The notes: generated by a model not told the origin, from the letters alone. Counted from the stretch's first letter, positions 1 through 64,000 are shown. The stretch: 64,000 bases of DNA from Octopus sinensis (GCF_006345805.1 NC_042998.1:3782001-3846000), one strand, 5' to 3'. Program-made: numbers and translations.

Positions 1-31
1 TTGCAAAAGCACCCACCCATGTCTGCACCTC

Positions 32-454
32 TCTTTACTCTCTTTTACTTGTTTCAGTCCTTTGACTGCGGCCATGCTGGAGCACCGCCTTTAGTCGAGC
101 AAATCCCCCCTGGGACTTATTCTTTTGTAAGCGTAGTACTTATTCTATAGGTCTCTTTTGCCGAACTGCTAAGTTGCGTGGACGTACACACACCAGCATC
201 AGTTGTCAAGCGATGTTGGGGGACAAACACAGACACACAAACACAGACACACAAACACATATATATACATATATACATATACATATATACGACCGGCTTC
301 TTTCAGTTTCCATCTACCAATTCCACTCACAACGCCTTGGTCAACCTGAGGCTATAGTAGAAGACACTTGCCCAAGATGCCATGCAATGGGACTGAACCT
401 GGAACTATGTGATTGGCAAGCAAGCTACTTACCACACAGCCACTCCTGCACCTA
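32..454 (-). mobile_element. tRNA-headed SINE, family A (CR1-like 3' tail)
   Basis: Reverse complement of the family-A copy at 32959-33345: pol III A/B-box head, internal (TA/CA) tract, GAGTAAA-type tail. Confidence 0.85.
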
Positions 455-1458
455 TTCATTTAAATTGTAGAATTTCTACTTTCCTTCCTCATCTTTGTTC
501 CCTTCATCTTCATCTTTCATGCCATTGTCATTTTCTTAGCCTTCTCCTTGATCTCTTCCCATTCTTATCTTTATTCTTCGTTTCAATCAGTTTCCCATCC
601 TCCAGACTCTTCAGCAACTGACCATGGGTTTTCTTTTATCAGTGAGGTATATTCCTAACTAGCATCTAGTTATTTGTTTGGAGTTAATACTATGGTTAAG
701 AAGATGGATAAGGTATACCTGAAAGACTTAAGTTCACAACAAAATATCTCATCAACAAAGAGCTTTATCTCTGAACCAATTCTAGTATGTATGCATACAA
801 ATGTGTGCATATGAGCATACATGTGTGTGTGTGTTGCCGTGTATAAGCAGACATGCATGAACGTGCATGTACAAATACTTGAATGTGGTTCTTCTGCTGG
901 TTTACATCTTTGTCTTCATGCTAGCATAAATCTGATCTACAAATTAGGATATTTCTATACTGTTTGAGAGTTTTCTTTTACCGTTTAATGTTCTTCCTGC
1001 TATTAATCATTCTTTTGTAAAGTAAGGAGTCAAAGCTGTTGTAAGTTAGGTTGCCTGAGATAAGCAGATTTATCTGCCTTGATTAATGGGTACAAGTTAA
1101 TTGACTGTAAAAATAGTTTAGGAGCCTTGACTATATGTTCAATAGTCAATTGCTGCTAATGCTTTCTGTCTAAGCCAGTGAAGGCAAAATAGGAAACTTC
1201 AATAACTGTTTACAAAAGTAGTTTCCTGATGTTATTTAGCTCCAAATCAACATTGCTGAAACAAATCTGTGATCAAAAGCATTCTGGCCATAATCAACAT
1301 GATATTTTAGGAGTATCTTGTGCTATTTTATCAAATGTGTCCTTCTCCGTTTTAAGATGGCAGAATGAGATTTGCAGAAAATTTGGCTGCTATTTCTAAA
1401 ATGAAAAAGTCTCTAGACAAAGACTTGCATAAGCTCAAATACTTCTTTGTATATTTAT

Positions 1459-1880
1459 CTCTTTACTCTTTACTCTTTTACTTGTTTCAGTCATTTGACT
1501 GTGGCCATGCTGGAGCACTGCCTTTAGTTGAGCAAATCGACCCCCAGGACTTATTCTTTGTAAGCCTAGTATTTATTCTATTGGTCTCTTTTGCTGAACC
1601 ACTAAGTTACGGGGCCGTAAACACACCACCATTGGTTGTCAAGCGATGTTGTGGGGACAAACACAGACACGCAAACATATACACACACACACATACTCAT
1701 ATATATACATATATATGACAGGCTTCTTTCAGTTTCCGTCTACCAAATCCACTCACAAGGCTTTGGTCGGCCTGAGCTATAGAACGAGACACTTGCCAAA
1801 GGTGCCGCGCAATGGGACTGAACCTGGAACCATGTGGTTGGTGAGCAAGCTACTTACTACACAGCCACTCCTATGCCTAT
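1459..1880 (-). mobile_element. SINE family A
   Basis: Full-length match to the other family-A copies. Confidence 0.85.
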
Positions 1881-2329
1881 CTAGTAATTTCAGATACAAA
1901 CAAGTTCAGTTTTCTTTTTTTTCTTTTTCTTTTAGAACAAATTGGTTCTTTGATTGAATTCCATCTTTGTGTTCTGAATTCAAATTCTGCTGTGGTCAAC
2001 TTTGTCTTTCATCCTTTTGGGGGTTGGTGAAATAATTACCAGTCAAGCCCTGGGATTGATGTAATCAACTAACCCCTTCCTCTAAAACTTCAGGCAGGAA
2101 GGGTTAATTTATTTGTATTAAGTACAATGTTCCATATTTGTAGGGGAGACTCGATGATGTATTGAATCACCCTCAGTATATTCCAGGTAGCAATTTTATT
2201 GTGCCTGGTGCTATGAAAGGCAGAATGCAATGTAACTGTGAATGAAGGGCATCGTGCAAATTTGCTGAGAGAAAAACAGAGCATAACAAGAATCAGATGT
2301 AGTGTGAAAGAAAGAAAATTGTGCTAGTA

Positions 2330-2525
2330 TGGAGATGTGATGCATAGGGATAAGAATAAGCTGAATAGAGAAGAGCTGTTCACTTAATGTAGAGAGAGAC
2401 CCAGAAAGACATGGGAGGAAGGGGTGAAAGCAGATCTCAGGACCTTGAATCTTATGGAGAGAGGACTGGGATGACTGGGGATATGTTGCTCTTGAGAAGA
2501 TCCACCCAAATCAGCAAAACCAAGT
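2330..2525 (+). mobile_element. Decayed RTE-clade LINE 3' ORF fragment
   Basis: One frame reads RPRKTWEEGVKADLRTLNLME, matching the RTE C-terminus seen at 10867-11050. Confidence 0.65.
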
Positions 2526-2807
2526 TTCTCTGTGTGTGTGCATGTATGGTATATATATATGTGTGTATCTGTGTGTATGTGTGTGTATACACACACACAC
2601 ACACACATATATATATATGTAATCCAACACAAGGAAACCAACTCCTCTTATAGGGATAGAAACATCCAATTCTCACTGGTTTAATTGGAAGGAAAATATT
2701 TTCTACAATACAAATGGGTATATACACAATATACAAAAATAATAAAAGAAACATGGAGAGTTTAAACTGGCATTTATTAATTCATTAACATAATATTATA
2801 TTATTAT

Positions 2808-3018
2808 TTAATGTGACAGTCCTGTATGGGAATTACACCACCACTGTTTAGCCCTAGGAAGCATCAAACGCTTCCTGTCGGCTTTGACACATTTCCTGTG
2901 TCCTTATATTTGTGAAGGGGGTGGAGGACACAGGAAATGTCAAAGCCAACAGGAAGCGTTGATGCTTCCTAGGGCTAAACAGCGGTGGTGTAATTCCCAT
3001 ACAGGACTGTCACGTTAA
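2808..3018. repeat. Fold-back inverted repeat, about 95-bp arms, 20-nt loop
   Basis: 2808-2904 is the near-perfect reverse complement of 2925-3018. Confidence 0.95.
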
Positions 3019-3438
3019 GTTGACAGTATACAACCACTCTATCGCTCCACCACCACTCATGTCTCTTTGAAATTTAATATTTCTGATTATATTATTATTA
3101 TAATATAAATATTAATAATCCCTACAATTGTTTCGATTCAAACTCTCTCCCCCTCAACCAACTGCTTTCTCTCATCCTTCTCCATCAGCTATTTCAGTAG
3201 GAGTATTCTGCTGCTCTTCACATCCATGCATCTTTGGTCATATTAGCCCCTATCCACCATTCCCTGCATCCTTTTGCACTAAATCACCATCCCTCAACCC
3301 AATTTTGCAATTGTCACCTACTCTTCCTGACCTCCCCTACTTATCAAGCACTCATCATGTGTGCTTCATTGATTTTATTCATCCCCTCACCCATTGTCAA
3401 GCAATGATGTGGAGAGGGGACAAACACTGACACACAAA

Positions 3439-3608
3439 TACATTATTTACATTTGACGGATATTTGTCCTCATCTTGTTTGCTGTTAACACAATGTTTCA
3501 GCTGATATACCTTCCAGCCTGCATGCAGGCTGGAGGGTATATCAGCTGAAACGCTGTGTTGACAACAAACAAGATGAGGACAAATATCTGTCGAATGTAA
3601 ATAATATA
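3439..3608. repeat. Loop-less palindrome of a Penelope-like terminal sequence, about 85-bp arms
   Basis: Centre gcctgca|tgcaggc at 3523/3524. The arms match the repeat at 57165-57273 and 57779-57880. Confidence 0.9.
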
Positions 3609-3665
3609 CATAATTCCTCATCTCTTAAATACAGAACTGTATTACATAAATAAATATATACATAT

Positions 3666-5640
3666 ATGGAATTTGTATCCTTGTGGTACCAGTGCCGGTG
3701 GCACACAAGAATCCATCCGAACGTGGCCGTAGTCAGTACCGCATCACTGGCCATCGTGCTGTGGGCACATAACAAACACCATCCGGTCGTGGCTGTTTGC
3801 CAGCCTCATCTAGCACCTGTGTCGGTGGCACATAAAAACACCTTCCGAAGACCCGGCAAGACTAGTCAGGCCATAAACCATGGCCCCTACCTGGGACGTA
3901 GTCAGTCCACCTGTGCATACCTTCCTCCTTGTGATACTTGTGAAGGCCTGTTGAGGCAAGTGAAAATCAAAGGCCTGTTGAGGCAAGTGAAAATCAAAAT
4001 CAAAATCAAATCAAAACAAATCAAAATAGATGAACATCAATGGAATCTGTATCTTTGTGGTACCAGTGCCGGTGGCACACCAGAGAAAACCATCCGAAAG
4101 TGGCCGTAGCCAGTACCGCACCGACTGGCCTCCGTTCTGTGGGCACATGACAAACACCATCCGATCGTGGCCGTTCGCCAGCCTCATCTAGCACCTGTGT
4201 CGGTGGCACATAAAAACACCATCCGAAGACCCGGCAAGACTAGTCAGGCCATAACCCATGGCCCCTACCTGGGACGTAGTCAGTCCACCTGTGCATACCT
4301 TCCTTCTTGTGACACTTGTGAAGACCTGTTGAGGCAAGTGAAAATCAAATCAAAACAAATCAAAATAGATGAACATCAATGGAATCTGTATCTTTGTGGT
4401 ACCAGTGCCGGTGGCACACACTTTGTGGTACCAGTGCCGGTGGCACACATGAGAACCATCCGAACGTGGCCGTAGCCAGTTCCGCATCGACCGGCCTCCG
4501 TGCTGTGGGCACGTAACAAACACCATCCGATCATGGCCGTTCGCCAGCCTCATCTGGCACCTGTGTCGGTGGCACATAAAAACACCTTCCGAAGACCCGG
4601 CAAGACTAGTCAGTCCACCTGTGCATACCTCCTTCTTGTGACACTTGTGAAGACCGGTTGAGGCAAGTGAAAATCAAATCAAATCAAATCAAAATAGACA
4701 AAATAGATGAACATCAATGGAATTTGTATCTTGTGGTACCAGTGCCTGTGGCACACAAGAAATCCATCAGTGCCGTAGTCAGTGCGGTGGGCACATGACA
4801 AACACCATCCGATCGTGGCCGTTCGCCAGCCTCATCTAGCACCTGTGTCGGTGGCACATAAAAACACCATCCGAAGACCCGGCAAGACTAGTCAGGCCAT
4901 AACCCATGGCCTCTACCTGGGACGTAGTCAGTCCACCTGTGCATACCTTCCTTCTTGTGACACTTGTGAAGACCTGTTGAGGCAAGTGAAAATCAAATCA
5001 AATCAAATCAAAACAAATCAAAATAGATGAACATCAATGGAATTTGTATCTTTGTGGTACCAGTGCCGGTGGCACGTGGCACATAAGAAAACCATCCGAA
5101 CGTGGCCGTAGCCAGTACCGCACCGACTGGCCTCCGTTCTGTGGGCACATGACAAACACCATCCGATCGTGGCCGTTTGCCAGCCTCATCTGGCACCTGT
5201 GTCGGTGGCACATAAAAACAACCATCTGAGCGTGGCCGTCTGCCAGCCTCGTCTGGCACCTGTGTCGGTGGCACATAAAAACACCATCCGAGCGTGGCCG
5301 TCTGCCAGCCTCGTCTGGCACCTGTGTCGGTGGCACATAAAAAACACCATCCGAGCGTGGCCGTCTGCCAGCCTCGTCTGGCAACTGTGTCGGTGGCACA
5401 TAAAAAACACCATCCGAGCGTGGCCGTAGCCAGCCTCGTCTGGCACCTGTGTCGGTGGCACATAAAATCACCCACTACACTCTCGGAGTGGTTGGCGTTA
5501 GGAAGGGCATCCAGCTGTAGAAACACTGCCAGATCTGACTGGACTGGTGCAGCTTTCGGGCTCCCCAGACCCCAGTTGAACCGTCCAACCCATGCTAGCA
5601 TGGAAAGCGGACGTTAAATGATGATGATGATGATGATGAT
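3666..5640 (+). mobile_element. Tandem array of an RTE LINE 3' UTR (four units of about 320-370 bp plus a terminal unit with the true 3' end and (GAT)n tail)
   Basis: gatgaacatcaatggaat recurs at 4029, 4368, 4706 and 5026. The units match the 3' UTR following the RTE ORF at 11050-11541. Confidence 0.9.
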
Positions 5641-5767
5641 ATATATATATATATTCTTTCAGTAAAACAATTAAGATTCAAGTGAGTTCCAATGAATTCA
5701 CATGAATATGGTACTTAGATGCACCAGAAATCTTTATGGTATTAACCATAAAATAATGTGGGGTGAT

Positions 5768-5949
5768 TATAAACAAGAAAAAAGCAACAAGAATGGATTA
5801 GTTGTTCAGTACAATTGTTTCATACGAAGAACAGATTTATTAAAAACTCCAAAAATTGGAATTTTTGCAGCTTTTAATAAATCTGTTCTTCGTATGAAAC
5901 AATTGTACTGAACAAGTAATCCATTCTTGTTGCTTTTTTCTTGTTTATA
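5768..5949. repeat. Fold-back inverted repeat, about 78-bp arms, 26-nt loop
   Basis: 5768-5845 pairs with 5872-5949 with very few mismatches. Followed by (TA)n. Confidence 0.95.
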
Positions 5950-6269
5950 TATATATTATATATATATATATATATAATATATATATGATGGGCTTCATTC
6001 AGTTTCCATCTACCAAATCCACTCACAAGGCTTTGGTTGGCCTGAGGCTACAGTTGAAGACATTTGCCCAAGGTGCCACACAGTGGGACTGAACCTGGAA
6101 CCATGTGGCTGGGAAGCAAACTTCTTACCACACAGCCACTCCTGTACCTCTTATTATTATTATTATTATATTTGACTTTTGCTTTGTATTTGTACAAGTT
6201 GACTTCAGGTCTCACCCAGAGACCGACCTCAAGAGACAACAGGTTAGAAGTTCATGTTGGTGCTATGCC

Positions 6270-6594
6270 TAGGGTGTCATATATTTGCTTTTGCACATAG
6301 TATTCTTCTAGAGAATGTTTAAAAAAACATAAGAAAATTATGAGTTTGTTTTAAAATTTGAGATTACATAGACAGTGTTTTATGTAGGATATGGGTAGTT
6401 CCAATGAGCACTATCTTTTGAATTTCTGCCATTTTGGAGAAAAATTCAAAAGATAGTGCCCATGGGAATTGCCCATATCCTACACAAAACACTGTCTATG
6501 TAATCTCAAATTTTAAAAGAAACTCATAATTTTCTTCGTTTTCTTAAACATTCTCTTGAACAATACTATGTGCAAAACCAAATATATGACACCC

Positions 6595-6596
<2 letters not shown>
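6270..6596. mobile_element. Head-to-head duplicated 3' end of an R4/Dong-like (RLE) non-LTR element, about 155-bp arms
   Basis: The right arm encodes KIQKIVPMGIAHILHKTLSM* and the left arm (minus) QKIVLIGTTHILHKTLSM*. Both resemble the QKxVLLGTAHILRxxL C-terminus of R4/Dong ORFs. Followed by (TAT)n. Confidence 0.7.
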
Positions 6597-6633
<37 letters not shown>

Positions 6634-6869
6634 CATAGTGAGCTGGGAGAGTCATTAGCACACTAGGCAAAATACTTAGTGGAATTTTGTCCATCTTTAC
6701 ATTCTGAGTTCAAATTTCACTGATGTCGACTTTGCCTTTCATCTTTTCGAGGTTGATAAAACAAGTACCAGTTGAGCACTGGAGTTAATCTATTTGACTT
6801 ATCTGCTCCCCCTAAATTGCTGGTCTTGTACTAAAAATTTGAAACCATTATTATTATCATTATTATTAC

Positions 6870-6900
<31 letters not shown>

Positions 6901-8125
6901 AACATTACTACTAGTATAATTGTGACATATACCATACTGCTTTTGGAGGTTTTCAACAAAATGGAAATGGAGCAATTTTATAGGTGCTAGACAATGTTAC
7001 CATTTCCTTCTAAAAATTTCTCTTTCAAGAAAGCAGAGTTTCAAAGATTATTTTGGTTAGAAAGCCATGGATCCATGTATAAAAGTCAGGTGAAAGCTTG
7101 ATATATGAGAAATCTGATGCATAACCTAGTCCTGAAGAAACACTGTTTTCCAATGAGAAACGGTGATTAGCAATGAAAGTAGATCAGTAAAATTAATCAG
7201 AATATGACAAAAAGGTGTTTTAGAAAATTTATACTTTTTGATCTGAGACTATAATCTTGAATTATGCATGAAAAGTAAGTAAAAGGAAAATGATAAAATT
7301 AAAGAAAAATATACATGAGAAATACTACAGGAAAATTGGTACAGCAACAATTTTTGAAAACATCGCATCACACACTGACAATTTTCTACAGAAATAATAC
7401 CTGTGATAGCAAAATCAAATAATATGCAACATATGTTTAGTAATATAAGACTATATATGTGTGTATATGAATGTGTATGTAACTGTGTGAGTGTGGTAAC
7501 TTGCTTGTTGTATGCATGCGTTTGTATATCTACACGGATGTTTTGAAGTGTGGATATAGGTTTTATGTAATTTCATATAAGAGAATGCTAATAAGAACTC
7601 CAGTAGCAGCTCGTTTGCGGGGAGCTCAGCGATAATAATTTGGAATCAATGCAGGTGTTGTTACTGACAATCAGACTGAAGCATTAGTGGTTAGCTTCTA
7701 TGTAACAAGCAGGTAGACTGGAAATAAATCAAGGAACAAACTCTCTTGATGGTTAAAATTAGCATTTATCAAAAGAATAGCAATCACAATGTCTCCAACA
7801 AAACTGTATGAGCTGTGCATATGTTTATACGTGGTTGTATGGTCTGTGATGTTTTTATGTATAATGGTATGCTATATATGTATGTGTTGCCTTCATCCAT
7901 CCATCCAACCATCAGAAACAGCTTTTCTTTTAGATGTATTGAAAATTTAAACCTGTTCTATTTTTATCCTTTTTATCAAGATTGTTTCATATTTTGCAGT
8001 TTATATTGAATAGTATACTTGCCAAATCCAGCCTCAGCCTTTATGGTATTGACTTCAGGATGAAGTGACATTAGAATATATTGCTGTCTCTTTGAAGTAG
8101 GTGATAAGTGTAGGCGTTATTACTA

Positions 8126-8156
<31 letters not shown>

Positions 8157-8341
8157 CATGTATGTATAGGTATTGGCATGGCTGTATCATTAAGAATCTC
8201 ACTATGCAACCACATATGTTTGGTTCTGCAGTGTAATAACTTCAGCCAAGTGCCTTCAGCTATAGCCATGGGCCAGCCAGTGCCTTGTCGGTGAATTTAG
8301 TTCATGGAAACTGTGTGGAAGCCTGTTGTGTGTGTGTATTC

Positions 8342-8374
<33 letters not shown>

Positions 8375-8442
8375 TACTGGAGTAAGCACATAAATGTGAA
8401 ACAAGGTGGAAAAAAGAGTACTCAAATACCAGAGGTAGAATA

Positions 8443-8564
8443 ATATGCTTTATTTAAAAGCAGCAGAAATATAACAAAAGCTGTTACTCAGTTTCATGTT
8501 CCCATTTGGAATGTAAAACTCTTAGTAACAGCTTTTGTTATATTTCTACTGCTTTTAAATAAAG

Positions 8565-8569
<5 letters not shown>
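8443..8569. repeat. Fold-back inverted repeat, 46-bp arms, 35-nt loop
   Basis: 8443-8488 pairs with 8524-8569. Followed by (TA)n. Confidence 0.9.
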
Positions 8570-8600
<31 letters not shown>

Positions 8601-8984
8601 TATATATTCATATACATATATGGTTAGCCCACTATACATATAACAGTATTAATAAAATAGATTTTATTGGGTATGACATATCTTTCGACCCATTCTGGGT
8701 TTCTTTGGGTACATTAATAAAAGGTCTCACTAGAGATTTCCTGAATCGGCTTACGTACCACTATACATCCAACAAATTTTCGAGAATGAGTAAAAACAGA
8801 GAAAAATTATCGAAACACAAAACATTCAAATATGAACATGGAAATTATACATTCTAGTTTAGAGAAAATGACGTAATGAACCTTTGCTGGTGTAACTGTT
8901 AAGAGAAAGAAAAGGAAGAAGAGATTGAAATGAAGATAATGCTTAGACAAAATTTTCTTTTGTGTTTGTGCCTAGATGCACATG

Positions 8985-9570
8985 TACATACACACACACA
9001 CACACATATATATGCTTATGCGCTCACACATGCATATCCAAGTATATGGACATGTACATACAACCAGATACACACACAAGTGCACACGTATGGACGAATA
9101 CATATGAATAGGAACTCATATATGCAAGTACAAACTTGTATATATACATAAATATACATACATAGCATAGATAAATATGTGCACATATTTGTACATAAAG
9201 CAAGATACAAATGTCTGTGCAAAGTTTGACACACATACACACATACATGTTAATACACTTGCATATACACATAAGTAAATATATAAACACATATACATAT
9301 ACACATACACATGTATGCATATATACACATAAACACACCTGTGTACACATATGCACAGATCCACACTAATATATACACACGCACCTACAAAAAATGCAAG
9401 TGCACACATTTGAATATGTAGACAAATATATCTATATATATGTACATATACACATATGCACGCACATACACACACATATATACATATATACACACATACA
9501 CGTACACATATATGCATATACACACATATACATATATATATATGCATACATATGCATATATATACATATA
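8985..9570. repeat. Degenerate (CA)/(TA) low-complexity tract
   Basis: Alternating purine-pyrimidine ATAC/ACAC/ATAT runs that generate the spurious Y/I/H/T ORFs. Confidence 0.9.
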
Positions 9571-9796
9571 TGGATCTAGATTGCAAGATCATATCACAAA
9601 TACAAGTTATTCAAATATAGGTCCTCAAGTTCATGTGTACTAAGAGTTGTGGGTGCCATGTGTACATCAGACAGACAATATAAACTGCAAAATATGAAAC
9701 AATCTTGATAGAAAGGATAAAAATAGAACAGGTTTAAATTTTCAATACATCTAAAAGAAAAGCTGTTTCTGATGGATGGATAAAGGCAACACATGC

Positions 9797-9828
<32 letters not shown>

Positions 9829-9878
9829 TATATATATCAAACTGACTCGGGAAATTTCTAGTGAGACATTTTATTGAT

Positions 9879-9920
9879 GTACCTGAAGAGACCTAGAATG
9901 GGTCGAAACATGTTTTGTAT
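9879..9920 (+). ncRNA. Degenerate minimal type-I hammerhead ribozyme motif (PLE-associated); inverted second copy at 8661-8715
   Basis: gtac-CTGAAGA-gacct.agaat.gggtc-GAAA-catgt. The minus copy reads gtac-CCAAAGA-aaccc.agaat.gggtc-GAAA-gatatgTC-atac. Confidence 0.55.
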
Positions 9921-10866
9921 CCAATAAAATCTTTAACTCATTCCATCTATCTATATATTATCTTTCGCTCTCTCTTTCTCTATCTGTCTGTCTATCTATC
10001 TATCTATCTATTTATCTATACATATATATATATACACACACATTTATACACATATACATAACAAAGTGTACTGTATTATGTACCCATTATAGTCTATCTT
10101 AACAATTGGTTTCACACTGGATGTTAAACTGGATGTTAAATAACAGCCTGGTTGTGTAACACTGTGTTTTTCAGAGCTGATAGTTATACTGTTGAATTAC
10201 ATAATCCTATTTATACCACGGCTGGAAGAAAATGGAGTAGGCTCAGCTGGAGCATCTTTGACCATAGATCTACTGGTTGTATAGGAATAATGATTTTGCT
10301 CATTACCGCATCAAAGTCATCAAGTGCTTTAACTTTACAGCCATTGTACTACTAAAGTATATTTGTTGCTAATAATTTATTAAAAATTGATATAAACAAA
10401 GCAAAAGATTAATCAATGAATTTAATTAAACAATGAATGCAGATTATTATATTAAATCACTGAAGGAATGGGTAAGTGTAAAGAAGCCATAATTTTAATC
10501 ACAATCAATTTCATCTGTTCAATTAATGAGGTGAGAATTATGGATTGGCACTAAGTTCATGGCATATTGTGTCTGTGACCCAGCTTTGATTCTTGGCTGG
10601 AATGATTTCATTGAAACAAATATCAGTATTGTAACTTATTTTCCTCTTCTTTTCAAAGAATTCAGTAAGAATTATCTTTTATTGAAGGAAATTGCTATCT
10701 CATTCTCCACTCTTCCTTTTCCTCTGTTGCTCTGTTACTTCCTCTTTTTCTCTTTATACATGTGTGTGTGTGTATAAATATGTTGGTGTATTCATGTGTG
10801 TGTGTATGTGTGCATAAATGTATATATATGTATATATTTATGCATATATGTAATATATATGTGTGC

Positions 10867-11541
10867 TAGTTGTGTGAAAAAGTGCCACACCCTAGCAGTT
10901 GAGGGAACCTGTGGAAAAGGTAAACCCAAGAAAACCTGGGACGAGGTGGTGAAGCATGACCTTCGAACTTTAGGTCTCACCGAGGAAATGACTAGAGACC
11001 GAGACCTTTGGAAGTATGGTGTGTGTGAGAAGACCCGCCAGGACAAGTGAGACCATAACCTGTGGCCTCTACCTGGGATGTAGCCAGTCCACTTATGCAT
11101 ACCTTTCCTTCTTGGGACACAAAACTCTACTTGCAAAGACCTGTTGAAGCAAGTGAAAATCAAAATCGAAATTGATCAACATCAATACCCATCCGAACGT
11201 GGCCGTTGCCAGCGCTGCCCCGACTGGCCTCCGTGCCGGTGGCACGTAAAAAGCACCATCCGATCGAGGCCATTGCCAGCCTTGCCTGGCCTCCGTGCCG
11301 GTGGCACGTAAGAAGCACCATCCAATCATGGACGTTTGCCAGCCTTGTCTGGCACCTGTGCTGGTGGAATGTAAAAAGCACCCACTACACTCTCGGAGTG
11401 GTTAATGTTAGGAAGGGCATCCAGCTGTAGAAACATTGCTAAATCAGACTGGGCCTGGTGCAGTCTTCTGGCTTCCCAGACCCCAGTTGAACTGTCCAAC
11501 CCATACTAGCATGGAAAGCGGACGCTAAACAATGATGATGT
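10867..11541 (+). mobile_element. 5'-truncated RTE-clade LINE (ORF C-terminus + 3' UTR + (GAT)n)
   Basis: [51 protein letters not shown]...* followed by a structured UTR and a gatgatg tail. Confidence 0.9.
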
Positions 11542-11652
11542 ATATGTATACTATGTGTATATATATATATATATGTGTGTGTATATATATATATATATGT
11601 GACCGCGTGTGTACCGTTGGCGATTTTTTTCCTCTGTCTTCCGTTCTCCTAT

Positions 11653-11687
11653 GTTTCCGACGAAGAGCTCCGCTCGAAACGTTAAAC
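11653..11687 (+). ncRNA. Degenerate minimal hammerhead motif in a PLE-like fragment (about 11600-11790); second copy at 47367-47401
   Basis: gttt-CCGACGA-a-gagc.tcc.gctc-GAAA-cgtt-aaac. The paralog has CTGACGA but AAAA/catt. Confidence 0.55.
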
Positions 11688-12099
11688 CCTCTGTCTTTCC
11701 TTCTTTCCTGAGCATCCAATAATACTATATTTGTTCCACGTCCTCGCGTTGTTGTGTTTTTTTGTGCTTTCTTCTTTGGATTAACTTTATATATATATAT
11801 ATATATACATACACACGCACTCATGTGTGCATGTGTATGAATACGGGATATATCTGTACAGATGCTGTTGATTATAAAATACAAATATTTCGTGCTCTGT
11901 AATTTATCACACATCGAGAAGATGACTTGAATAAGTCAAGTTTAGAATAAAACAGAAATGATTTTGTTTCAAAACATTTGCATTTCATAACCAAACTTAG
12001 TTTGATATCATATATTTGAGATATCTTATTGAATTTGCTATTTTTTTTTTATATTCTAAACACTTTTATTTAAAAATGTTTTACAAAATTTTCTTCAAG

Positions 12100-12319
12100 G
12101 TGGTGGGAAGGCCCATGGCAACATTGCTCTGTAACCTGTGGCTCAGGGGTGCAACGGCGAACAGTGATGTGTGTGAGAAGCTTTGGTGACAAAGAACAAA
12201 TGGCACTGGACGATTCAGCATGTATTGGTCAGAAGAAGCCAAATCATGAGAAAGAATGTCACCATACAGATGTCCTTTGTCCTAAAGTCAGTCGATGGAT
12301 TAGTAGTCCATGGGATGAT
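12100..12319 (+). CDS. ADAMTS7: ADAMTS7/12-like exon: TSP1 repeat A plus start of repeat B ([16 protein letters not shown]...WISSPWDD)
   Basis: Acceptor ttttcttcaag|G, donor GAT|gtaagt. 220 nt, phase 2 to phase 0. Overlaps ORF 12149..12340. Confidence 0.92.
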
Positions 12320-12994
12320 GTAAGTATATCTTATTTTTGACTTCAAGAAAGAATTTAGAAATAGTTGCATGGATGTGTATAGATGAGTCCACTGTGGAGC
12401 CTTCTTCTAGCATTGTTTTTTTCTTTTAATGCTGTAATCCTTATTTGATATTAATTTGGTTATATAATTATATTACCCCAGGACTTATTCTTTGTAAGCC
12501 TAGTACTTATTCTATCGGTCTCTTTTGCTGAACTGCTAAGTTACAGTGACGTAGACATACCAGCATCGGTTGTCAAGCAATGTTGGGTGGACAAACACGG
12601 ACACACAAACACACACACACACATATATATACATATATACGACAGGCTTCTTTCTGTTTCTGTCTACCAAATCCACTCAAAAGGCTTTGGTCAGCCTGAA
12701 GCTATATTATATAGGATTATATAAGGTTATATAAGGTTAATTTGGTTATATAAGGAATAAATTATTTTAATGAATAATATCAGTTCAATTTTCCTTCTGT
12801 TAAATAATTTATAAATTAGTATTGGTTAAAGAAACAGGGTTAATGTCTGTGTCAGAGATTTTCCATAAAGTTCTTAACTTTTTATTAGTTTTTGAATATA
12901 GAAATCTATAATTTTATAACAAGAAGAAAGGTATATTTTTCCAACATGTAAATACTGAACAGTATATATATAAAGGATAAAATTTGCTGACACA

Positions 12995-13042
<48 letters not shown>

Positions 13043-14426
13043 ATGAAAGCTGAACTCATTGGGGCTGAACCTCAAAAAGAAGATGACAAAGGAATGTAGA
13101 AAGTGGTGTGATGGTGTGTTGGAGATGATTTGTCCAACCCATGCCGGCATGGAAAAGCAGACGTGAAAATAATGATGCTGATGATGATAATGATGAATAT
13201 GAATGTGATGCTGATTAGAATGAAAGTGCATTTTATCATTATTTCAGAGTGTAAATGAAAATATGTAGTCACTTAGGAGTAAGACTATGGACTTGAAAAA
13301 TTGTTCTCAGAGGAGCAAGTGTGTGTGTGTAGAGAGAGAGAGAGAGAAACAGACAGACAGACAGACAGACAAGAAAGGCAGGCAGATGGGTATTGATATG
13401 CATGCATGTATCTGCTAACCAAATATAACTTATCATTATATAAACTGATAACTGGAGTTATTATTAGAATAATCCAGAAAACACACACACACACATATAT
13501 CAAAGATGGCAAAATCAGATAATGAAAGCAGGCAGTCTGATCGGCATCTGGTCCCATCTGCATCCCAATGCGTGGCATGTTATAAATGACGGAATGGATC
13601 AAGCTCGTAATAAAAACAAGTTTTATAAACATATTGGGAGGTTTATTTGTTGCAGTTTCATCCAATATGTTTTTATAATAGCATATAAAACCTCCATGGA
13701 AATCATTGCACACATCGCTGTTAAATAGTTTCAGACAAGTTCTTTACCAAACGGTAGAAACTGACACAGAATTATTACATTGCAATATTCAAACAGATAT
13801 TACGATCTATGAGAAAAATAGTTATTGCTTGTTTGGTATCTACACTGCACATGTTTACTTTTAATCATATGCGATGAAAATAAGAGATTTAAAATGCATA
13901 TCTGTGTCTGCATGTGTCTGCTCGTCTGTATGTGCGTCTATATGCATACGTGTGTATATGTGTGTGTGTGCATGTATTCTTTACCTATTTCAATCATTTT
14001 GACTGTGAGAAAACTTCTGTTTTTTATTGTTCAAAAGGATTTTTCTAGCTTGCCATCAGGCTAAATACTCATGATGGTGTGTGTGTATATAGATATATAT
14101 ATATATATACATACACATACACATATATACATAAATACATATATACAGATACATACATATACGTATATACATATACGTATGTATACATACATATATATAC
14201 ACATATATACATATATATTCATATACTCATTTACTTGTTTAAGTCATTTGACTGTGGCCATGCTGGAGCACCACCTTTAGTCGAGCGAATCGACCCCAGG
14301 ACTTATTCTTTGTAAGCCTAGTACTTATTCTATCGGTCTCTTTTGCCGAACTGCTAAGTTATGGTGACGTAAACATACCATCATCGGTTGTCAAGCAATG
14401 CTGGGTGAACAAACATGGACACACAA

Positions 14427-14491
<65 letters not shown>

Positions 14492-15892
14492 TACATATAT
14501 ACGACAGGCTTCTTTCTGTTTCTGTCTACCAAATCCACTCAAAAGGCTTTGGTCAACCTGAAGCTATAGTAGAAGACACTTGCCCAAGGTGCCACGCAGT
14601 GGGACTGAACCCGGAACCATGTGGTTCGTAAACAAGCTACTTACCACACAGCCACTCCTATGCCTATAGAAAGATATATTGATCTTTGGTAAAATAATGT
14701 AAATATTATGGCTTAATCACATTTTGATATTTTTCTTAATAAAAATGATGGTGGTGGTGGTGGTTGTGGCAGTTGTGTTTGGTGGGGAAATTTGCAACCT
14801 AGTATCATGAACTTTCTGCAGCCCTAGTTTTAATGCTGATTTTTGTTAAAAACTGTGTATTATGCATGAAATTTTATAGTACAAAAATATATGACAAATA
14901 TTGTTACAATTCTTTTCTTTGTATAATTTCAGACTTGCACGAATAATCCATGTGGCTGGAAAAAACGAGAGGTTGTTTGTGAAGATCCAATTATTGGATG
15001 TCACAATGCTACAAAATTAGCCACAAGTGTTCGTTGCTCTAACATGATATGTGGACACTGGTCTGTCAGTGAATGGTCTTTGGTAGGTCAACTAAAAAAA
15101 CTCAACTTTATTTTGAAACTTATTACTATAGTGGAAAAGGCTGACAGTAAAGTACCTGTGTTTAATTTTAAACTTCTCAGTTCTGTATTCAAATCTTATT
15201 AGAATTAGTTTCACCTGTAATAAATCTAGAGGTTTATTAAAGTAAATAAACATTAAAAAACTGGTGTTAGTTCAGTCACATGAAACATATTCTAAAAAAA
15301 TTAACCTGGTAGAGAACCAAAAGAAATGTTAGATTTGAGATATTTTTCTTTCGTTTCAATTTGAGTAACAATAATAATATTTCTTGCTGCTTCTTAATAT
15401 CTATTTTTTTTGTGTCATTCTCGGTTTCTATTTTTGGAAGATATAAAATAATGTAAACAAGCCTGTATTTACAGCTGTTGATTCTAACTTTGAGAGAATT
15501 TCACAGATTAAAATTACTTTTAGCATATCCTAAAAAAAAAAACGAACTAAAAAAAAGTGTTCTTGTTTAATTCTATCATTCTGTGCTTTTTTTTAATTAA
15601 ATTCTTTTATTCTCAGTGTTCCAGATCATGTGATGGAGGCTTTCACTATCGAGATGTTACATGTGTTGGTATGGAATTATGTGATCTTGATCTAAAACCA
15701 AGCTCCAAGAAGCATTGTAATATACAAGAATGTACAGAAATGTTGCCCCCCACCATAAATAAATTAAACTCCGATTCACAATCTTCATCCTCTTCATCGC
15801 CACAGCCATCATCCCCAATGACAACTACTGTACCAACAACAGCAGCAAGAACCACCACAACAACAACAAGGCCGACAACAACAACAAGGCCG

Positions 15893-15926
<34 letters not shown>

Positions 15927-16969
15927 CGATGACGACAACGACAACAACAACATCATCATCATCCCCTTCATCTACTACAACATTACCACCAACAGCAACC
16001 ACTATAAAAACAACCTCAACAGTGCGACCAAATCTAATTGAACCTACTCTGACAAGAAAAACCACTCTTAGCGTTCCAAGGAAAACCATCCCTAAAACAT
16101 CTGCAAAAACTACAGCATCGACTACCAGCAGCATTGCTACCTCACCAGTTGCTTCCACAACAAGGCCAGTCACTAGACGCAGTAAGACCAAACATATTTT
16201 ATCAACAACTCCATCAATTTTGAAGACAACTTTGTCAAATGCAAATAATGGCAAACAGAGAGAACAGCATCCAGGCCACAGGAGCGATGTCAGTGATAAA
16301 CACACCGATAATTTCATTGGCAATGATACCAAAGAAGACCAGAAGAACAAAACAAATAAAACTCATTCGGATGATCTGCCTTCTGTTCCTACTTCCAGAC
16401 CCACAAAAGAAGCTGGTAAAAATAAATCTGTTACAAGTCATGTATCACATGATAATAACAGAACCAAAGCCAAAGCACCAACTAAGAACAAACCACCTCC
16501 ATCTCGTTATCAATGGACTTTCAGAAAATGGACTCTTGTAAGTATAACAACCATTATTAACATCACATTTGCATATTTGATTAGCATTGTATATTCAAAC
16601 AAAAAAAAAACGACTCATGAAGCTTTAAAAAATATCTGGATCAAAATTCTTTCATCATCATCATTGTTCGACCGTGGTCGAGACAATGGAATTTACCATG
16701 CTACGCCAGACTTCACGGTCCATCATGGCATTACGGAGGTCCTGTTGCTGGATGCCTGTATCCCTGGAGATTACATCAGGGTAGGAGAGTGTGTGCCCTC
16801 TGGTATTGCGAGTAGATGGCTCATATAGTAAAATTCTTTACTATATGAGTATCTAGTTTGAATATTGATGTGTGTGTGAGTGCATGCATGTGTATGTACT
16901 GTATGTATGTATATATGAGATTTTAAAATATTTGCTAAATACTTTGAAATTTGAGCTGTTACTATAATG

Positions 16970-17040
<71 letters not shown>

Positions 17041-20000
17041 TGTGTACAGTGCTCAGGTGCACTACAACTCATCTAAAGTGTATATATAATCAGGTGTAGT
17101 TTCGACGGATTTCGGGAAGCATGAGGGCCTTAAAGGATGCAGTGTCATGGCAGTCAACAACTGATGCAGGCAGTTTATTCCACGCTTCAGCAACTCTGAG
17201 CGTGAAAAAATGTTTCCGAAAGTCATGGGAGCTGTGCTGTTTTCTGACTTTGTAGGCATGTCCACGTGTGTTAGACACATGGAGATCAAAAAGGTGTTCA
17301 GTGTTGTTGTTGGTGAGGTGGTTGATAACCTTGTGGGTGTTTACCAAGTCCGTCGCCAGACGCCGGAGCTTCAGTGAATCCATGCCCAGGGAAACAAGGC
17401 GCTCAGAATATGGTAGGTGTCTGATGGAGGGTATGCGTTTGGTTGCACGTCTCTGGACAGATTCCAGGAGGTCAATGTTCTGAGCAAGATAGGGATTCCA
17501 AACTGATGATGCGAATTCCAAGTGTGGTCGTACCATATATATCATTTATCTTTTACTTGTTTCATTCATTAGACTGTGGCCATGCTGGGGCACTGCCTTG
17601 AAGGATTTTTAGTTGAACGAATTGACCCCAGTACATATTCTTAAAAAACCTGGTACTTTTTCTATTGGCCTCTTTTGCCGAACTGCTAAGTTACAGGGAT
17701 GTAAATAAACCAGCACCAGTTGTCAAGTGGAGGTGGGACAAATATAAACAGAAAAGCACATACACACTCACACATATATATACATGACAGGATTCCACAC
17801 AATTTCCATCTACCAAATTCAGTTACAAGGAGCTGTAGTAGAAGGCATTTGTCCAAGGTGGTGTGCAATGGGGCTGAACCCAAAACCATGCGGTGGCAAA
17901 GCAAGCTCCTTAACCACACAGCCATGCCTGTGCACATGAACACATACACACACATACTCTCACACACACTCACATATGGTATTCACGTATATATACATAC
18001 ACATTCACATGCACTTATATATGTAAATATACACACTCACACACACATGCTATATATATACATGCACATTTTCATGCATACACACACACATATACATATA
18101 TATATATGCACTCTGACACACATATACTACTTATATACATGCACATTTTCATGTATATATATGTATATCATCATCATCATCGTTGTCATTTAATGTCTGC
18201 TTTCCATGCTGGCATGGGTTGGATGGTTTGACTGGGGACTGGCGAGCCAGATGGCTGCACCAAGCTCCAGTTTGATCTTGCAGAGTTTCTACAGCTGGAT
18301 GCCCTTCCTAATACCAATCACTCTGATAGTGCAGTGAGTGCTTTTATGTGCCACTGGTACGAGGGCCAGTCAGGTGATACTGGCAACGACCTCGCTCACA
18401 TGGTGTTTTTACATTCCACCTGCACAGGAGCCAGTCCAGCAGCACTGGCAACGATCTTGCTTGTACATTGTTTTTCACGTGCCACCGGCACAAGTGCCAG
18501 TAAGGCAACGCTGGTAATGATCACACTCGAATGGTGCATTTTATGTGCCACCAGCACAGGAGCCAGTCAGCAGCCCTGGCAACGATCAACCTTAGGTGGT
18601 GCTCTTAATGCTCCACTGGCACAGGAGCCAGTCAGCAGCCCTGGCAATGATCAACCTTAGATGGTGCTCTTAACGCTCCACTGGCACAGATGCCAGTCAT
18701 GTGCAGCGGTCATCAAATTTGATTTTGATTTCACTTGCCTCAACAGGTCTTTGCAAGAAGAGTTTAGTGTCCAATGAAGGAAAGCTATGCATAAGTGGGC
18801 TGGTTACACCCCTGGCATAGGCCACGGGTTATGGTCTCACTTGGCTTGCCGGGACTTCTCAAACACAGCATATTTCCAAAGGTCTTGGTCACTAGTCATT
18901 GCCTCTGTGAGATCTAATGTTTGAAGGTCATGCTTCACCACCTCATCCCAGGTCTTCCTGGGTCTACCTCTTCCACAGGTTCCCTCAAACGCTAGTGTAT
19001 GACACTTTTTCACACAGCTATCCTCATCCATTCTCACCACATAACCATACCAGCGCAGTCGTCTGTCTTGTACACCACATCTGATTTTTCTTAGGTCCAA
19101 CTTTTCTCTCAAGGCACTTACACTCTGTCGAGTATGCACACTGACATTACACATCCAGCAGAACATACTGGACTCATTCCTTGCAAGCTTACACATGTCC
19201 TCAGCAGTCACAGCCCATGTTTCACTGCCATGTAGCATGGCTGTTCATATATATTCATATATATATATATATATATATAAAATATTATTAGAGACAAAAC
19301 CACTATTTTGCAAAACAAACAAGGAAAGACTTAATCAATACATAAAATTTTAATAAATAGTCAAAAACAAGTTTCAAAATAAATTCCTTTCTAGAAGGAA
19401 TAGGAATATCTTTCAAAGATGAATCCCAAAACAGCGGTTCTATCTTACCTGTAAAATCCATAATTTACGAAATTGAGGTATTACACTCAATATACAAAAT
19501 TATCAATATTATATAATAATAAATATTAGGGAATAAATCCAAATTTACAGGGAAAAAATCAGATTTAGGATTAAATCGATTTTATAGTAAAATATTATAA
19601 AATATTATTAGAGACAAAACCACTATTTTGCAAAACAAACAAGGAAAGACTTAATCAATACATAAAATTTTAATAAATAGTCAAAAACAAGTTTCAAGAT
19701 AAATTCCTTTCTAGAAGGAATAGGAATATCTTTCAAAGATGAATCCCAAAACAGCGGTTCTATCTTACCTGTAAAATCCATAATTTACGAAATTGAGGTA
19801 TTACACTCAATATACAAAATTATCAATATTATATAATAATAAATATTAGGGAATAAATCCAAATTTACAGGGAAAAAATCAGATTTAGGATTAAATCGAT
19901 TTTATAGTAAAATATTATAAAATATTATTAGAGACAAAACCACTATTTTGCAAAACAAACAAGGAAAAACTTAATCAATACATAAAATTTTAATAAATAG

Positions 20001-20251
20001 TCAAAAACAAGTTCCAAAATAAATTCCTTTCTAGAAGGAAAGGAATATCTTTCAAAGATGAATCCCAAAACAGCGGTTCTATCTTACCTGTAAAATCCAT
20101 AATTTACGAAATTGAGGTATTACACTCAATATACAAAATTATCAATATTATATAATAATAAATAATATTTTATAATATTTTACTATAAAATCGATTTAAT
20201 CCTAAATCTGATTTTTTCCCTGTAAATTTGGATTTATTCCCTAATATTTAT

Positions 20252-20285
<34 letters not shown>

Positions 20286-21358
20286 CATCAGTTTCATTAT
20301 TATCATGCCAATCGTTCAAGTTTTAAACTTAACCTCATATTATGTTGCACCGTTTTGAATGATTATTTCAAGGGACCAACAGTTTTATTTTCATATGATG
20401 GATGTAGTGGGAATTAGTAAAACTATAGCAGATAGTGTTTTTATATATCAGCCGTAACTGGATCAACATTAGACACTTGTCTCTTGTTTCAATGTTTGTC
20501 AAAGACAGTGTGTTCTGCTCTGCAAACTACCCATTTCAGTCCACATATTTTTAAAACATGATGTACTTTTGGAATTCTAATTGACAGTTTTTCATGTCGA
20601 TTACTAGAAAATGCATTCAGCTACAAAATTAAATGCTCCAATAATTAATGTAAGTAATAGAAATTTTAAAATGCATGTCGCACAATGAATCTTAATTGTT
20701 ATCGTGTTTTAATTTAGATATGATCTAATAAGCTGGTCATAACCATCTCCTACAATTATAGGGAAACACCTGAGCCCGGCTCACATGGCTGCTAGAGACT
20801 ATTTCTAAGTCATACATCAGCTTTTTCAGTGGGTTATGCTGTAAAGGATGTTTTTGGTTAACCTGTTTGATCTTACGATATAGCAATGCCCCATCAACTT
20901 TCTCCATTTCCCCGTTGTTAGATGATCATCAAAGAGATCAATGTGTAGTTTTAATTTATCTGCAGAATTTATTACTTGTGGTCTGACCCTTTCAAAAGCC
21001 TCTCTTTAAATAGTTCTTCTGTGATTTCCTTTTGAAGTTCCAATGTGAGTGTTCAAGATTAACAAGCATAGGACAACTGATTAGATTCATATCAAAGAGA
21101 GTGGAGATATATAAATAGCAAACAATTTCCTGCTTACTTGTAATCACCAGTTTGTTTAAGAACTATACTTAACAATACATCTTAATTTAGCAGAAATATT
21201 TTACTTGAAATAATATTTATATTGTTATTATTCTATACTTTAAAGATAAATGAATCATGCTGCTTTGATGTAATCACATACATTATATATATATATACAT
21301 ACATTATATATATATGTATATGTATATGTGTGTGTGTATATATATGTGTATATATGTG

Positions 21359-21389
<31 letters not shown>

Positions 21390-24300
21390 TTACAGATTAT
21401 ATATATGCAAGACTAAGTTAAATATTTTGTACAATAACTAGGTTGTTTATTTAACAAGGTTGAATTAATATAAATTATTTATTTTACTTGAATAATCTCA
21501 TGATTTTACTTGGTTAAAATAATTTACACATATATGCATACTTTAATTTCAGGCAATATTTAGTGAGTACATGAAAAGATATAAGTTTGAAATTATTTTG
21601 TTGTCAAGTTCAAGGTTCAAGTTGACTGAGTCTTGATAATGAACTTCACTTTACTCTCTGTATTGTGCAAATCCTATCAGTAAATAATCAGTTGTTATTC
21701 TTAAATTTACTTTCCAATAACCCTTTCTACTATAGGCACAAGGTTTGAAATTTTGGGAGTCAGGGACTTGTCAATTACATCAGCCCCAATATGCAAATGA
21801 TACTTATTTCATTGATTGCAAAAGGATGACTGGCAAAGTTGACCTTGGTGGAATTTGAACTCAGACTATAAAGACAGAAAAAATGGCATTAAGCCTCTTG
21901 TTTGGCATGCTATCATTTCTGCCAGCTCACATCCTTAAATTGCTTTGGCGTCTGTGTCGGTGACACGTAAAAGCACCAACCGATCGTGGCTGTTTGCCAG
22001 CCTCCTCTGACCCTTGTGCTGGTGGCACGTAAAAAGCACCCACTACACTCACAGAGTGGTTGGTGTTAGGAAGGGCATCCAGCTGTAGAAACACTGCCAG
22101 ATCAGACTCGAGCCTGGTGCAGCCTCCTGGCTTCCCAGACCCCGGTCGAACTGTCCAACCCATGCTAGCATGGAAAACGGACGTTAAACGATGATGATGA
22201 CCCATGCTGTAGAATATACGTGAAACTAAAACTGAAAATAGTTTTCTTCTGATTCCTTGTAATTGTGAATTCTTTCTGTCCAACCTCATCCTTAAACCAG
22301 TTTTAAAATGCTTGAATATCACAACCTCACAAGATCTATTCTATGAAGACTTACTTGTTATCTATAATGGAATATAGTAAACATAAAATTCTAACTATAA
22401 CATTAAGAATTATCAATGGAATCTGTAATGTTGAAGGTTGTAACAAAAAGCTGATAGATTTCCAGTTTTATGAAACTAGGAAAAATATAGATATTTTTGC
22501 CAAAAAGAGGTGGAAAAAATTCTTTTACAACTGAATAACACAGCTTTATCTCTCTCTCACTTTTACCTTCATTTTATTTTTAATGTATACCAGAGAAATA
22601 CATATAATGCAAAAATAAATTGACATCACATTTCTAAATAAATCCTTCATATTAGAAATGAAATAAATTACATTTTTGCTATAATTTTCTATGTGTGTTT
22701 TTATCATTTTCATATATCATAAATCAAATCATTTCCAAAGACAATGTATTCATACAGACAACTTTACATCTCTTTCTTTCTCTCGAAATCTCTTTCCATC
22801 TGTTTCTCCACAGGAACACATAATATTAAGTATATTCATGCCATTGATAGCTGTCACTTGCTTACTAAATCTACTGACTATCATTATATTCCTCATCTGT
22901 TGTTTTATAATTATATTGGAGGATATCACACAGATGGGTTGGTAGAATCATTAGAACAATGGAAGTAATACTCAGCAACATTCAGTTGAGGTTCAAGGTA
23001 ATATTTAGTTATGGAGGGTGGCGAACTGGCAGAAGCATTAGCATGCCAGGCGAGATGCTTAGTGGTATTTCATCTGCCGTTATGTTCTGAGTTCAAATTC
23101 CGCCGAGGTCGACTTTGCCTTTCATACTTTTGGGGTCGATAGATTAAATACCAGTTACGCACTGGCATCGATGTAATTGACTTGATCCATTTGTCTGTCC
23201 TTCTTTGTCGCCTCTATGTTTAGCTCCTTGTGGGTAGTAAAGAAATAGGTATTTCGTCTGCCGTTATGTTCTGAGTTCAAATTCCGCTGAGGTCGACTTT
23301 GCCTTTTATCCTTTCAGGGTCGATAAATAAAGTACCAGCTACGCGCTGGGATCGATGTAATCAACTTAATCCCTTTGTCTGTCCTTGTTTGTCCCCTCTA
23401 TATTTATCCCCTTGTGGACAATAAAGAAATAGGTAATATTTAGTTATGGTTCCAGCATGTGGGGCAAAATGCTAAGAAGCATTTCATCTGTCTTTACATT
23501 CTGAGTTCAAATTCCATTGAGGCTGATTTTGCCTTTCATCCTTTCAGGGTTGATGAAATAAGTATCAGTTGAACTCTAGGGTTGATGTAATCAATTCACC
23601 CCCACCCACCAAATTGCTGGCCTTGTACCAAAATTTGAAATCAATATTTAGTTAAAGTCTTTGCATTCTGAGTTCAAATACTGCTGAAGGCTACTTTTTC
23701 TTTCATCCTGTCAAATCGATAAAATTAGTAACAAGCAAGTACTGGAACCAACATAATGATTGATCCTCCCCCAAATCAAAGGGGCTGATCACCCATTAGT
23801 GGATAAATAAAAAACTGAAGGATCAAGTGATTGCCTCAATTTATTGTTGCTAGTGTATGAGATAAATATTAATTGTAGTATCTCACCAGAATGTTATATA
23901 CAACAAAAATTTTTTGAATTCTTAGATGTGGTTGTGTAGTTAAGAAACTGGTCTTTAGCATTGAACACTTTGTTGCATCCAGGCCAGATTTTTAGTCTCA
24001 GGATATCCTTCTCTCTCCCTCCCATCAATCTTGGGTACCCTGTCATGGGCCATGGGTACTCCCTTCCTTTCTGTTTAAAAAGTGAAGAAACTATATGACA
24101 TTGTCTTTTCTTCAGCACATAATTTATGTAACCCTTTGCTCAGTACCTTTGGGAAGTTGTTTCTTTAGTTGGTTTATATTAACATTAAAGGGACTTTTGG
24201 ATCACCCTGTAAAACTAACATCAAAATGAAATTACAACCATTACACACCACGAAAGAATATAACTTGAACAAAATTATGTAATCTTTTCTTCTTCTTTTG

Positions 24301-27300
24301 TCTGTTGATCTTGTGACACCCAGCAGGCTTTTCATCCTCTTTCATTTGATCGAAACAGAGCATCGTTTGCTCATTGCTGTCATCACATCTCACATGTTAT
24401 TGCACTTGGCATTTTTCCATTAACATTTTTCATACCCCGTCCATTTGTCATACATATATAACCTTAACCCCGCCACCTTAATTTTATTGTTCAAATCAAT
24501 ATGCATTAATGTTAAGAATGCTTGATGTAACAAATGGGAAATGACAGATGATGTAATGCTGTTGCAGAGAAAATGGGAATATGACAAAGCTATAGACTGA
24601 TGCATTCAGTCAAAAACGTTTACGGCTGACTTAAAGCATGCATATTTATAAACAAATAGAAATTAACAAAGAGAATATAAAATCATCCAGTAATCCATTT
24701 GGATATGTACTTTTGTTAATTTTTAAAGCTCAGACTATGAAAAATGAAACACTTAAGTCAGTGCAGGGAGCCTTAAAATGCTGATTACATAAATTATGTG
24801 CTGAAGAAAAGACAATATTATATATTTTCTCATCTTTTAAACCTGACCGACATCTCTGGACATAAGCTGTGGCTGTGAAGACCTGACAAATAACGTGAGT
24901 TCATGGCTGTTTCCTGCACCAGCTTCACATAGAAGCCCCAGCCCATCCAAAGTACCTTGGATCACAGGACGGCCTGCTGTGCTTACCTTGGATCATAGGG
25001 TGACCTGCTGTGCTTGAGGAGGCCTATTGAGTCAAGTACATCAACATCAAAATAAAAATCAAATGGAAATTGTAGTTGCGATACCTGTGCCGCTAGCACA
25101 TAAAAAGCACCAACCGACCGTGGCCATTGCCAATCTCCCCTGGCACCTGTGCCGTTGGCTCATAAAAAGCTAGCACTACACTCACAGAGTGGTTGGCGTT
25201 AGGAAAGGCATCCAGCTGTAGAAAAACTGCCAGATCAGACTGGAGCTTGGTGCAGCCTCCAGGCTTCCCAGACCCCAGTTGAACTGTCCAACCCATGCTA
25301 GCATGGAACAAGGACGTTAAACGATGATGATGATGATGATGAAGGGTGTACCCATGACCCATTACAGGGTATCCAAGATTGGTGGGAGGGAGAGAGAAAG
25401 ATATCCTCAAGCTGAAAATCTGGCCTGACTGCAACAAAATGTTCACTGCTAAAGATGCCCAAAGTGCCAGATGCTAGTGTTAAACCAAAATGCAACCTTC
25501 TCCAGCTGAGCATCCATAATCTCATGGAGTCAAAAGTGCTAGTGACATGTAAAAACCACCCATACTGGTGCTGTGTAAACCAGTACACTCTGCAAACTGG
25601 TTGGTGTTAGGATGGGCACGCAGCCTTAGAAACCATGCCAGAATAGTCAGGGAGCTTGAACAGTCCTAGGAGTAGACACAAGAGAGATGGGAGGAAAATA
25701 TCCACAGTCTTAGTTGTCCACACTTAGGAATTTAGTAGGTAAGTTTAATAACAGTTGCTTTTGATAGAACCCTGTATAGGAGGTGCCTGAGGATTCAACC
25801 CTTATGACCCTCCCAAGAAGAGAAAGCTAGGAAAATGGATGGATAGATATTCCAGCAAATATGGGAAGCAACTGCGGATCTGTTTTAGTTTTTTTTAAAC
25901 CTCCTCAATGAAATGTAGACTACAGTGTCCTTGTCAAAGTAGCTGAAAATACAGATTAGTAATTTCGTTTTTGGATTTGGTTTACAAGATTCTTTTTATG
26001 AGTTCGTGTGTTGAAGCATATTCTGTTGTGTCTGGGGAGAATCATTTTCTTTTTGTGCCTTATAATGTAATACACTCATTGGTAAAATTTCCACTTTTTT
26101 CTTATTTTTATTTTCCTAAAATTTTCGATGCGTCTTGCAACCTTTTCAATAGTCTTTTCAAGAGTCAAAACTGTTGAAAAGGTTGCAAGACGCAACGAAA
26201 ATTTTAGGAAAATTAAAATAAGAAATGAGTGGAAATTTTACCAATGAGTGTGTTACATTATAAGGCACAAAAAGAAAATGACTCTCCCCAGACACAACAG
26301 ATTAGTATATAATACATATAAATTCATGGTTCTTTCAGTGAGTGGAAAAGTTATTAAAACTTTTTGGAAAATAGATTATTGAGGCTAATTATATATCCAA
26401 TATAATTTTTGTCTGACAAATATATTGGATTAATTTTATATTTATTCATTTGCTAAAAACCCTTCTCTCTCTCTCTTTCCACCTCCCTACATCAGTATGT
26501 CCTTCTCTCTTTCGACTTTCAATAAGTCTGTTCCTTTCTATTTCTTACTCTCATATCTTCTTTCCCCCCTCTCTCTCCTTTCCCTTTCTCACAATAATAG
26601 AAATATCACTCTTTCTCTCCCCCCTCTCTCTCTCCTTCTTTCTTGTTCTTAGCAGCTGTCCTCCTTTTGATTCTTCTCCTCCCCCCTCTCAATAGTTTCG
26701 TTCTGTCACTATCTTTCTATCTCTATCAGTAACCATAGACATTTTTTTCTCTCTCTGTCTCTTTCACTCTTTTGCTATTCTCTCTCTCTCTCAGTAACAA
26801 TACATATTCTCCTGTCTCACTCTCATGCTTTCACTTCATTCTCCACTCCTACTATTACTCCTTCTACTGCATCTACTTGCCTATTAGTCTTTCTGTTTCT
26901 CAGTTTTTGAACAAGTCTGTGTGTCTCTGTGTGCACAGAGATGCACAGCTATGTTACATAGACATAGTGCCAAAGGTCCCAGCAATGCCATCACACTTCA
27001 GGACCAGTTACTGCAACAGCCTGGGTTTCAAGAGCCCACTGCTTTTTAATATTCTCCCAAAGAGTCTGAGGAACTTACACAAAGTAGATGTAGGGGTTTT
27101 TAAATCAAAGCTGGACCTCTTCCTGTCGAGAGTCCCAGATGAACCTACCTCACGGCAAGAGGTGCAAATGAAGGTAGCTATATCAAACTCCATGCTTCAC
27201 CAAGTGCCACATATCAGAAGAGGCTCTTAGTAATAACAGTGTAGCAAAACAGCGGTGCATCAGCATGGCCACAGCTCTGAGCTAAAACTAGAGAGAAAAA

Positions 27301-27793
27301 AAACAAACAAATTTAATACAACCAACCAAATCCTTCAAGATGGTGTCCTAGTAGAGCTACAGTGCAAGACTGAAACAAATAAAAGAATACAATATATATA
27401 TATTGATCACTCTTAGATACGTCAACTGAATGGAACAAAATTGATTCTCTGAAAAGGTTTAATAAACCTGAAACAAGTCTGTTGCTTTTACCAGTTCCTT
27501 TTAAAGATCATGTCTAATTCATTGTGTGTACATAGGATGTTTTCTTCCTCTGCTACCTTTCTTTTAAAGGAAAATATAGAGTGGATGCTCCTTACGTAGG
27601 GGAAGTCAGTTTGTAATGGATAATTTGAAAGTTGTTGCGGTGCCCCAGCATGGCCACAGCTCATGAGCTGAAACTAGAATCAATCAATCATATGTATGTG
27701 TAGATGTGTGTGGTGGTGTATCTATACCTTTGTACATAAAAATTTATATATATATATATATATATTATGTGTGTATATATATATATATATATA

Positions 27794-27871
<78 letters not shown>

Positions 27872-30800
27872 ATATATATATATATGTGTGTATATATATA
27901 TATATGTATGTATGTAAACCAGCATCATATAACAAGAACCCAGTACACTCTGTAAAGTGGTTGGCATTTAAAAGGGCATCCAGCCATAGAAACCTTGCTA
28001 AAACAGATGACTGGAGCCTGGTGCATCCCTCCAGCTTTCCAGCTCCTTTCAAACTGGGCAATGCATGCCAACATGGAAAATAGACGTTAAAGAATGATGA
28101 TGATGATACTGTTGATCTAATTTTTTTTTTCACCATGCAAGACACTTTCTTTGTTTACTTCAATCTATATGATGAATATATACATTTTACTCACTTTAAA
28201 TTAAAATTTTTATTATTAATTAAAACATAGTTGTAAGATAATACTTTCGAAAATACTGTCTAGACCCAATATTTTGTAACAATATTGAACATTATGGAAT
28301 CTAAGTTAATAGAAAAAGATATATAAATAATAATTCAATTAATAAAATGAAAAATATTGTAATTTGGAAATTTGGAATATGTTCTGAAACATTTTTTGTA
28401 TTTGTATTTTATTCAATTTTTGTATTTGTATTTTATTCAAATTTCAGTGTGACTTCCAGCATCCACAACAAAAGTGTGGCCACAGCAACAGAAGCAGAGT
28501 TGTGTACTGTGTTGACAGACGTTCACGCCGCTCTCCAATCGTACCAAGCTACAAATGTAACACTTTGACTAAACCACCTGAATTAAAGGCATGTTACACT
28601 CCTTGTAAAGAATGGATGACTGCAAGCTGGACAAAGGTAAGATAAATAACTATTTGTCGCATTGTGCATACATAGTAACTGGCTCTATGCAAAATGTTGA
28701 TTTTACAGACACACACATGCAATATATATTCAAATTTTATGATGAAAATAACAACACAGAAGCATGGAAAACGAATATTAAATTACTATGTGTGTGTGTG
28801 TGTGTGTGTGTATACACAGCCAAGTAGATTTGGCCCTATGTTGAACTACAATATATAAGCTCCAACAAACAATGAAAATAAAATGTAGTTATTAGTTTAA
28901 TGTTCAAGGAAATATGTAGTGGAAGTGTTCCTGGCATTTTGGGCTTATGCTCATCTTCACAAAGTTTCATATATTGAAGGAAGAAGTGCATTTATGTGTA
29001 TGTGCAAAGTGGTTGGCATTAGGAAAGGCATCCATGCACAAAAACCATGCCAAAACTAACATTGGAGTTCATCATAGCTCTGTAGCTCATAAGATGCTAT
29101 CAAACTATCCAGCCCATGTCAGCATGGGAAACGAATATTAAACGATGATGATGATGATGTGTGTATGTGTGTGTGTATACTCAACCAAATAGATTTGGCC
29201 CTATGTTGAACTACAATATATAACTTCCAACAAACAATGAAAAATGGTTTCAAAATTGTGTCGTATCACATAACAGTTTTAGGTCGTCAGTAATTTTTTT
29301 TATTTGATTATCAATGATTGCTTTAGCAGGTGCAGCATATACATTTAACCATTATTCAAACATAATAATTTACTCATGATTTAAACATAGATTGAAACAC
29401 TCTGATTCACAAAAATAGTGGCAAACATGGTTTAATGCTTTCCAACATTCTTTTGTTTCAATGTTTACCCTTAATTAAATAAGGCGACTCAAGTAAAATG
29501 TAGACACATTGTAGCATCGAAAATGGTTGGTGTAAAGAATCGAGGGCTATCGTGAAAGCAAAGAGTGGCCATTTTGCATTGTAAATATATGTAAAATATT
29601 GTCAATAAATATAACAATGAACCTGTAAAGTTTCATTAACCAAAACCTAAAACTTTATTTTATGGTATAATGGATAAATATATAAACTGCACCCAGTAAA
29701 CACAATATATTCAACTGTAATTTCCTTGTTAATAAGAAGTATATTTATAGGTATTAGCTTATAACACCACACACACGCACACACAAATGCCTACTGCATG
29801 CACGCACACACACTCTCACACAGACACATTAAGTTACATGTTATTATGTATCAATCAATGAATGTTTCAATAGATGAACATGTGATTTTCCTATATATTT
29901 ATTTGATATTCTTGGCACTAACTATGTAATATGAAATATGAACTGGGAAGCAACACAAGAGCTGCTGCCAGGTCAGAACTGATAGTTTGAGAGCAAGAGT
30001 CAAGCATCCTTGGGCACGTGGTTATTGCACTTAACACACACATACATGGTGGCATACACACAGAAACATAGAGAGAATATTTAGAAATCTTTATATGTAA
30101 ATGAATGTTCATCTGATTGACTTCAACACCATAAATTTTATTTATATATTTATTTATTTATTGCTTGGTTTTCTTTCAACATATTTTGTATTCTAACAGC
30201 TATACTTTATAATTCCATATTCAACCTGACCAGCAAAGAATATAGGGAATACACCCTTTCTTTCTTATCTTTCTGTATATAAGCATGTATACATTCACAC
30301 ATACATACATACATACATACATATTTCAGTCCCACTGCATGGCACCTTGGGCAAGTGTCTTCTTCTATGTCTCAGGTCGACCAAAGCCTTGAGTGGATTT
30401 TGTTGCTGGAAACTGAAAAGAGAGACCTGTTATAGATGTGTGTGTGTGTGTGTGTGTGTATCTCTTTTTTGGTGGTGTTTGTTCACCACCACCTCTTGAC
30501 AACTGGTGCTGTAATGAAATGGTTTGCCGTGAGGTCAGGCTTAAAAGAAAGAAAAAAAAAGTACTAGAGTTGATTATTTTTTTGACTAGAGTTCTTCAGG
30601 GCACTGCTTCAGCATAGCAACAGTCTAATGATTGTAACAAATAAAAAATAAAATTCATACATACATACATACAAATGTGTCTGTAAGCAGAGTTTAGTGT
30701 CCAATGAAGGAAAGGTATGAATAAGAGGGTTGGTTACCCCCCTAGCATAGGCCACGACTTTATATATATACACACATACATCATCATCATCATCACGCTA

Positions 30801-32248
30801 AACGATGATGATGATGATGATGATGTATGTGTGTATATATATAAAGTCGTGGCCTATGCTAGGGGGGTAACCAACCCTCTTATTCATACCTTTCCTTCAT
30901 TGGACACTAAACTCTGCTTACGAACACCTGTTGAGGCAAGTGAAATCAAATTTGATGACTGGCATCCGTGCTAGTGGAGCGCTAAGAGCACCATCCGAGC
31001 GTGATCATTGCCAGAGCGGCTAACTGGCTTCCATGCTGGTGGCACATAAAAACCACCATTCGAGCGTGATCATTACCAGTGTCGCCTTACTGGCACGTGA
31101 AAAAAACATTCAAGTGAGGTCGTTGCCAGTGCCGCTGGACTGGCTCCTGTGCAGGTGGCACGTAAAAATCACCATTTGAGTGTGGCCATTGCCAGTATCA
31201 CCTGACTAGCCCTCGTGCCGGTGGCACGTAAAAGCACCCTCTACACTCTCAGCGTGGATGGCATTAGGAAAGGCATCCAGCTGTAGAAACTCTGCCAGAT
31301 CAAGATTGGAGTCTGGTGCAGCCATCTGGTTCACCAGATCTCAGTCAAGTCATCCAACCCTTGCTAGCATGGAAAGCGGACGTTAAACGATGATGATGGT
31401 ATATATATATACACACACACACACATATACACACACACATGTGTATGTGCATGTGTATATATATGCATGCATAACTGTATGTATATGTTGCTTTAAGAAA
31501 AATACAGTTAGTCACTATATTTTCAAATATAAGAGAATTAAACTTTCAAAATTTATGAGTTTTAGATTAAGAATAATGAATAATAATTTTCTGCATTGAT
31601 GTAAAATACACAAATCTATAAGAAAGGGTTGTGTTTATTTGTACTGTTACACCAGTGTGTGATTAGTACTTACTTATTCGTGGAGGCGCAATGGCCCAGT
31701 GGTTAGGGCAGCGGACTCACGGTCGTAGGATCGCGGTTTCGATTCCCAGACCGGGCGTTGTGAGTGTTTATTGAGCGAAAACACCTAAAAGCTTCACAAT
31801 GATGAAGGGCATCGCTGTTACACTTCCAGGAGGGAAGGGTCTTCCTTTGATTCTGACATGCAATGTCTGTGCAAGACCCTGCCTCAGTAAAGCTGGACTC
31901 ATGAGTCATCTTCGTAGTCATAAAACGAGACAGATGAGTGACAACCTGGCCACTGGTGGTGGTGTAACACACCATACTAATCATATCTGTCGGGCATGTG
32001 TAATAGAGTGTAATTCGGCAAGAGGACTTAAATGACCTGCAAAGGTACATGAAGCCCAGTTACAACTACAGCCGGCTATTACCGGTAAAGGTTTTAGCTG
32101 CCAATTCTGTACAAGACATTGTAGATCTTTAGCTGGGCTAAAAAGTCACATTCGGTCATAGCACCGGTAACAGTTAAGCTTCGTGCAATGGCCATACTCG
32201 ATAACGAGGGGGGCAGCTATAATAATAATGCATGTATGCACGTATGTA

Positions 32249-32279
<31 letters not shown>

Positions 32280-34293
32280 ACGTACGCTCTGTTTCTTTTG
32301 GATGGCAAACATATAACCTTCAAAGTATGAAGGCTGTGCTTCATGTTGATATTCATGTGTTCAAGTTTTAAGGAAACATACCCATGCATGTTTTTTTTAT
32401 ATGCATGTATGCCTGCAAGCAAGAAGAAAGAGAGAGAGAGAGAGACAGAGAGAGAAATACTATAGTGATAGTTTAAATGGTGCAATAAAAAAAAGAGAAA
32501 TGTATATTCTCTTGAAAGTATTACTGTGTTTAAAGAAACCTTCTAAGTTATACGCAATTAGGCTTCTAGTTTGGTTTTTAATTAAAATCTGTTGATGGTT
32601 ATTTTAGAAAACAGAATGTAAACGGGTGGGGGGGGGGAAACTGAATATTGTGTGTCAGAATGAAACAGAATAGAGGTGGTGGCGGAGGAGGTGGATAGGT
32701 ATGAAATATATAAAAGTAGGTTATATGAAGAGATTTGTGCCATTCTGATAATGTGATTCGAAGTGGTAATTTTGTGAGAATGGCTGCAGAAAGGAGGGGG
32801 GGGGAGCGAAAAAAAAAGAAGGAAACAGCTTGATTGAGTGCGTGGTGGGATTTGTACCGTTTGACAATTTTTCAATTTCCATTTCTTCATATATTTGGGT
32901 TATGTGAAAATAAATAGCAGGAGACTTTAATACTGCTTCCTCTCTATATATACGTATATAGGCGCAGGAGTGGTTGTGTGGTAAGTAGCTTGTCTACCAA
33001 CCACATGGTTCCGGGTTCAGTCCCACTGCGTGGCACCTTGGGCAAGTGTCTTCTGCTATAGCCCCGGGCCGACCAATGCCTTGTGAGTGGATTTGGTAAA
33101 CGGAAACTGAAAGAAGCCCGTCGTATATATGTATATGCGTGTGTCTGTGTTTGTCCCCTAACATTGCTTGACAACCGATGCTGGTGTGTTTATGTCCCTG
33201 TAACTTAGCGGTTCGGCAAAAGAGACCGATAGAATAAGTACTGGGCTTACAAAAGAATAAGTCCCGGGGTCGAGTTGTCAATTAAAAGGCGGTGCTCCAG
33301 CATGGCCACAGTCAAATGACTGAAACAAGTAAAAGAGTAAAGAGTATATGTATGAATGTATGCATCTTTGTACATATACACACACATTGTATATGTGTGT
33401 GTGTGTGTGTGTAGTTAGCTATAATTTAAATAGACCTGTAAATGTCCACACATACACACACTCGCACACATGGATCAGTGGTGTATGGTGGTCACTGTAT
33501 TGGGTGTACTGCTACACCCAATGTCACCAAATTTCAAGCAGGGAGGTAACAAAAGTTTTACATTAACATTTGTGATTAAATTAACGAGCAAGGTTAATAT
33601 TTATAATGAATTTGCCATTTTCAATGGGTGTGAAGTGCACACCTAACACACCCGGAATATATGCTCCTAATATGGATGGACATCAAATTATTTAAACACA
33701 CACATTGTGATCATATAATGTTCAGTTTTCCGTTCTTGCATGGGTCAGACGAAATTTTTGAGGCAGATTTTCTACCACCTGATTACCTTCCTGTTACCAA
33801 CTCTCACCTGTTTCCAAGCAAGGCAATATTTTCCCACGGCCAGACATGTTTTTGTAGAAGACTAGAAATGAACAAATTTGATTGTATGATGATGATGCTG
33901 CTTACTTACAACCATCATCTAATGTCTGGACTAGGTTACCTACAAATACCTATTTCTTTACTGCCCACAAGGGGCAACACACAGAGGGGCCAAACAAGGA
34001 CAGACAAAGGGATTAAGTTGATTACATCGACCCCAGTGTGTAACTGGTACTTATTTAATCGACCCTGAGAGGATGAAAGGCTAAGTCGACCTCGGCGGAA
34101 TTTGAACTCAGTAACGACAGACGAAATAACGCTAAGTATTTCGCCTGGTGTGCTAACGGTTCTGCCAGCTCACCACCTTTCAAATACCTTCCATCATATG
34201 TGTGTGTGTGCGTGCGCGCATGTACATGTGTGTGCATGTGTATATATGTTTATGTATGTGCGTGTGTGTGCGCACATGTACATGTGTGTGCAT

Positions 34294-34326
<33 letters not shown>

Positions 34327-37300
34327 AGTGTATATAAATATACAGACGATAGGCTTCTTTCAGTTCCTGTCTACTGTATCCACTTACAAGGCTTTGGTTG
34401 GCCAAGAAGACATTTTCCCACGGGGTCCACATAGTTGGACGGAACAAAAGAGCACACAGTGGAGAAGAATGCTTCTCAAGCACACAACCATGCTAATACA
34501 CACACACACACACACGCAACACACACACACACACGCCACACACACACACACACACGCACGCACACACGCGCACGCAACACACACACACACACGCACGCAC
34601 ACACACACACGCACGCACACACACACCACACGCACTCACACATACGCACACGCACGCACACACACACGCACACACACACGCACCACACACACACACACAC
34701 GCACGCAACACACACACACACACGCCGCACACACACACACACACACGCACGCACACACACACACACCACACACGCACACACACACACGCACGCACGCACA
34801 CACCACACACACACGCACACACACACACACTCACGCACACACACACACACACGCACGCACACCACACACACACACACACACACACCCACACACGCACGCA
34901 CACACACACACGCACGCACACAACACACACACGCACGCACGCACACACACACACACACACGCACGCAACACACACACACAACGCACGCACACACACACAC
35001 GCACGCACACACACACACACACACGCACTCACACGTACACACACGCACGCACACACACACACGCACGCACACACACACACACACATGCACAGTGTATGTA
35101 TACAAAACTGCAAGTATCAAAAGAAAGATGTATACATATCTTTTATCATACTCCTGAACACAAGAACATGAGATGCTGAAATGCATTACTCTTTCTACTC
35201 CTTTACTTATTTCAGTCACTTGACTGCGGCCATGCTGGAGCACCACCTTTTTGTTGAGCAAATCGACCCCAGGACTTATTCTTTGTAAGCCTAGTACTTA
35301 TTCTATCGGTCTGTTTTGCCGAACCGCTAAGTTGCGTGGACGTACACACACCAGCATCAGTTGTCAAGCGATATTGGGGGACAGACACACAAACACACAC
35401 ACACATATATATATACATATATACGACAGGCTTCTTTCAGTTTCCGTCTACCAAATCCACTCACAAGGCTTTGGTCAGCCCGAGGCTATAGTAGAAGACA
35501 CTTGCCCAAGGTGCCACGCAGTGGGACTGAACCCAGAACCATGTGGTTGGTAAGCAAGCCACTTACCACACTCATCATTATCATCAACATCGTCATCATC
35601 ATTTAATGTCCACTTTCCATCCGTGCATAAGTTAGATGGTTTCAGTGGAACTGGTAAGCTGAAGTGCTCTGCCAGGTTCCACTCTGATTTGGCATGGTTT
35701 CTATGGCTGGATGCCCTTTCTAATACCAACCACCCCGAGAGTGTAATGGGTGCTTTTTACATGCATCTGGCATGAGTACCATTTACCTGATGCCTGTAAA
35801 AGCCATGACAAGGATTCATGGTTGCCATTTACATGACTCTGGCAACGACCACAACTGCAGCTTTGCTTGGCTTGAAGAGTCTTCTAAAGCACAGCATATC
35901 ACCAAGGTCTCAGTCACTTGTCATCACCTCCCAACATTCAAAGATAATGCTTCACCCCCTCATCCCATGTCTTCTTGGGTCTACCTCTTCTACAGGTTCC
36001 CTCCACAGTTAACAATCAGCACTATTTTATCTCAAAGAGAAAAAATTTCTTTATAAATTTTATGGGTAAAAACACATCAGCTTCCACTGACATAAACAGA
36101 CCATCAGATGGAATATTTCAGCATGATTTCACCTCTTCAGTAGAAGATATTCTGCTTGATGTGCTTTTACATGCAAAGTCTAGTCTATAGAACCAATATT
36201 GTTCCCTGCAAGACAAAGTACTGCAGTGAATACTTTTCAGGTTCCAGTGTAGAGGAGCATGTCAAAACTGTGTTTTACTCTTTATTTTGATTCCTACTGC
36301 ATTCATCATCATCATCATCATCATCGTTTAACGTCCGTTTTCCATGCTAGCATGGGTTGGACGGTTTGACCGGGGTCTGGGAAACCAGGCGGCTGTGCCA
36401 GGCTCCAGTCTGATCTGGCAGTGTCTCCACAGCTTGATGCCCTTCTTAATGCCAACCACTCCGAGAGTGTAGTGGGTGCTTTTTACATGCCACCAGCACA
36501 GGGGCCAGAGGAGGCTGGCAAGCAGCCATGATCGGTTGGTGCTTTTTATGTGTCACTGACATGGATGCCAGTCGGGCTACATTCGGATGGTACTTTTTAT
36601 GTGCCACCGGCACGGGCATCACAACTACAAATTCCATTTGATTTTTATTTTGATGTTGATGTACTTGATTCAATAGGTCTCCTCAAGCACAACGGGTCAC
36701 CCTATGCTCCAAGGTTAGCACAGCAGGCTGTCCTGCGAGCCATGAGCTCACTTCATTTGTCGGGTCTTTGCATTTCTCTCAGGGTGCTTACACTCTGTCG
36801 TGCATGCATACTGACATTACCCATCCAGTGGATCATGCTAGCTTCATTTCTTTCAAGCCTACGCATGTCCATTGTGAACATAAATCAACTCCAGCTTAAC
36901 AAGCTTCAGCACACAGCAATTGATATATTGTTTTCTGCTTTCGATATAAGAGCAAAAGTTCTGGTTTCGCTCCAAATGACCAAGGCAATGTCTGCTACTG
37001 AAAAGGCAAAATCACACCAAAACACCATATCTGGTGGTCTTCTGATGCCACTTGGAGTTTGGTTTGATGTATTTTTTCACACTAGATCTATAGAGGAAAA
37101 ATTTTTTAATGTCCAAGACATAGTAAGTGTCTCATGTACTAGCATAAAGGAGCATCTTGAAACAAAGTACACATCTTTATATATAGTTAAAAAAGATTCA
37201 GGTAAAAACCTTGCAAAGCTTATCCATAATTATTGACTTCCAGATGTTATCATACAGTGAAAATTCTCTTGCTACACCAGGAATTCTATAACATCCACAA

Positions 37301-38354
37301 AGTTAATATAAATAGATATATAATACTAAATAAATTGAACAACATTCTTTATTTAAAATCTTTACAATTGTTTAGACACATTTTAACAGACATAATACAT
37401 TGGTGAGATGATATATATGATATTGTATAATCCCTATTACATTAAAAGTGTAAGATATGCTTCTTTGATGGATGACTGAGATTACAAAATATGTTATTCA
37501 TATCATCTTACCAATATACTATGAGTGTAAAAATGTGTTGAAACAATTGTAGCGATTTTAAATAATGTTGCTCAATCCATTTCCTATGATTTAGCATTGA
37601 TATATGTATATAAATATTTGTTTGTTGAAGCTATAAACACATCTTTATGTATATGTACATATATCACCGTGACCGTGATATATGGATATATGTACATATA
37701 CATAAAGATGTGTTTATAGCTTCAACAAACAAATATTTATATACATATATCAATAGTCAGACTATCAGATGTTGCTACACATCGCTGGTCACAATGCGCT
37801 TTGCATTGTTTTAGCCTTTAAATGATGCCACCCTGCTGGCTAAGCGAGCAGGCCAACAGATGAAAGAGTGAAAGAAAGTTGTGGCAAAAGAGTACAGCAG
37901 GGATCGCCCCCCCCCCCTGCTGGAGCCTCGTGGAACTTTAGGTGTTTTCACTCAATAAACACTCACAACATCCGGTCTGGAAATCGAAACCACGATCCTA
38001 CAAACACGAGTCTGCTGGGCCATTGCACCTCCACATATATATATATATATATATATATATCTTGTGACCGACCAGACCATCAGATGTTGGTACACTTCGC
38101 TGGTCACAATGCGTTCGCATTGTTTTAGCCTTTGAATGACGCCACCTCGCTGGCTAAGCAAGCAGACCAACAGAAGAAAGAGTGAGAGGAAGGGTGGTGA
38201 AGGAGTACAGCAGGGATCACCAGCCCCTGCCGGAGCCTCGTGGAGCTTTTAGGTGTTTTCGCTCAATAAACACACACAACGCCCGGTCTGGGAATTGAAA
38301 CCGCGATCCTACGACCGCGAGTCTGCTGCCCTAACCACTGGGCCATTGCGCCTC

Positions 38355-38397
<43 letters not shown>

Positions 38398-38551
38398 TTG
38401 TTTGTTGAAGTTATAAATACATTTTCATATATATATGCACACACATGAGGGGTGTATGAAAAGTTTTGAGCCTTGAAGGTCTTGTACCTTTATTAGAAGT
38501 CTTGTACCATGTTTGTTTTTTTTGAGGCTTAAGACTTTTCATACACCCCTC

Positions 38552-38585
<34 letters not shown>

Positions 38586-41500
38586 CACAGTTGATTCATC
38601 AGCATAAATGGACTTTGGGACATCAGGTGTTTTGATATAGTTGTAGTTCATCAGTCATTGAACACCTGACTAACGAATCTAAAAGAGTTTGTGGCTGTTC
38701 TTTATAACCAACCAATATCTGCCAACCAATACTATATCATTATATGCATGAGGAACAGTGAGAATCATATTTATTTGCATATTCATTCTTAATGCATTCT
38801 GACAGATTCAAACTTGAATATGCTAATTGCTGTTGTGTTTCCCTCTTGGAGAACAACTTCACCTTTAAGATAAATCAGTGGTCTTAACACATTAGATTTA
38901 TGAGTGTGAGGAGATTTTGGGACACTTAGTGGTTCGACATCGTTGTGTATTGTCAGACAAAGTCACCCTGGACCAATGAATCTCCATTGTTCAATAACCT
39001 AGAGAGTCATTTGAAATTATAAGTGGCTTAATACAAAATTGCTTAAAAGTTTCCAAGTTGTGAATTTAACCAGATTTGCATAGATGAATTAGTTTCAAAT
39101 ATATAGCAGTATGTTCATGAGTGTGTTAAATTATGTATTCAAAATTATGAAATTATGTAACTAATATTAACTTCCATCTGTAGAGTAGGAAACTGAAAAT
39201 ACAGTTGTAATAAATGGGAATCAAACTAGACATCTCCCTAATTAGATAGAAGCTCGCAAGTTCTGTGACCTAAGGTGCTGAGGTGATTAACTTTGTAAAT
39301 TGAAGATGACTTATGAGTTATGTTTACGAGGATGTCAATGTTCAGTAAATAATAGCGATTGACATACTTTAGCCTAATTGAAATGCATAATTTTGGTTTT
39401 GTCATATTGGTGTTTCCACACTCATTATCAACCTCATACTACCCAAATACTGGACAAAGCTCTCCTACTATAGAAATGTTAAAGAGTTTTATGGGAAACA
39501 AACCACCAGAGGAAATCGAAGGTTACACTTTTGGCTTTAACATCAGATATAAATTATTTGAGATTTGTAGGTACGTGATATTTCGTTATACAAACCCTAG
39601 GAATTTCAACTGTGTTTCATGGTCTGCTACCACAACAGCTCCTTTATAGGATCCAGTTAGCTAAAGACATCATCACAAGGAACCATGTCTGGTTTCGGCC
39701 CCTACTCCTCTACCATTTTGACGTGTTGGGCCCCCCCACTTTTGGAGGTGTTTTCAGCTCTGGTGTTGGGTGCATGTCTTCCTTCTTCTGTTCCCTGGCC
39801 TCTTCGATGCAGCGTGAACGAGTGTCACCGGGTGACTGACTGTCTTGTCAAATTTCCCTTTAAATACCTGCTGCTAGGCTCCAGCAGGCAGCTCCAGCTA
39901 GTTGTCACATGACACTGTCTCAACTTTAACTTATATACTATAAGGTATACTAAATGTTTTTATAAGTCAGTACCACATTCCGTTGCATCTGCAGTGCTCT
40001 TAGATTATTTTGTTAAGGTTATTTCTACAGATATTCTATAGAATATCAACCTGCACTGATTTTTGCTACAATGTTAAGTATCAAGATGTCAGATGTAAAC
40101 AGACAATGTGGTTGAAGGCAAAATTGGGTAGTGTTTGCATACCAACCCCAGTAATGTATTTAATATGTAAATAGGTATATCCAATAACTGTATGTGGTGG
40201 CTATATAAGCAATGTGTTCGGAGGCAATATTGAGTTTGATGAGTGCTGATCAAGGGGCAAAAATCCCGAAATATGGCATATACACTCATTGCCCACTTTT
40301 GTCTTCGATCACATCTGTTTACATCTGATGTCTCAATAAGAAACGTGGTAGCAAAAATCAGTGCAGGCTGTAAGTTCTATAGAATATCTGTAGAAATAAC
40401 CATAACAGAATAATGTAAAAGCACTGCAGATGCAACGGAATGTGGTACTGACTTATTAGTATACCTTATAGTATATAGGGTTTGTATAATGAAATATCAC
40501 GTACCTACAAATCTCAAATAATTTATATCTGATGTTAAAGCCAAAAGCGTAACCTCTGATTTCCTCTGGTGGTTTGTTTCCCATAAAACTCCTTAACATT
40601 TCTATTGTAGGAGAGTTTTGTCCAGTATTTGGGTAGTATGAGGTCGATAATGAGTGTGGAAACACCAATATGACAAAACCAAAATTAGAATTTCTGTAGA
40701 AATAACCTTAACAAAATAAATTATCTGATTCTCTCATATCACACATAAACATACATATGAAAAGCTGCTGAAGATTACATTTTGGTGTCTGCAAGTCTAT
40801 CTGGTCTCACTAGTACCAATGCTGTGTTCATTTCCTTTTATCAGAGCGAAGTTCAGCTTTATTTATCCTTTTTTTCTCTGGAATTTTCCATGCAAATCTC
40901 TTGTAAAAATGAATAGATGATGGACAGAAAGCAAAGTAAGATGCTTTTCATTGATTAAGCATAACTGAGTAATATTCAACATTGTCAGCTAAATTAGTCT
41001 TTTCCATAACCTAGCAGAAATTGAATACCAACTTATTCTTTTCAGAAAAGAGAATTCCTTTCCTAAATATAGACGAGCAACTAGTATTTACACTGGTTAC
41101 AAAGTAGAATGTCTTAATAATTTTTTCTGTAAAGAAGCAAATCTTACATGCAGTGATCAATGTTTAACATAATGATTGTTGCTGAAGAAATATTTTGAGT
41201 AATTCACTGTAATTTTACAAGCAAGTGTGATTACATGAAAACTTTCTCTAATTTGATTAAGAATGGGGACTTTTTTTCTTTTCTATGGATGCTAAATTTA
41301 CCAAAACATATTAAGCACCATCTCTTAAATTGTTAGACGAATAATAACTCTCAGCTTGTCAATCTTGAAGAATACAGAATTGCTACAATCTCTAATTCCA
41401 AGCTGAAAGATGTACCTTGTGTTGTATGACTATGATCCTCTACATCTTTTTTTTCTTACTTGCTTCGGTCATTGATTTGTAGCCATGCTGGGGCATCACC

Positions 41501-44500
41501 TTCAAGGGTTTTAGTTGAACAGATCAACCTCAATACTCATTTTTAAAGTCAAGTACTTATTCTATTGGTCTCTTTTACTGACGTGGTGGGCCCCCCACTT
41601 TCGGAGGTATCTTCAGCTCTGGTGTTGGGTGCATCTCTTCTTTCTCCTTCTTTCTTCTGTTCCCTGGCCTCTTGTCAGCGGATGACTGACTGTTTTGTCA
41701 AATTTTTTCCTTTAAAAACCTGCTGCTAGGCTCCAGCATGCAGCCCCAGCAAGTTGTCATGTGACACTGTCTCAACTTTAAGTTACAAGCTATGGTGTGG
41801 GACAAGCAAACATACTCATTTGAAAGGCTACCACATAATTTCCATCAGCTAAATTCATTCACAAAGCATTTGTCTCCCTGAGGCATAATAGAAAACACTT
41901 GCCCAAGGGGTGTTGCGTTGTGGGACTGAATCTAAATCTTTGCAGTAAAGTGAACTTCTTAACCAAATAGCTATGCTTTCAGAACTCACAAATTTAGCAT
42001 TCACAACTTTTTCAAAACTGACAAAAGTGAGTTTAACCAAATTAAAAAATGCTGATACCAAAAAACACTGCCTGCAAGACACACTTCCCTATGAGACTGA
42101 ATAACAGATTCTTTAATCTATATAAAAATGCTGAATTGACTCCTTCAAAACCAGCTGCTCTGAATGTATGTTGAGGGAACCTCAAAAAATAAAACATGAG
42201 TGTAAGACTAATGATACAGAATGCAAAATTTCTGAATCATTGCCATCTGCACATAAATTGGTCTAAAGACAAAAGGTATTTTGTGGGTTAGGCCATTTGT
42301 TTTGTAAGAATGAATACCAAAGATACTTTATGAGGAACTTACAAGGTACATATCTTGACTATTCACAAATATTTCCTACCAACCACATGGTTCCGGGTTC
42401 AGTCCCACTGCATGGCACTTTGGGCAAGTGTCTTCTACTATAGCCTCAGGCTGACCAAAGCCTTGTGAGTGGATTTGGTGGACAGAAACTGAAAGAAACC
42501 CGTCGTATATATATGTGTGTGTGAGTGTGTATGTTTGTATGTCTGTGTTTGTCCCCCCAACATCACTTGACAACCGATGGTGGTGTGTTTACACTCCTGT
42601 AACTTAGCATTTCGGCAAAAGAGTCTGATAGAATAAGTACTAGGCTTCCAAAGAATAAATCCTGGGGTCGATTTGCTCGACCAAAAGGCGGTGCTCCAGC
42701 ATGGCCGAAGTCAAATGACTGAAACAAGTAAAAGAGTAAAAAGGGCAAGAGTAAATAAGCATTGCATTTGATAGAGTAATCTGAACGCTAAAGGGTCAAT
42801 GGTATTGTTGGGTGATGGTATAATTGATAGTGCTAGAAGTGTAGCACATAGTATTGTTAATGATGGCATGGTAGTAGAAGAACTCTGTTAATAGCAATGT
42901 TAACCATGGCATCAGAGTGGTGAAAATGATATCAAGATTCTTGTTAAAATTGGCACGAATGTAGTTGTAGTAACGTTAACAGTATTGCTCTTCATAATAT
43001 CGGTAACCAGAATACTGTTATTATAAGAAGTAATGCACATTTTTAGAAGTAAATCTATTTTGTGTGGGCATGGCTGTGTGGTTAGGAAACTTGTTTTACA
43101 ACCACATGATTTCAAGTTCAGTACCATTGCATGGCACCTGGGGTAAGTATCAGCTACTATAGCCCTGGTATTGGTTTGTTTATATCCCTGTAACTTAGTG
43201 GTTCAGCATGATACCAGTAGAATAATTGCCACAGTCAAAGGACTGAAAGAAGTAAAAGAGTATTACTCTTTACTCTTCTACTTGTTTCAGTCATTTGACT
43301 GCGGCCATGCTGGAGCACCGCCTTTAATCGAGCAACTCGACCCCGGGACTTATTCTTTTTGTAAGCCTAGTACTTATTCTATCGGTCTCTTTTGCCGAAC
43401 TGCTAAGTAACAGGGACATAAACACACCTGCATCGGTTGTCAAGCAATGCTAGGGGACAAACAAGACACACAAACACACACACGCATATATATATATATA
43501 CATATATACGATGGGCTTCTTTCAGTTTCCATCTACCAAATCCACTCACAAGGCTTTGGTTGGCCTGAGGCTATAGTAGAAGACATTTGCCCAAGGTGCC
43601 ACACAGTGGGACTGAACCCGGAACCATGTGGTTGGTAGACAAGCTACTTACCACACAGCCACTTCTGCGCCTATAGTATAGACATTTTCAATCGAAATAA
43701 CCAGCCAGGTAATGCAGGACACAATCAGATGTGTATAGTGAAAACAGTTATGAGAGATAGACTACATGTGAGAAGATATCTTGCTGAGCTCAGCTGACAA
43801 AAAGGTACAAACCCCAAAAGAGTAAAAAACAAACAAAACTACTATAGTGAAGCTGTCAGTTCATTATTATGTTTTATATTCACACAAGAAATGTGATGTC
43901 CCAAGACAGACATCCATTAATTGTAATAAAATATATAATATATAATAAAATGCTCTTTTGTTCTATACAAAGAATATTATCTCTCAGAATCCAGTTCTAT
44001 AGAACATTAATTTCCATAAAATACAATGTAAGCTTTCAAAATCTCATTAAATGTAGAAGATAACATAATTTTCACCTAATGTTTTAGGCTTATGTGAGAC
44101 AAGTATTTAAAATCTGTAAAGTGTTGCATAAAATATGGACCTTTACTCACAGGTGAAAATAAATAATAGAAATAGTAGTAGTAGTAGTAGTAGTAATAAT
44201 AATGATAATAACAGTGAAAGAAACTGTGTAGATGATGATTCATCTGATGTGAACAAATGAATGCCAGTGTGTGAACCTTGTCAAATGCATGTTTATATAT
44301 GAAAAGAATGTTTTAAAAACTGCTGATATTAAATTATTCTAGAATGCGACAATTATTATGATGGTGATGATGGGATGATAATAATGAGGATAATGATAAT
44401 AGGCGGCGAGCTGGCAGAATCATTAGCACGCCGGGCGAAATGCTTAGCGGTATTTCATCTGCCGTTACGTTCTGAGTTCAAATTCTGCCAAGGTCGACTT

Positions 44501-47500
44501 TGCCTTTCATCCTTTCGGGGTCGATAAATTAAGTACCAGTTACGCACCGGGGTTGATGTAACTGACTTAATATCTTTGTCTGTCCTTGTTTGTCTCCTCT
44601 ATGTTTAGCCTCTTGTGGGCAATAAAGAAAAAAACGAGATAATGATGATAGGTGTCAGCAATGATGATGATAATGATGATGATGATTTGTTTTTTTTAAA
44701 TATATTTCAGTGTTCCGCAACATGTGGTGATGGAATGCAGTGGAGGAAAGTTAAGTGTCCTCAGGCCAACCAATGTGAATTACGCAAAAAGCCTCAAGTT
44801 AATCGGAAATGTAATAACGGTACCTGTCCATCGATGTGGATTACAGGATACTGGTCAAAGGTATATAGAATTAGTAGTTTTACTGTTTTTTTTTCTTTCG
44901 TTTCCTAATATCTTGTGCGTGCATGTGTGAGTAGGTGAGCTGGCAGAATTGGTAACACGGCAAGCTGGCAGAAACGTTAGCACACCAGGCAAAATGCTTA
45001 GTGGTATTTCGTCTGCCGTTACGTTCTGAGTTCAAATTCCACCGAGGTCGACTTTGCCTTTCATCCTTTTGGGGTCGATAAATTAAGTACCAGTTACACA
45101 CTGAGGTCGATATAATCGACTTAATCCGTTTGTCTGTCCTTGTTTGTCCTCTGTGTTTAGCCCCTTGTGGGTAGTAAAGAAATAGGTATTTCGTCTGCTA
45201 TTACATCATGAGTTCAAATCCCACTAAGGACGACTTTGCCTTTCATCCTCTTGGGGTCGATAAATTAAGTACCAGTTATGCACTGGGATCGATGTAATTG
45301 ACTTAATCTGTTTGTCTGTCCTTGTTTGTCCCTCTGTGTTTAGCCCCTTGTGGGTAGTAAAGAAATAAGAATTGGTAACACGCTGGGCAAAATGCCCAAC
45401 GGCATGTCATTTGTCTTTAAGTTTTGAGTTCAAATCTTACTAAGACCAACTTTTCCTTTCATCCTTTTGGGGTCAATGAAATAGGTACCAGTTGCGCACT
45501 GGGGTTGATGTCATTTTCGTGTGTCTATGCATCAGTTTCAGAAAGGGCACTGTGTCCTTGCATATCATAAAAGGTGATTTTATCCTTTTGATACCAACCC
45601 CATTCCTGGTTCTGTGATACAAGCTTGCTTTTTTTTCAAGTGATCTCAATTAAAACCTTTCATCAAACTTTCATGCTAAATTATACTCTTAATCTCAGCT
45701 TAATAATAATGATGATTATTTTAATAAAGCTTTCATGTTCTTTTTAAAAAAATTAATTGAAACAAAGGCACTGTTTCAACAGCAATAACGAAAGGGATGA
45801 AATATAGCAGCAGCATGAGGAACATACAACCATAAATATTATCAACCAATTCAAGTCAATATTCTTTTCTACTCTAGGCACAAGGCCTGAAATTTTCGGG
45901 GAGGTGGAGCAGTCGATTAGATCGACCTCAGTATGCAATTGGTACTTAATTTATAGACCCCCACAAAAGGATGAAAGCAAAGTCAACTTTGGTGGAGTTT
46001 GAACTCAGAATGTAAAGACAGACAAAATACCGCTAAGCATTTCACCCGGCATGCTAATGTTTCTGCCAGCTCGCCACCTTTCTGGAATGTTAATATTGAA
46101 AACTGGTTAAGGCGGTGAGCTGGTAGAAATGTTAATATGCCAGGTAAAATGCTTAGCGGTATTTACATTCTGAGTTCAAATTCCACTGAAGTCGACTTTG
46201 CCTTTCATCCTTTTGGGGGTCAATAAATTAAGTACCAGTTGCGTACTGCCATCAATCTAATCGACTGGTCCCCTCCCCCAAAATTTTGGGCTTTGTGCCT
46301 AGAGTTTAAAAGAATATTGGAAAAATGGATACAAAATTCCGATGATGGTGATAAGGATGAATTCAATTTCTTAAACTCAAAAACAAAATATTTTGTTTTC
46401 CAGGTTGCAATGTGAATGGGAGATTGCACAAATTGTTTCCCTAGTGTAGTTTGGATAATCTTTCATAATGTTTGGGATAATCTTTTATAATGTTCTTTTG
46501 TTCTTTTACTTGTCTCAATCATTGGACTGTGGCCATGCTGGTGTGTGGCCTTAAAGTGTTTAGTGAGACCCCTTGACCCCTGTAATTACTTTTTAAATCT
46601 GATACTTGTTCTATTAGTATATATTTGCCTGACGGTAAAGTTTCAGGGACATAAAAATACCAACACTGGTCTTCATGTGGTTATGGACAAATGCCACTAT
46701 GAAATCGCATACACACTCGGATACATATATACATACAAATGACAGGGTGTGGAGGCACATAGCCTAGTGGTTAGAGCAGTGGACTCATGGCCGAGGGATC
46801 ATGGGTTCAAATCTCAGACTGGGTGATGTGTGTGTTTATGAGTGAAACACCTAAGCTCTACGCGGCTCCGGCAGAAGGTAATAGCAAACTTCTGCTGACT
46901 CTTTCACCACAACTTTCTCTCACTCTTTCCTCTTGCAGCTCACCTGCGATGGACTGGTGTCCTGTCCAGGTGGGGAACCTATACGCCAAGGAAACTGGTA
47001 AACCGGCCCTTATGAGCCAGGCATAGCTCGAGAAGGAACAATAAAAAAAAAAAAAACAGATGACAGGCTTTCACATGGTTTCTGTCTATTTGCAAAGTAA
47101 TGACTGTACCACACAATGGATGGGACTGAACCTGAAACTATGTGGTTGTGAGGCAAACTTTACACAGCCATGCCTGTGACTACAATTCAGATTTTAACAT
47201 TTTTTGGTCTCAGAAGAGATCTGTCAAGTTTTGAATATTTTCATGTTGTTTGATCAAACCCACAATCAAAGGAATTCTTAATACAGTCGTTCTTTCTTAT
47301 CACTTGTGTATCGTTGGCAATTTTCTTTCTCTCTCTTCCCTTCCTCAGACTTTTCCTTTTTTCTATATTTCTGACGAAGAGCTCCGCTCAAAACATTAAA
47401 TTCTCCTTATTTCTTTCCTTTTCTGAGCGTCCAATAACACTATATTTGTTCCACGTCCTCGCGGTGTTGTGTTTACTCTTTGTTCATGTTTGGATTCACT

Positions 47501-47880
47501 ATATCATAGACAAAATTCTTTTATGTATCATTGTTTATCTAAGACAGAAGGATACTATTCGAAAGAAATTCAGCTGCTATTTCTGGTATGCTAAGCGATC
47601 ACATTCAGGCTCTTAATCAGCTTGAATTTTCTGCATTTATTGTTCAAGTGTTAGGCTGGGATTTAACACATTGAGATCAATGTCTTTGGAATATGGTAGT
47701 TTGCAAAAAAGGAAAGATGCGGTTATCTATCCAGAAAGTTTATTCCAACTTTAACTAAGAATAACTTTTTGCAAAAGTTGAGTAACATAATTTCTTATCT
47801 TCATGTTGTTTACTTCGAATTTCATTTTATTTCTCCTTCTATGCTACTTCTAGTATATCATATATGATATACATACATGT

Positions 47881-47923
<43 letters not shown>

Positions 47924-50900
47924 CATACAGACACACACAATATGCACATATGTGTATATATGTACATACACACACATATATATATATGCAGACACATATG
48001 TATGTATTCTTATATTAACACTATTGTGAGATAATACATCAATAATGTCTCAGAGTTATTAACGCAGACATCTAAATTTCAATTTATTGATTCAAAAGAA
48101 GTGTTTTACTATATTTCTATATTTCAATAAATGATAATAGAAAAATTTGCTTAAATTTAGAATGAATCTATGTTTTCTACTTTGTAATTAGTAGTGGCAT
48201 ATTAATTTTATAGTTTTAATTTTGATTAGTTTATTTCATAAAAACAGATATGAAATTATTTAGTTCTAGCTGTATCAAAAGCAGTACTGTTATTGCACAC
48301 TGGGAAGTTATCGAGAGTCTCTTTCGTTCCAGGAGTCAATGTTAATCTATGTTTATACTGTGACTTATTGTAAATCAGTAAATACTATAAGCTCCAGTGC
48401 ATTACTTTGCCCTAGGGACTATCTATAATACATTAAAAGTGAAGTTCAATCTTGCTTACTTGCTTGCTTGCAATGTTACACAGCCAAACTGGCGCATACT
48501 GGGAAAATACTTTGAAAGTAAAGTACCCCTGAAATGTGAATATGAATGGAATAAAACAAGTTTTGCATAAATCGGACCAGTAGTTATTAAGATATTTGGA
48601 GTATAAATACCCAAAGTGGTGCATAATGGGAAAATACTCTGAAAATAACTTAACCCTGAAAGGGAAGAAACTCTAACCTTTCCATTAGACATATTATGAT
48701 GGGCAAAATATTTTAAAGAGAAAATGACTTTAAAAGTACAGTAAATATTTCGTAAAAGACCCGTTTGTAACACTTGGTGTGAAATAGTTTTTTTTCTATA
48801 AGTTTCTTTTGAGTGCATTCAACATATCACACCTCCAAAGATATTTTAGCTGCTATTTCTAGCACGTCCTGATCTCATGTAAAAGCTCTTTGCGATAAAG
48901 GACCCAAAATACTGGTTACGTGGTAGTAGGGCATGCAAGAAATAGGAACTAAATCTTGCCTAGGGTGGGGAGGAGCCATTTGTGCATGATTTTGATGTCA
49001 CATTTGTTGAAAGCATGCAAAATAACATGGAAAACGGAAAAAAACCCACGAAACAAAACTCTGTTGCTGGGAAACTCAGACTTCCCCATTGACCCAAGGG
49101 GTCACAGGTAGTCAAGTAATATTGTAAAGTCAGTCCTGATCAGGAGTAGAACTGTTTGATAGATGAAAACTGAAAGAAGCCCGTCATGTATATGTATAAT
49201 ATACATATATATATATGTGTGTGTGCGTGTGTTTGTGTGTCTGTGTTTGTTCCCCCAACATCGCTTGACGACTGATGCTGGTGTGTTTATGTCCCCGTTA
49301 CTTAGCGGTTCAGCAAAGGAGACTGACAGAATAAGCACTGGGCTTACAAAGAATAAGTCCTCAGGTTGATTTTCTCGACTAAAGGCCGTGTTCCAGCATG
49401 GCCACAGTTAAATGACTGGAACAAGTAAAAGAGTAAAAGAGATTGTCAAAATCTGAAAGCTATTAGATAAGTTATGATTAATTCAAAACAATATCACACT
49501 CTAACAAAATAATCTGAATGCTAAAGGGTGAAACAACAACTACACTGACACAAGTGATGCCAAGTCCCTTTCCTCCTTAATCTTCCACACTCAAGCATCA
49601 TCTTCCTGCTAGGCCACGTACCTCACACCTGACTCCATGAACCAGAAACTTTGAAAATTAATTCAAGTGGAGTTCAGGCCAATCCAGTCACCTTCAACAA
49701 CACAAATACACACTTGCTATGAATATCAAAAAAACATTAATACAATCCCATAAGTATAATCGGCACAGAGTTCCAAATGCTAAGCTTCACCATATCTGGA
49801 GATGTCTACTGACAAATACATGCTCTCAACAGAGTTAAAACTGCATCACAAAGATTGACCTCTATCTTCAGGAATAGAAAATACTTCATCTCCCAACAGT
49901 TTCTAACCCTTTGTAGAGTTGAGGCGAGATCCACAGTATATTATTATTCCTACATCTGAGATAGAAAGGCTACTCAAATCATCATCATCATGGCTCGGCT
50001 TCGTGAATGAAGATCAGGAAGGCTGTCCACGTTGTGTGCATGCACGCTCATGACTGACAAGTCCGATATGGGAAAGACAGGTCCGTGAGCAGTGTCCACA
50101 GATGAAGGTAACATCCGGTGTGGTGTCAGAGGTGGCTTGCACCTTCCTCCTGCATCTCTTGTCTTTAAGCGTGTCTCTTCTTTGTTGCTCAAACTTGCTG
50201 ACTGCATTGAAGATCGTGTGGCACCAGACATCATGGTCCGCAGCCAGGTCTGACCAGCATTGGTGGTTAATATGACATGCTGTTAGAGACTTCTTGAGGC
50301 AGTCTTTGTAGCTCTTCCTCGGAGCTCTTCTCACACAATTAGTATGAAATCAACAACACACTCCGGTGTCTGACCAACAGCTATGCTGGCCATTCTCACA
50401 GTCTCTTCTGTTACTATTACAGTGTCTTCTGCCCCTTGGCATTTGTAGGTCTTGTGTTTACTCCCACCAGATGCTCCTGACTTAAGTACCTTTTGTCCTC
50501 TCATTATCCATGTTGCATCTACTATTTCTGATACTTCTCTTGCACTATGTATGATGGGGGGTGCTGAAAAGTTCCTGATTTTGGGTAAAAAGAAATACTG
50601 TAAGATTAATTAATTATGATTTTATTCAGCATTATTCCCCTCTCAGATTCACATACTTATTGCAGCGGTTCCTCAGTTTTTCTAAGCCCAGTTAAAAGAA
50701 CTTGGAAGATTGAGCCTCCGACCGGGCCTTTTGCAATGCCCTTAAAGCCAGGAACTTTTCAGCACCTACTCATAAGTAGTGCTTAGAACACTCTTTCATT
50801 TTCATAATTTTGGTCCTCTAGAATTCCAAACTTACAAATATTTTTTTTTTGCAAATAATGATTTTCACCTGTTCGAGAGAAACATTAGTTGTGTCAATCT

Positions 50901-53262
50901 TATCAGACTCAGAGGGTGAGCAGATCTTATGGGCACAACTCCTTCTCTCTAACCAAACTGATAAGAAATAAATGTTTTTACAAGATATGAATGTCTTAAA
51001 ATAAAAATCTTATAAGAGGATGCAAGACATTTTATTTCTTTTTCAGAATCTCTGTTTCATTGTTTTTAAGGTGCGTGCATGCGTGCGTGTGTGTGTGTGT
51101 GTGATCCTCATCATTTAATATTCACTTACCATGTTGGCATGGGTTAGATGGTTTGACTGGAATTGATAAGCCAGAGAACTGCACCAGGTTCCAGTCTGGT
51201 GTGGCATGGCTTCTATGGCTGAATGGCCCCATGTCAACAATTTCATGGGGCCATTTCCATGACACTGGCAGCAGGCATGACTATAATTTCACATGGTTTG
51301 ACAAGTCTTCTCAAGCACAGCTTATCTCCAAAGGTCTTGGTCTCTTGTCATCGCCACTGTGAGGCCCAATATTCAAAGATCATGCTACTAGCAATGGTCA
51401 CAACTATGATCTCATGGGTGCCATTTACATGACATTGGTAACAACCATGTTGTGTGCATACATACATATATATGTATATTATATAGTTACATATATAGGT
51501 GTAGGAGTGGCTGTGTGGTAAGTAGCTACCTTACAAACCACATGGTTTCGGGTTCAGTCCCACTGCGTGGCACCTTGGGCAATTGTCTTCTACTATAGCC
51601 TCGGGCCAACCAAAGCCTTGTGAGTGGATTTGGTAGACAGAAACTGAAAGAAGCCCATTGTATATATGTATATCTGTATATGTATGTGTGTGCATATGTT
51701 TGTGTGTCTGTATTTGTCCCCCCAACATCGCTTGACAACCGTTGCTGGTGAGTTTGCATCCCCATAACTTAGCAGTTCGGCAAAAGAGACTGATAGAATA
51801 AGTACTAGGCTTACAAAGAATAAGTCCTGGGTTCGATTTGCTCCAGCATGGCCACAGTCAAATGACTGAAGCGAGCATATATGCATGCGTGTGTTTGTGT
51901 GCTTGTTTGTATTTATGAATGTGCATGTGTTCATATGTGTATGCACAGTTGTATTTATCAATGTGTATGTATCTATGTATTTATGTTTCTGTGTACTTAA
52001 GTGTGCAGGCATATCTTTATATATAAAAGTGAGGTTGTGTGTCTGTCTGTCTCCTACGATTTAGATTCCTAACTACTCCCACATTTTGTGGTGCAGTTTA
52101 ACCAAAACTGGGTATCTTATAGTCGTGATTCATATTGAGCCCTTCTGGATATTAGCACGCGTCTATGATGAGTCTACGATTTAAAAAAAATTTACCATAA
52201 ATTTTTCCCATTTTTAATGCATTTTTGGCATATATAAGGGAAGTAACTCTCTAAAAATTTATTATTAAATCTCAGAATGTAAAAAGCTAGAGTAACCCCC
52301 CCCCCCTTTGTGGTTAACCATATTGAGATGGCTATTATACTTTACATCTCTAAAAATGCTTATATAGTTATTTCCCTTACAAACCCGAGCAACGCCGGGC
52401 GATACTGCTAGTATAAGTATACATTTCTATGTAGAGACATGCGCATTATGACAAAAGTTTCATAAATGTTTAAATTAATTACGTTTTAATAAAACATGTC
52501 ATACACCCACTTGTCTTTACCTTTCAATGTGCCTAATGTTATCGTATCACATCACATATCACATCACATCATATAATACAAATATGGGTTTATAATTTCA
52601 ACTGGACAAAACACTCTCCATTACTTGCTCCTTCCCAACAATTTAAACGCTTCTTGCTTTATTTATGATTTGAGAGGAATATATCTGATGACAGACAGTG
52701 CTAATGGAAGGCAGACATATCCTAAACAAAGATTTCCTCTTCACTTTTCTCAATTACAACCATGTTTCATGGTGTCAGTATGAACACTGATAAATGCAAG
52801 ACTTATAAATTCAATACAATTGATAGTCGCAGAGTGACAACTCCATTACCATTTTCGTTTCAAACTTCCTTTTCAGTCATTATTTTCTCTAGTTTTTTCA
52901 CTTACTCCGCTCCATTTCATTCTTTTTACTTCTTCTAAACTGATTTTTCCATACATTTTATACAATACTGTTTGTCTTCATTTCTTACTTATTTTATTTG
53001 TATTTGTGTAATTATTCAATTATCTAATTTCTGTTTTTGCGTACGAGCTACATTGAATTACTTAATTCAGGAACATATTCTGAGATTACAAACAGGATAA
53101 CGATCATCTTATAAATCTTGTAACGAACAACTGAAATTATGTTCTTCGTATTTATAATTTACTTATTTCTCTGTCTACTATCTCTACAACAAATTTCTGG
53201 CTTCAGTATGAATATATATATATATATATATATATGCATTCATACATACATACACGAGTGTG

Positions 53263-53293
<31 letters not shown>

Positions 53294-56200
53294 TTAGTAA
53301 TGATGTGAGTGTATCAAATTACAAATACATTTATTAACAAAAAACTCCAACACAGTACCGTTTCAGAAGTGATAGATATGTGCATATTCATATATTCTCA
53401 CAGTGAGATTAAATATACATTTATTAAACTTATTGGATAGGATTTCATACATGGTTATAGGTGATGACATGGATGTATGGTTACAAAGTTTCCTGTGTCA
53501 CCATATGATTCTGGGATTGGTTCTACAGAGTGTGGCACCTTTGGAATGTGCATTCTAGGAGAGATCTTTGGGTTGGCCAATGCCTTGTAAGTGAAATTCA
53601 CTGCGGATAGAAACTGAGAAGAAGCCAGACATATATATATGTGTGTGTGTGTTTGTATGCATATATATATATAAATAAAAAGGGGATTGTATGATTGTGT
53701 ATTGAGGGATATATATTATTCAAAGGAATTCCAACTCTGTCTGTTTTTTATGTGTTATTTATATTCTTTATAATATTAATGTAGTATATAGAATATATAG
53801 TATATATAGTAAAATGAAATGAGTATTGATTGTCTTATTGAATAGATGAAATATTGAATATCAAATATTAAGGGACTAGTATACTTTCTTGCATTTAAGC
53901 AGTCTTCAAGGTCCCAGGTTGTGACAGGAATGTTTCAACTGTGGAATGTTTCAACATTATATATATATATACATATATATATATATGTAATGTGCATGTG
54001 TATGAGTGTCTCTTTTCTGTGTCCTCATTGACACAGCTGAGCAAAAAATAATTACTATTTGTTGATATTTTCCTGTAAACAAAAGTGTGGAAATTTCAGT
54101 AGTTTAATAATTTTTGGTGAATGAGGACCAGAATAATAGAAATACCCAACTCAGGGAACAGGTAAGGCCTGATAAAAGAAAGAAAACATCAGGTTTGATT
54201 CAAGAAAATCTGCCTTAAGAAGTTTTGTCTAACTCATAACAGCATGGAGAAACAAACAGAAATGATGCTGGTGATAATGTCAATGACGATGATGATGATA
54301 ATAATGATGATGATATAGTTGTAGCGCAGTGGCATTAATGCTTTAGCTAATAAACTCCATCTGTCATTATGTTTGAGTTTGTGTCTATGTGTTGGTGTAT
54401 ATGTATACAAAGCCATATAGCTTAGTGGTTGAGGTGTTGGAGTAACAGTTGTAATGTCATGCATTTTGTTCCTAGACTGAGTGGCACATTGTGCCATTCA
54501 GCATGATACATCACTTACTGTTTTTACCAATCGGGGTTCTGGTGAAAATTCCAAGAGGCGTCTGATCGGCAACCGGCAGCTTCGAGGTCGTTCTGTCCCT
54601 GTGTCTGTGGAGACTCTGCGGCAAACAGGGCGTCCTGTCACTTGGGATATGCATGCAGGATTTTGGCGACCACTTGTGAATTCAATATTCCCACAAAACT
54701 TCTATGAATCCTATGAATGGCTCGCTATCTCCAGTAACCTCACACAGAACCATCAAGTGTGGGCCGCCATGGTTTGTGATGCCGTCAGGACCAGAGAAGA
54801 AGCTGGTTCAACCCAACTTGGGTGAATGCCATCACAAGTACAAGTACAATCTGCTCGGCTTAAATGAATATTAGCTGTAAGTAACAGTTAACTTGCAGTG
54901 GACTGACATCCTATACAAAGGAGTAGTCTATATTCTTAGTAGGAAATTGAGATAAGATTCGGTTTAATGAGCCTATAAATTTTAGTCAGACTTTTTAACA
55001 TTTGTGTGTGTAAATATATTCATGTATATGTAAATGAGTTTATGTATATATTTGCATTAGTATGAATGAACGTGTAATGTTTAGTCAGGAATATGCTAAG
55101 CATCTTAGTATTTTCTATTATCATAAACGTAAGAACATCTTATATTAATGTATATCATTCACACTCAGAAACAAATGTTTACATACTTATACAAACACAT
55201 GAATCTATTTATTTGCTTATCTTTCTATTTATTTATCTAGTTATCTATTTATTTCTGTCTATCTACAAGTCTATCTCACAGTCAGTCTGCCTGTCTATTT
55301 AAATAGCCTGCCACCATATAAGTGTAAAATTAGGTACATATACATATATACATTCATATGTAACTCTATATAAGTAGAAAATAATGCACAAAATAATTTG
55401 CATGCTAGTGTCTACAAACACGTTTATTTTTAGACATGGAACTGAGCTGTGGTTGGGGGAGAAACCCCGCCCACCAAAATAGAAATTCTCCAATTAGCAT
55501 TACATTCATGATTAAGGTGTAAAAATTCCAACTGTTCAATAAGTTAAAAAAAAACTGAAGTAAAAAATCTAAGACAATTTTCTGAAATTATGTTCTTATA
55601 AATTGTTCAAACCCAGAGACATAATTTTACATATATCCTAAATTTAGAAGATTTTCTCTCAAATTTGTCATTAAAAATATGATCCTTTTATATCTGCATG
55701 TGCAATAGACAGGACAGCAAAAATGTGTTTAGTGTATCCATGACTTCAGGGTTCAATGTAACCTTCCTTTTTAAAGAAAATAAGTGAATTTTGAGAGAAA
55801 CCTGGCTACTGTTTTAGTAATTCAAGTGGCCACATTGAAGGTCCCATTTTGGTTTATCCCTGTATATGAAGAACAACTAAACATCTCATAAGCTCTGTAA
55901 TGATTTTTTTTCTGGGATATTAGCTTTGCATCATTTTTATGATATGAAGTAGATGAATGACAAGTCGTCCACATCGCTAGATTCTAGAGCAAAGCAGATA
56001 GCAAACCCGAACCATTTGCTACATACTCAAGAAACAAGATAAAGAAAGACACTGAGCATATGTACTGCACTTAGGAAGACAGAACTTCTTTCATGGATTT
56101 GATCTCAGCACTTACAGCATATCAACTACGACTAGCTTTTGAGTTTCATAATCTAAACTCCTATACTAAATCTGACTACCATCAGCTTCATAATAGCTAC

Positions 56201-58662
56201 CACTGTATTGATGTCCTTTCATTCATGCTGTCATTGGTAGCATTTATATGATAGAACATCTCTAAATGTTTCAATTCAGTGCAATTTTATGTGTGAAGCC
56301 TGACAAATGCAGGTTTCATAGAAACTACATCTTGCCAAGTCTTCAGTATTTCATCTTTACCTGAAGGCTGTGATGTCACCATTGTCAACTGTTAAAGTCT
56401 TTCCACTTTTGTATCAACTATTTACATTATAGGTTCTAACAGCACAGTTTTCTTTCTGAATATAGCAATTAAATTTTCTTACATGGTGCTGCTAACCTGG
56501 CTTTTACTTTTTTTCTAATTATGCATTCAAGCATTCTCTAAAATGAAACTTATGTTATTCTTGTATGTTAACAGTAGTTTTGTTTGTGTGTGGTGTGTAA
56601 CATATTCATACACACATATATCATAAGTGTGTAGGATATAATTTATTTCTGGAGAGGGGAACCAGTCGATTAGATCGACCCCAGGATGCAACTGGTACTT
56701 AATTTATCGACCCTGAAAGGCTGAAAGGCAGAGTTGACCTTGGTGGAATTTGAACTCAGAATATAAAGACAGACGAAATCCCACTAACCATTTCGCCCAT
56801 CATGCCAATGTTTCTGCCAGCTCACCTTTATTGTCGTATAATGCAATCTCCATGATGCTGTACCAATCATTTCATGATTTTTACCTCATATTTATATATT
56901 TGTGTTATTCACTCTTTAAGTGCACACTCAATGAACAACTACAAGTAGAGAAGAATTAGTGAGGACATCTCTTTTCTTGTGGGCACAAATTTTGAGAAAT
57001 GGGAGTAAGCTCATGTCGGCACCAAAGGTGTTTATCTCCTCTTAAGTATTGATACACACACACACATGCAATATATTTATACACATACTCACTAATATGA
57101 CAAATGAGAATATATTAAATACCATACAATATAAGTTATTCATTTCTATATTTAAGAGATGAGGAATTATGTACATTATTTACATTATTTACATTTGATG
57201 GATATTTGTCCTCATCTTGTTTGTTGTTAACACAACATTTCGGATGATATACCCTCCAGCCTTCATCAGGTGCCTTAATCACTATGCCATATGCCCATGG
57301 ACATATAGTATAGTGATTAAGAGCACAGCTAATCCCAAGATTCTGAGTTCAATTCCAAGCAACGACCTGAATAATAGTAATAATAATATTAATAATAATA
57401 ATAATAATAATCACGTCATCACGTGACCGACCAGACTATCAGATGTTGTTAGACATCGCTGGTCACAATGCGTTCGCACTGTTTTAGCCTTCGAATGACG
57501 CCACCCCGCTGGCTAAGTGAGCTGGCCAACAGAAGAAAGAGTGGTGAAAGAGTACAGCAGGGATCACCACCCCCTGCCGGAGCCTCGTGGAGCTCTTTAG
57601 GTGTTTTCGCACAATAAACACTTACAATGCCCGGTCTGGGAATCGAAACTGCGATCCTGCGACCGCGAGTCCGCTGCCCTAACCACTAGGCCATTGCGCC
57701 TCCACAATAATAATAATAATATTAATAATATCGAAAAATACCTTAGGAATGAGAACCCAGGTTTGAAATTTCTCCAAGACACCTGATAAAGGCTGAAGGG
57801 TATATCAGCCAAAACATTGTGTTAACAACAAACAAGATGAAGACAAATATCTGTCAAATATAAATAATGTAAATAATATAAATTATTGTTTTATTAAAAT
57901 CATTTCTGCTTCCAAAGGAGGTAGAACTGATATGACTGTTAAAGTTTTTGCTGTTTTCTTTTTATGTCTGGATACCCTTCTTATCCTGAATCCCTTTGGA
58001 ACATGGAGTGGGTGCTTTTTACTCTGTCATTTGCATTTGTTATCCGACGGGACTGAAGTGTTTCTATTGCCCTGTATCAGGCTTTACTCAGAGCTGCTAC
58101 TCTCCAAGATGGATTGCTTTTACTATGGCTGTACAGAAATTTAATTCTGAATTACTGGTCTTTTAAGCATATTACCTTCACTGTGGGATGCAGCGGTCCA
58201 CACCTCACCCTTGCACTTCACAAAGCACTGCTCTCCAGTATGGTTGTTACTGAATCCATCTTCCTATCTGATCCTCATTCTCTATTTCTCTCTCTCTCTA
58301 CATGAATGTGTGAATGTAATATATGTATGTGTGGGCATTGGGTGGGTGGAGATAAGTGTATTTGAATATATCATTTTATTTTATTTTATTTCAACTATTT
58401 ATTTCATGAGCTGTGGCCATGCTGGGGTACCGCCATGCATAATTATAAATCAATTTGACTTCAAGATTTTATATTTTCAAAAAAGTGTATTTTGTTTTTT
58501 AACCTTCTTAGTGCACCAAAACTTGTGGAACTGGTGACCAGATTCGTCTGGTGAAATGCCTTGATATTGCATCCCGTCAGCCGACTGAAGATTGTGACCC
58601 AGCTACAAAACCAATCATACGCAGGAAATGTCAGATCCAACACTGTCCAAAGAAGAAACATC
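12100..58662 (+). CDS. ADAMTS7: Partial multi-exon gene: ADAMTS7/12-like secreted metalloprotease, C-terminal ancillary region (TSP1 x3 - mucin-like spacer - TSP1 x3); 5' exons and last exon outside window
   Basis: Six exons with AG/GT boundaries total 1781 nt and splice in frame. Each junction rebuilds a W-x4-W-x2/3-C TSP1 motif. The first exon ([41 protein letters not shown]) closely resembles, from recall, a TSP1 repeat of vertebrate ADAMTS7/12, the subfamily with a mucin spacer among its TSP1 repeats. The symbol is approximate: probably a co-ortholog of ADAMTS7 and ADAMTS12. Confidence 0.8.
14224..14667 (-). mobile_element. SINE family A
   Basis: Full-length match with an expanded internal (TA)n. 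Confidence 0.85.
14933..15082 (+). CDS. ADAMTS7: ADAMTS7/12-like exon: divergent TSP1 repeat B ([16 protein letters not shown]...HWSVSEWSL)
   Basis: Acceptor tttgtataatttcag|, donor TTG|gtaggt. 150 nt open, phase 0-0, Cys/Trp pattern fits TSP1. Too short for the ORF track. Confidence 0.9.
15617..16537 (+). CDS. ADAMTS7: ADAMTS7/12-like exon: TSP1 repeat C plus Thr/Ser/Pro-rich mucin-like spacer (307 aa)
   Basis: Acceptor ttttattctcag|TGT, donor CTT|gtaagt. 921 nt, phase 0-0. Starts [16 protein letters not shown] and ends QWTFRKWTL. Lies within ORF 15557..16828. Confidence 0.93.
15848..15960 (+). repeat. Coding (ACA)n/(ACG) trinucleotide repeat encoding poly-Thr
   Basis: Long ACA runs in frame within the mucin exon. 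Confidence 0.9.
16651..16830 (-). mobile_element. RTE-like LINE 3' end with (GAT)n tail
   Basis: Minus strand reads [43 protein letters not shown] then gatgatgatg. Confidence 0.7.
17020..17536 (-). mobile_element. 5'-truncated CR1-clade LINE (post-RT C-terminus) with (ATT)n tail
   Basis: ORF 17090..17545: [15 protein letters not shown]...[12 protein letters not shown]...TRGHAYKV...[14 protein letters not shown], a typical CR1 C-terminus. Confidence 0.92.
17545..17935 (-). mobile_element. Diverged SINE family A
   Basis: Recognisable tail, body and head with many substitutions. Confidence 0.7.
18168..19245 (-). mobile_element. 5'-truncated RTE-clade LINE
   Basis: ORF 18837..19238 [11 protein letters not shown]...[11 protein letters not shown]...[13 protein letters not shown], then a 3' UTR with about 60-nt subrepeats and a (GAT)n tail. 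Confidence 0.92.
19281..20260 (-). repeat. 320-bp tandem repeat (about 3 units, near-identical) whose last about 95 bp are inverted; probable Penelope-like terminal repeats
   Basis: Units start at 19281, 19601 and 19921. 20163-20260 is the reverse complement of the unit end. Flanked on both sides by (TA)n. Confidence 0.9.
21945..22200 (+). mobile_element. RTE LINE 3' end
   Basis: Subrepeats, then the cccactacactc...ggaaaacggacgttaaacgatgatgatg terminus. Confidence 0.85.
23014..23431 (+). mobile_element. tRNA-headed SINE family C (Meta/MESC-like central domain), with internal duplication
   Basis: ggcgaactggcagaa...gagttcaaattcc head, then gtcgactttgcctttcatcctttcggggtcgataaa-aagtacc, then a gggcaataaagaaata-type tail. 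The body is repeated twice. The domain name is from recall. Confidence 0.75.
24880..25341 (+). mobile_element. RTE LINE 3' UTR/end
   Basis: Same terminal block and (GAT)n tail as the other RTE copies. Confidence 0.8.
26022..26301. repeat. Fold-back inverted repeat, about 132-bp arms, 16-nt loop
   Basis: 26022-26153 pairs with 26170-26301. Confidence 0.95.
26955..27292 (+). mobile_element. CR1/L2-group LINE 3' end
   Basis: Reads [20 protein letters not shown]...[17 protein letters not shown], followed by a gcggtgc..cagcatggccacag tail. Confidence 0.75.
27720..27915. repeat. (TA)n/(TG)n compound microsatellite
   Basis: Direct reading. Confidence 0.95.
28448..28636 (+). CDS. ADAMTS7: ADAMTS7/12-like exon: divergent TSP1 repeat D ([21 protein letters not shown]...EWMTASWTK)
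   Basis: Acceptor atttcag|TGT, donor AAG|gtaaga. 189 nt open, phase 0-0, not in the ORF track frame. Confidence 0.9.
29460..29700 (+). mobile_element. Tc1/mariner transposase 3' remnant with probable right TIR
   Basis: With one frameshift it reads [15 protein letters not shown], like Tc1/mariner C-termini. Ends aaactgcacccagTA. Confidence 0.5.
30683..31398 (+). mobile_element. RTE LINE 3' UTR (30840-31398) preceded by a fold-back copy of its 5' junction (hairpin 30683-30921)
   Basis: 30683-30794 pairs with 30804-30921. The right arm continues into RTE subrepeats and a (GAT)n tail. Confidence 0.88.
31680..32230 (+). mobile_element. Chimera: tRNA-derived SINE family B head (31680-31797) fused to an RTE-like LINE 3' end with three C2H2-type fingers and an (ATA)n tail
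   Basis: The head matches 38059-38357. Then [41 protein letters not shown] and [21 protein letters not shown] follow in one frame. Confidence 0.75.
32959..33345 (+). mobile_element. SINE family A, full length
   Basis: ggcgcaggagtggttgtgtggtaag (A box)...ggttcagtccc (B box)...ggcggtgctccagcatggccacagtcaaatgactgaaacaagtaaaagagtaaagag. Confidence 0.9.
33940..34180 (-). mobile_element. SINE family C
   Basis: Reverse complement of the family-C consensus. Confidence 0.8.
34498..35090. repeat. About 590-bp (CA)n/(CACG)n compound microsatellite
   Basis: Direct reading. Source of the H/T and C/V ORFs. Confidence 0.97.
35187..35571 (-). mobile_element. SINE family A
   Basis: Match to the family, head slightly truncated. 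Confidence 0.85.
36303..36830 (-). mobile_element. RTE LINE 3' end
   Basis: (CAT)n then the reverse complement of the RTE terminal block and subrepeats. Confidence 0.85.
37596..37754. repeat. Perfect fold-back, 70-bp arms, 19-nt loop
   Basis: 37596-37665 is the exact reverse complement of 37685-37754 as far as I can read. Confidence 0.95.
37755..38357 (-). mobile_element. Two tandem tRNA-derived SINEs, family B (37755-38034 and 38059-38357)
   Basis: The minus strand starts gtggaggcgcaatggcccagtggttagggcagcagactcgcggtcgtaggatcgcggtttcaattcccagacc (A/B boxes, cloverleaf-like). Confidence 0.9.
38445..38554. mobile_element. Mariner-type MITE
   Basis: TIRs gaggggtgtatgaaaagt / acttttcatacacccctcgTA. 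Confidence 0.75.
39389..40720. repeat. Large interrupted inverted duplication (about 400-bp arms, 161-bp spacer, 332-bp insertion in the left arm)
   Basis: 39389-39599 pairs with 40476-40686, and 39932-40129 pairs with 40291-40477. Confidence 0.92.
39600..39931. mobile_element. Unclassified dispersed repeat; second copy at about 41578-41790
   Basis: gacgtgttgggcccccccacttttggagg...gtcacatgacactgtctcaactttaa is shared with 41578-41790. Flanked by TA. Confidence 0.65.
42377..42745 (+). mobile_element. SINE family A, 5' truncated
   Basis: Match to the family. Confidence 0.85.
43265..43674 (-). mobile_element. SINE family A, full length, tail-to-tail with a + strand remnant at about 43060-43260
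   Basis: Match to the family. Confidence 0.88.
44400..44630 (+). mobile_element. SINE family C, 80 bp upstream of exon 44711
   Basis: Near-consensus copy. Confidence 0.85.
44711..44860 (+). CDS. ADAMTS7: ADAMTS7/12-like exon: TSP1 repeat E ([16 protein letters not shown]...MWITGYWSK)
   Basis: Acceptor tatatttcag|TGT, donor AAG|gtatat. 150 nt, phase 0-0. Lies in ORF 44615..44908. Confidence 0.93.
44932..45520 (+). mobile_element. Clustered/duplicated SINE family C copies
   Basis: The body repeats three times with gtagtaaagaaata tails. Confidence 0.8.
45855..46080 (-). mobile_element. SINE family C (inverted relative to the copies at 44400 and 44932)
   Basis: Reverse-complement match of the head and central domain. 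Confidence 0.8.
46749..47055 (+). mobile_element. tRNA-derived SINE with a family-B-like head, a different body and a poly(A) tail
   Basis: gtggaggcacatagcctagtggttagagcag...acacctaagct...ggctccggcag, then cctgcgatggactggtgtcctgtccagg, ending in A-rich sequence. Confidence 0.75.
49975..50345 (-). mobile_element. RTE (BovB-like) LINE 3' end with a C-terminal zinc finger
   Basis: ORF 50014..50334 ...[11 protein letters not shown]...[23 protein letters not shown], with a (GAT)n tail. Confidence 0.88.
50550..50774. mobile_element. Mariner-type MITE
   Basis: TIRs TAtga.gggggtgctgaaaagttcctg / caggaacttttcagcacctactcaTA. Confidence 0.8.
51496..51870 (+). mobile_element. SINE family A
   Basis: Match to the family. 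Confidence 0.85.
52014..52411 (+). mobile_element. Non-autonomous Helitron
   Basis: A|TCTTTATATATAAAAG...CCCGagcaacgCCGGG hairpin-cgatactg-CTAG|T. Has 5' TC, a 3' hairpin and CTAG, an AT target and no TSD. Confidence 0.88.
54490..54850 (+). mobile_element. RTE-like LINE 3' end with (CAAGTA)n tail
   Basis: Reads ...[23 protein letters not shown]...* then cacaagtacaagtacaa. Confidence 0.6.
57165..57880. mobile_element. Inverted pair of PLE-like termini with hammerhead-like motifs (57165-57273 minus, 57779-57880 plus) enclosing a family-B SINE (57418-57705 minus)
   Basis: The minus copy reads cac-CTGATGA-a-ggctg.gagggtatat.catcc-GAAA-tgtt-gtg. The plus copy reads cac-CTGATAA-a-ggctg.aagggtatat.cagcc-AAAA-catt-gtg. 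Confidence 0.7.
58512..58662 (+). CDS. ADAMTS7: ADAMTS7/12-like exon: TSP1 repeat F ([16 protein letters not shown]...[11 protein letters not shown])
   Basis: Acceptor aaccttcttag|TGC, donor C|gtaagt. 151 nt, phase 0 to phase 1. Overlaps ORF 58551..58889. Confidence 0.92.
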
Positions 58663-60369
58663 GTAAGTACACATCATATATTTCCATTTTTTTATTCTCT
58701 CATTGTGCTTTTCTTTCTTCACTGAAAAATAATTATATAATTGTGTGTGTGCATGTGTGTGTGTGTCTGTATGTATGTGTGAGTAAGAGAGTACATACAT
58801 ATGGATATATTATGTATAATTTATATACAATGTATATATTTAACATTATATATATATTATGTGCTATATGCCTTTTAATGATTTTATGAGTGAAATGATA
58901 ATATAAAAATACAAGAGCTTCAGAAGTTATTGATGTTATTCCTGAAATCAAACAACCAAGCAGTCTACATTTGCTCAGATGGTCACTCAGTCTAATACCA
59001 TGTGGCATTTGCATGTTTTTAGCAGAATCAACCCAGTTCCAAGCATTCGGATCATGTCCAGTCTACACAACCTCAAAGATGCATTTTACCTTATTTTTTC
59101 AAATCAGTCTTAAGAGGCCTTACAAAAGGCTCTTTCTTCCTTTAATTACATCATAAAAGAAAAGCATCTGTTCTATTTTGAGTAATTTGTCTGAGAACTG
59201 CTTCCAATACTAAAAAAAATAAAACCAATTTTGTCACCATAATTGATACAAGAACCAAAAGAAGCAAAAATAGTAGAAAATGTCTGTATTCGTACTAATA
59301 TGAGGAAATGGATATAAAAACCATGAAAGAAAAAGCATAAATATTACAATGTGTGTGAAAATGTGATTCAATATTAAAAATTATGTATTGATTATTGAAT
59401 TCCAGTAGAATTGTAAATTCTTTGCGCATGATTATTGATATTTTGTAGACAAAGCTTACTGATGCTTCCACACTAAATGTGTAACGATGCTATCATTTAA
59501 TATCCTTAAAATTTATTTTTATCTGAATCTTAATAGACTTAGAAATGTATAGATAGTATTGAAAAGCGGTACTATCTTTCTAGCATACTAGATTGCTCCA
59601 GTTATCTCTTAATGGTTAAAATACTATTTAATTTCTAGTATATGCTTAATTATTTTCAATCTGTTGAATCAGAATTATTTTCAATGGCACTGAAATTGAA
59701 ATAAGTTCTTAATTAAGCATGTAAAAAAAAAAGAAGAAAAATAGACTATATTTTTCATCTTTAAAATGAAAAATATACTCTATTTCTTTCGCTCCAATAT
59801 ATTATGATGTCAGAAGAAATATTGTTAATGGTTAGCACTTGTATTAATGATATTTAGACTTATGGGTTGGTGAAGTTTTATGTTTACAAACACAGTAAAA
59901 AGTACTCAATATATAAAGTAGAGTTTTTATATATTTGATGCAAACTGGAACTTCTTGAGTGTCTATGCTGAGTTTCACCCTGCCAATTATTCAAACCGCT
60001 TAAGCAAGTAAGTAGTTTGGCAATATATAAACAAAGGTGTAGGTAAACACATTTGACATTGATATTTGATTGATTGCCAAAAAACAAAAAAACCAAAATA
60101 AATCAAGTCATCTGTTCTATTTGTATACACAGAACACATGGTACATTCATCTATTTGTCTGTAAAAACACATATTTTCATGCATTTGATATTATAACATG
60201 CACAAAAGTAAAGGGTTAGCTATTGTTTAGTACAAAGGAAAAATTGTAAGTTTTGTTTGTTTCAGTGTATAATTATCATTTGGGGTATGACAAATTTAAT
60301 ATAATAACAAAAAAAAAAAAGAAAGTTTAACCAGCTGGTATTTGGAAACCCTTCCACAAATATCAATGA

Positions 60370-60790
60370 TTAGCGGCTAACTGGCTTCCGTGCCGGTGGC
60401 ACGTAAAAGGCACCATTCAAGCGTGATTGTTGCCAGCGTCACCTCACTGGCACCTGTGCAGGTGGCATGTGTAAAAAGATTCGAGCAAGGTTGTTGCCAA
60501 TACAATACCGCCTGACTGGCCCCTGTGCGAGTGGCATGTAAAATACACCATTTGAGTGTGGCTGTTGCCAGTAATGCCTGACTGGCCCCTGTGCGAGTGG
60601 CATGTAAAAAGCACCCACTACACTCTCTGAGTGGTTGGCATTAGGAAGGGCATCCAGCTGTAGAAACTCTGCCAGATCAAGATTGGAGCCTGGTGCAGCC
60701 ATCTGGTTTGCCAGCCCTCAGTCAAATCGTCCAACCTATGCTAGCATGGAAAGCGGACTTTAAACGATGATGATGATGATGATGATGATG
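60370..60790 (+). mobile_element. RTE LINE 3' end
   Basis: Subrepeats, terminal block and (GAT)n. Confidence 0.85.
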
Positions 60791-61549
60791 TGCCAATTCT
60801 AATATTTAGTTCAAAAGTGCAAATTACTGTCATGTGTTATACTTCTGTAAGGGACAAAAATCACATTTTGTAGAATCATTAATGTAAGGAGATTCATGTT
60901 CCATAATGAAGCAACAGAATTTATATTTGCTAATGTTATCATTACTTAAATTCCATATATATATGTTTGGACCGTGAAGTAGTAAGATGGCTTCTTGAGT
61001 GTCTGAAAGTAAATGTGATAGAATTTTTAAGAGCGACGGCATGTTTAATGATACAGTGCCATTAATGCTGGAATGTTTTCAAGCTATTTATTTCGCTTCT
61101 TTGCAGATTTATTTATATATATTTGATGTTTGAAGAAAATTCTCATTATGACCTTTAAAAGTATTGTATGGTTCTCACTAAAGATTTCACTCCATTTAAT
61201 TTTATGCTGGTGGCTATTTTTTCTTACTTGTAAACTAATAAGGAGTAATAGAGTTGGTTCCCTCATAGGTATTTTGTGTATTGCTGGAAAGGCGTCTGTT
61301 GAATACCATTTACCATTTTCTTCCATATCTTGGTTGTATCTAAAGAAATAAGTATTTGTTTGGTGTTTTTAGATTTTATTAAATTTTCATGTAGTATATT
61401 TTGAAAGTTGCTGATTGATTTTTTAAAAAAATGTTTTTGTCATACTGAAAACATAAACTTCAAATGATTCTAGTTATTTATACTGTGGAAGAAATCATCA
61501 GTATTTGAGGCTGACCTTATTTTCCTGTATTCATTTCATTTAAAGAACA

Positions 61550-61946
61550 CTAGCAGTATCGCCTGGCGTTGCTCAGGTTTGTAAGGGAAATAACTATATA
61601 AGCATTTTTAGAGAGTTATAGCCAAAAAATAGCAAAAAATGCATTAAAAATGGAAAAAAAATTATGGTAAATTTTTTTTTAAATTGTTGACTCATCGTAG
61701 ACATTTTTAGAGAGTTACTTCCCGTATATAATAGCGAAAAAATGCATTAAAATGGAAAAAAATGATGGTAATTTTTTCTTTAAATCGTAGACTCATCGTA
61801 GACATGCACTAATACCCAGAAGGGCTCGATATGAATCACGACTATAAGATACCCGCTTTTGGTTACACTGCACCGCAAAATGTGGGAGTAGTTAGGAATC
61901 TAAATCGTAGGAGACAGACACACAACTTGACTTTTATATATAAAGA
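61550..61946 (-). mobile_element. Non-autonomous Helitron, same family as 52014-52411
   Basis: Minus strand A|TCTTTATATATAAAAG...cctgagcaacgccagg-cgatactg-CTAG|T. Confidence 0.88.
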
Positions 61947-63129
61947 TTACATACATATTTGATTCAATACAATGTAGTGTTTCCAGTAAGACACTTAATG
62001 TACTCCTTTTTGGATGTTATATTAATACACATTACTTGAAATTTCAGGGTTGCTGTTTAAGTTTTAGCTTTTGTAACTTCTCTGGACAGTGCTTGACAAA
62101 TTATGGAGAAGAGTATATGAATTAGTGAATGCTTGTTCACAAATGAAGAATAAAAATTCTTCCAGATATTTCTGTCAATATTTATTGGGGAATTTCCAAA
62201 TATCAACTGCTTAAAATCATATCCACATCTTAGTTTTGCCATACAGTGAAAGATCATTAATAAAAAAAATAATTAAAAAATTCAGATTTTCATTAACTTG
62301 AGGATGGCTTAAACAATAATCTCATTCCTGTTTGGTGTGTTTCTCACATATAATCCTGGAAAACATGAAAACCTGTTTTGCGACTGAATAAACATATAAT
62401 TCATGCTTGACAAAAAATAAAAAAATTGAAAATTGAATAAATCAATGATTCATACATTTTTTAACACTTTTTGGCAATCAATCAAATCACAGTGACTTAT
62501 CATATTTCAAAGAGTTAATGAGCATTTTTACTTGTACATAGTCACGCTGCTTTTTTCTATTGTTTTGAATAATCAACAGTATGAAGCTCACACAAATCAC
62601 CCTAGGAGCTCCATTTGCTAACAACAGTGAAAGTGTGTGCATGTGATGGTGTATATATATATATATTTACTTATATGTATATATATATATATATATACTT
62701 ATATGTGTATATATATATATATATATTACATTAGATATAATTTAAAATTATATATGTAATCAACATGATGGACTCTCCTCCCATCAAAGACAACATATGA
62801 ATGTTCAGCTTTTGCTGAACAACTTGCACAAAGGGTTTGTTTATAATGATCAAACACATGTGCCATACATTAGCTCACTCCGTCCATCAAATCAACATTG
62901 CCTGAACTGAACAGGTGCACAGTGTACCTCGTGTCAGGTGTCAAAGTGATTGCAGAGCAACATGAGACAAAGCATTTTGCTCCAGAACACAATGCACCAC
63001 CTGGTCTAAGAATTGAAACCATGATCTTCCGATCATGAGTGCGACATTCTAACCACTAGGCCATGATTCCTCACATAAACAATATATACATATATCATTA
63101 TATATGTGTGTATATGCATAATCACAAAT

Positions 63130-63166
<37 letters not shown>

Positions 63167-63519
63167 ACACACACACACACATCATGATCATGATCATGTA
63201 TGTTGTTAGAAGTGATTAAAAGGTTTAGAAACAGGAAGGGAATCAAACCATAAAAGAGTTTCTCAAACAATTCCTCCAACCCCTGTCAATATGGATAAGT
63301 TTGACAATGACATTCATAGATACGTAAACTGAGAATAGTTGTTCCAAGCATATTTCATGTCATACCTGTGTGCAAGTTTAAACATATTTATTGTGGAGTT
63401 TTAATATTTCTGTATTAGTTCTTTATGATTAGTTTAGTCTAATATATCTGGGTATAATGTGAGGGTAATTTCTCTATTAATTCTAGTAGATCAGGTGTCA
63501 ATATAGAGGCTTCATTAAA

Positions 63520-63860
63520 GGCACATGGTGCAGTGGTCAGAGTGTTGAGCCCACAATCATGAGATAGTGAGTTTGATTCCTGGACCAGGTTGTGTCTTGT
63601 GTTCTTGAGCAAGACACTTTATTTTCATGTTGCTCTAGTTCACTCAGCTGTAGAAATGAGTTGTGATGTCACTGGTGCCTAGCTGCATTGGCATTTGCCT
63701 TTCCCTTGGATGACATCAGTAGTGTGGAGATAGGAGGCTAGTATGCATGGACGTCTGATAGTCTTCCACGAACAACCTTGCCTAGACTTGTGCCTCAGAG
63801 GGTAACTTTCTAGGTGCAATCCCATGGTCATTCATGACTAAAGGGGGTCTTTATTCTTTT
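63520..63860 (+). mobile_element. Diverged tRNA-derived SINE
   Basis: gcacatggtgcagtggtcagagtg (A box)...gagtttgattcctggacc (B box)...ttcttgagcaagacactt body. Confidence 0.6.
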
Positions 63861-64000
63861 ATCCTTTTGTTGGCATACATCTTTGGTAAATCCCAATGAA
63901 AGACCAAGAATTATTTTCAACCTTTTCTGGTTTACTGCTTCATTCTTCTTCTTGTCTTGAGACAGCATTCACCCGGGGTGGGTTGAGCTGGCTTCATTCA

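Follow-up and report, generated by a model that had tools for sequence, protein, structure and literature searches.

Short-loop inverted duplications in Octopus sinensis introns as possible scars of retroelement insertion into AT microsatellites

The 64-kb window, i.e., the whole stretch of Octopus sinensis DNA that was analysed, contains nine short-loop inverted duplications, one terminal inversion and one inverted pair with a spacing of 1.7 kb; the window lies in introns of an ADAMTS-like gene on the + strand. Listed by position, the hairpins are 2808-2903/2926-3018 (loop of about 22 nt, arm divergence 3.2%), 3439-3523/3524-3608 (loop 0, 9.4%), 5768-5857/5860-5949 (loop 2 nt, 3.3%), 6270-6425/6442-6596 (16 nt, 7.1%), 8443-8488/8524-8569 (35 nt, 4.3%), 26019-26156/26167-26304 (10 nt, 6.5%), 30677-30795/30809-30927 (13 nt, 1.7%), 37596-37665/37685-37754 (19 nt, 0%) and the large palindrome 39380-40141/40279-40694 (arms of about 416 nt, loop 137 nt). 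All inverted duplications claimed by the initial annotation were found within a few bases of where it had placed them. Its loop sizes of 0-35 nt apply to all hairpins but one, which has a loop of 137 nt, and the arms, said to reach 400 nt, range from 46 to about 416 nt. Three further, older hairpins (83-85% identity) are located at 37349-37565, 38427-38571 and 46025-46164.

We compared the window with dinucleotide-preserving shuffles of itself, a control that had been proposed with the initial annotation. Using the identical criterion, the real sequence yields 12 such hairpins and the 20 shuffles none. Likewise, nine inverted HSPs with a gap below 100 nt are found in the window vs. about 0.3 expected, given the 50 inverted HSPs (about 0.33 per 100 nt) within the 5-20 kb spacing bin. 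Almost all changes between arms are substitutions (transitions to transversions 50:23), with few indels. The spread of arm divergence, 0 to 9.4%, means that the hairpins did not all form at the same time, and the earlier characterization of the arms as near-perfect goes too far.

Many of these structures are tied to AT microsatellites. An arm that ends directly at a microsatellite, as reported before, is confirmed at 5949, 6596, 8569, 9803 and 20260. If microsatellites are defined strictly, a tract directly adjoins 4 of 11 ends, with 0.44 expected, and only 0.1% of 5000 random placements reached four abutting ends. The junctions share 2-6 nt with the tract (TATA, ATAT, TTAA/TAA, TATATA), although A/T matches beside AT repeats are weak evidence. 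Beyond the junctions, a common layout is found in four or five hairpins: a microsatellite is followed by an extension of 66-113 nt on one side only, then by arm, loop and arm, and finally by a microsatellite of the same type. The unit 5639-5986 consists of (TA)n 5639-5655, the extension 5656-5767, the two arms with TATA as outer arm terminus, and (TA)n 5944-5986. The unit 6151-6633 is bounded by (TTA)n 6151-6173 and (TAT)n 6595-6633 with an extension at 6174-6269, and the unit 8342-8621 by (AT)n 8342-8368 and (TA)n 8565-8621 with an extension at 8377-8442 and the outer arm terminus ATAT. The layout recurs as a mirror image at 2790-3115, in an older form at 38376-38583 and in O. vulgaris (L002 19050-19325), where the family of the latter unit also forms a 240-bp tandem array as well as pieces between long (AT)n tracts (L001).

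Because hairpin plus extension is flanked on both sides by the same type of microsatellite, the complete unit has the appearance of an insert within an AT microsatellite. The initial annotation had regarded (TA)n as a break site beside resident DNA, which is not mainly the case given the four or five units that are bounded on both sides. A target-site duplication around a whole unit is unreadable inside such a target, where both sides carry the same repeat type.

The hairpin at 2808 is the only one with evidence that separates template-level copying from local fold-back. Its left side, too, adjoins an imperfect (TAT)n tract, read from the sequence as (TAT/ATT)n at 2790-2807. There follows an inverted copy of a repeat family, E2808 (2808-2925, - strand), made up of the left arm and the loop, which extends the family sequence on its 5' side and reads in the same direction as the inverted arm; this copy does not include the family's final 70 nt. 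The adjacent direct copy (2926-3088, + strand) is 5'-truncated and comprises the right arm plus a 70-nt 3' extension, which ends in ...ATATTTCTGAT beside (ATT)n 3089-3115. Positions 2828-2920 align to O. vulgaris L002 7703-7799 and positions 2925-3087 to L002 7781-7612 (82% identity); this O. vulgaris copy is non-palindromic and likewise ends at (TA)n. That is, each arm bears family sequence missing from the other arm, which suggests that a longer family sequence served as template for both. Judged from the sequence, this anatomy excludes a simple local fold-back, although a later deletion of 22 nt at the palindrome centre could mimic it, and it is consistent with two-strand (twin or dual) priming.

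A similar arrangement is seen at 3439-3608. According to sequence alignment, the left arm (3439-3523, - strand) repeats in inverted form the 85 nt at the 5' end of a truncated copy of SINE-X, and the direct SINE-X copy (3524-3640, + strand) is truncated at the palindrome centre. The direct copy carries a 32-nt 3' extension (3609-3640) that is missing from the inverted arm and common to the copy at 57129-57164. The arms differ by 9.4%, which is about their divergence from other copies (10-12%). As family reference we used the SINE-X copies at 57129-57345 (-) and 57776-57887 (+), which do not form one palindromic unit and both continue 5' past the palindrome centre. The earlier account did not mention that the 3439-3608 arm is part of a repeat with copies at 57 kb.

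Two hairpins show a different composition. At 30677, where 113 nt of the 119-nt arms are identical, each arm consists of 39 nt of microsatellite and 75-80 nt from the beginning of a LINE 3'-region copy, which is 5'-truncated and runs on the + strand to at least 31376. Longer copies of this region (10867-11382 and 18533-19020) are homologous for 195 nt further upstream, and the 30677 copy differs by 19-32% from the other family copies in the window. The perfect palindrome at 37596-37754 lies directly upstream of a SINE dimer (37758-38328). Its identical 70-nt arms are AT-rich, non-element sequence, and its loop carries an additional GATATATG copy.

The remaining inverted structures are more heterogeneous. 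A 320-bp tandem array (19271-20282; 2.8 copies, 98% identity) ends in an inverted 100-nt piece, 20161-20260, which shares about 14 nt with the direct end, then extends 85 nt further along the unit and meets (TA)n at a TATATAA internal to the unit. In the hairpin 26019-26304, the right of the two 138-nt arms meets a degenerate TA-rich stretch, and no other copies of this hairpin were seen. The large palindrome (39380-40720) has a 34-nt subterminal repeat (40686-40719), and a 332-bp repeat (39600-39931) was later inserted into its left arm, dividing it in two. Both 26019 and 39380 are without microsatellite context and without known relatives. Finally, a complex inverted arrangement (7873-9932) lies around (AT)n 9797-9837. 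It holds a 130-nt inverted pair (7873-8008 and 9676-9803) and a second pair with a hammerhead-like motif (8640-8747, -, and 9844-9932, +). The type I hammerhead motif at 9877-9920 scores 28.2 bits vs. a gathering score of 34, and a decayed inverted copy is found at 8675-8705. Both hammerhead copies lie outside the hairpins, and none was found in hairpin arms or tandem units.

Taken at about even chances, our preferred reading is that most hairpins are scars of short, 5'-truncated, non-autonomous retroelement copies that inserted into AT microsatellites and received an inverted 5' copy in the process. The targets would be (TA)n, (TAT)n or (TTA)n, and the insertion itself would add the inverted copy of the element's 5'-proximal part. 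First, the element's 3' end would be primed on one nicked microsatellite strand and copied up to the truncation point, giving the direct copy, i.e., arm plus 3' extension. Second, the opposite microsatellite strand may pair through its 3' end with a short, A/T-rich internal site of a template of that kind (TATA, ATAT, TTAA) and thereby prime a second cDNA towards the 5' end, which would become the inverted arm; the proposed pairing at this site would be why the inverted arm ends in microhomology with the tract. Third, joining of the two cDNA ends would leave the copies overlapping head to head by 14-160 nt around a loop of 0-35 nt. We infer these three steps, and with them the RNA templating and the enzyme that would act. 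The scheme would amount to twin or dual priming in which the two copies overlap over an unusual length. Alternatively, the reverse transcriptase might snap back onto its own cDNA, with an identical outcome wherever the loop has no extra family sequence.

The insertion reading is favoured because short-loop pairs exceed chance and because one architecture recurs. In addition, wherever orientation can be read (2808, 3439 and 30677), it is the 5'-truncated end that carries the inverted copy (3/3 cases). On the other hand, overlaps of 46-160 nt far exceed the classical picture of twin priming, which weakens it. The origin by retro-integration that was proposed initially is in line with the anatomy of five or six cases, while 30677 and 37596 fit DNA-level snap-back better.

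The strongest competing explanation, which we consider possible but clearly less probable, is that all hairpins are post-insertional products of DNA-level events at fragile AT microsatellites. A fork would stall or a break occur at or near the tract, upon which the 3' end would fold back onto the same strand, copy 50-400 nt as reverse complement and rejoin by microhomology, be it through replication template switching or polymerase-theta-type snap-back synthesis. The significant (TA)n association speaks for this route, and the junction microhomology fits it equally well. It also has its best cases in 30677, with arms that include non-element microsatellite and are near-identical despite the divergence from their family, and in 37596, where the extra GATATATG in the loop is expected from repeated rounds of snap-back. 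For 30677, RNA templating does not lead one to expect the 39 nt of non-family microsatellite that separate the element end from the centre. These two hairpins more likely arose after insertion via DNA-level snap-back copying. For the others, the route is at odds with the private family sequence in each arm of 2808, since copying one arm from the other needs a further deletion, as well as with the consistent placement of inverted copies at the element's 5' end. Furthermore, hairpins occur in short inserted units with the same microsatellite on both sides rather than at the numerous remaining microsatellite borders next to resident DNA (43-46 tracts), and fold-back from a broken (TA)n end should presumably place the tract centrally, not outermost.

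It is improbable that each hairpin is instead a copy of a palindromic mobile element, be it a MITE or a DNA transposon of the foldback type, which is mobilized as an intact hairpin. The combination of long arms and a subterminal repeat is a look known from foldback elements and is found in the 39380-40720 palindrome, and both 26019 and 39380 lack the microsatellite context. Against this, the O. vulgaris E2808 copy is not palindromic and the SINE-X copies at 57 kb continue across the palindrome centre; the one-sided extensions are left unexplained as well. For 2808 and 3439 we rejected a MITE or foldback unit, as their relatives lack the palindrome; for 5768, 6270, 8443, 26019 and 39380 such a unit is less improbable. 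A second copy of a complete hairpin was found neither in the window nor in 49 kb of O. vulgaris (about 113 kb in total), and around the hairpins no target-site duplications beyond a trivial TA were found. The initial statement that the hairpins are not one MITE family holds, since the arms are mutually unrelated and two hairpins have non-palindromic family copies. Long-read or assembly artefacts, which perfect or nearly perfect palindromes such as 37596 and 30677 might suggest, are a very improbable source, since 7/9 hairpins show 3-9% arm divergence by transition-biased substitutions with few indels, the palindromes are short and internal, and comparable structures exist in a separately sampled O. 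vulgaris assembly.

ORFs neighbouring the hairpins have no Pfam match, and the R4/Dong, PLE-like and RTE labels of the initial annotation are putative. No RT was found near the short units and no tRNA-like head on them; the arms have no Pfam match to a Penelope-type RT or GIY-YIG endonuclease, and no Penelope-like ORF was seen. A process general to all retroelements, as initially suggested, is not indicated, given that the 28 loci of three abundant SINE families yield only one short-loop inverted pair. Overall, the earlier reading is supported in part.

For the + strand transcript, folding predicts very stable dsRNA hairpins in the pre-mRNA, in accordance with the initial annotation. A far-reaching reading, which we regard as rather unlikely, is that octopus has a class of retroelements that targets AT microsatellites and routinely produces an overlapping inverted 5' copy, and that much of the exceptional local dsRNA potential and of the hyper-editing load reported for octopus stems from this process. 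If so, every such intronic insertion would seed a long, near-perfect dsRNA hairpin, and raw hairpins would be supplied for new small RNAs.

Octopus has been reported as exceptional in local dsRNA potential and hyper-editing (PMC5625713), a work that covers ADAR substrates and not their origin. Palindromic ADAR substrates, e.g., the frog Harbinger palindrome, share the long, nearly perfect local dsRNA potential, but the hairpins described here are not one palindromic family. Polymerase-theta snap-back inserts and fold-back inversions resemble our cases in the inverted adjacent copy and the junction microhomology (37596, 30677). Immediately adjacent sequence accounts for the full template in 30677 and 37596 but not in 2808, which is not locally templated; for the other hairpins, local and element-level templating fit alike. 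Typical polymerase-theta templated inserts comprise tens of bases, whereas the arms found here measure 46-416 nt.

Closer parallels are provided by retroelements. Penelope-like elements show tandem and inverted insertions with a (TA)n bias (PMC8557442). In cephalopods, Naiads have been reported to persist as old remnants. Common features are the heavy 5' truncation, partial tandems, an adjacent inverted copy and microsatellite targets, (TA)n above all, as well as the type I hammerhead motif beside (AT)n, though here outside the hairpin arms. Their one-sided tail of 30-40 bp compares with the 32-nt extension at 3439, while most extensions here are 66-113 nt long. Also, both of their copies keep the 3' end, whereas the inverted arm of 2808 is without the last 70 nt. 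Microsatellite-specific non-LTR elements are already known (PMC4640811).

L1 elements, for which models of twin and dual priming have been published (PMC2837659), also leave two oppositely oriented segments of one element, the inverted segment lying 5' of a 3'-intact direct copy, as in 2808, 3439 and 30677, and in both cases the second strand of the target would prime at an internal site via microhomology. About 30% of lineage-specific L1s are 5'-inverted, in a microhomology-dependent manner (PMC2912911), which is similar to the 3-5 of 16 microsatellite-embedded units here. In classical twin priming, however, the inverted segment derives from upstream of the direct one with an internal deletion between them (PMC2837659), whereas the segments here overlap, i.e., by 14 nt at 20161-20260 and by 46-160 nt in the hairpins. 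Overlap instead of deletion would thus need a second template molecule or strand displacement. Moreover, in contrast to L1, the targets are AT microsatellites with unreadable target-site duplications, and short, non-autonomous repeats of octopus are involved. With these close precedents published, the phenomenon looks like a variant of known modes of insertion rather than a new process.

All inverted duplications listed in the initial annotation were recovered, both by a seed-and-extend scan and by self-BLAST, with coordinates off by a few bases. The short-loop set comprises 2808-3018, 3439-3608, 5768-5949, 6270-6596, 8443-8569, 26019-26304, 30677-30927 and 37596-37754 (hairpins are named by their left start in the following). 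Beside these, there is a larger palindrome at 39380-40694 (to 40720 with a 34-nt repeat), an inverted 100-nt piece (20161-20260) that terminates a 320-bp tandem array, and an inverted pair with a spacing of 1667 nt (7873-8008 / 9676-9803, 92-98% identity). Since the left arm of 39380 was split by a later 332-bp repeat insertion, its real loop is 137 nt. The arms of 39380-40720 diverge by 4.1% in the outer 220 nt vs. 11.7% in the inner 200 nt, and a 34-nt piece (40686-40719) repeats an inner-arm segment.

Arm divergence ranges from 0% (37596) up to 9.4% (3439), i.e., the wording 'near-perfect' is too strong. Summed over the hairpins, the arms differ by 73 substitutions (50 transitions, 23 transversions) with few gaps; for 3439-3608, all 8 inter-arm differences are transitions. 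Given the range of divergence and the substitutions with few gaps, the hairpins probably reflect real mutations of differing age and not read noise.

No hairpin of this type occurs in 20 dinucleotide-preserving shuffles. We consider a null that keeps the repeats to be fairer and thus used inverted HSPs at 5-20 kb spacing as baseline. Here, 50 HSPs correspond to about 0.33 per 100 nt of spacing, while 9 are found with a gap below 100 nt, which are also the most similar pairs. A block-permutation control was dropped as uninformative, since palindromes persist within 150-nt blocks. The abutment of AT microsatellites at 5949, 6596, 8569, 9803 and 20260 was confirmed in each case. With tracts defined strictly, 4 of the 11 ends abut one vs. 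0.44 expected; among 5000 random placements, 4 or more are reached in 0.1%.

The layout is the same in four hairpins, i.e., a microsatellite, a one-sided extension between microsatellite and arm, the two arms, and again a microsatellite of the same type. The respective units run from (TA)n 5639-5655 via a 112-nt extension and the arms to (TA)n 5944-5986; from (TTA)n 6151-6173 via 96 nt of extension and the arms to (TAT)n 6595-6633; from (AT)n 8342-8368 via 66 nt of extension and the arms to (TA)n 8565-8621; and, as mirror image for 2808, from a (TAT)n-like tract (2790-2807) via the arms and then 70 nt of extension to (ATT)n 3089-3115. (TA)n tracts also lie on either side of an older hairpin (38427-38571). 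Because the same repeat type flanks both sides, extension and hairpin together appear to be a single insertion that interrupted a microsatellite. The stretch 5639-6902 holds a run of four units (288, 164, 421 and 236 nt), each between (TA)n or (TAT)n tracts; this chain looks as if insertions repeatedly went into microsatellite tails left by earlier ones.

For hairpin 2808, the right arm and its extension (2925-3087) match a non-palindromic O. vulgaris copy of the same repeat family, E2808, with 82% identity (7612-7781 of L002, a comparison locus from OX597841.1). This copy likewise ends with ...ATATTTCTGAT, then (TA)n. The left arm aligns, in opposite sense, with that same stretch and continues through 17 loop nt to L002 7799, and this match beyond the arm is the family's 5' continuation. 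That is, the inverted copy carries ~22 nt of 5' family sequence missing from the direct copy (arm and 3' extension), while the direct copy holds 70 nt of 3' family sequence missing from the inverted one. Since each arm holds family sequence that the other lacks, neither was simply copied from the other. Both appear to have been copied from a longer family template, an arrangement that would correspond to twin or dual priming geometry, with the discriminating evidence coming from this one hairpin. The inverted copy terminates at TTAA adjoining (TTA)n. The arms are 3.2% apart vs. 14-18% from the O. vulgaris copy and are thus of one origin. A Helitron reading of E2808 can draw on an end in CTGA followed by T in both copies but finds near the 3' end only a weak 5-bp AT-rich stem. 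At L002 7213-8229, the E2808 copy and its (TA)n sit exactly between head-to-head copies of an abundant SINE (arms ~380 nt, 83-95% identical, 261 nt apart).

Two more copies of the repeat family of hairpin 3439 (SINE-X), at 57129-57345 (-) and 57776-57887 (+), continue through the palindrome centre. A 32-nt 3' extension, common to 57129-57164, is present on the direct arm only. The arm divergence of 9.4% equals the divergence to other copies, such that the inverted duplication is probably as old as the insertion. A MITE reading of 3439-3608, based on the second locus at 57 kb, was dropped after alignment, which resolved the latter into two copies, separate and truncated at different points, that flank a later SINE insertion. 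For 30677, the direct copy is a truncated LINE 3' region, of which two longer copies run 195 nt further upstream. The inverted copy is located at the 5'-truncated end in 3/3 cases (2808, 3439, 30677). The inversion at 20161-20260 overlaps the direct end by ~14 nt, extends 85 nt further along the 320-bp unit and meets (TA)n at an internal TATATAA of the unit. This terminal inversion of the array seems close to the classical twin-priming picture.

Two hairpins fit better to a later DNA-level fold-back. Each arm of 30677 holds 39 nt of non-family microsatellite between element end and centre, and the arms are identical across 113 nt. Hairpin 37596 has identical AT-rich arms adjoining a SINE, and its loop contains an extra GATATATG, which has the look of repeated snap-back synthesis. 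Hairpins 26019 and 39380 show no microsatellite context and have no relatives within the available sequence.

The window contains 16 microsatellite-bounded units of 60-500 nt, 3-5 of which include a hairpin. The 28 loci of three abundant SINE families yield a single short-loop inverted pair, which speaks against a process general to retroelements as initially proposed; hairpin formation is tied to microsatellite-embedded units. From the proposed mechanism, the link to insertion, the rejection of a single MITE family, and the association with microsatellites are retained, but (TA)n seems to act mainly as target and not as break site. The labels R4/Dong, RTE and PLE found no support from Pfam, where 20 ORFs gave TSP1_ADAMTS and weak zinc-finger matches only. 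We infer a retroelement identity of the short units from truncation patterns and microsatellite 3' ends. ARAGORN identified no tRNA-like SINE heads, Rfam reported nothing at gathering threshold for the window and three O. vulgaris loci, and DNA pattern scans of JGI metagenome contigs for the SINE-X core and an abundant SINE core gave 0 matches.

Among other repeats, a 62-66-bp internal tandem repeat (GGCACATAAAAAACACCATCC...) recurs, in either orientation, within the 3' part of a LINE-like element (3666-4617, 5144-5474, 11224-11382, 18338-18699, 31091-31233); at the first of these loci, a 378-bp higher-order repeat encloses it. SINE head-to-tail dimers at 23064-23431, 45003-45367 and 37758-38328 (periods 184, 182 and 311 nt, 85-90% identity) are partial tandems and not single insertions. 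An imperfect (AC)n tract of ~590 bp (34498-35085) shows long spurious ORFs on both strands.

Repeats of the window are shared with two O. vulgaris loci, with identities up to 90-98%, which marks the window as Octopus-like DNA. A CR1/jockey-like RT fragment (17093-17545, -) has its best named relatives in Octopus vulgaris (76-79% identity), with bird CR1 among the other RT matches. In 49 kb of O. vulgaris (three loci, L001-L003), we found two short-loop palindromes. One has the same layout, i.e., (TA)n, 135-nt arm, loop, arm, 65-nt extension and AT-rich tract (L002 19050-19325), and its family is seen in L001 (CATOCA020000001.1) both as a 240-bp tandem array and as inverted pieces flanked by long (AT)n tracts. 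The architecture thus recurs elsewhere in Octopus, with a density of ~1 per 24 kb in this small sample vs. ~1 per 7 kb in the window. A palindrome at L001 6488-7409 (460-nt arms, 90% identical) is related to no window hairpin; it contains direct repeats and, in the middle, a small hairpin that is perfect.

On the + strand, exons with TSP1 repeats (~12074-12337, 14927-15199, 15557-16828, 28388-28642, 44609-44905, 58512-58886; the third was also placed at ~15600-16560) indicate an ADAMTS-like gene; one of its exons has a long Thr-rich mucin-like stretch. Since the best relatives of six exon peptides, which are ADAMTS-like, are just 28-42% identical, the annotated proteins searched do not seem to include this gene. 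The Thr-rich exon gave no matches as protein query, with low complexity swamping the search, and exact look-up of an exon ORF returned no record. Concatenated peptides spanning the hairpins likewise found no protein match, which carries no information on copy number, as the collection evidently lacks non-coding octopus ORFs. The hairpins lie in introns and, given expression of the gene, would be transcribed in sense. Their predicted RNA folds range from -69 to -220 kcal/mol (z = -15 to -40). Rfam miRNA-precursor models reach E-values of 1e-7 to 1e-13 on hairpins and TA/CA repeats, all far under gathering scores (2551-2621, 6351-6516, 26117-26208, 30758-30846, 37624-37724). We set these aside as matches to hairpins or AT repeats in general; miRNA genes could wrongly be called at such loci. 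Even if local, hairpins of this kind can mislead repeat finders and miRNA predictors.

Octopus is reported to have an unusually high share of loci able to form local dsRNA that is long and nearly perfect, and to show the strongest hyper-editing signal of the animals compared, in a study that did not address how the dsRNA loci arise (PMC5625713); documented as well is a large expansion of miRNAs (PMC9699675). The window hairpins would be the kind of dsRNA substrate meant in the editing work. Should inverted copying coupled to insertion at AT microsatellites prove common genome-wide, it would provide a concrete, testable source of such substrates; if confined to a local cluster, it would be no more than routine repeat annotation.

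At 9877-9920 (+), a hammerhead motif of type I scores 28.2 bits vs. a gathering score of 34 (E = 0.009 for the whole window) within a ~100-nt element that begins at (AT)n 9797-9837, and a decayed inverted copy is located 1.1 kb upstream (8675-8705, -). The pair looks like Penelope-like pseudo-LTR remnants. No hammerhead was found in hairpin arms or tandem units, and the idea that the tandem units of 320 and 240 bp are retrozymes was rejected on this ground.

Close precedents exist. For L1, 5'-inverted insertions make up ~30% of lineage-specific copies and depend on microhomology (PMC2912911), and twin priming as well as dual priming by two RNAs have been proposed as models (PMC2837659). Penelope-like elements insert as partial tandems with strong 5' truncation, often next to an inverted copy and with a one-sided 30-40-bp tail, and favour microsatellites, with (TA)n for Naiads (PMC8557442); cephalopod Naiads are reported as old remnants. 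Non-LTR elements specific to microsatellites are also known (PMC4640811). The window hairpins would form much as in twin or dual priming and in part resemble Penelope-like insertion, yet they fall outside both strict definitions, since classical twin priming does not allow for overlaps of anything like this length and, in 2808, the inverted arm is missing the 3' end expected of an inverted copy of the Penelope-like kind. If common genome-wide, the process would extend integration of the twin-priming type to invertebrate elements that target microsatellites, here with long overlaps.
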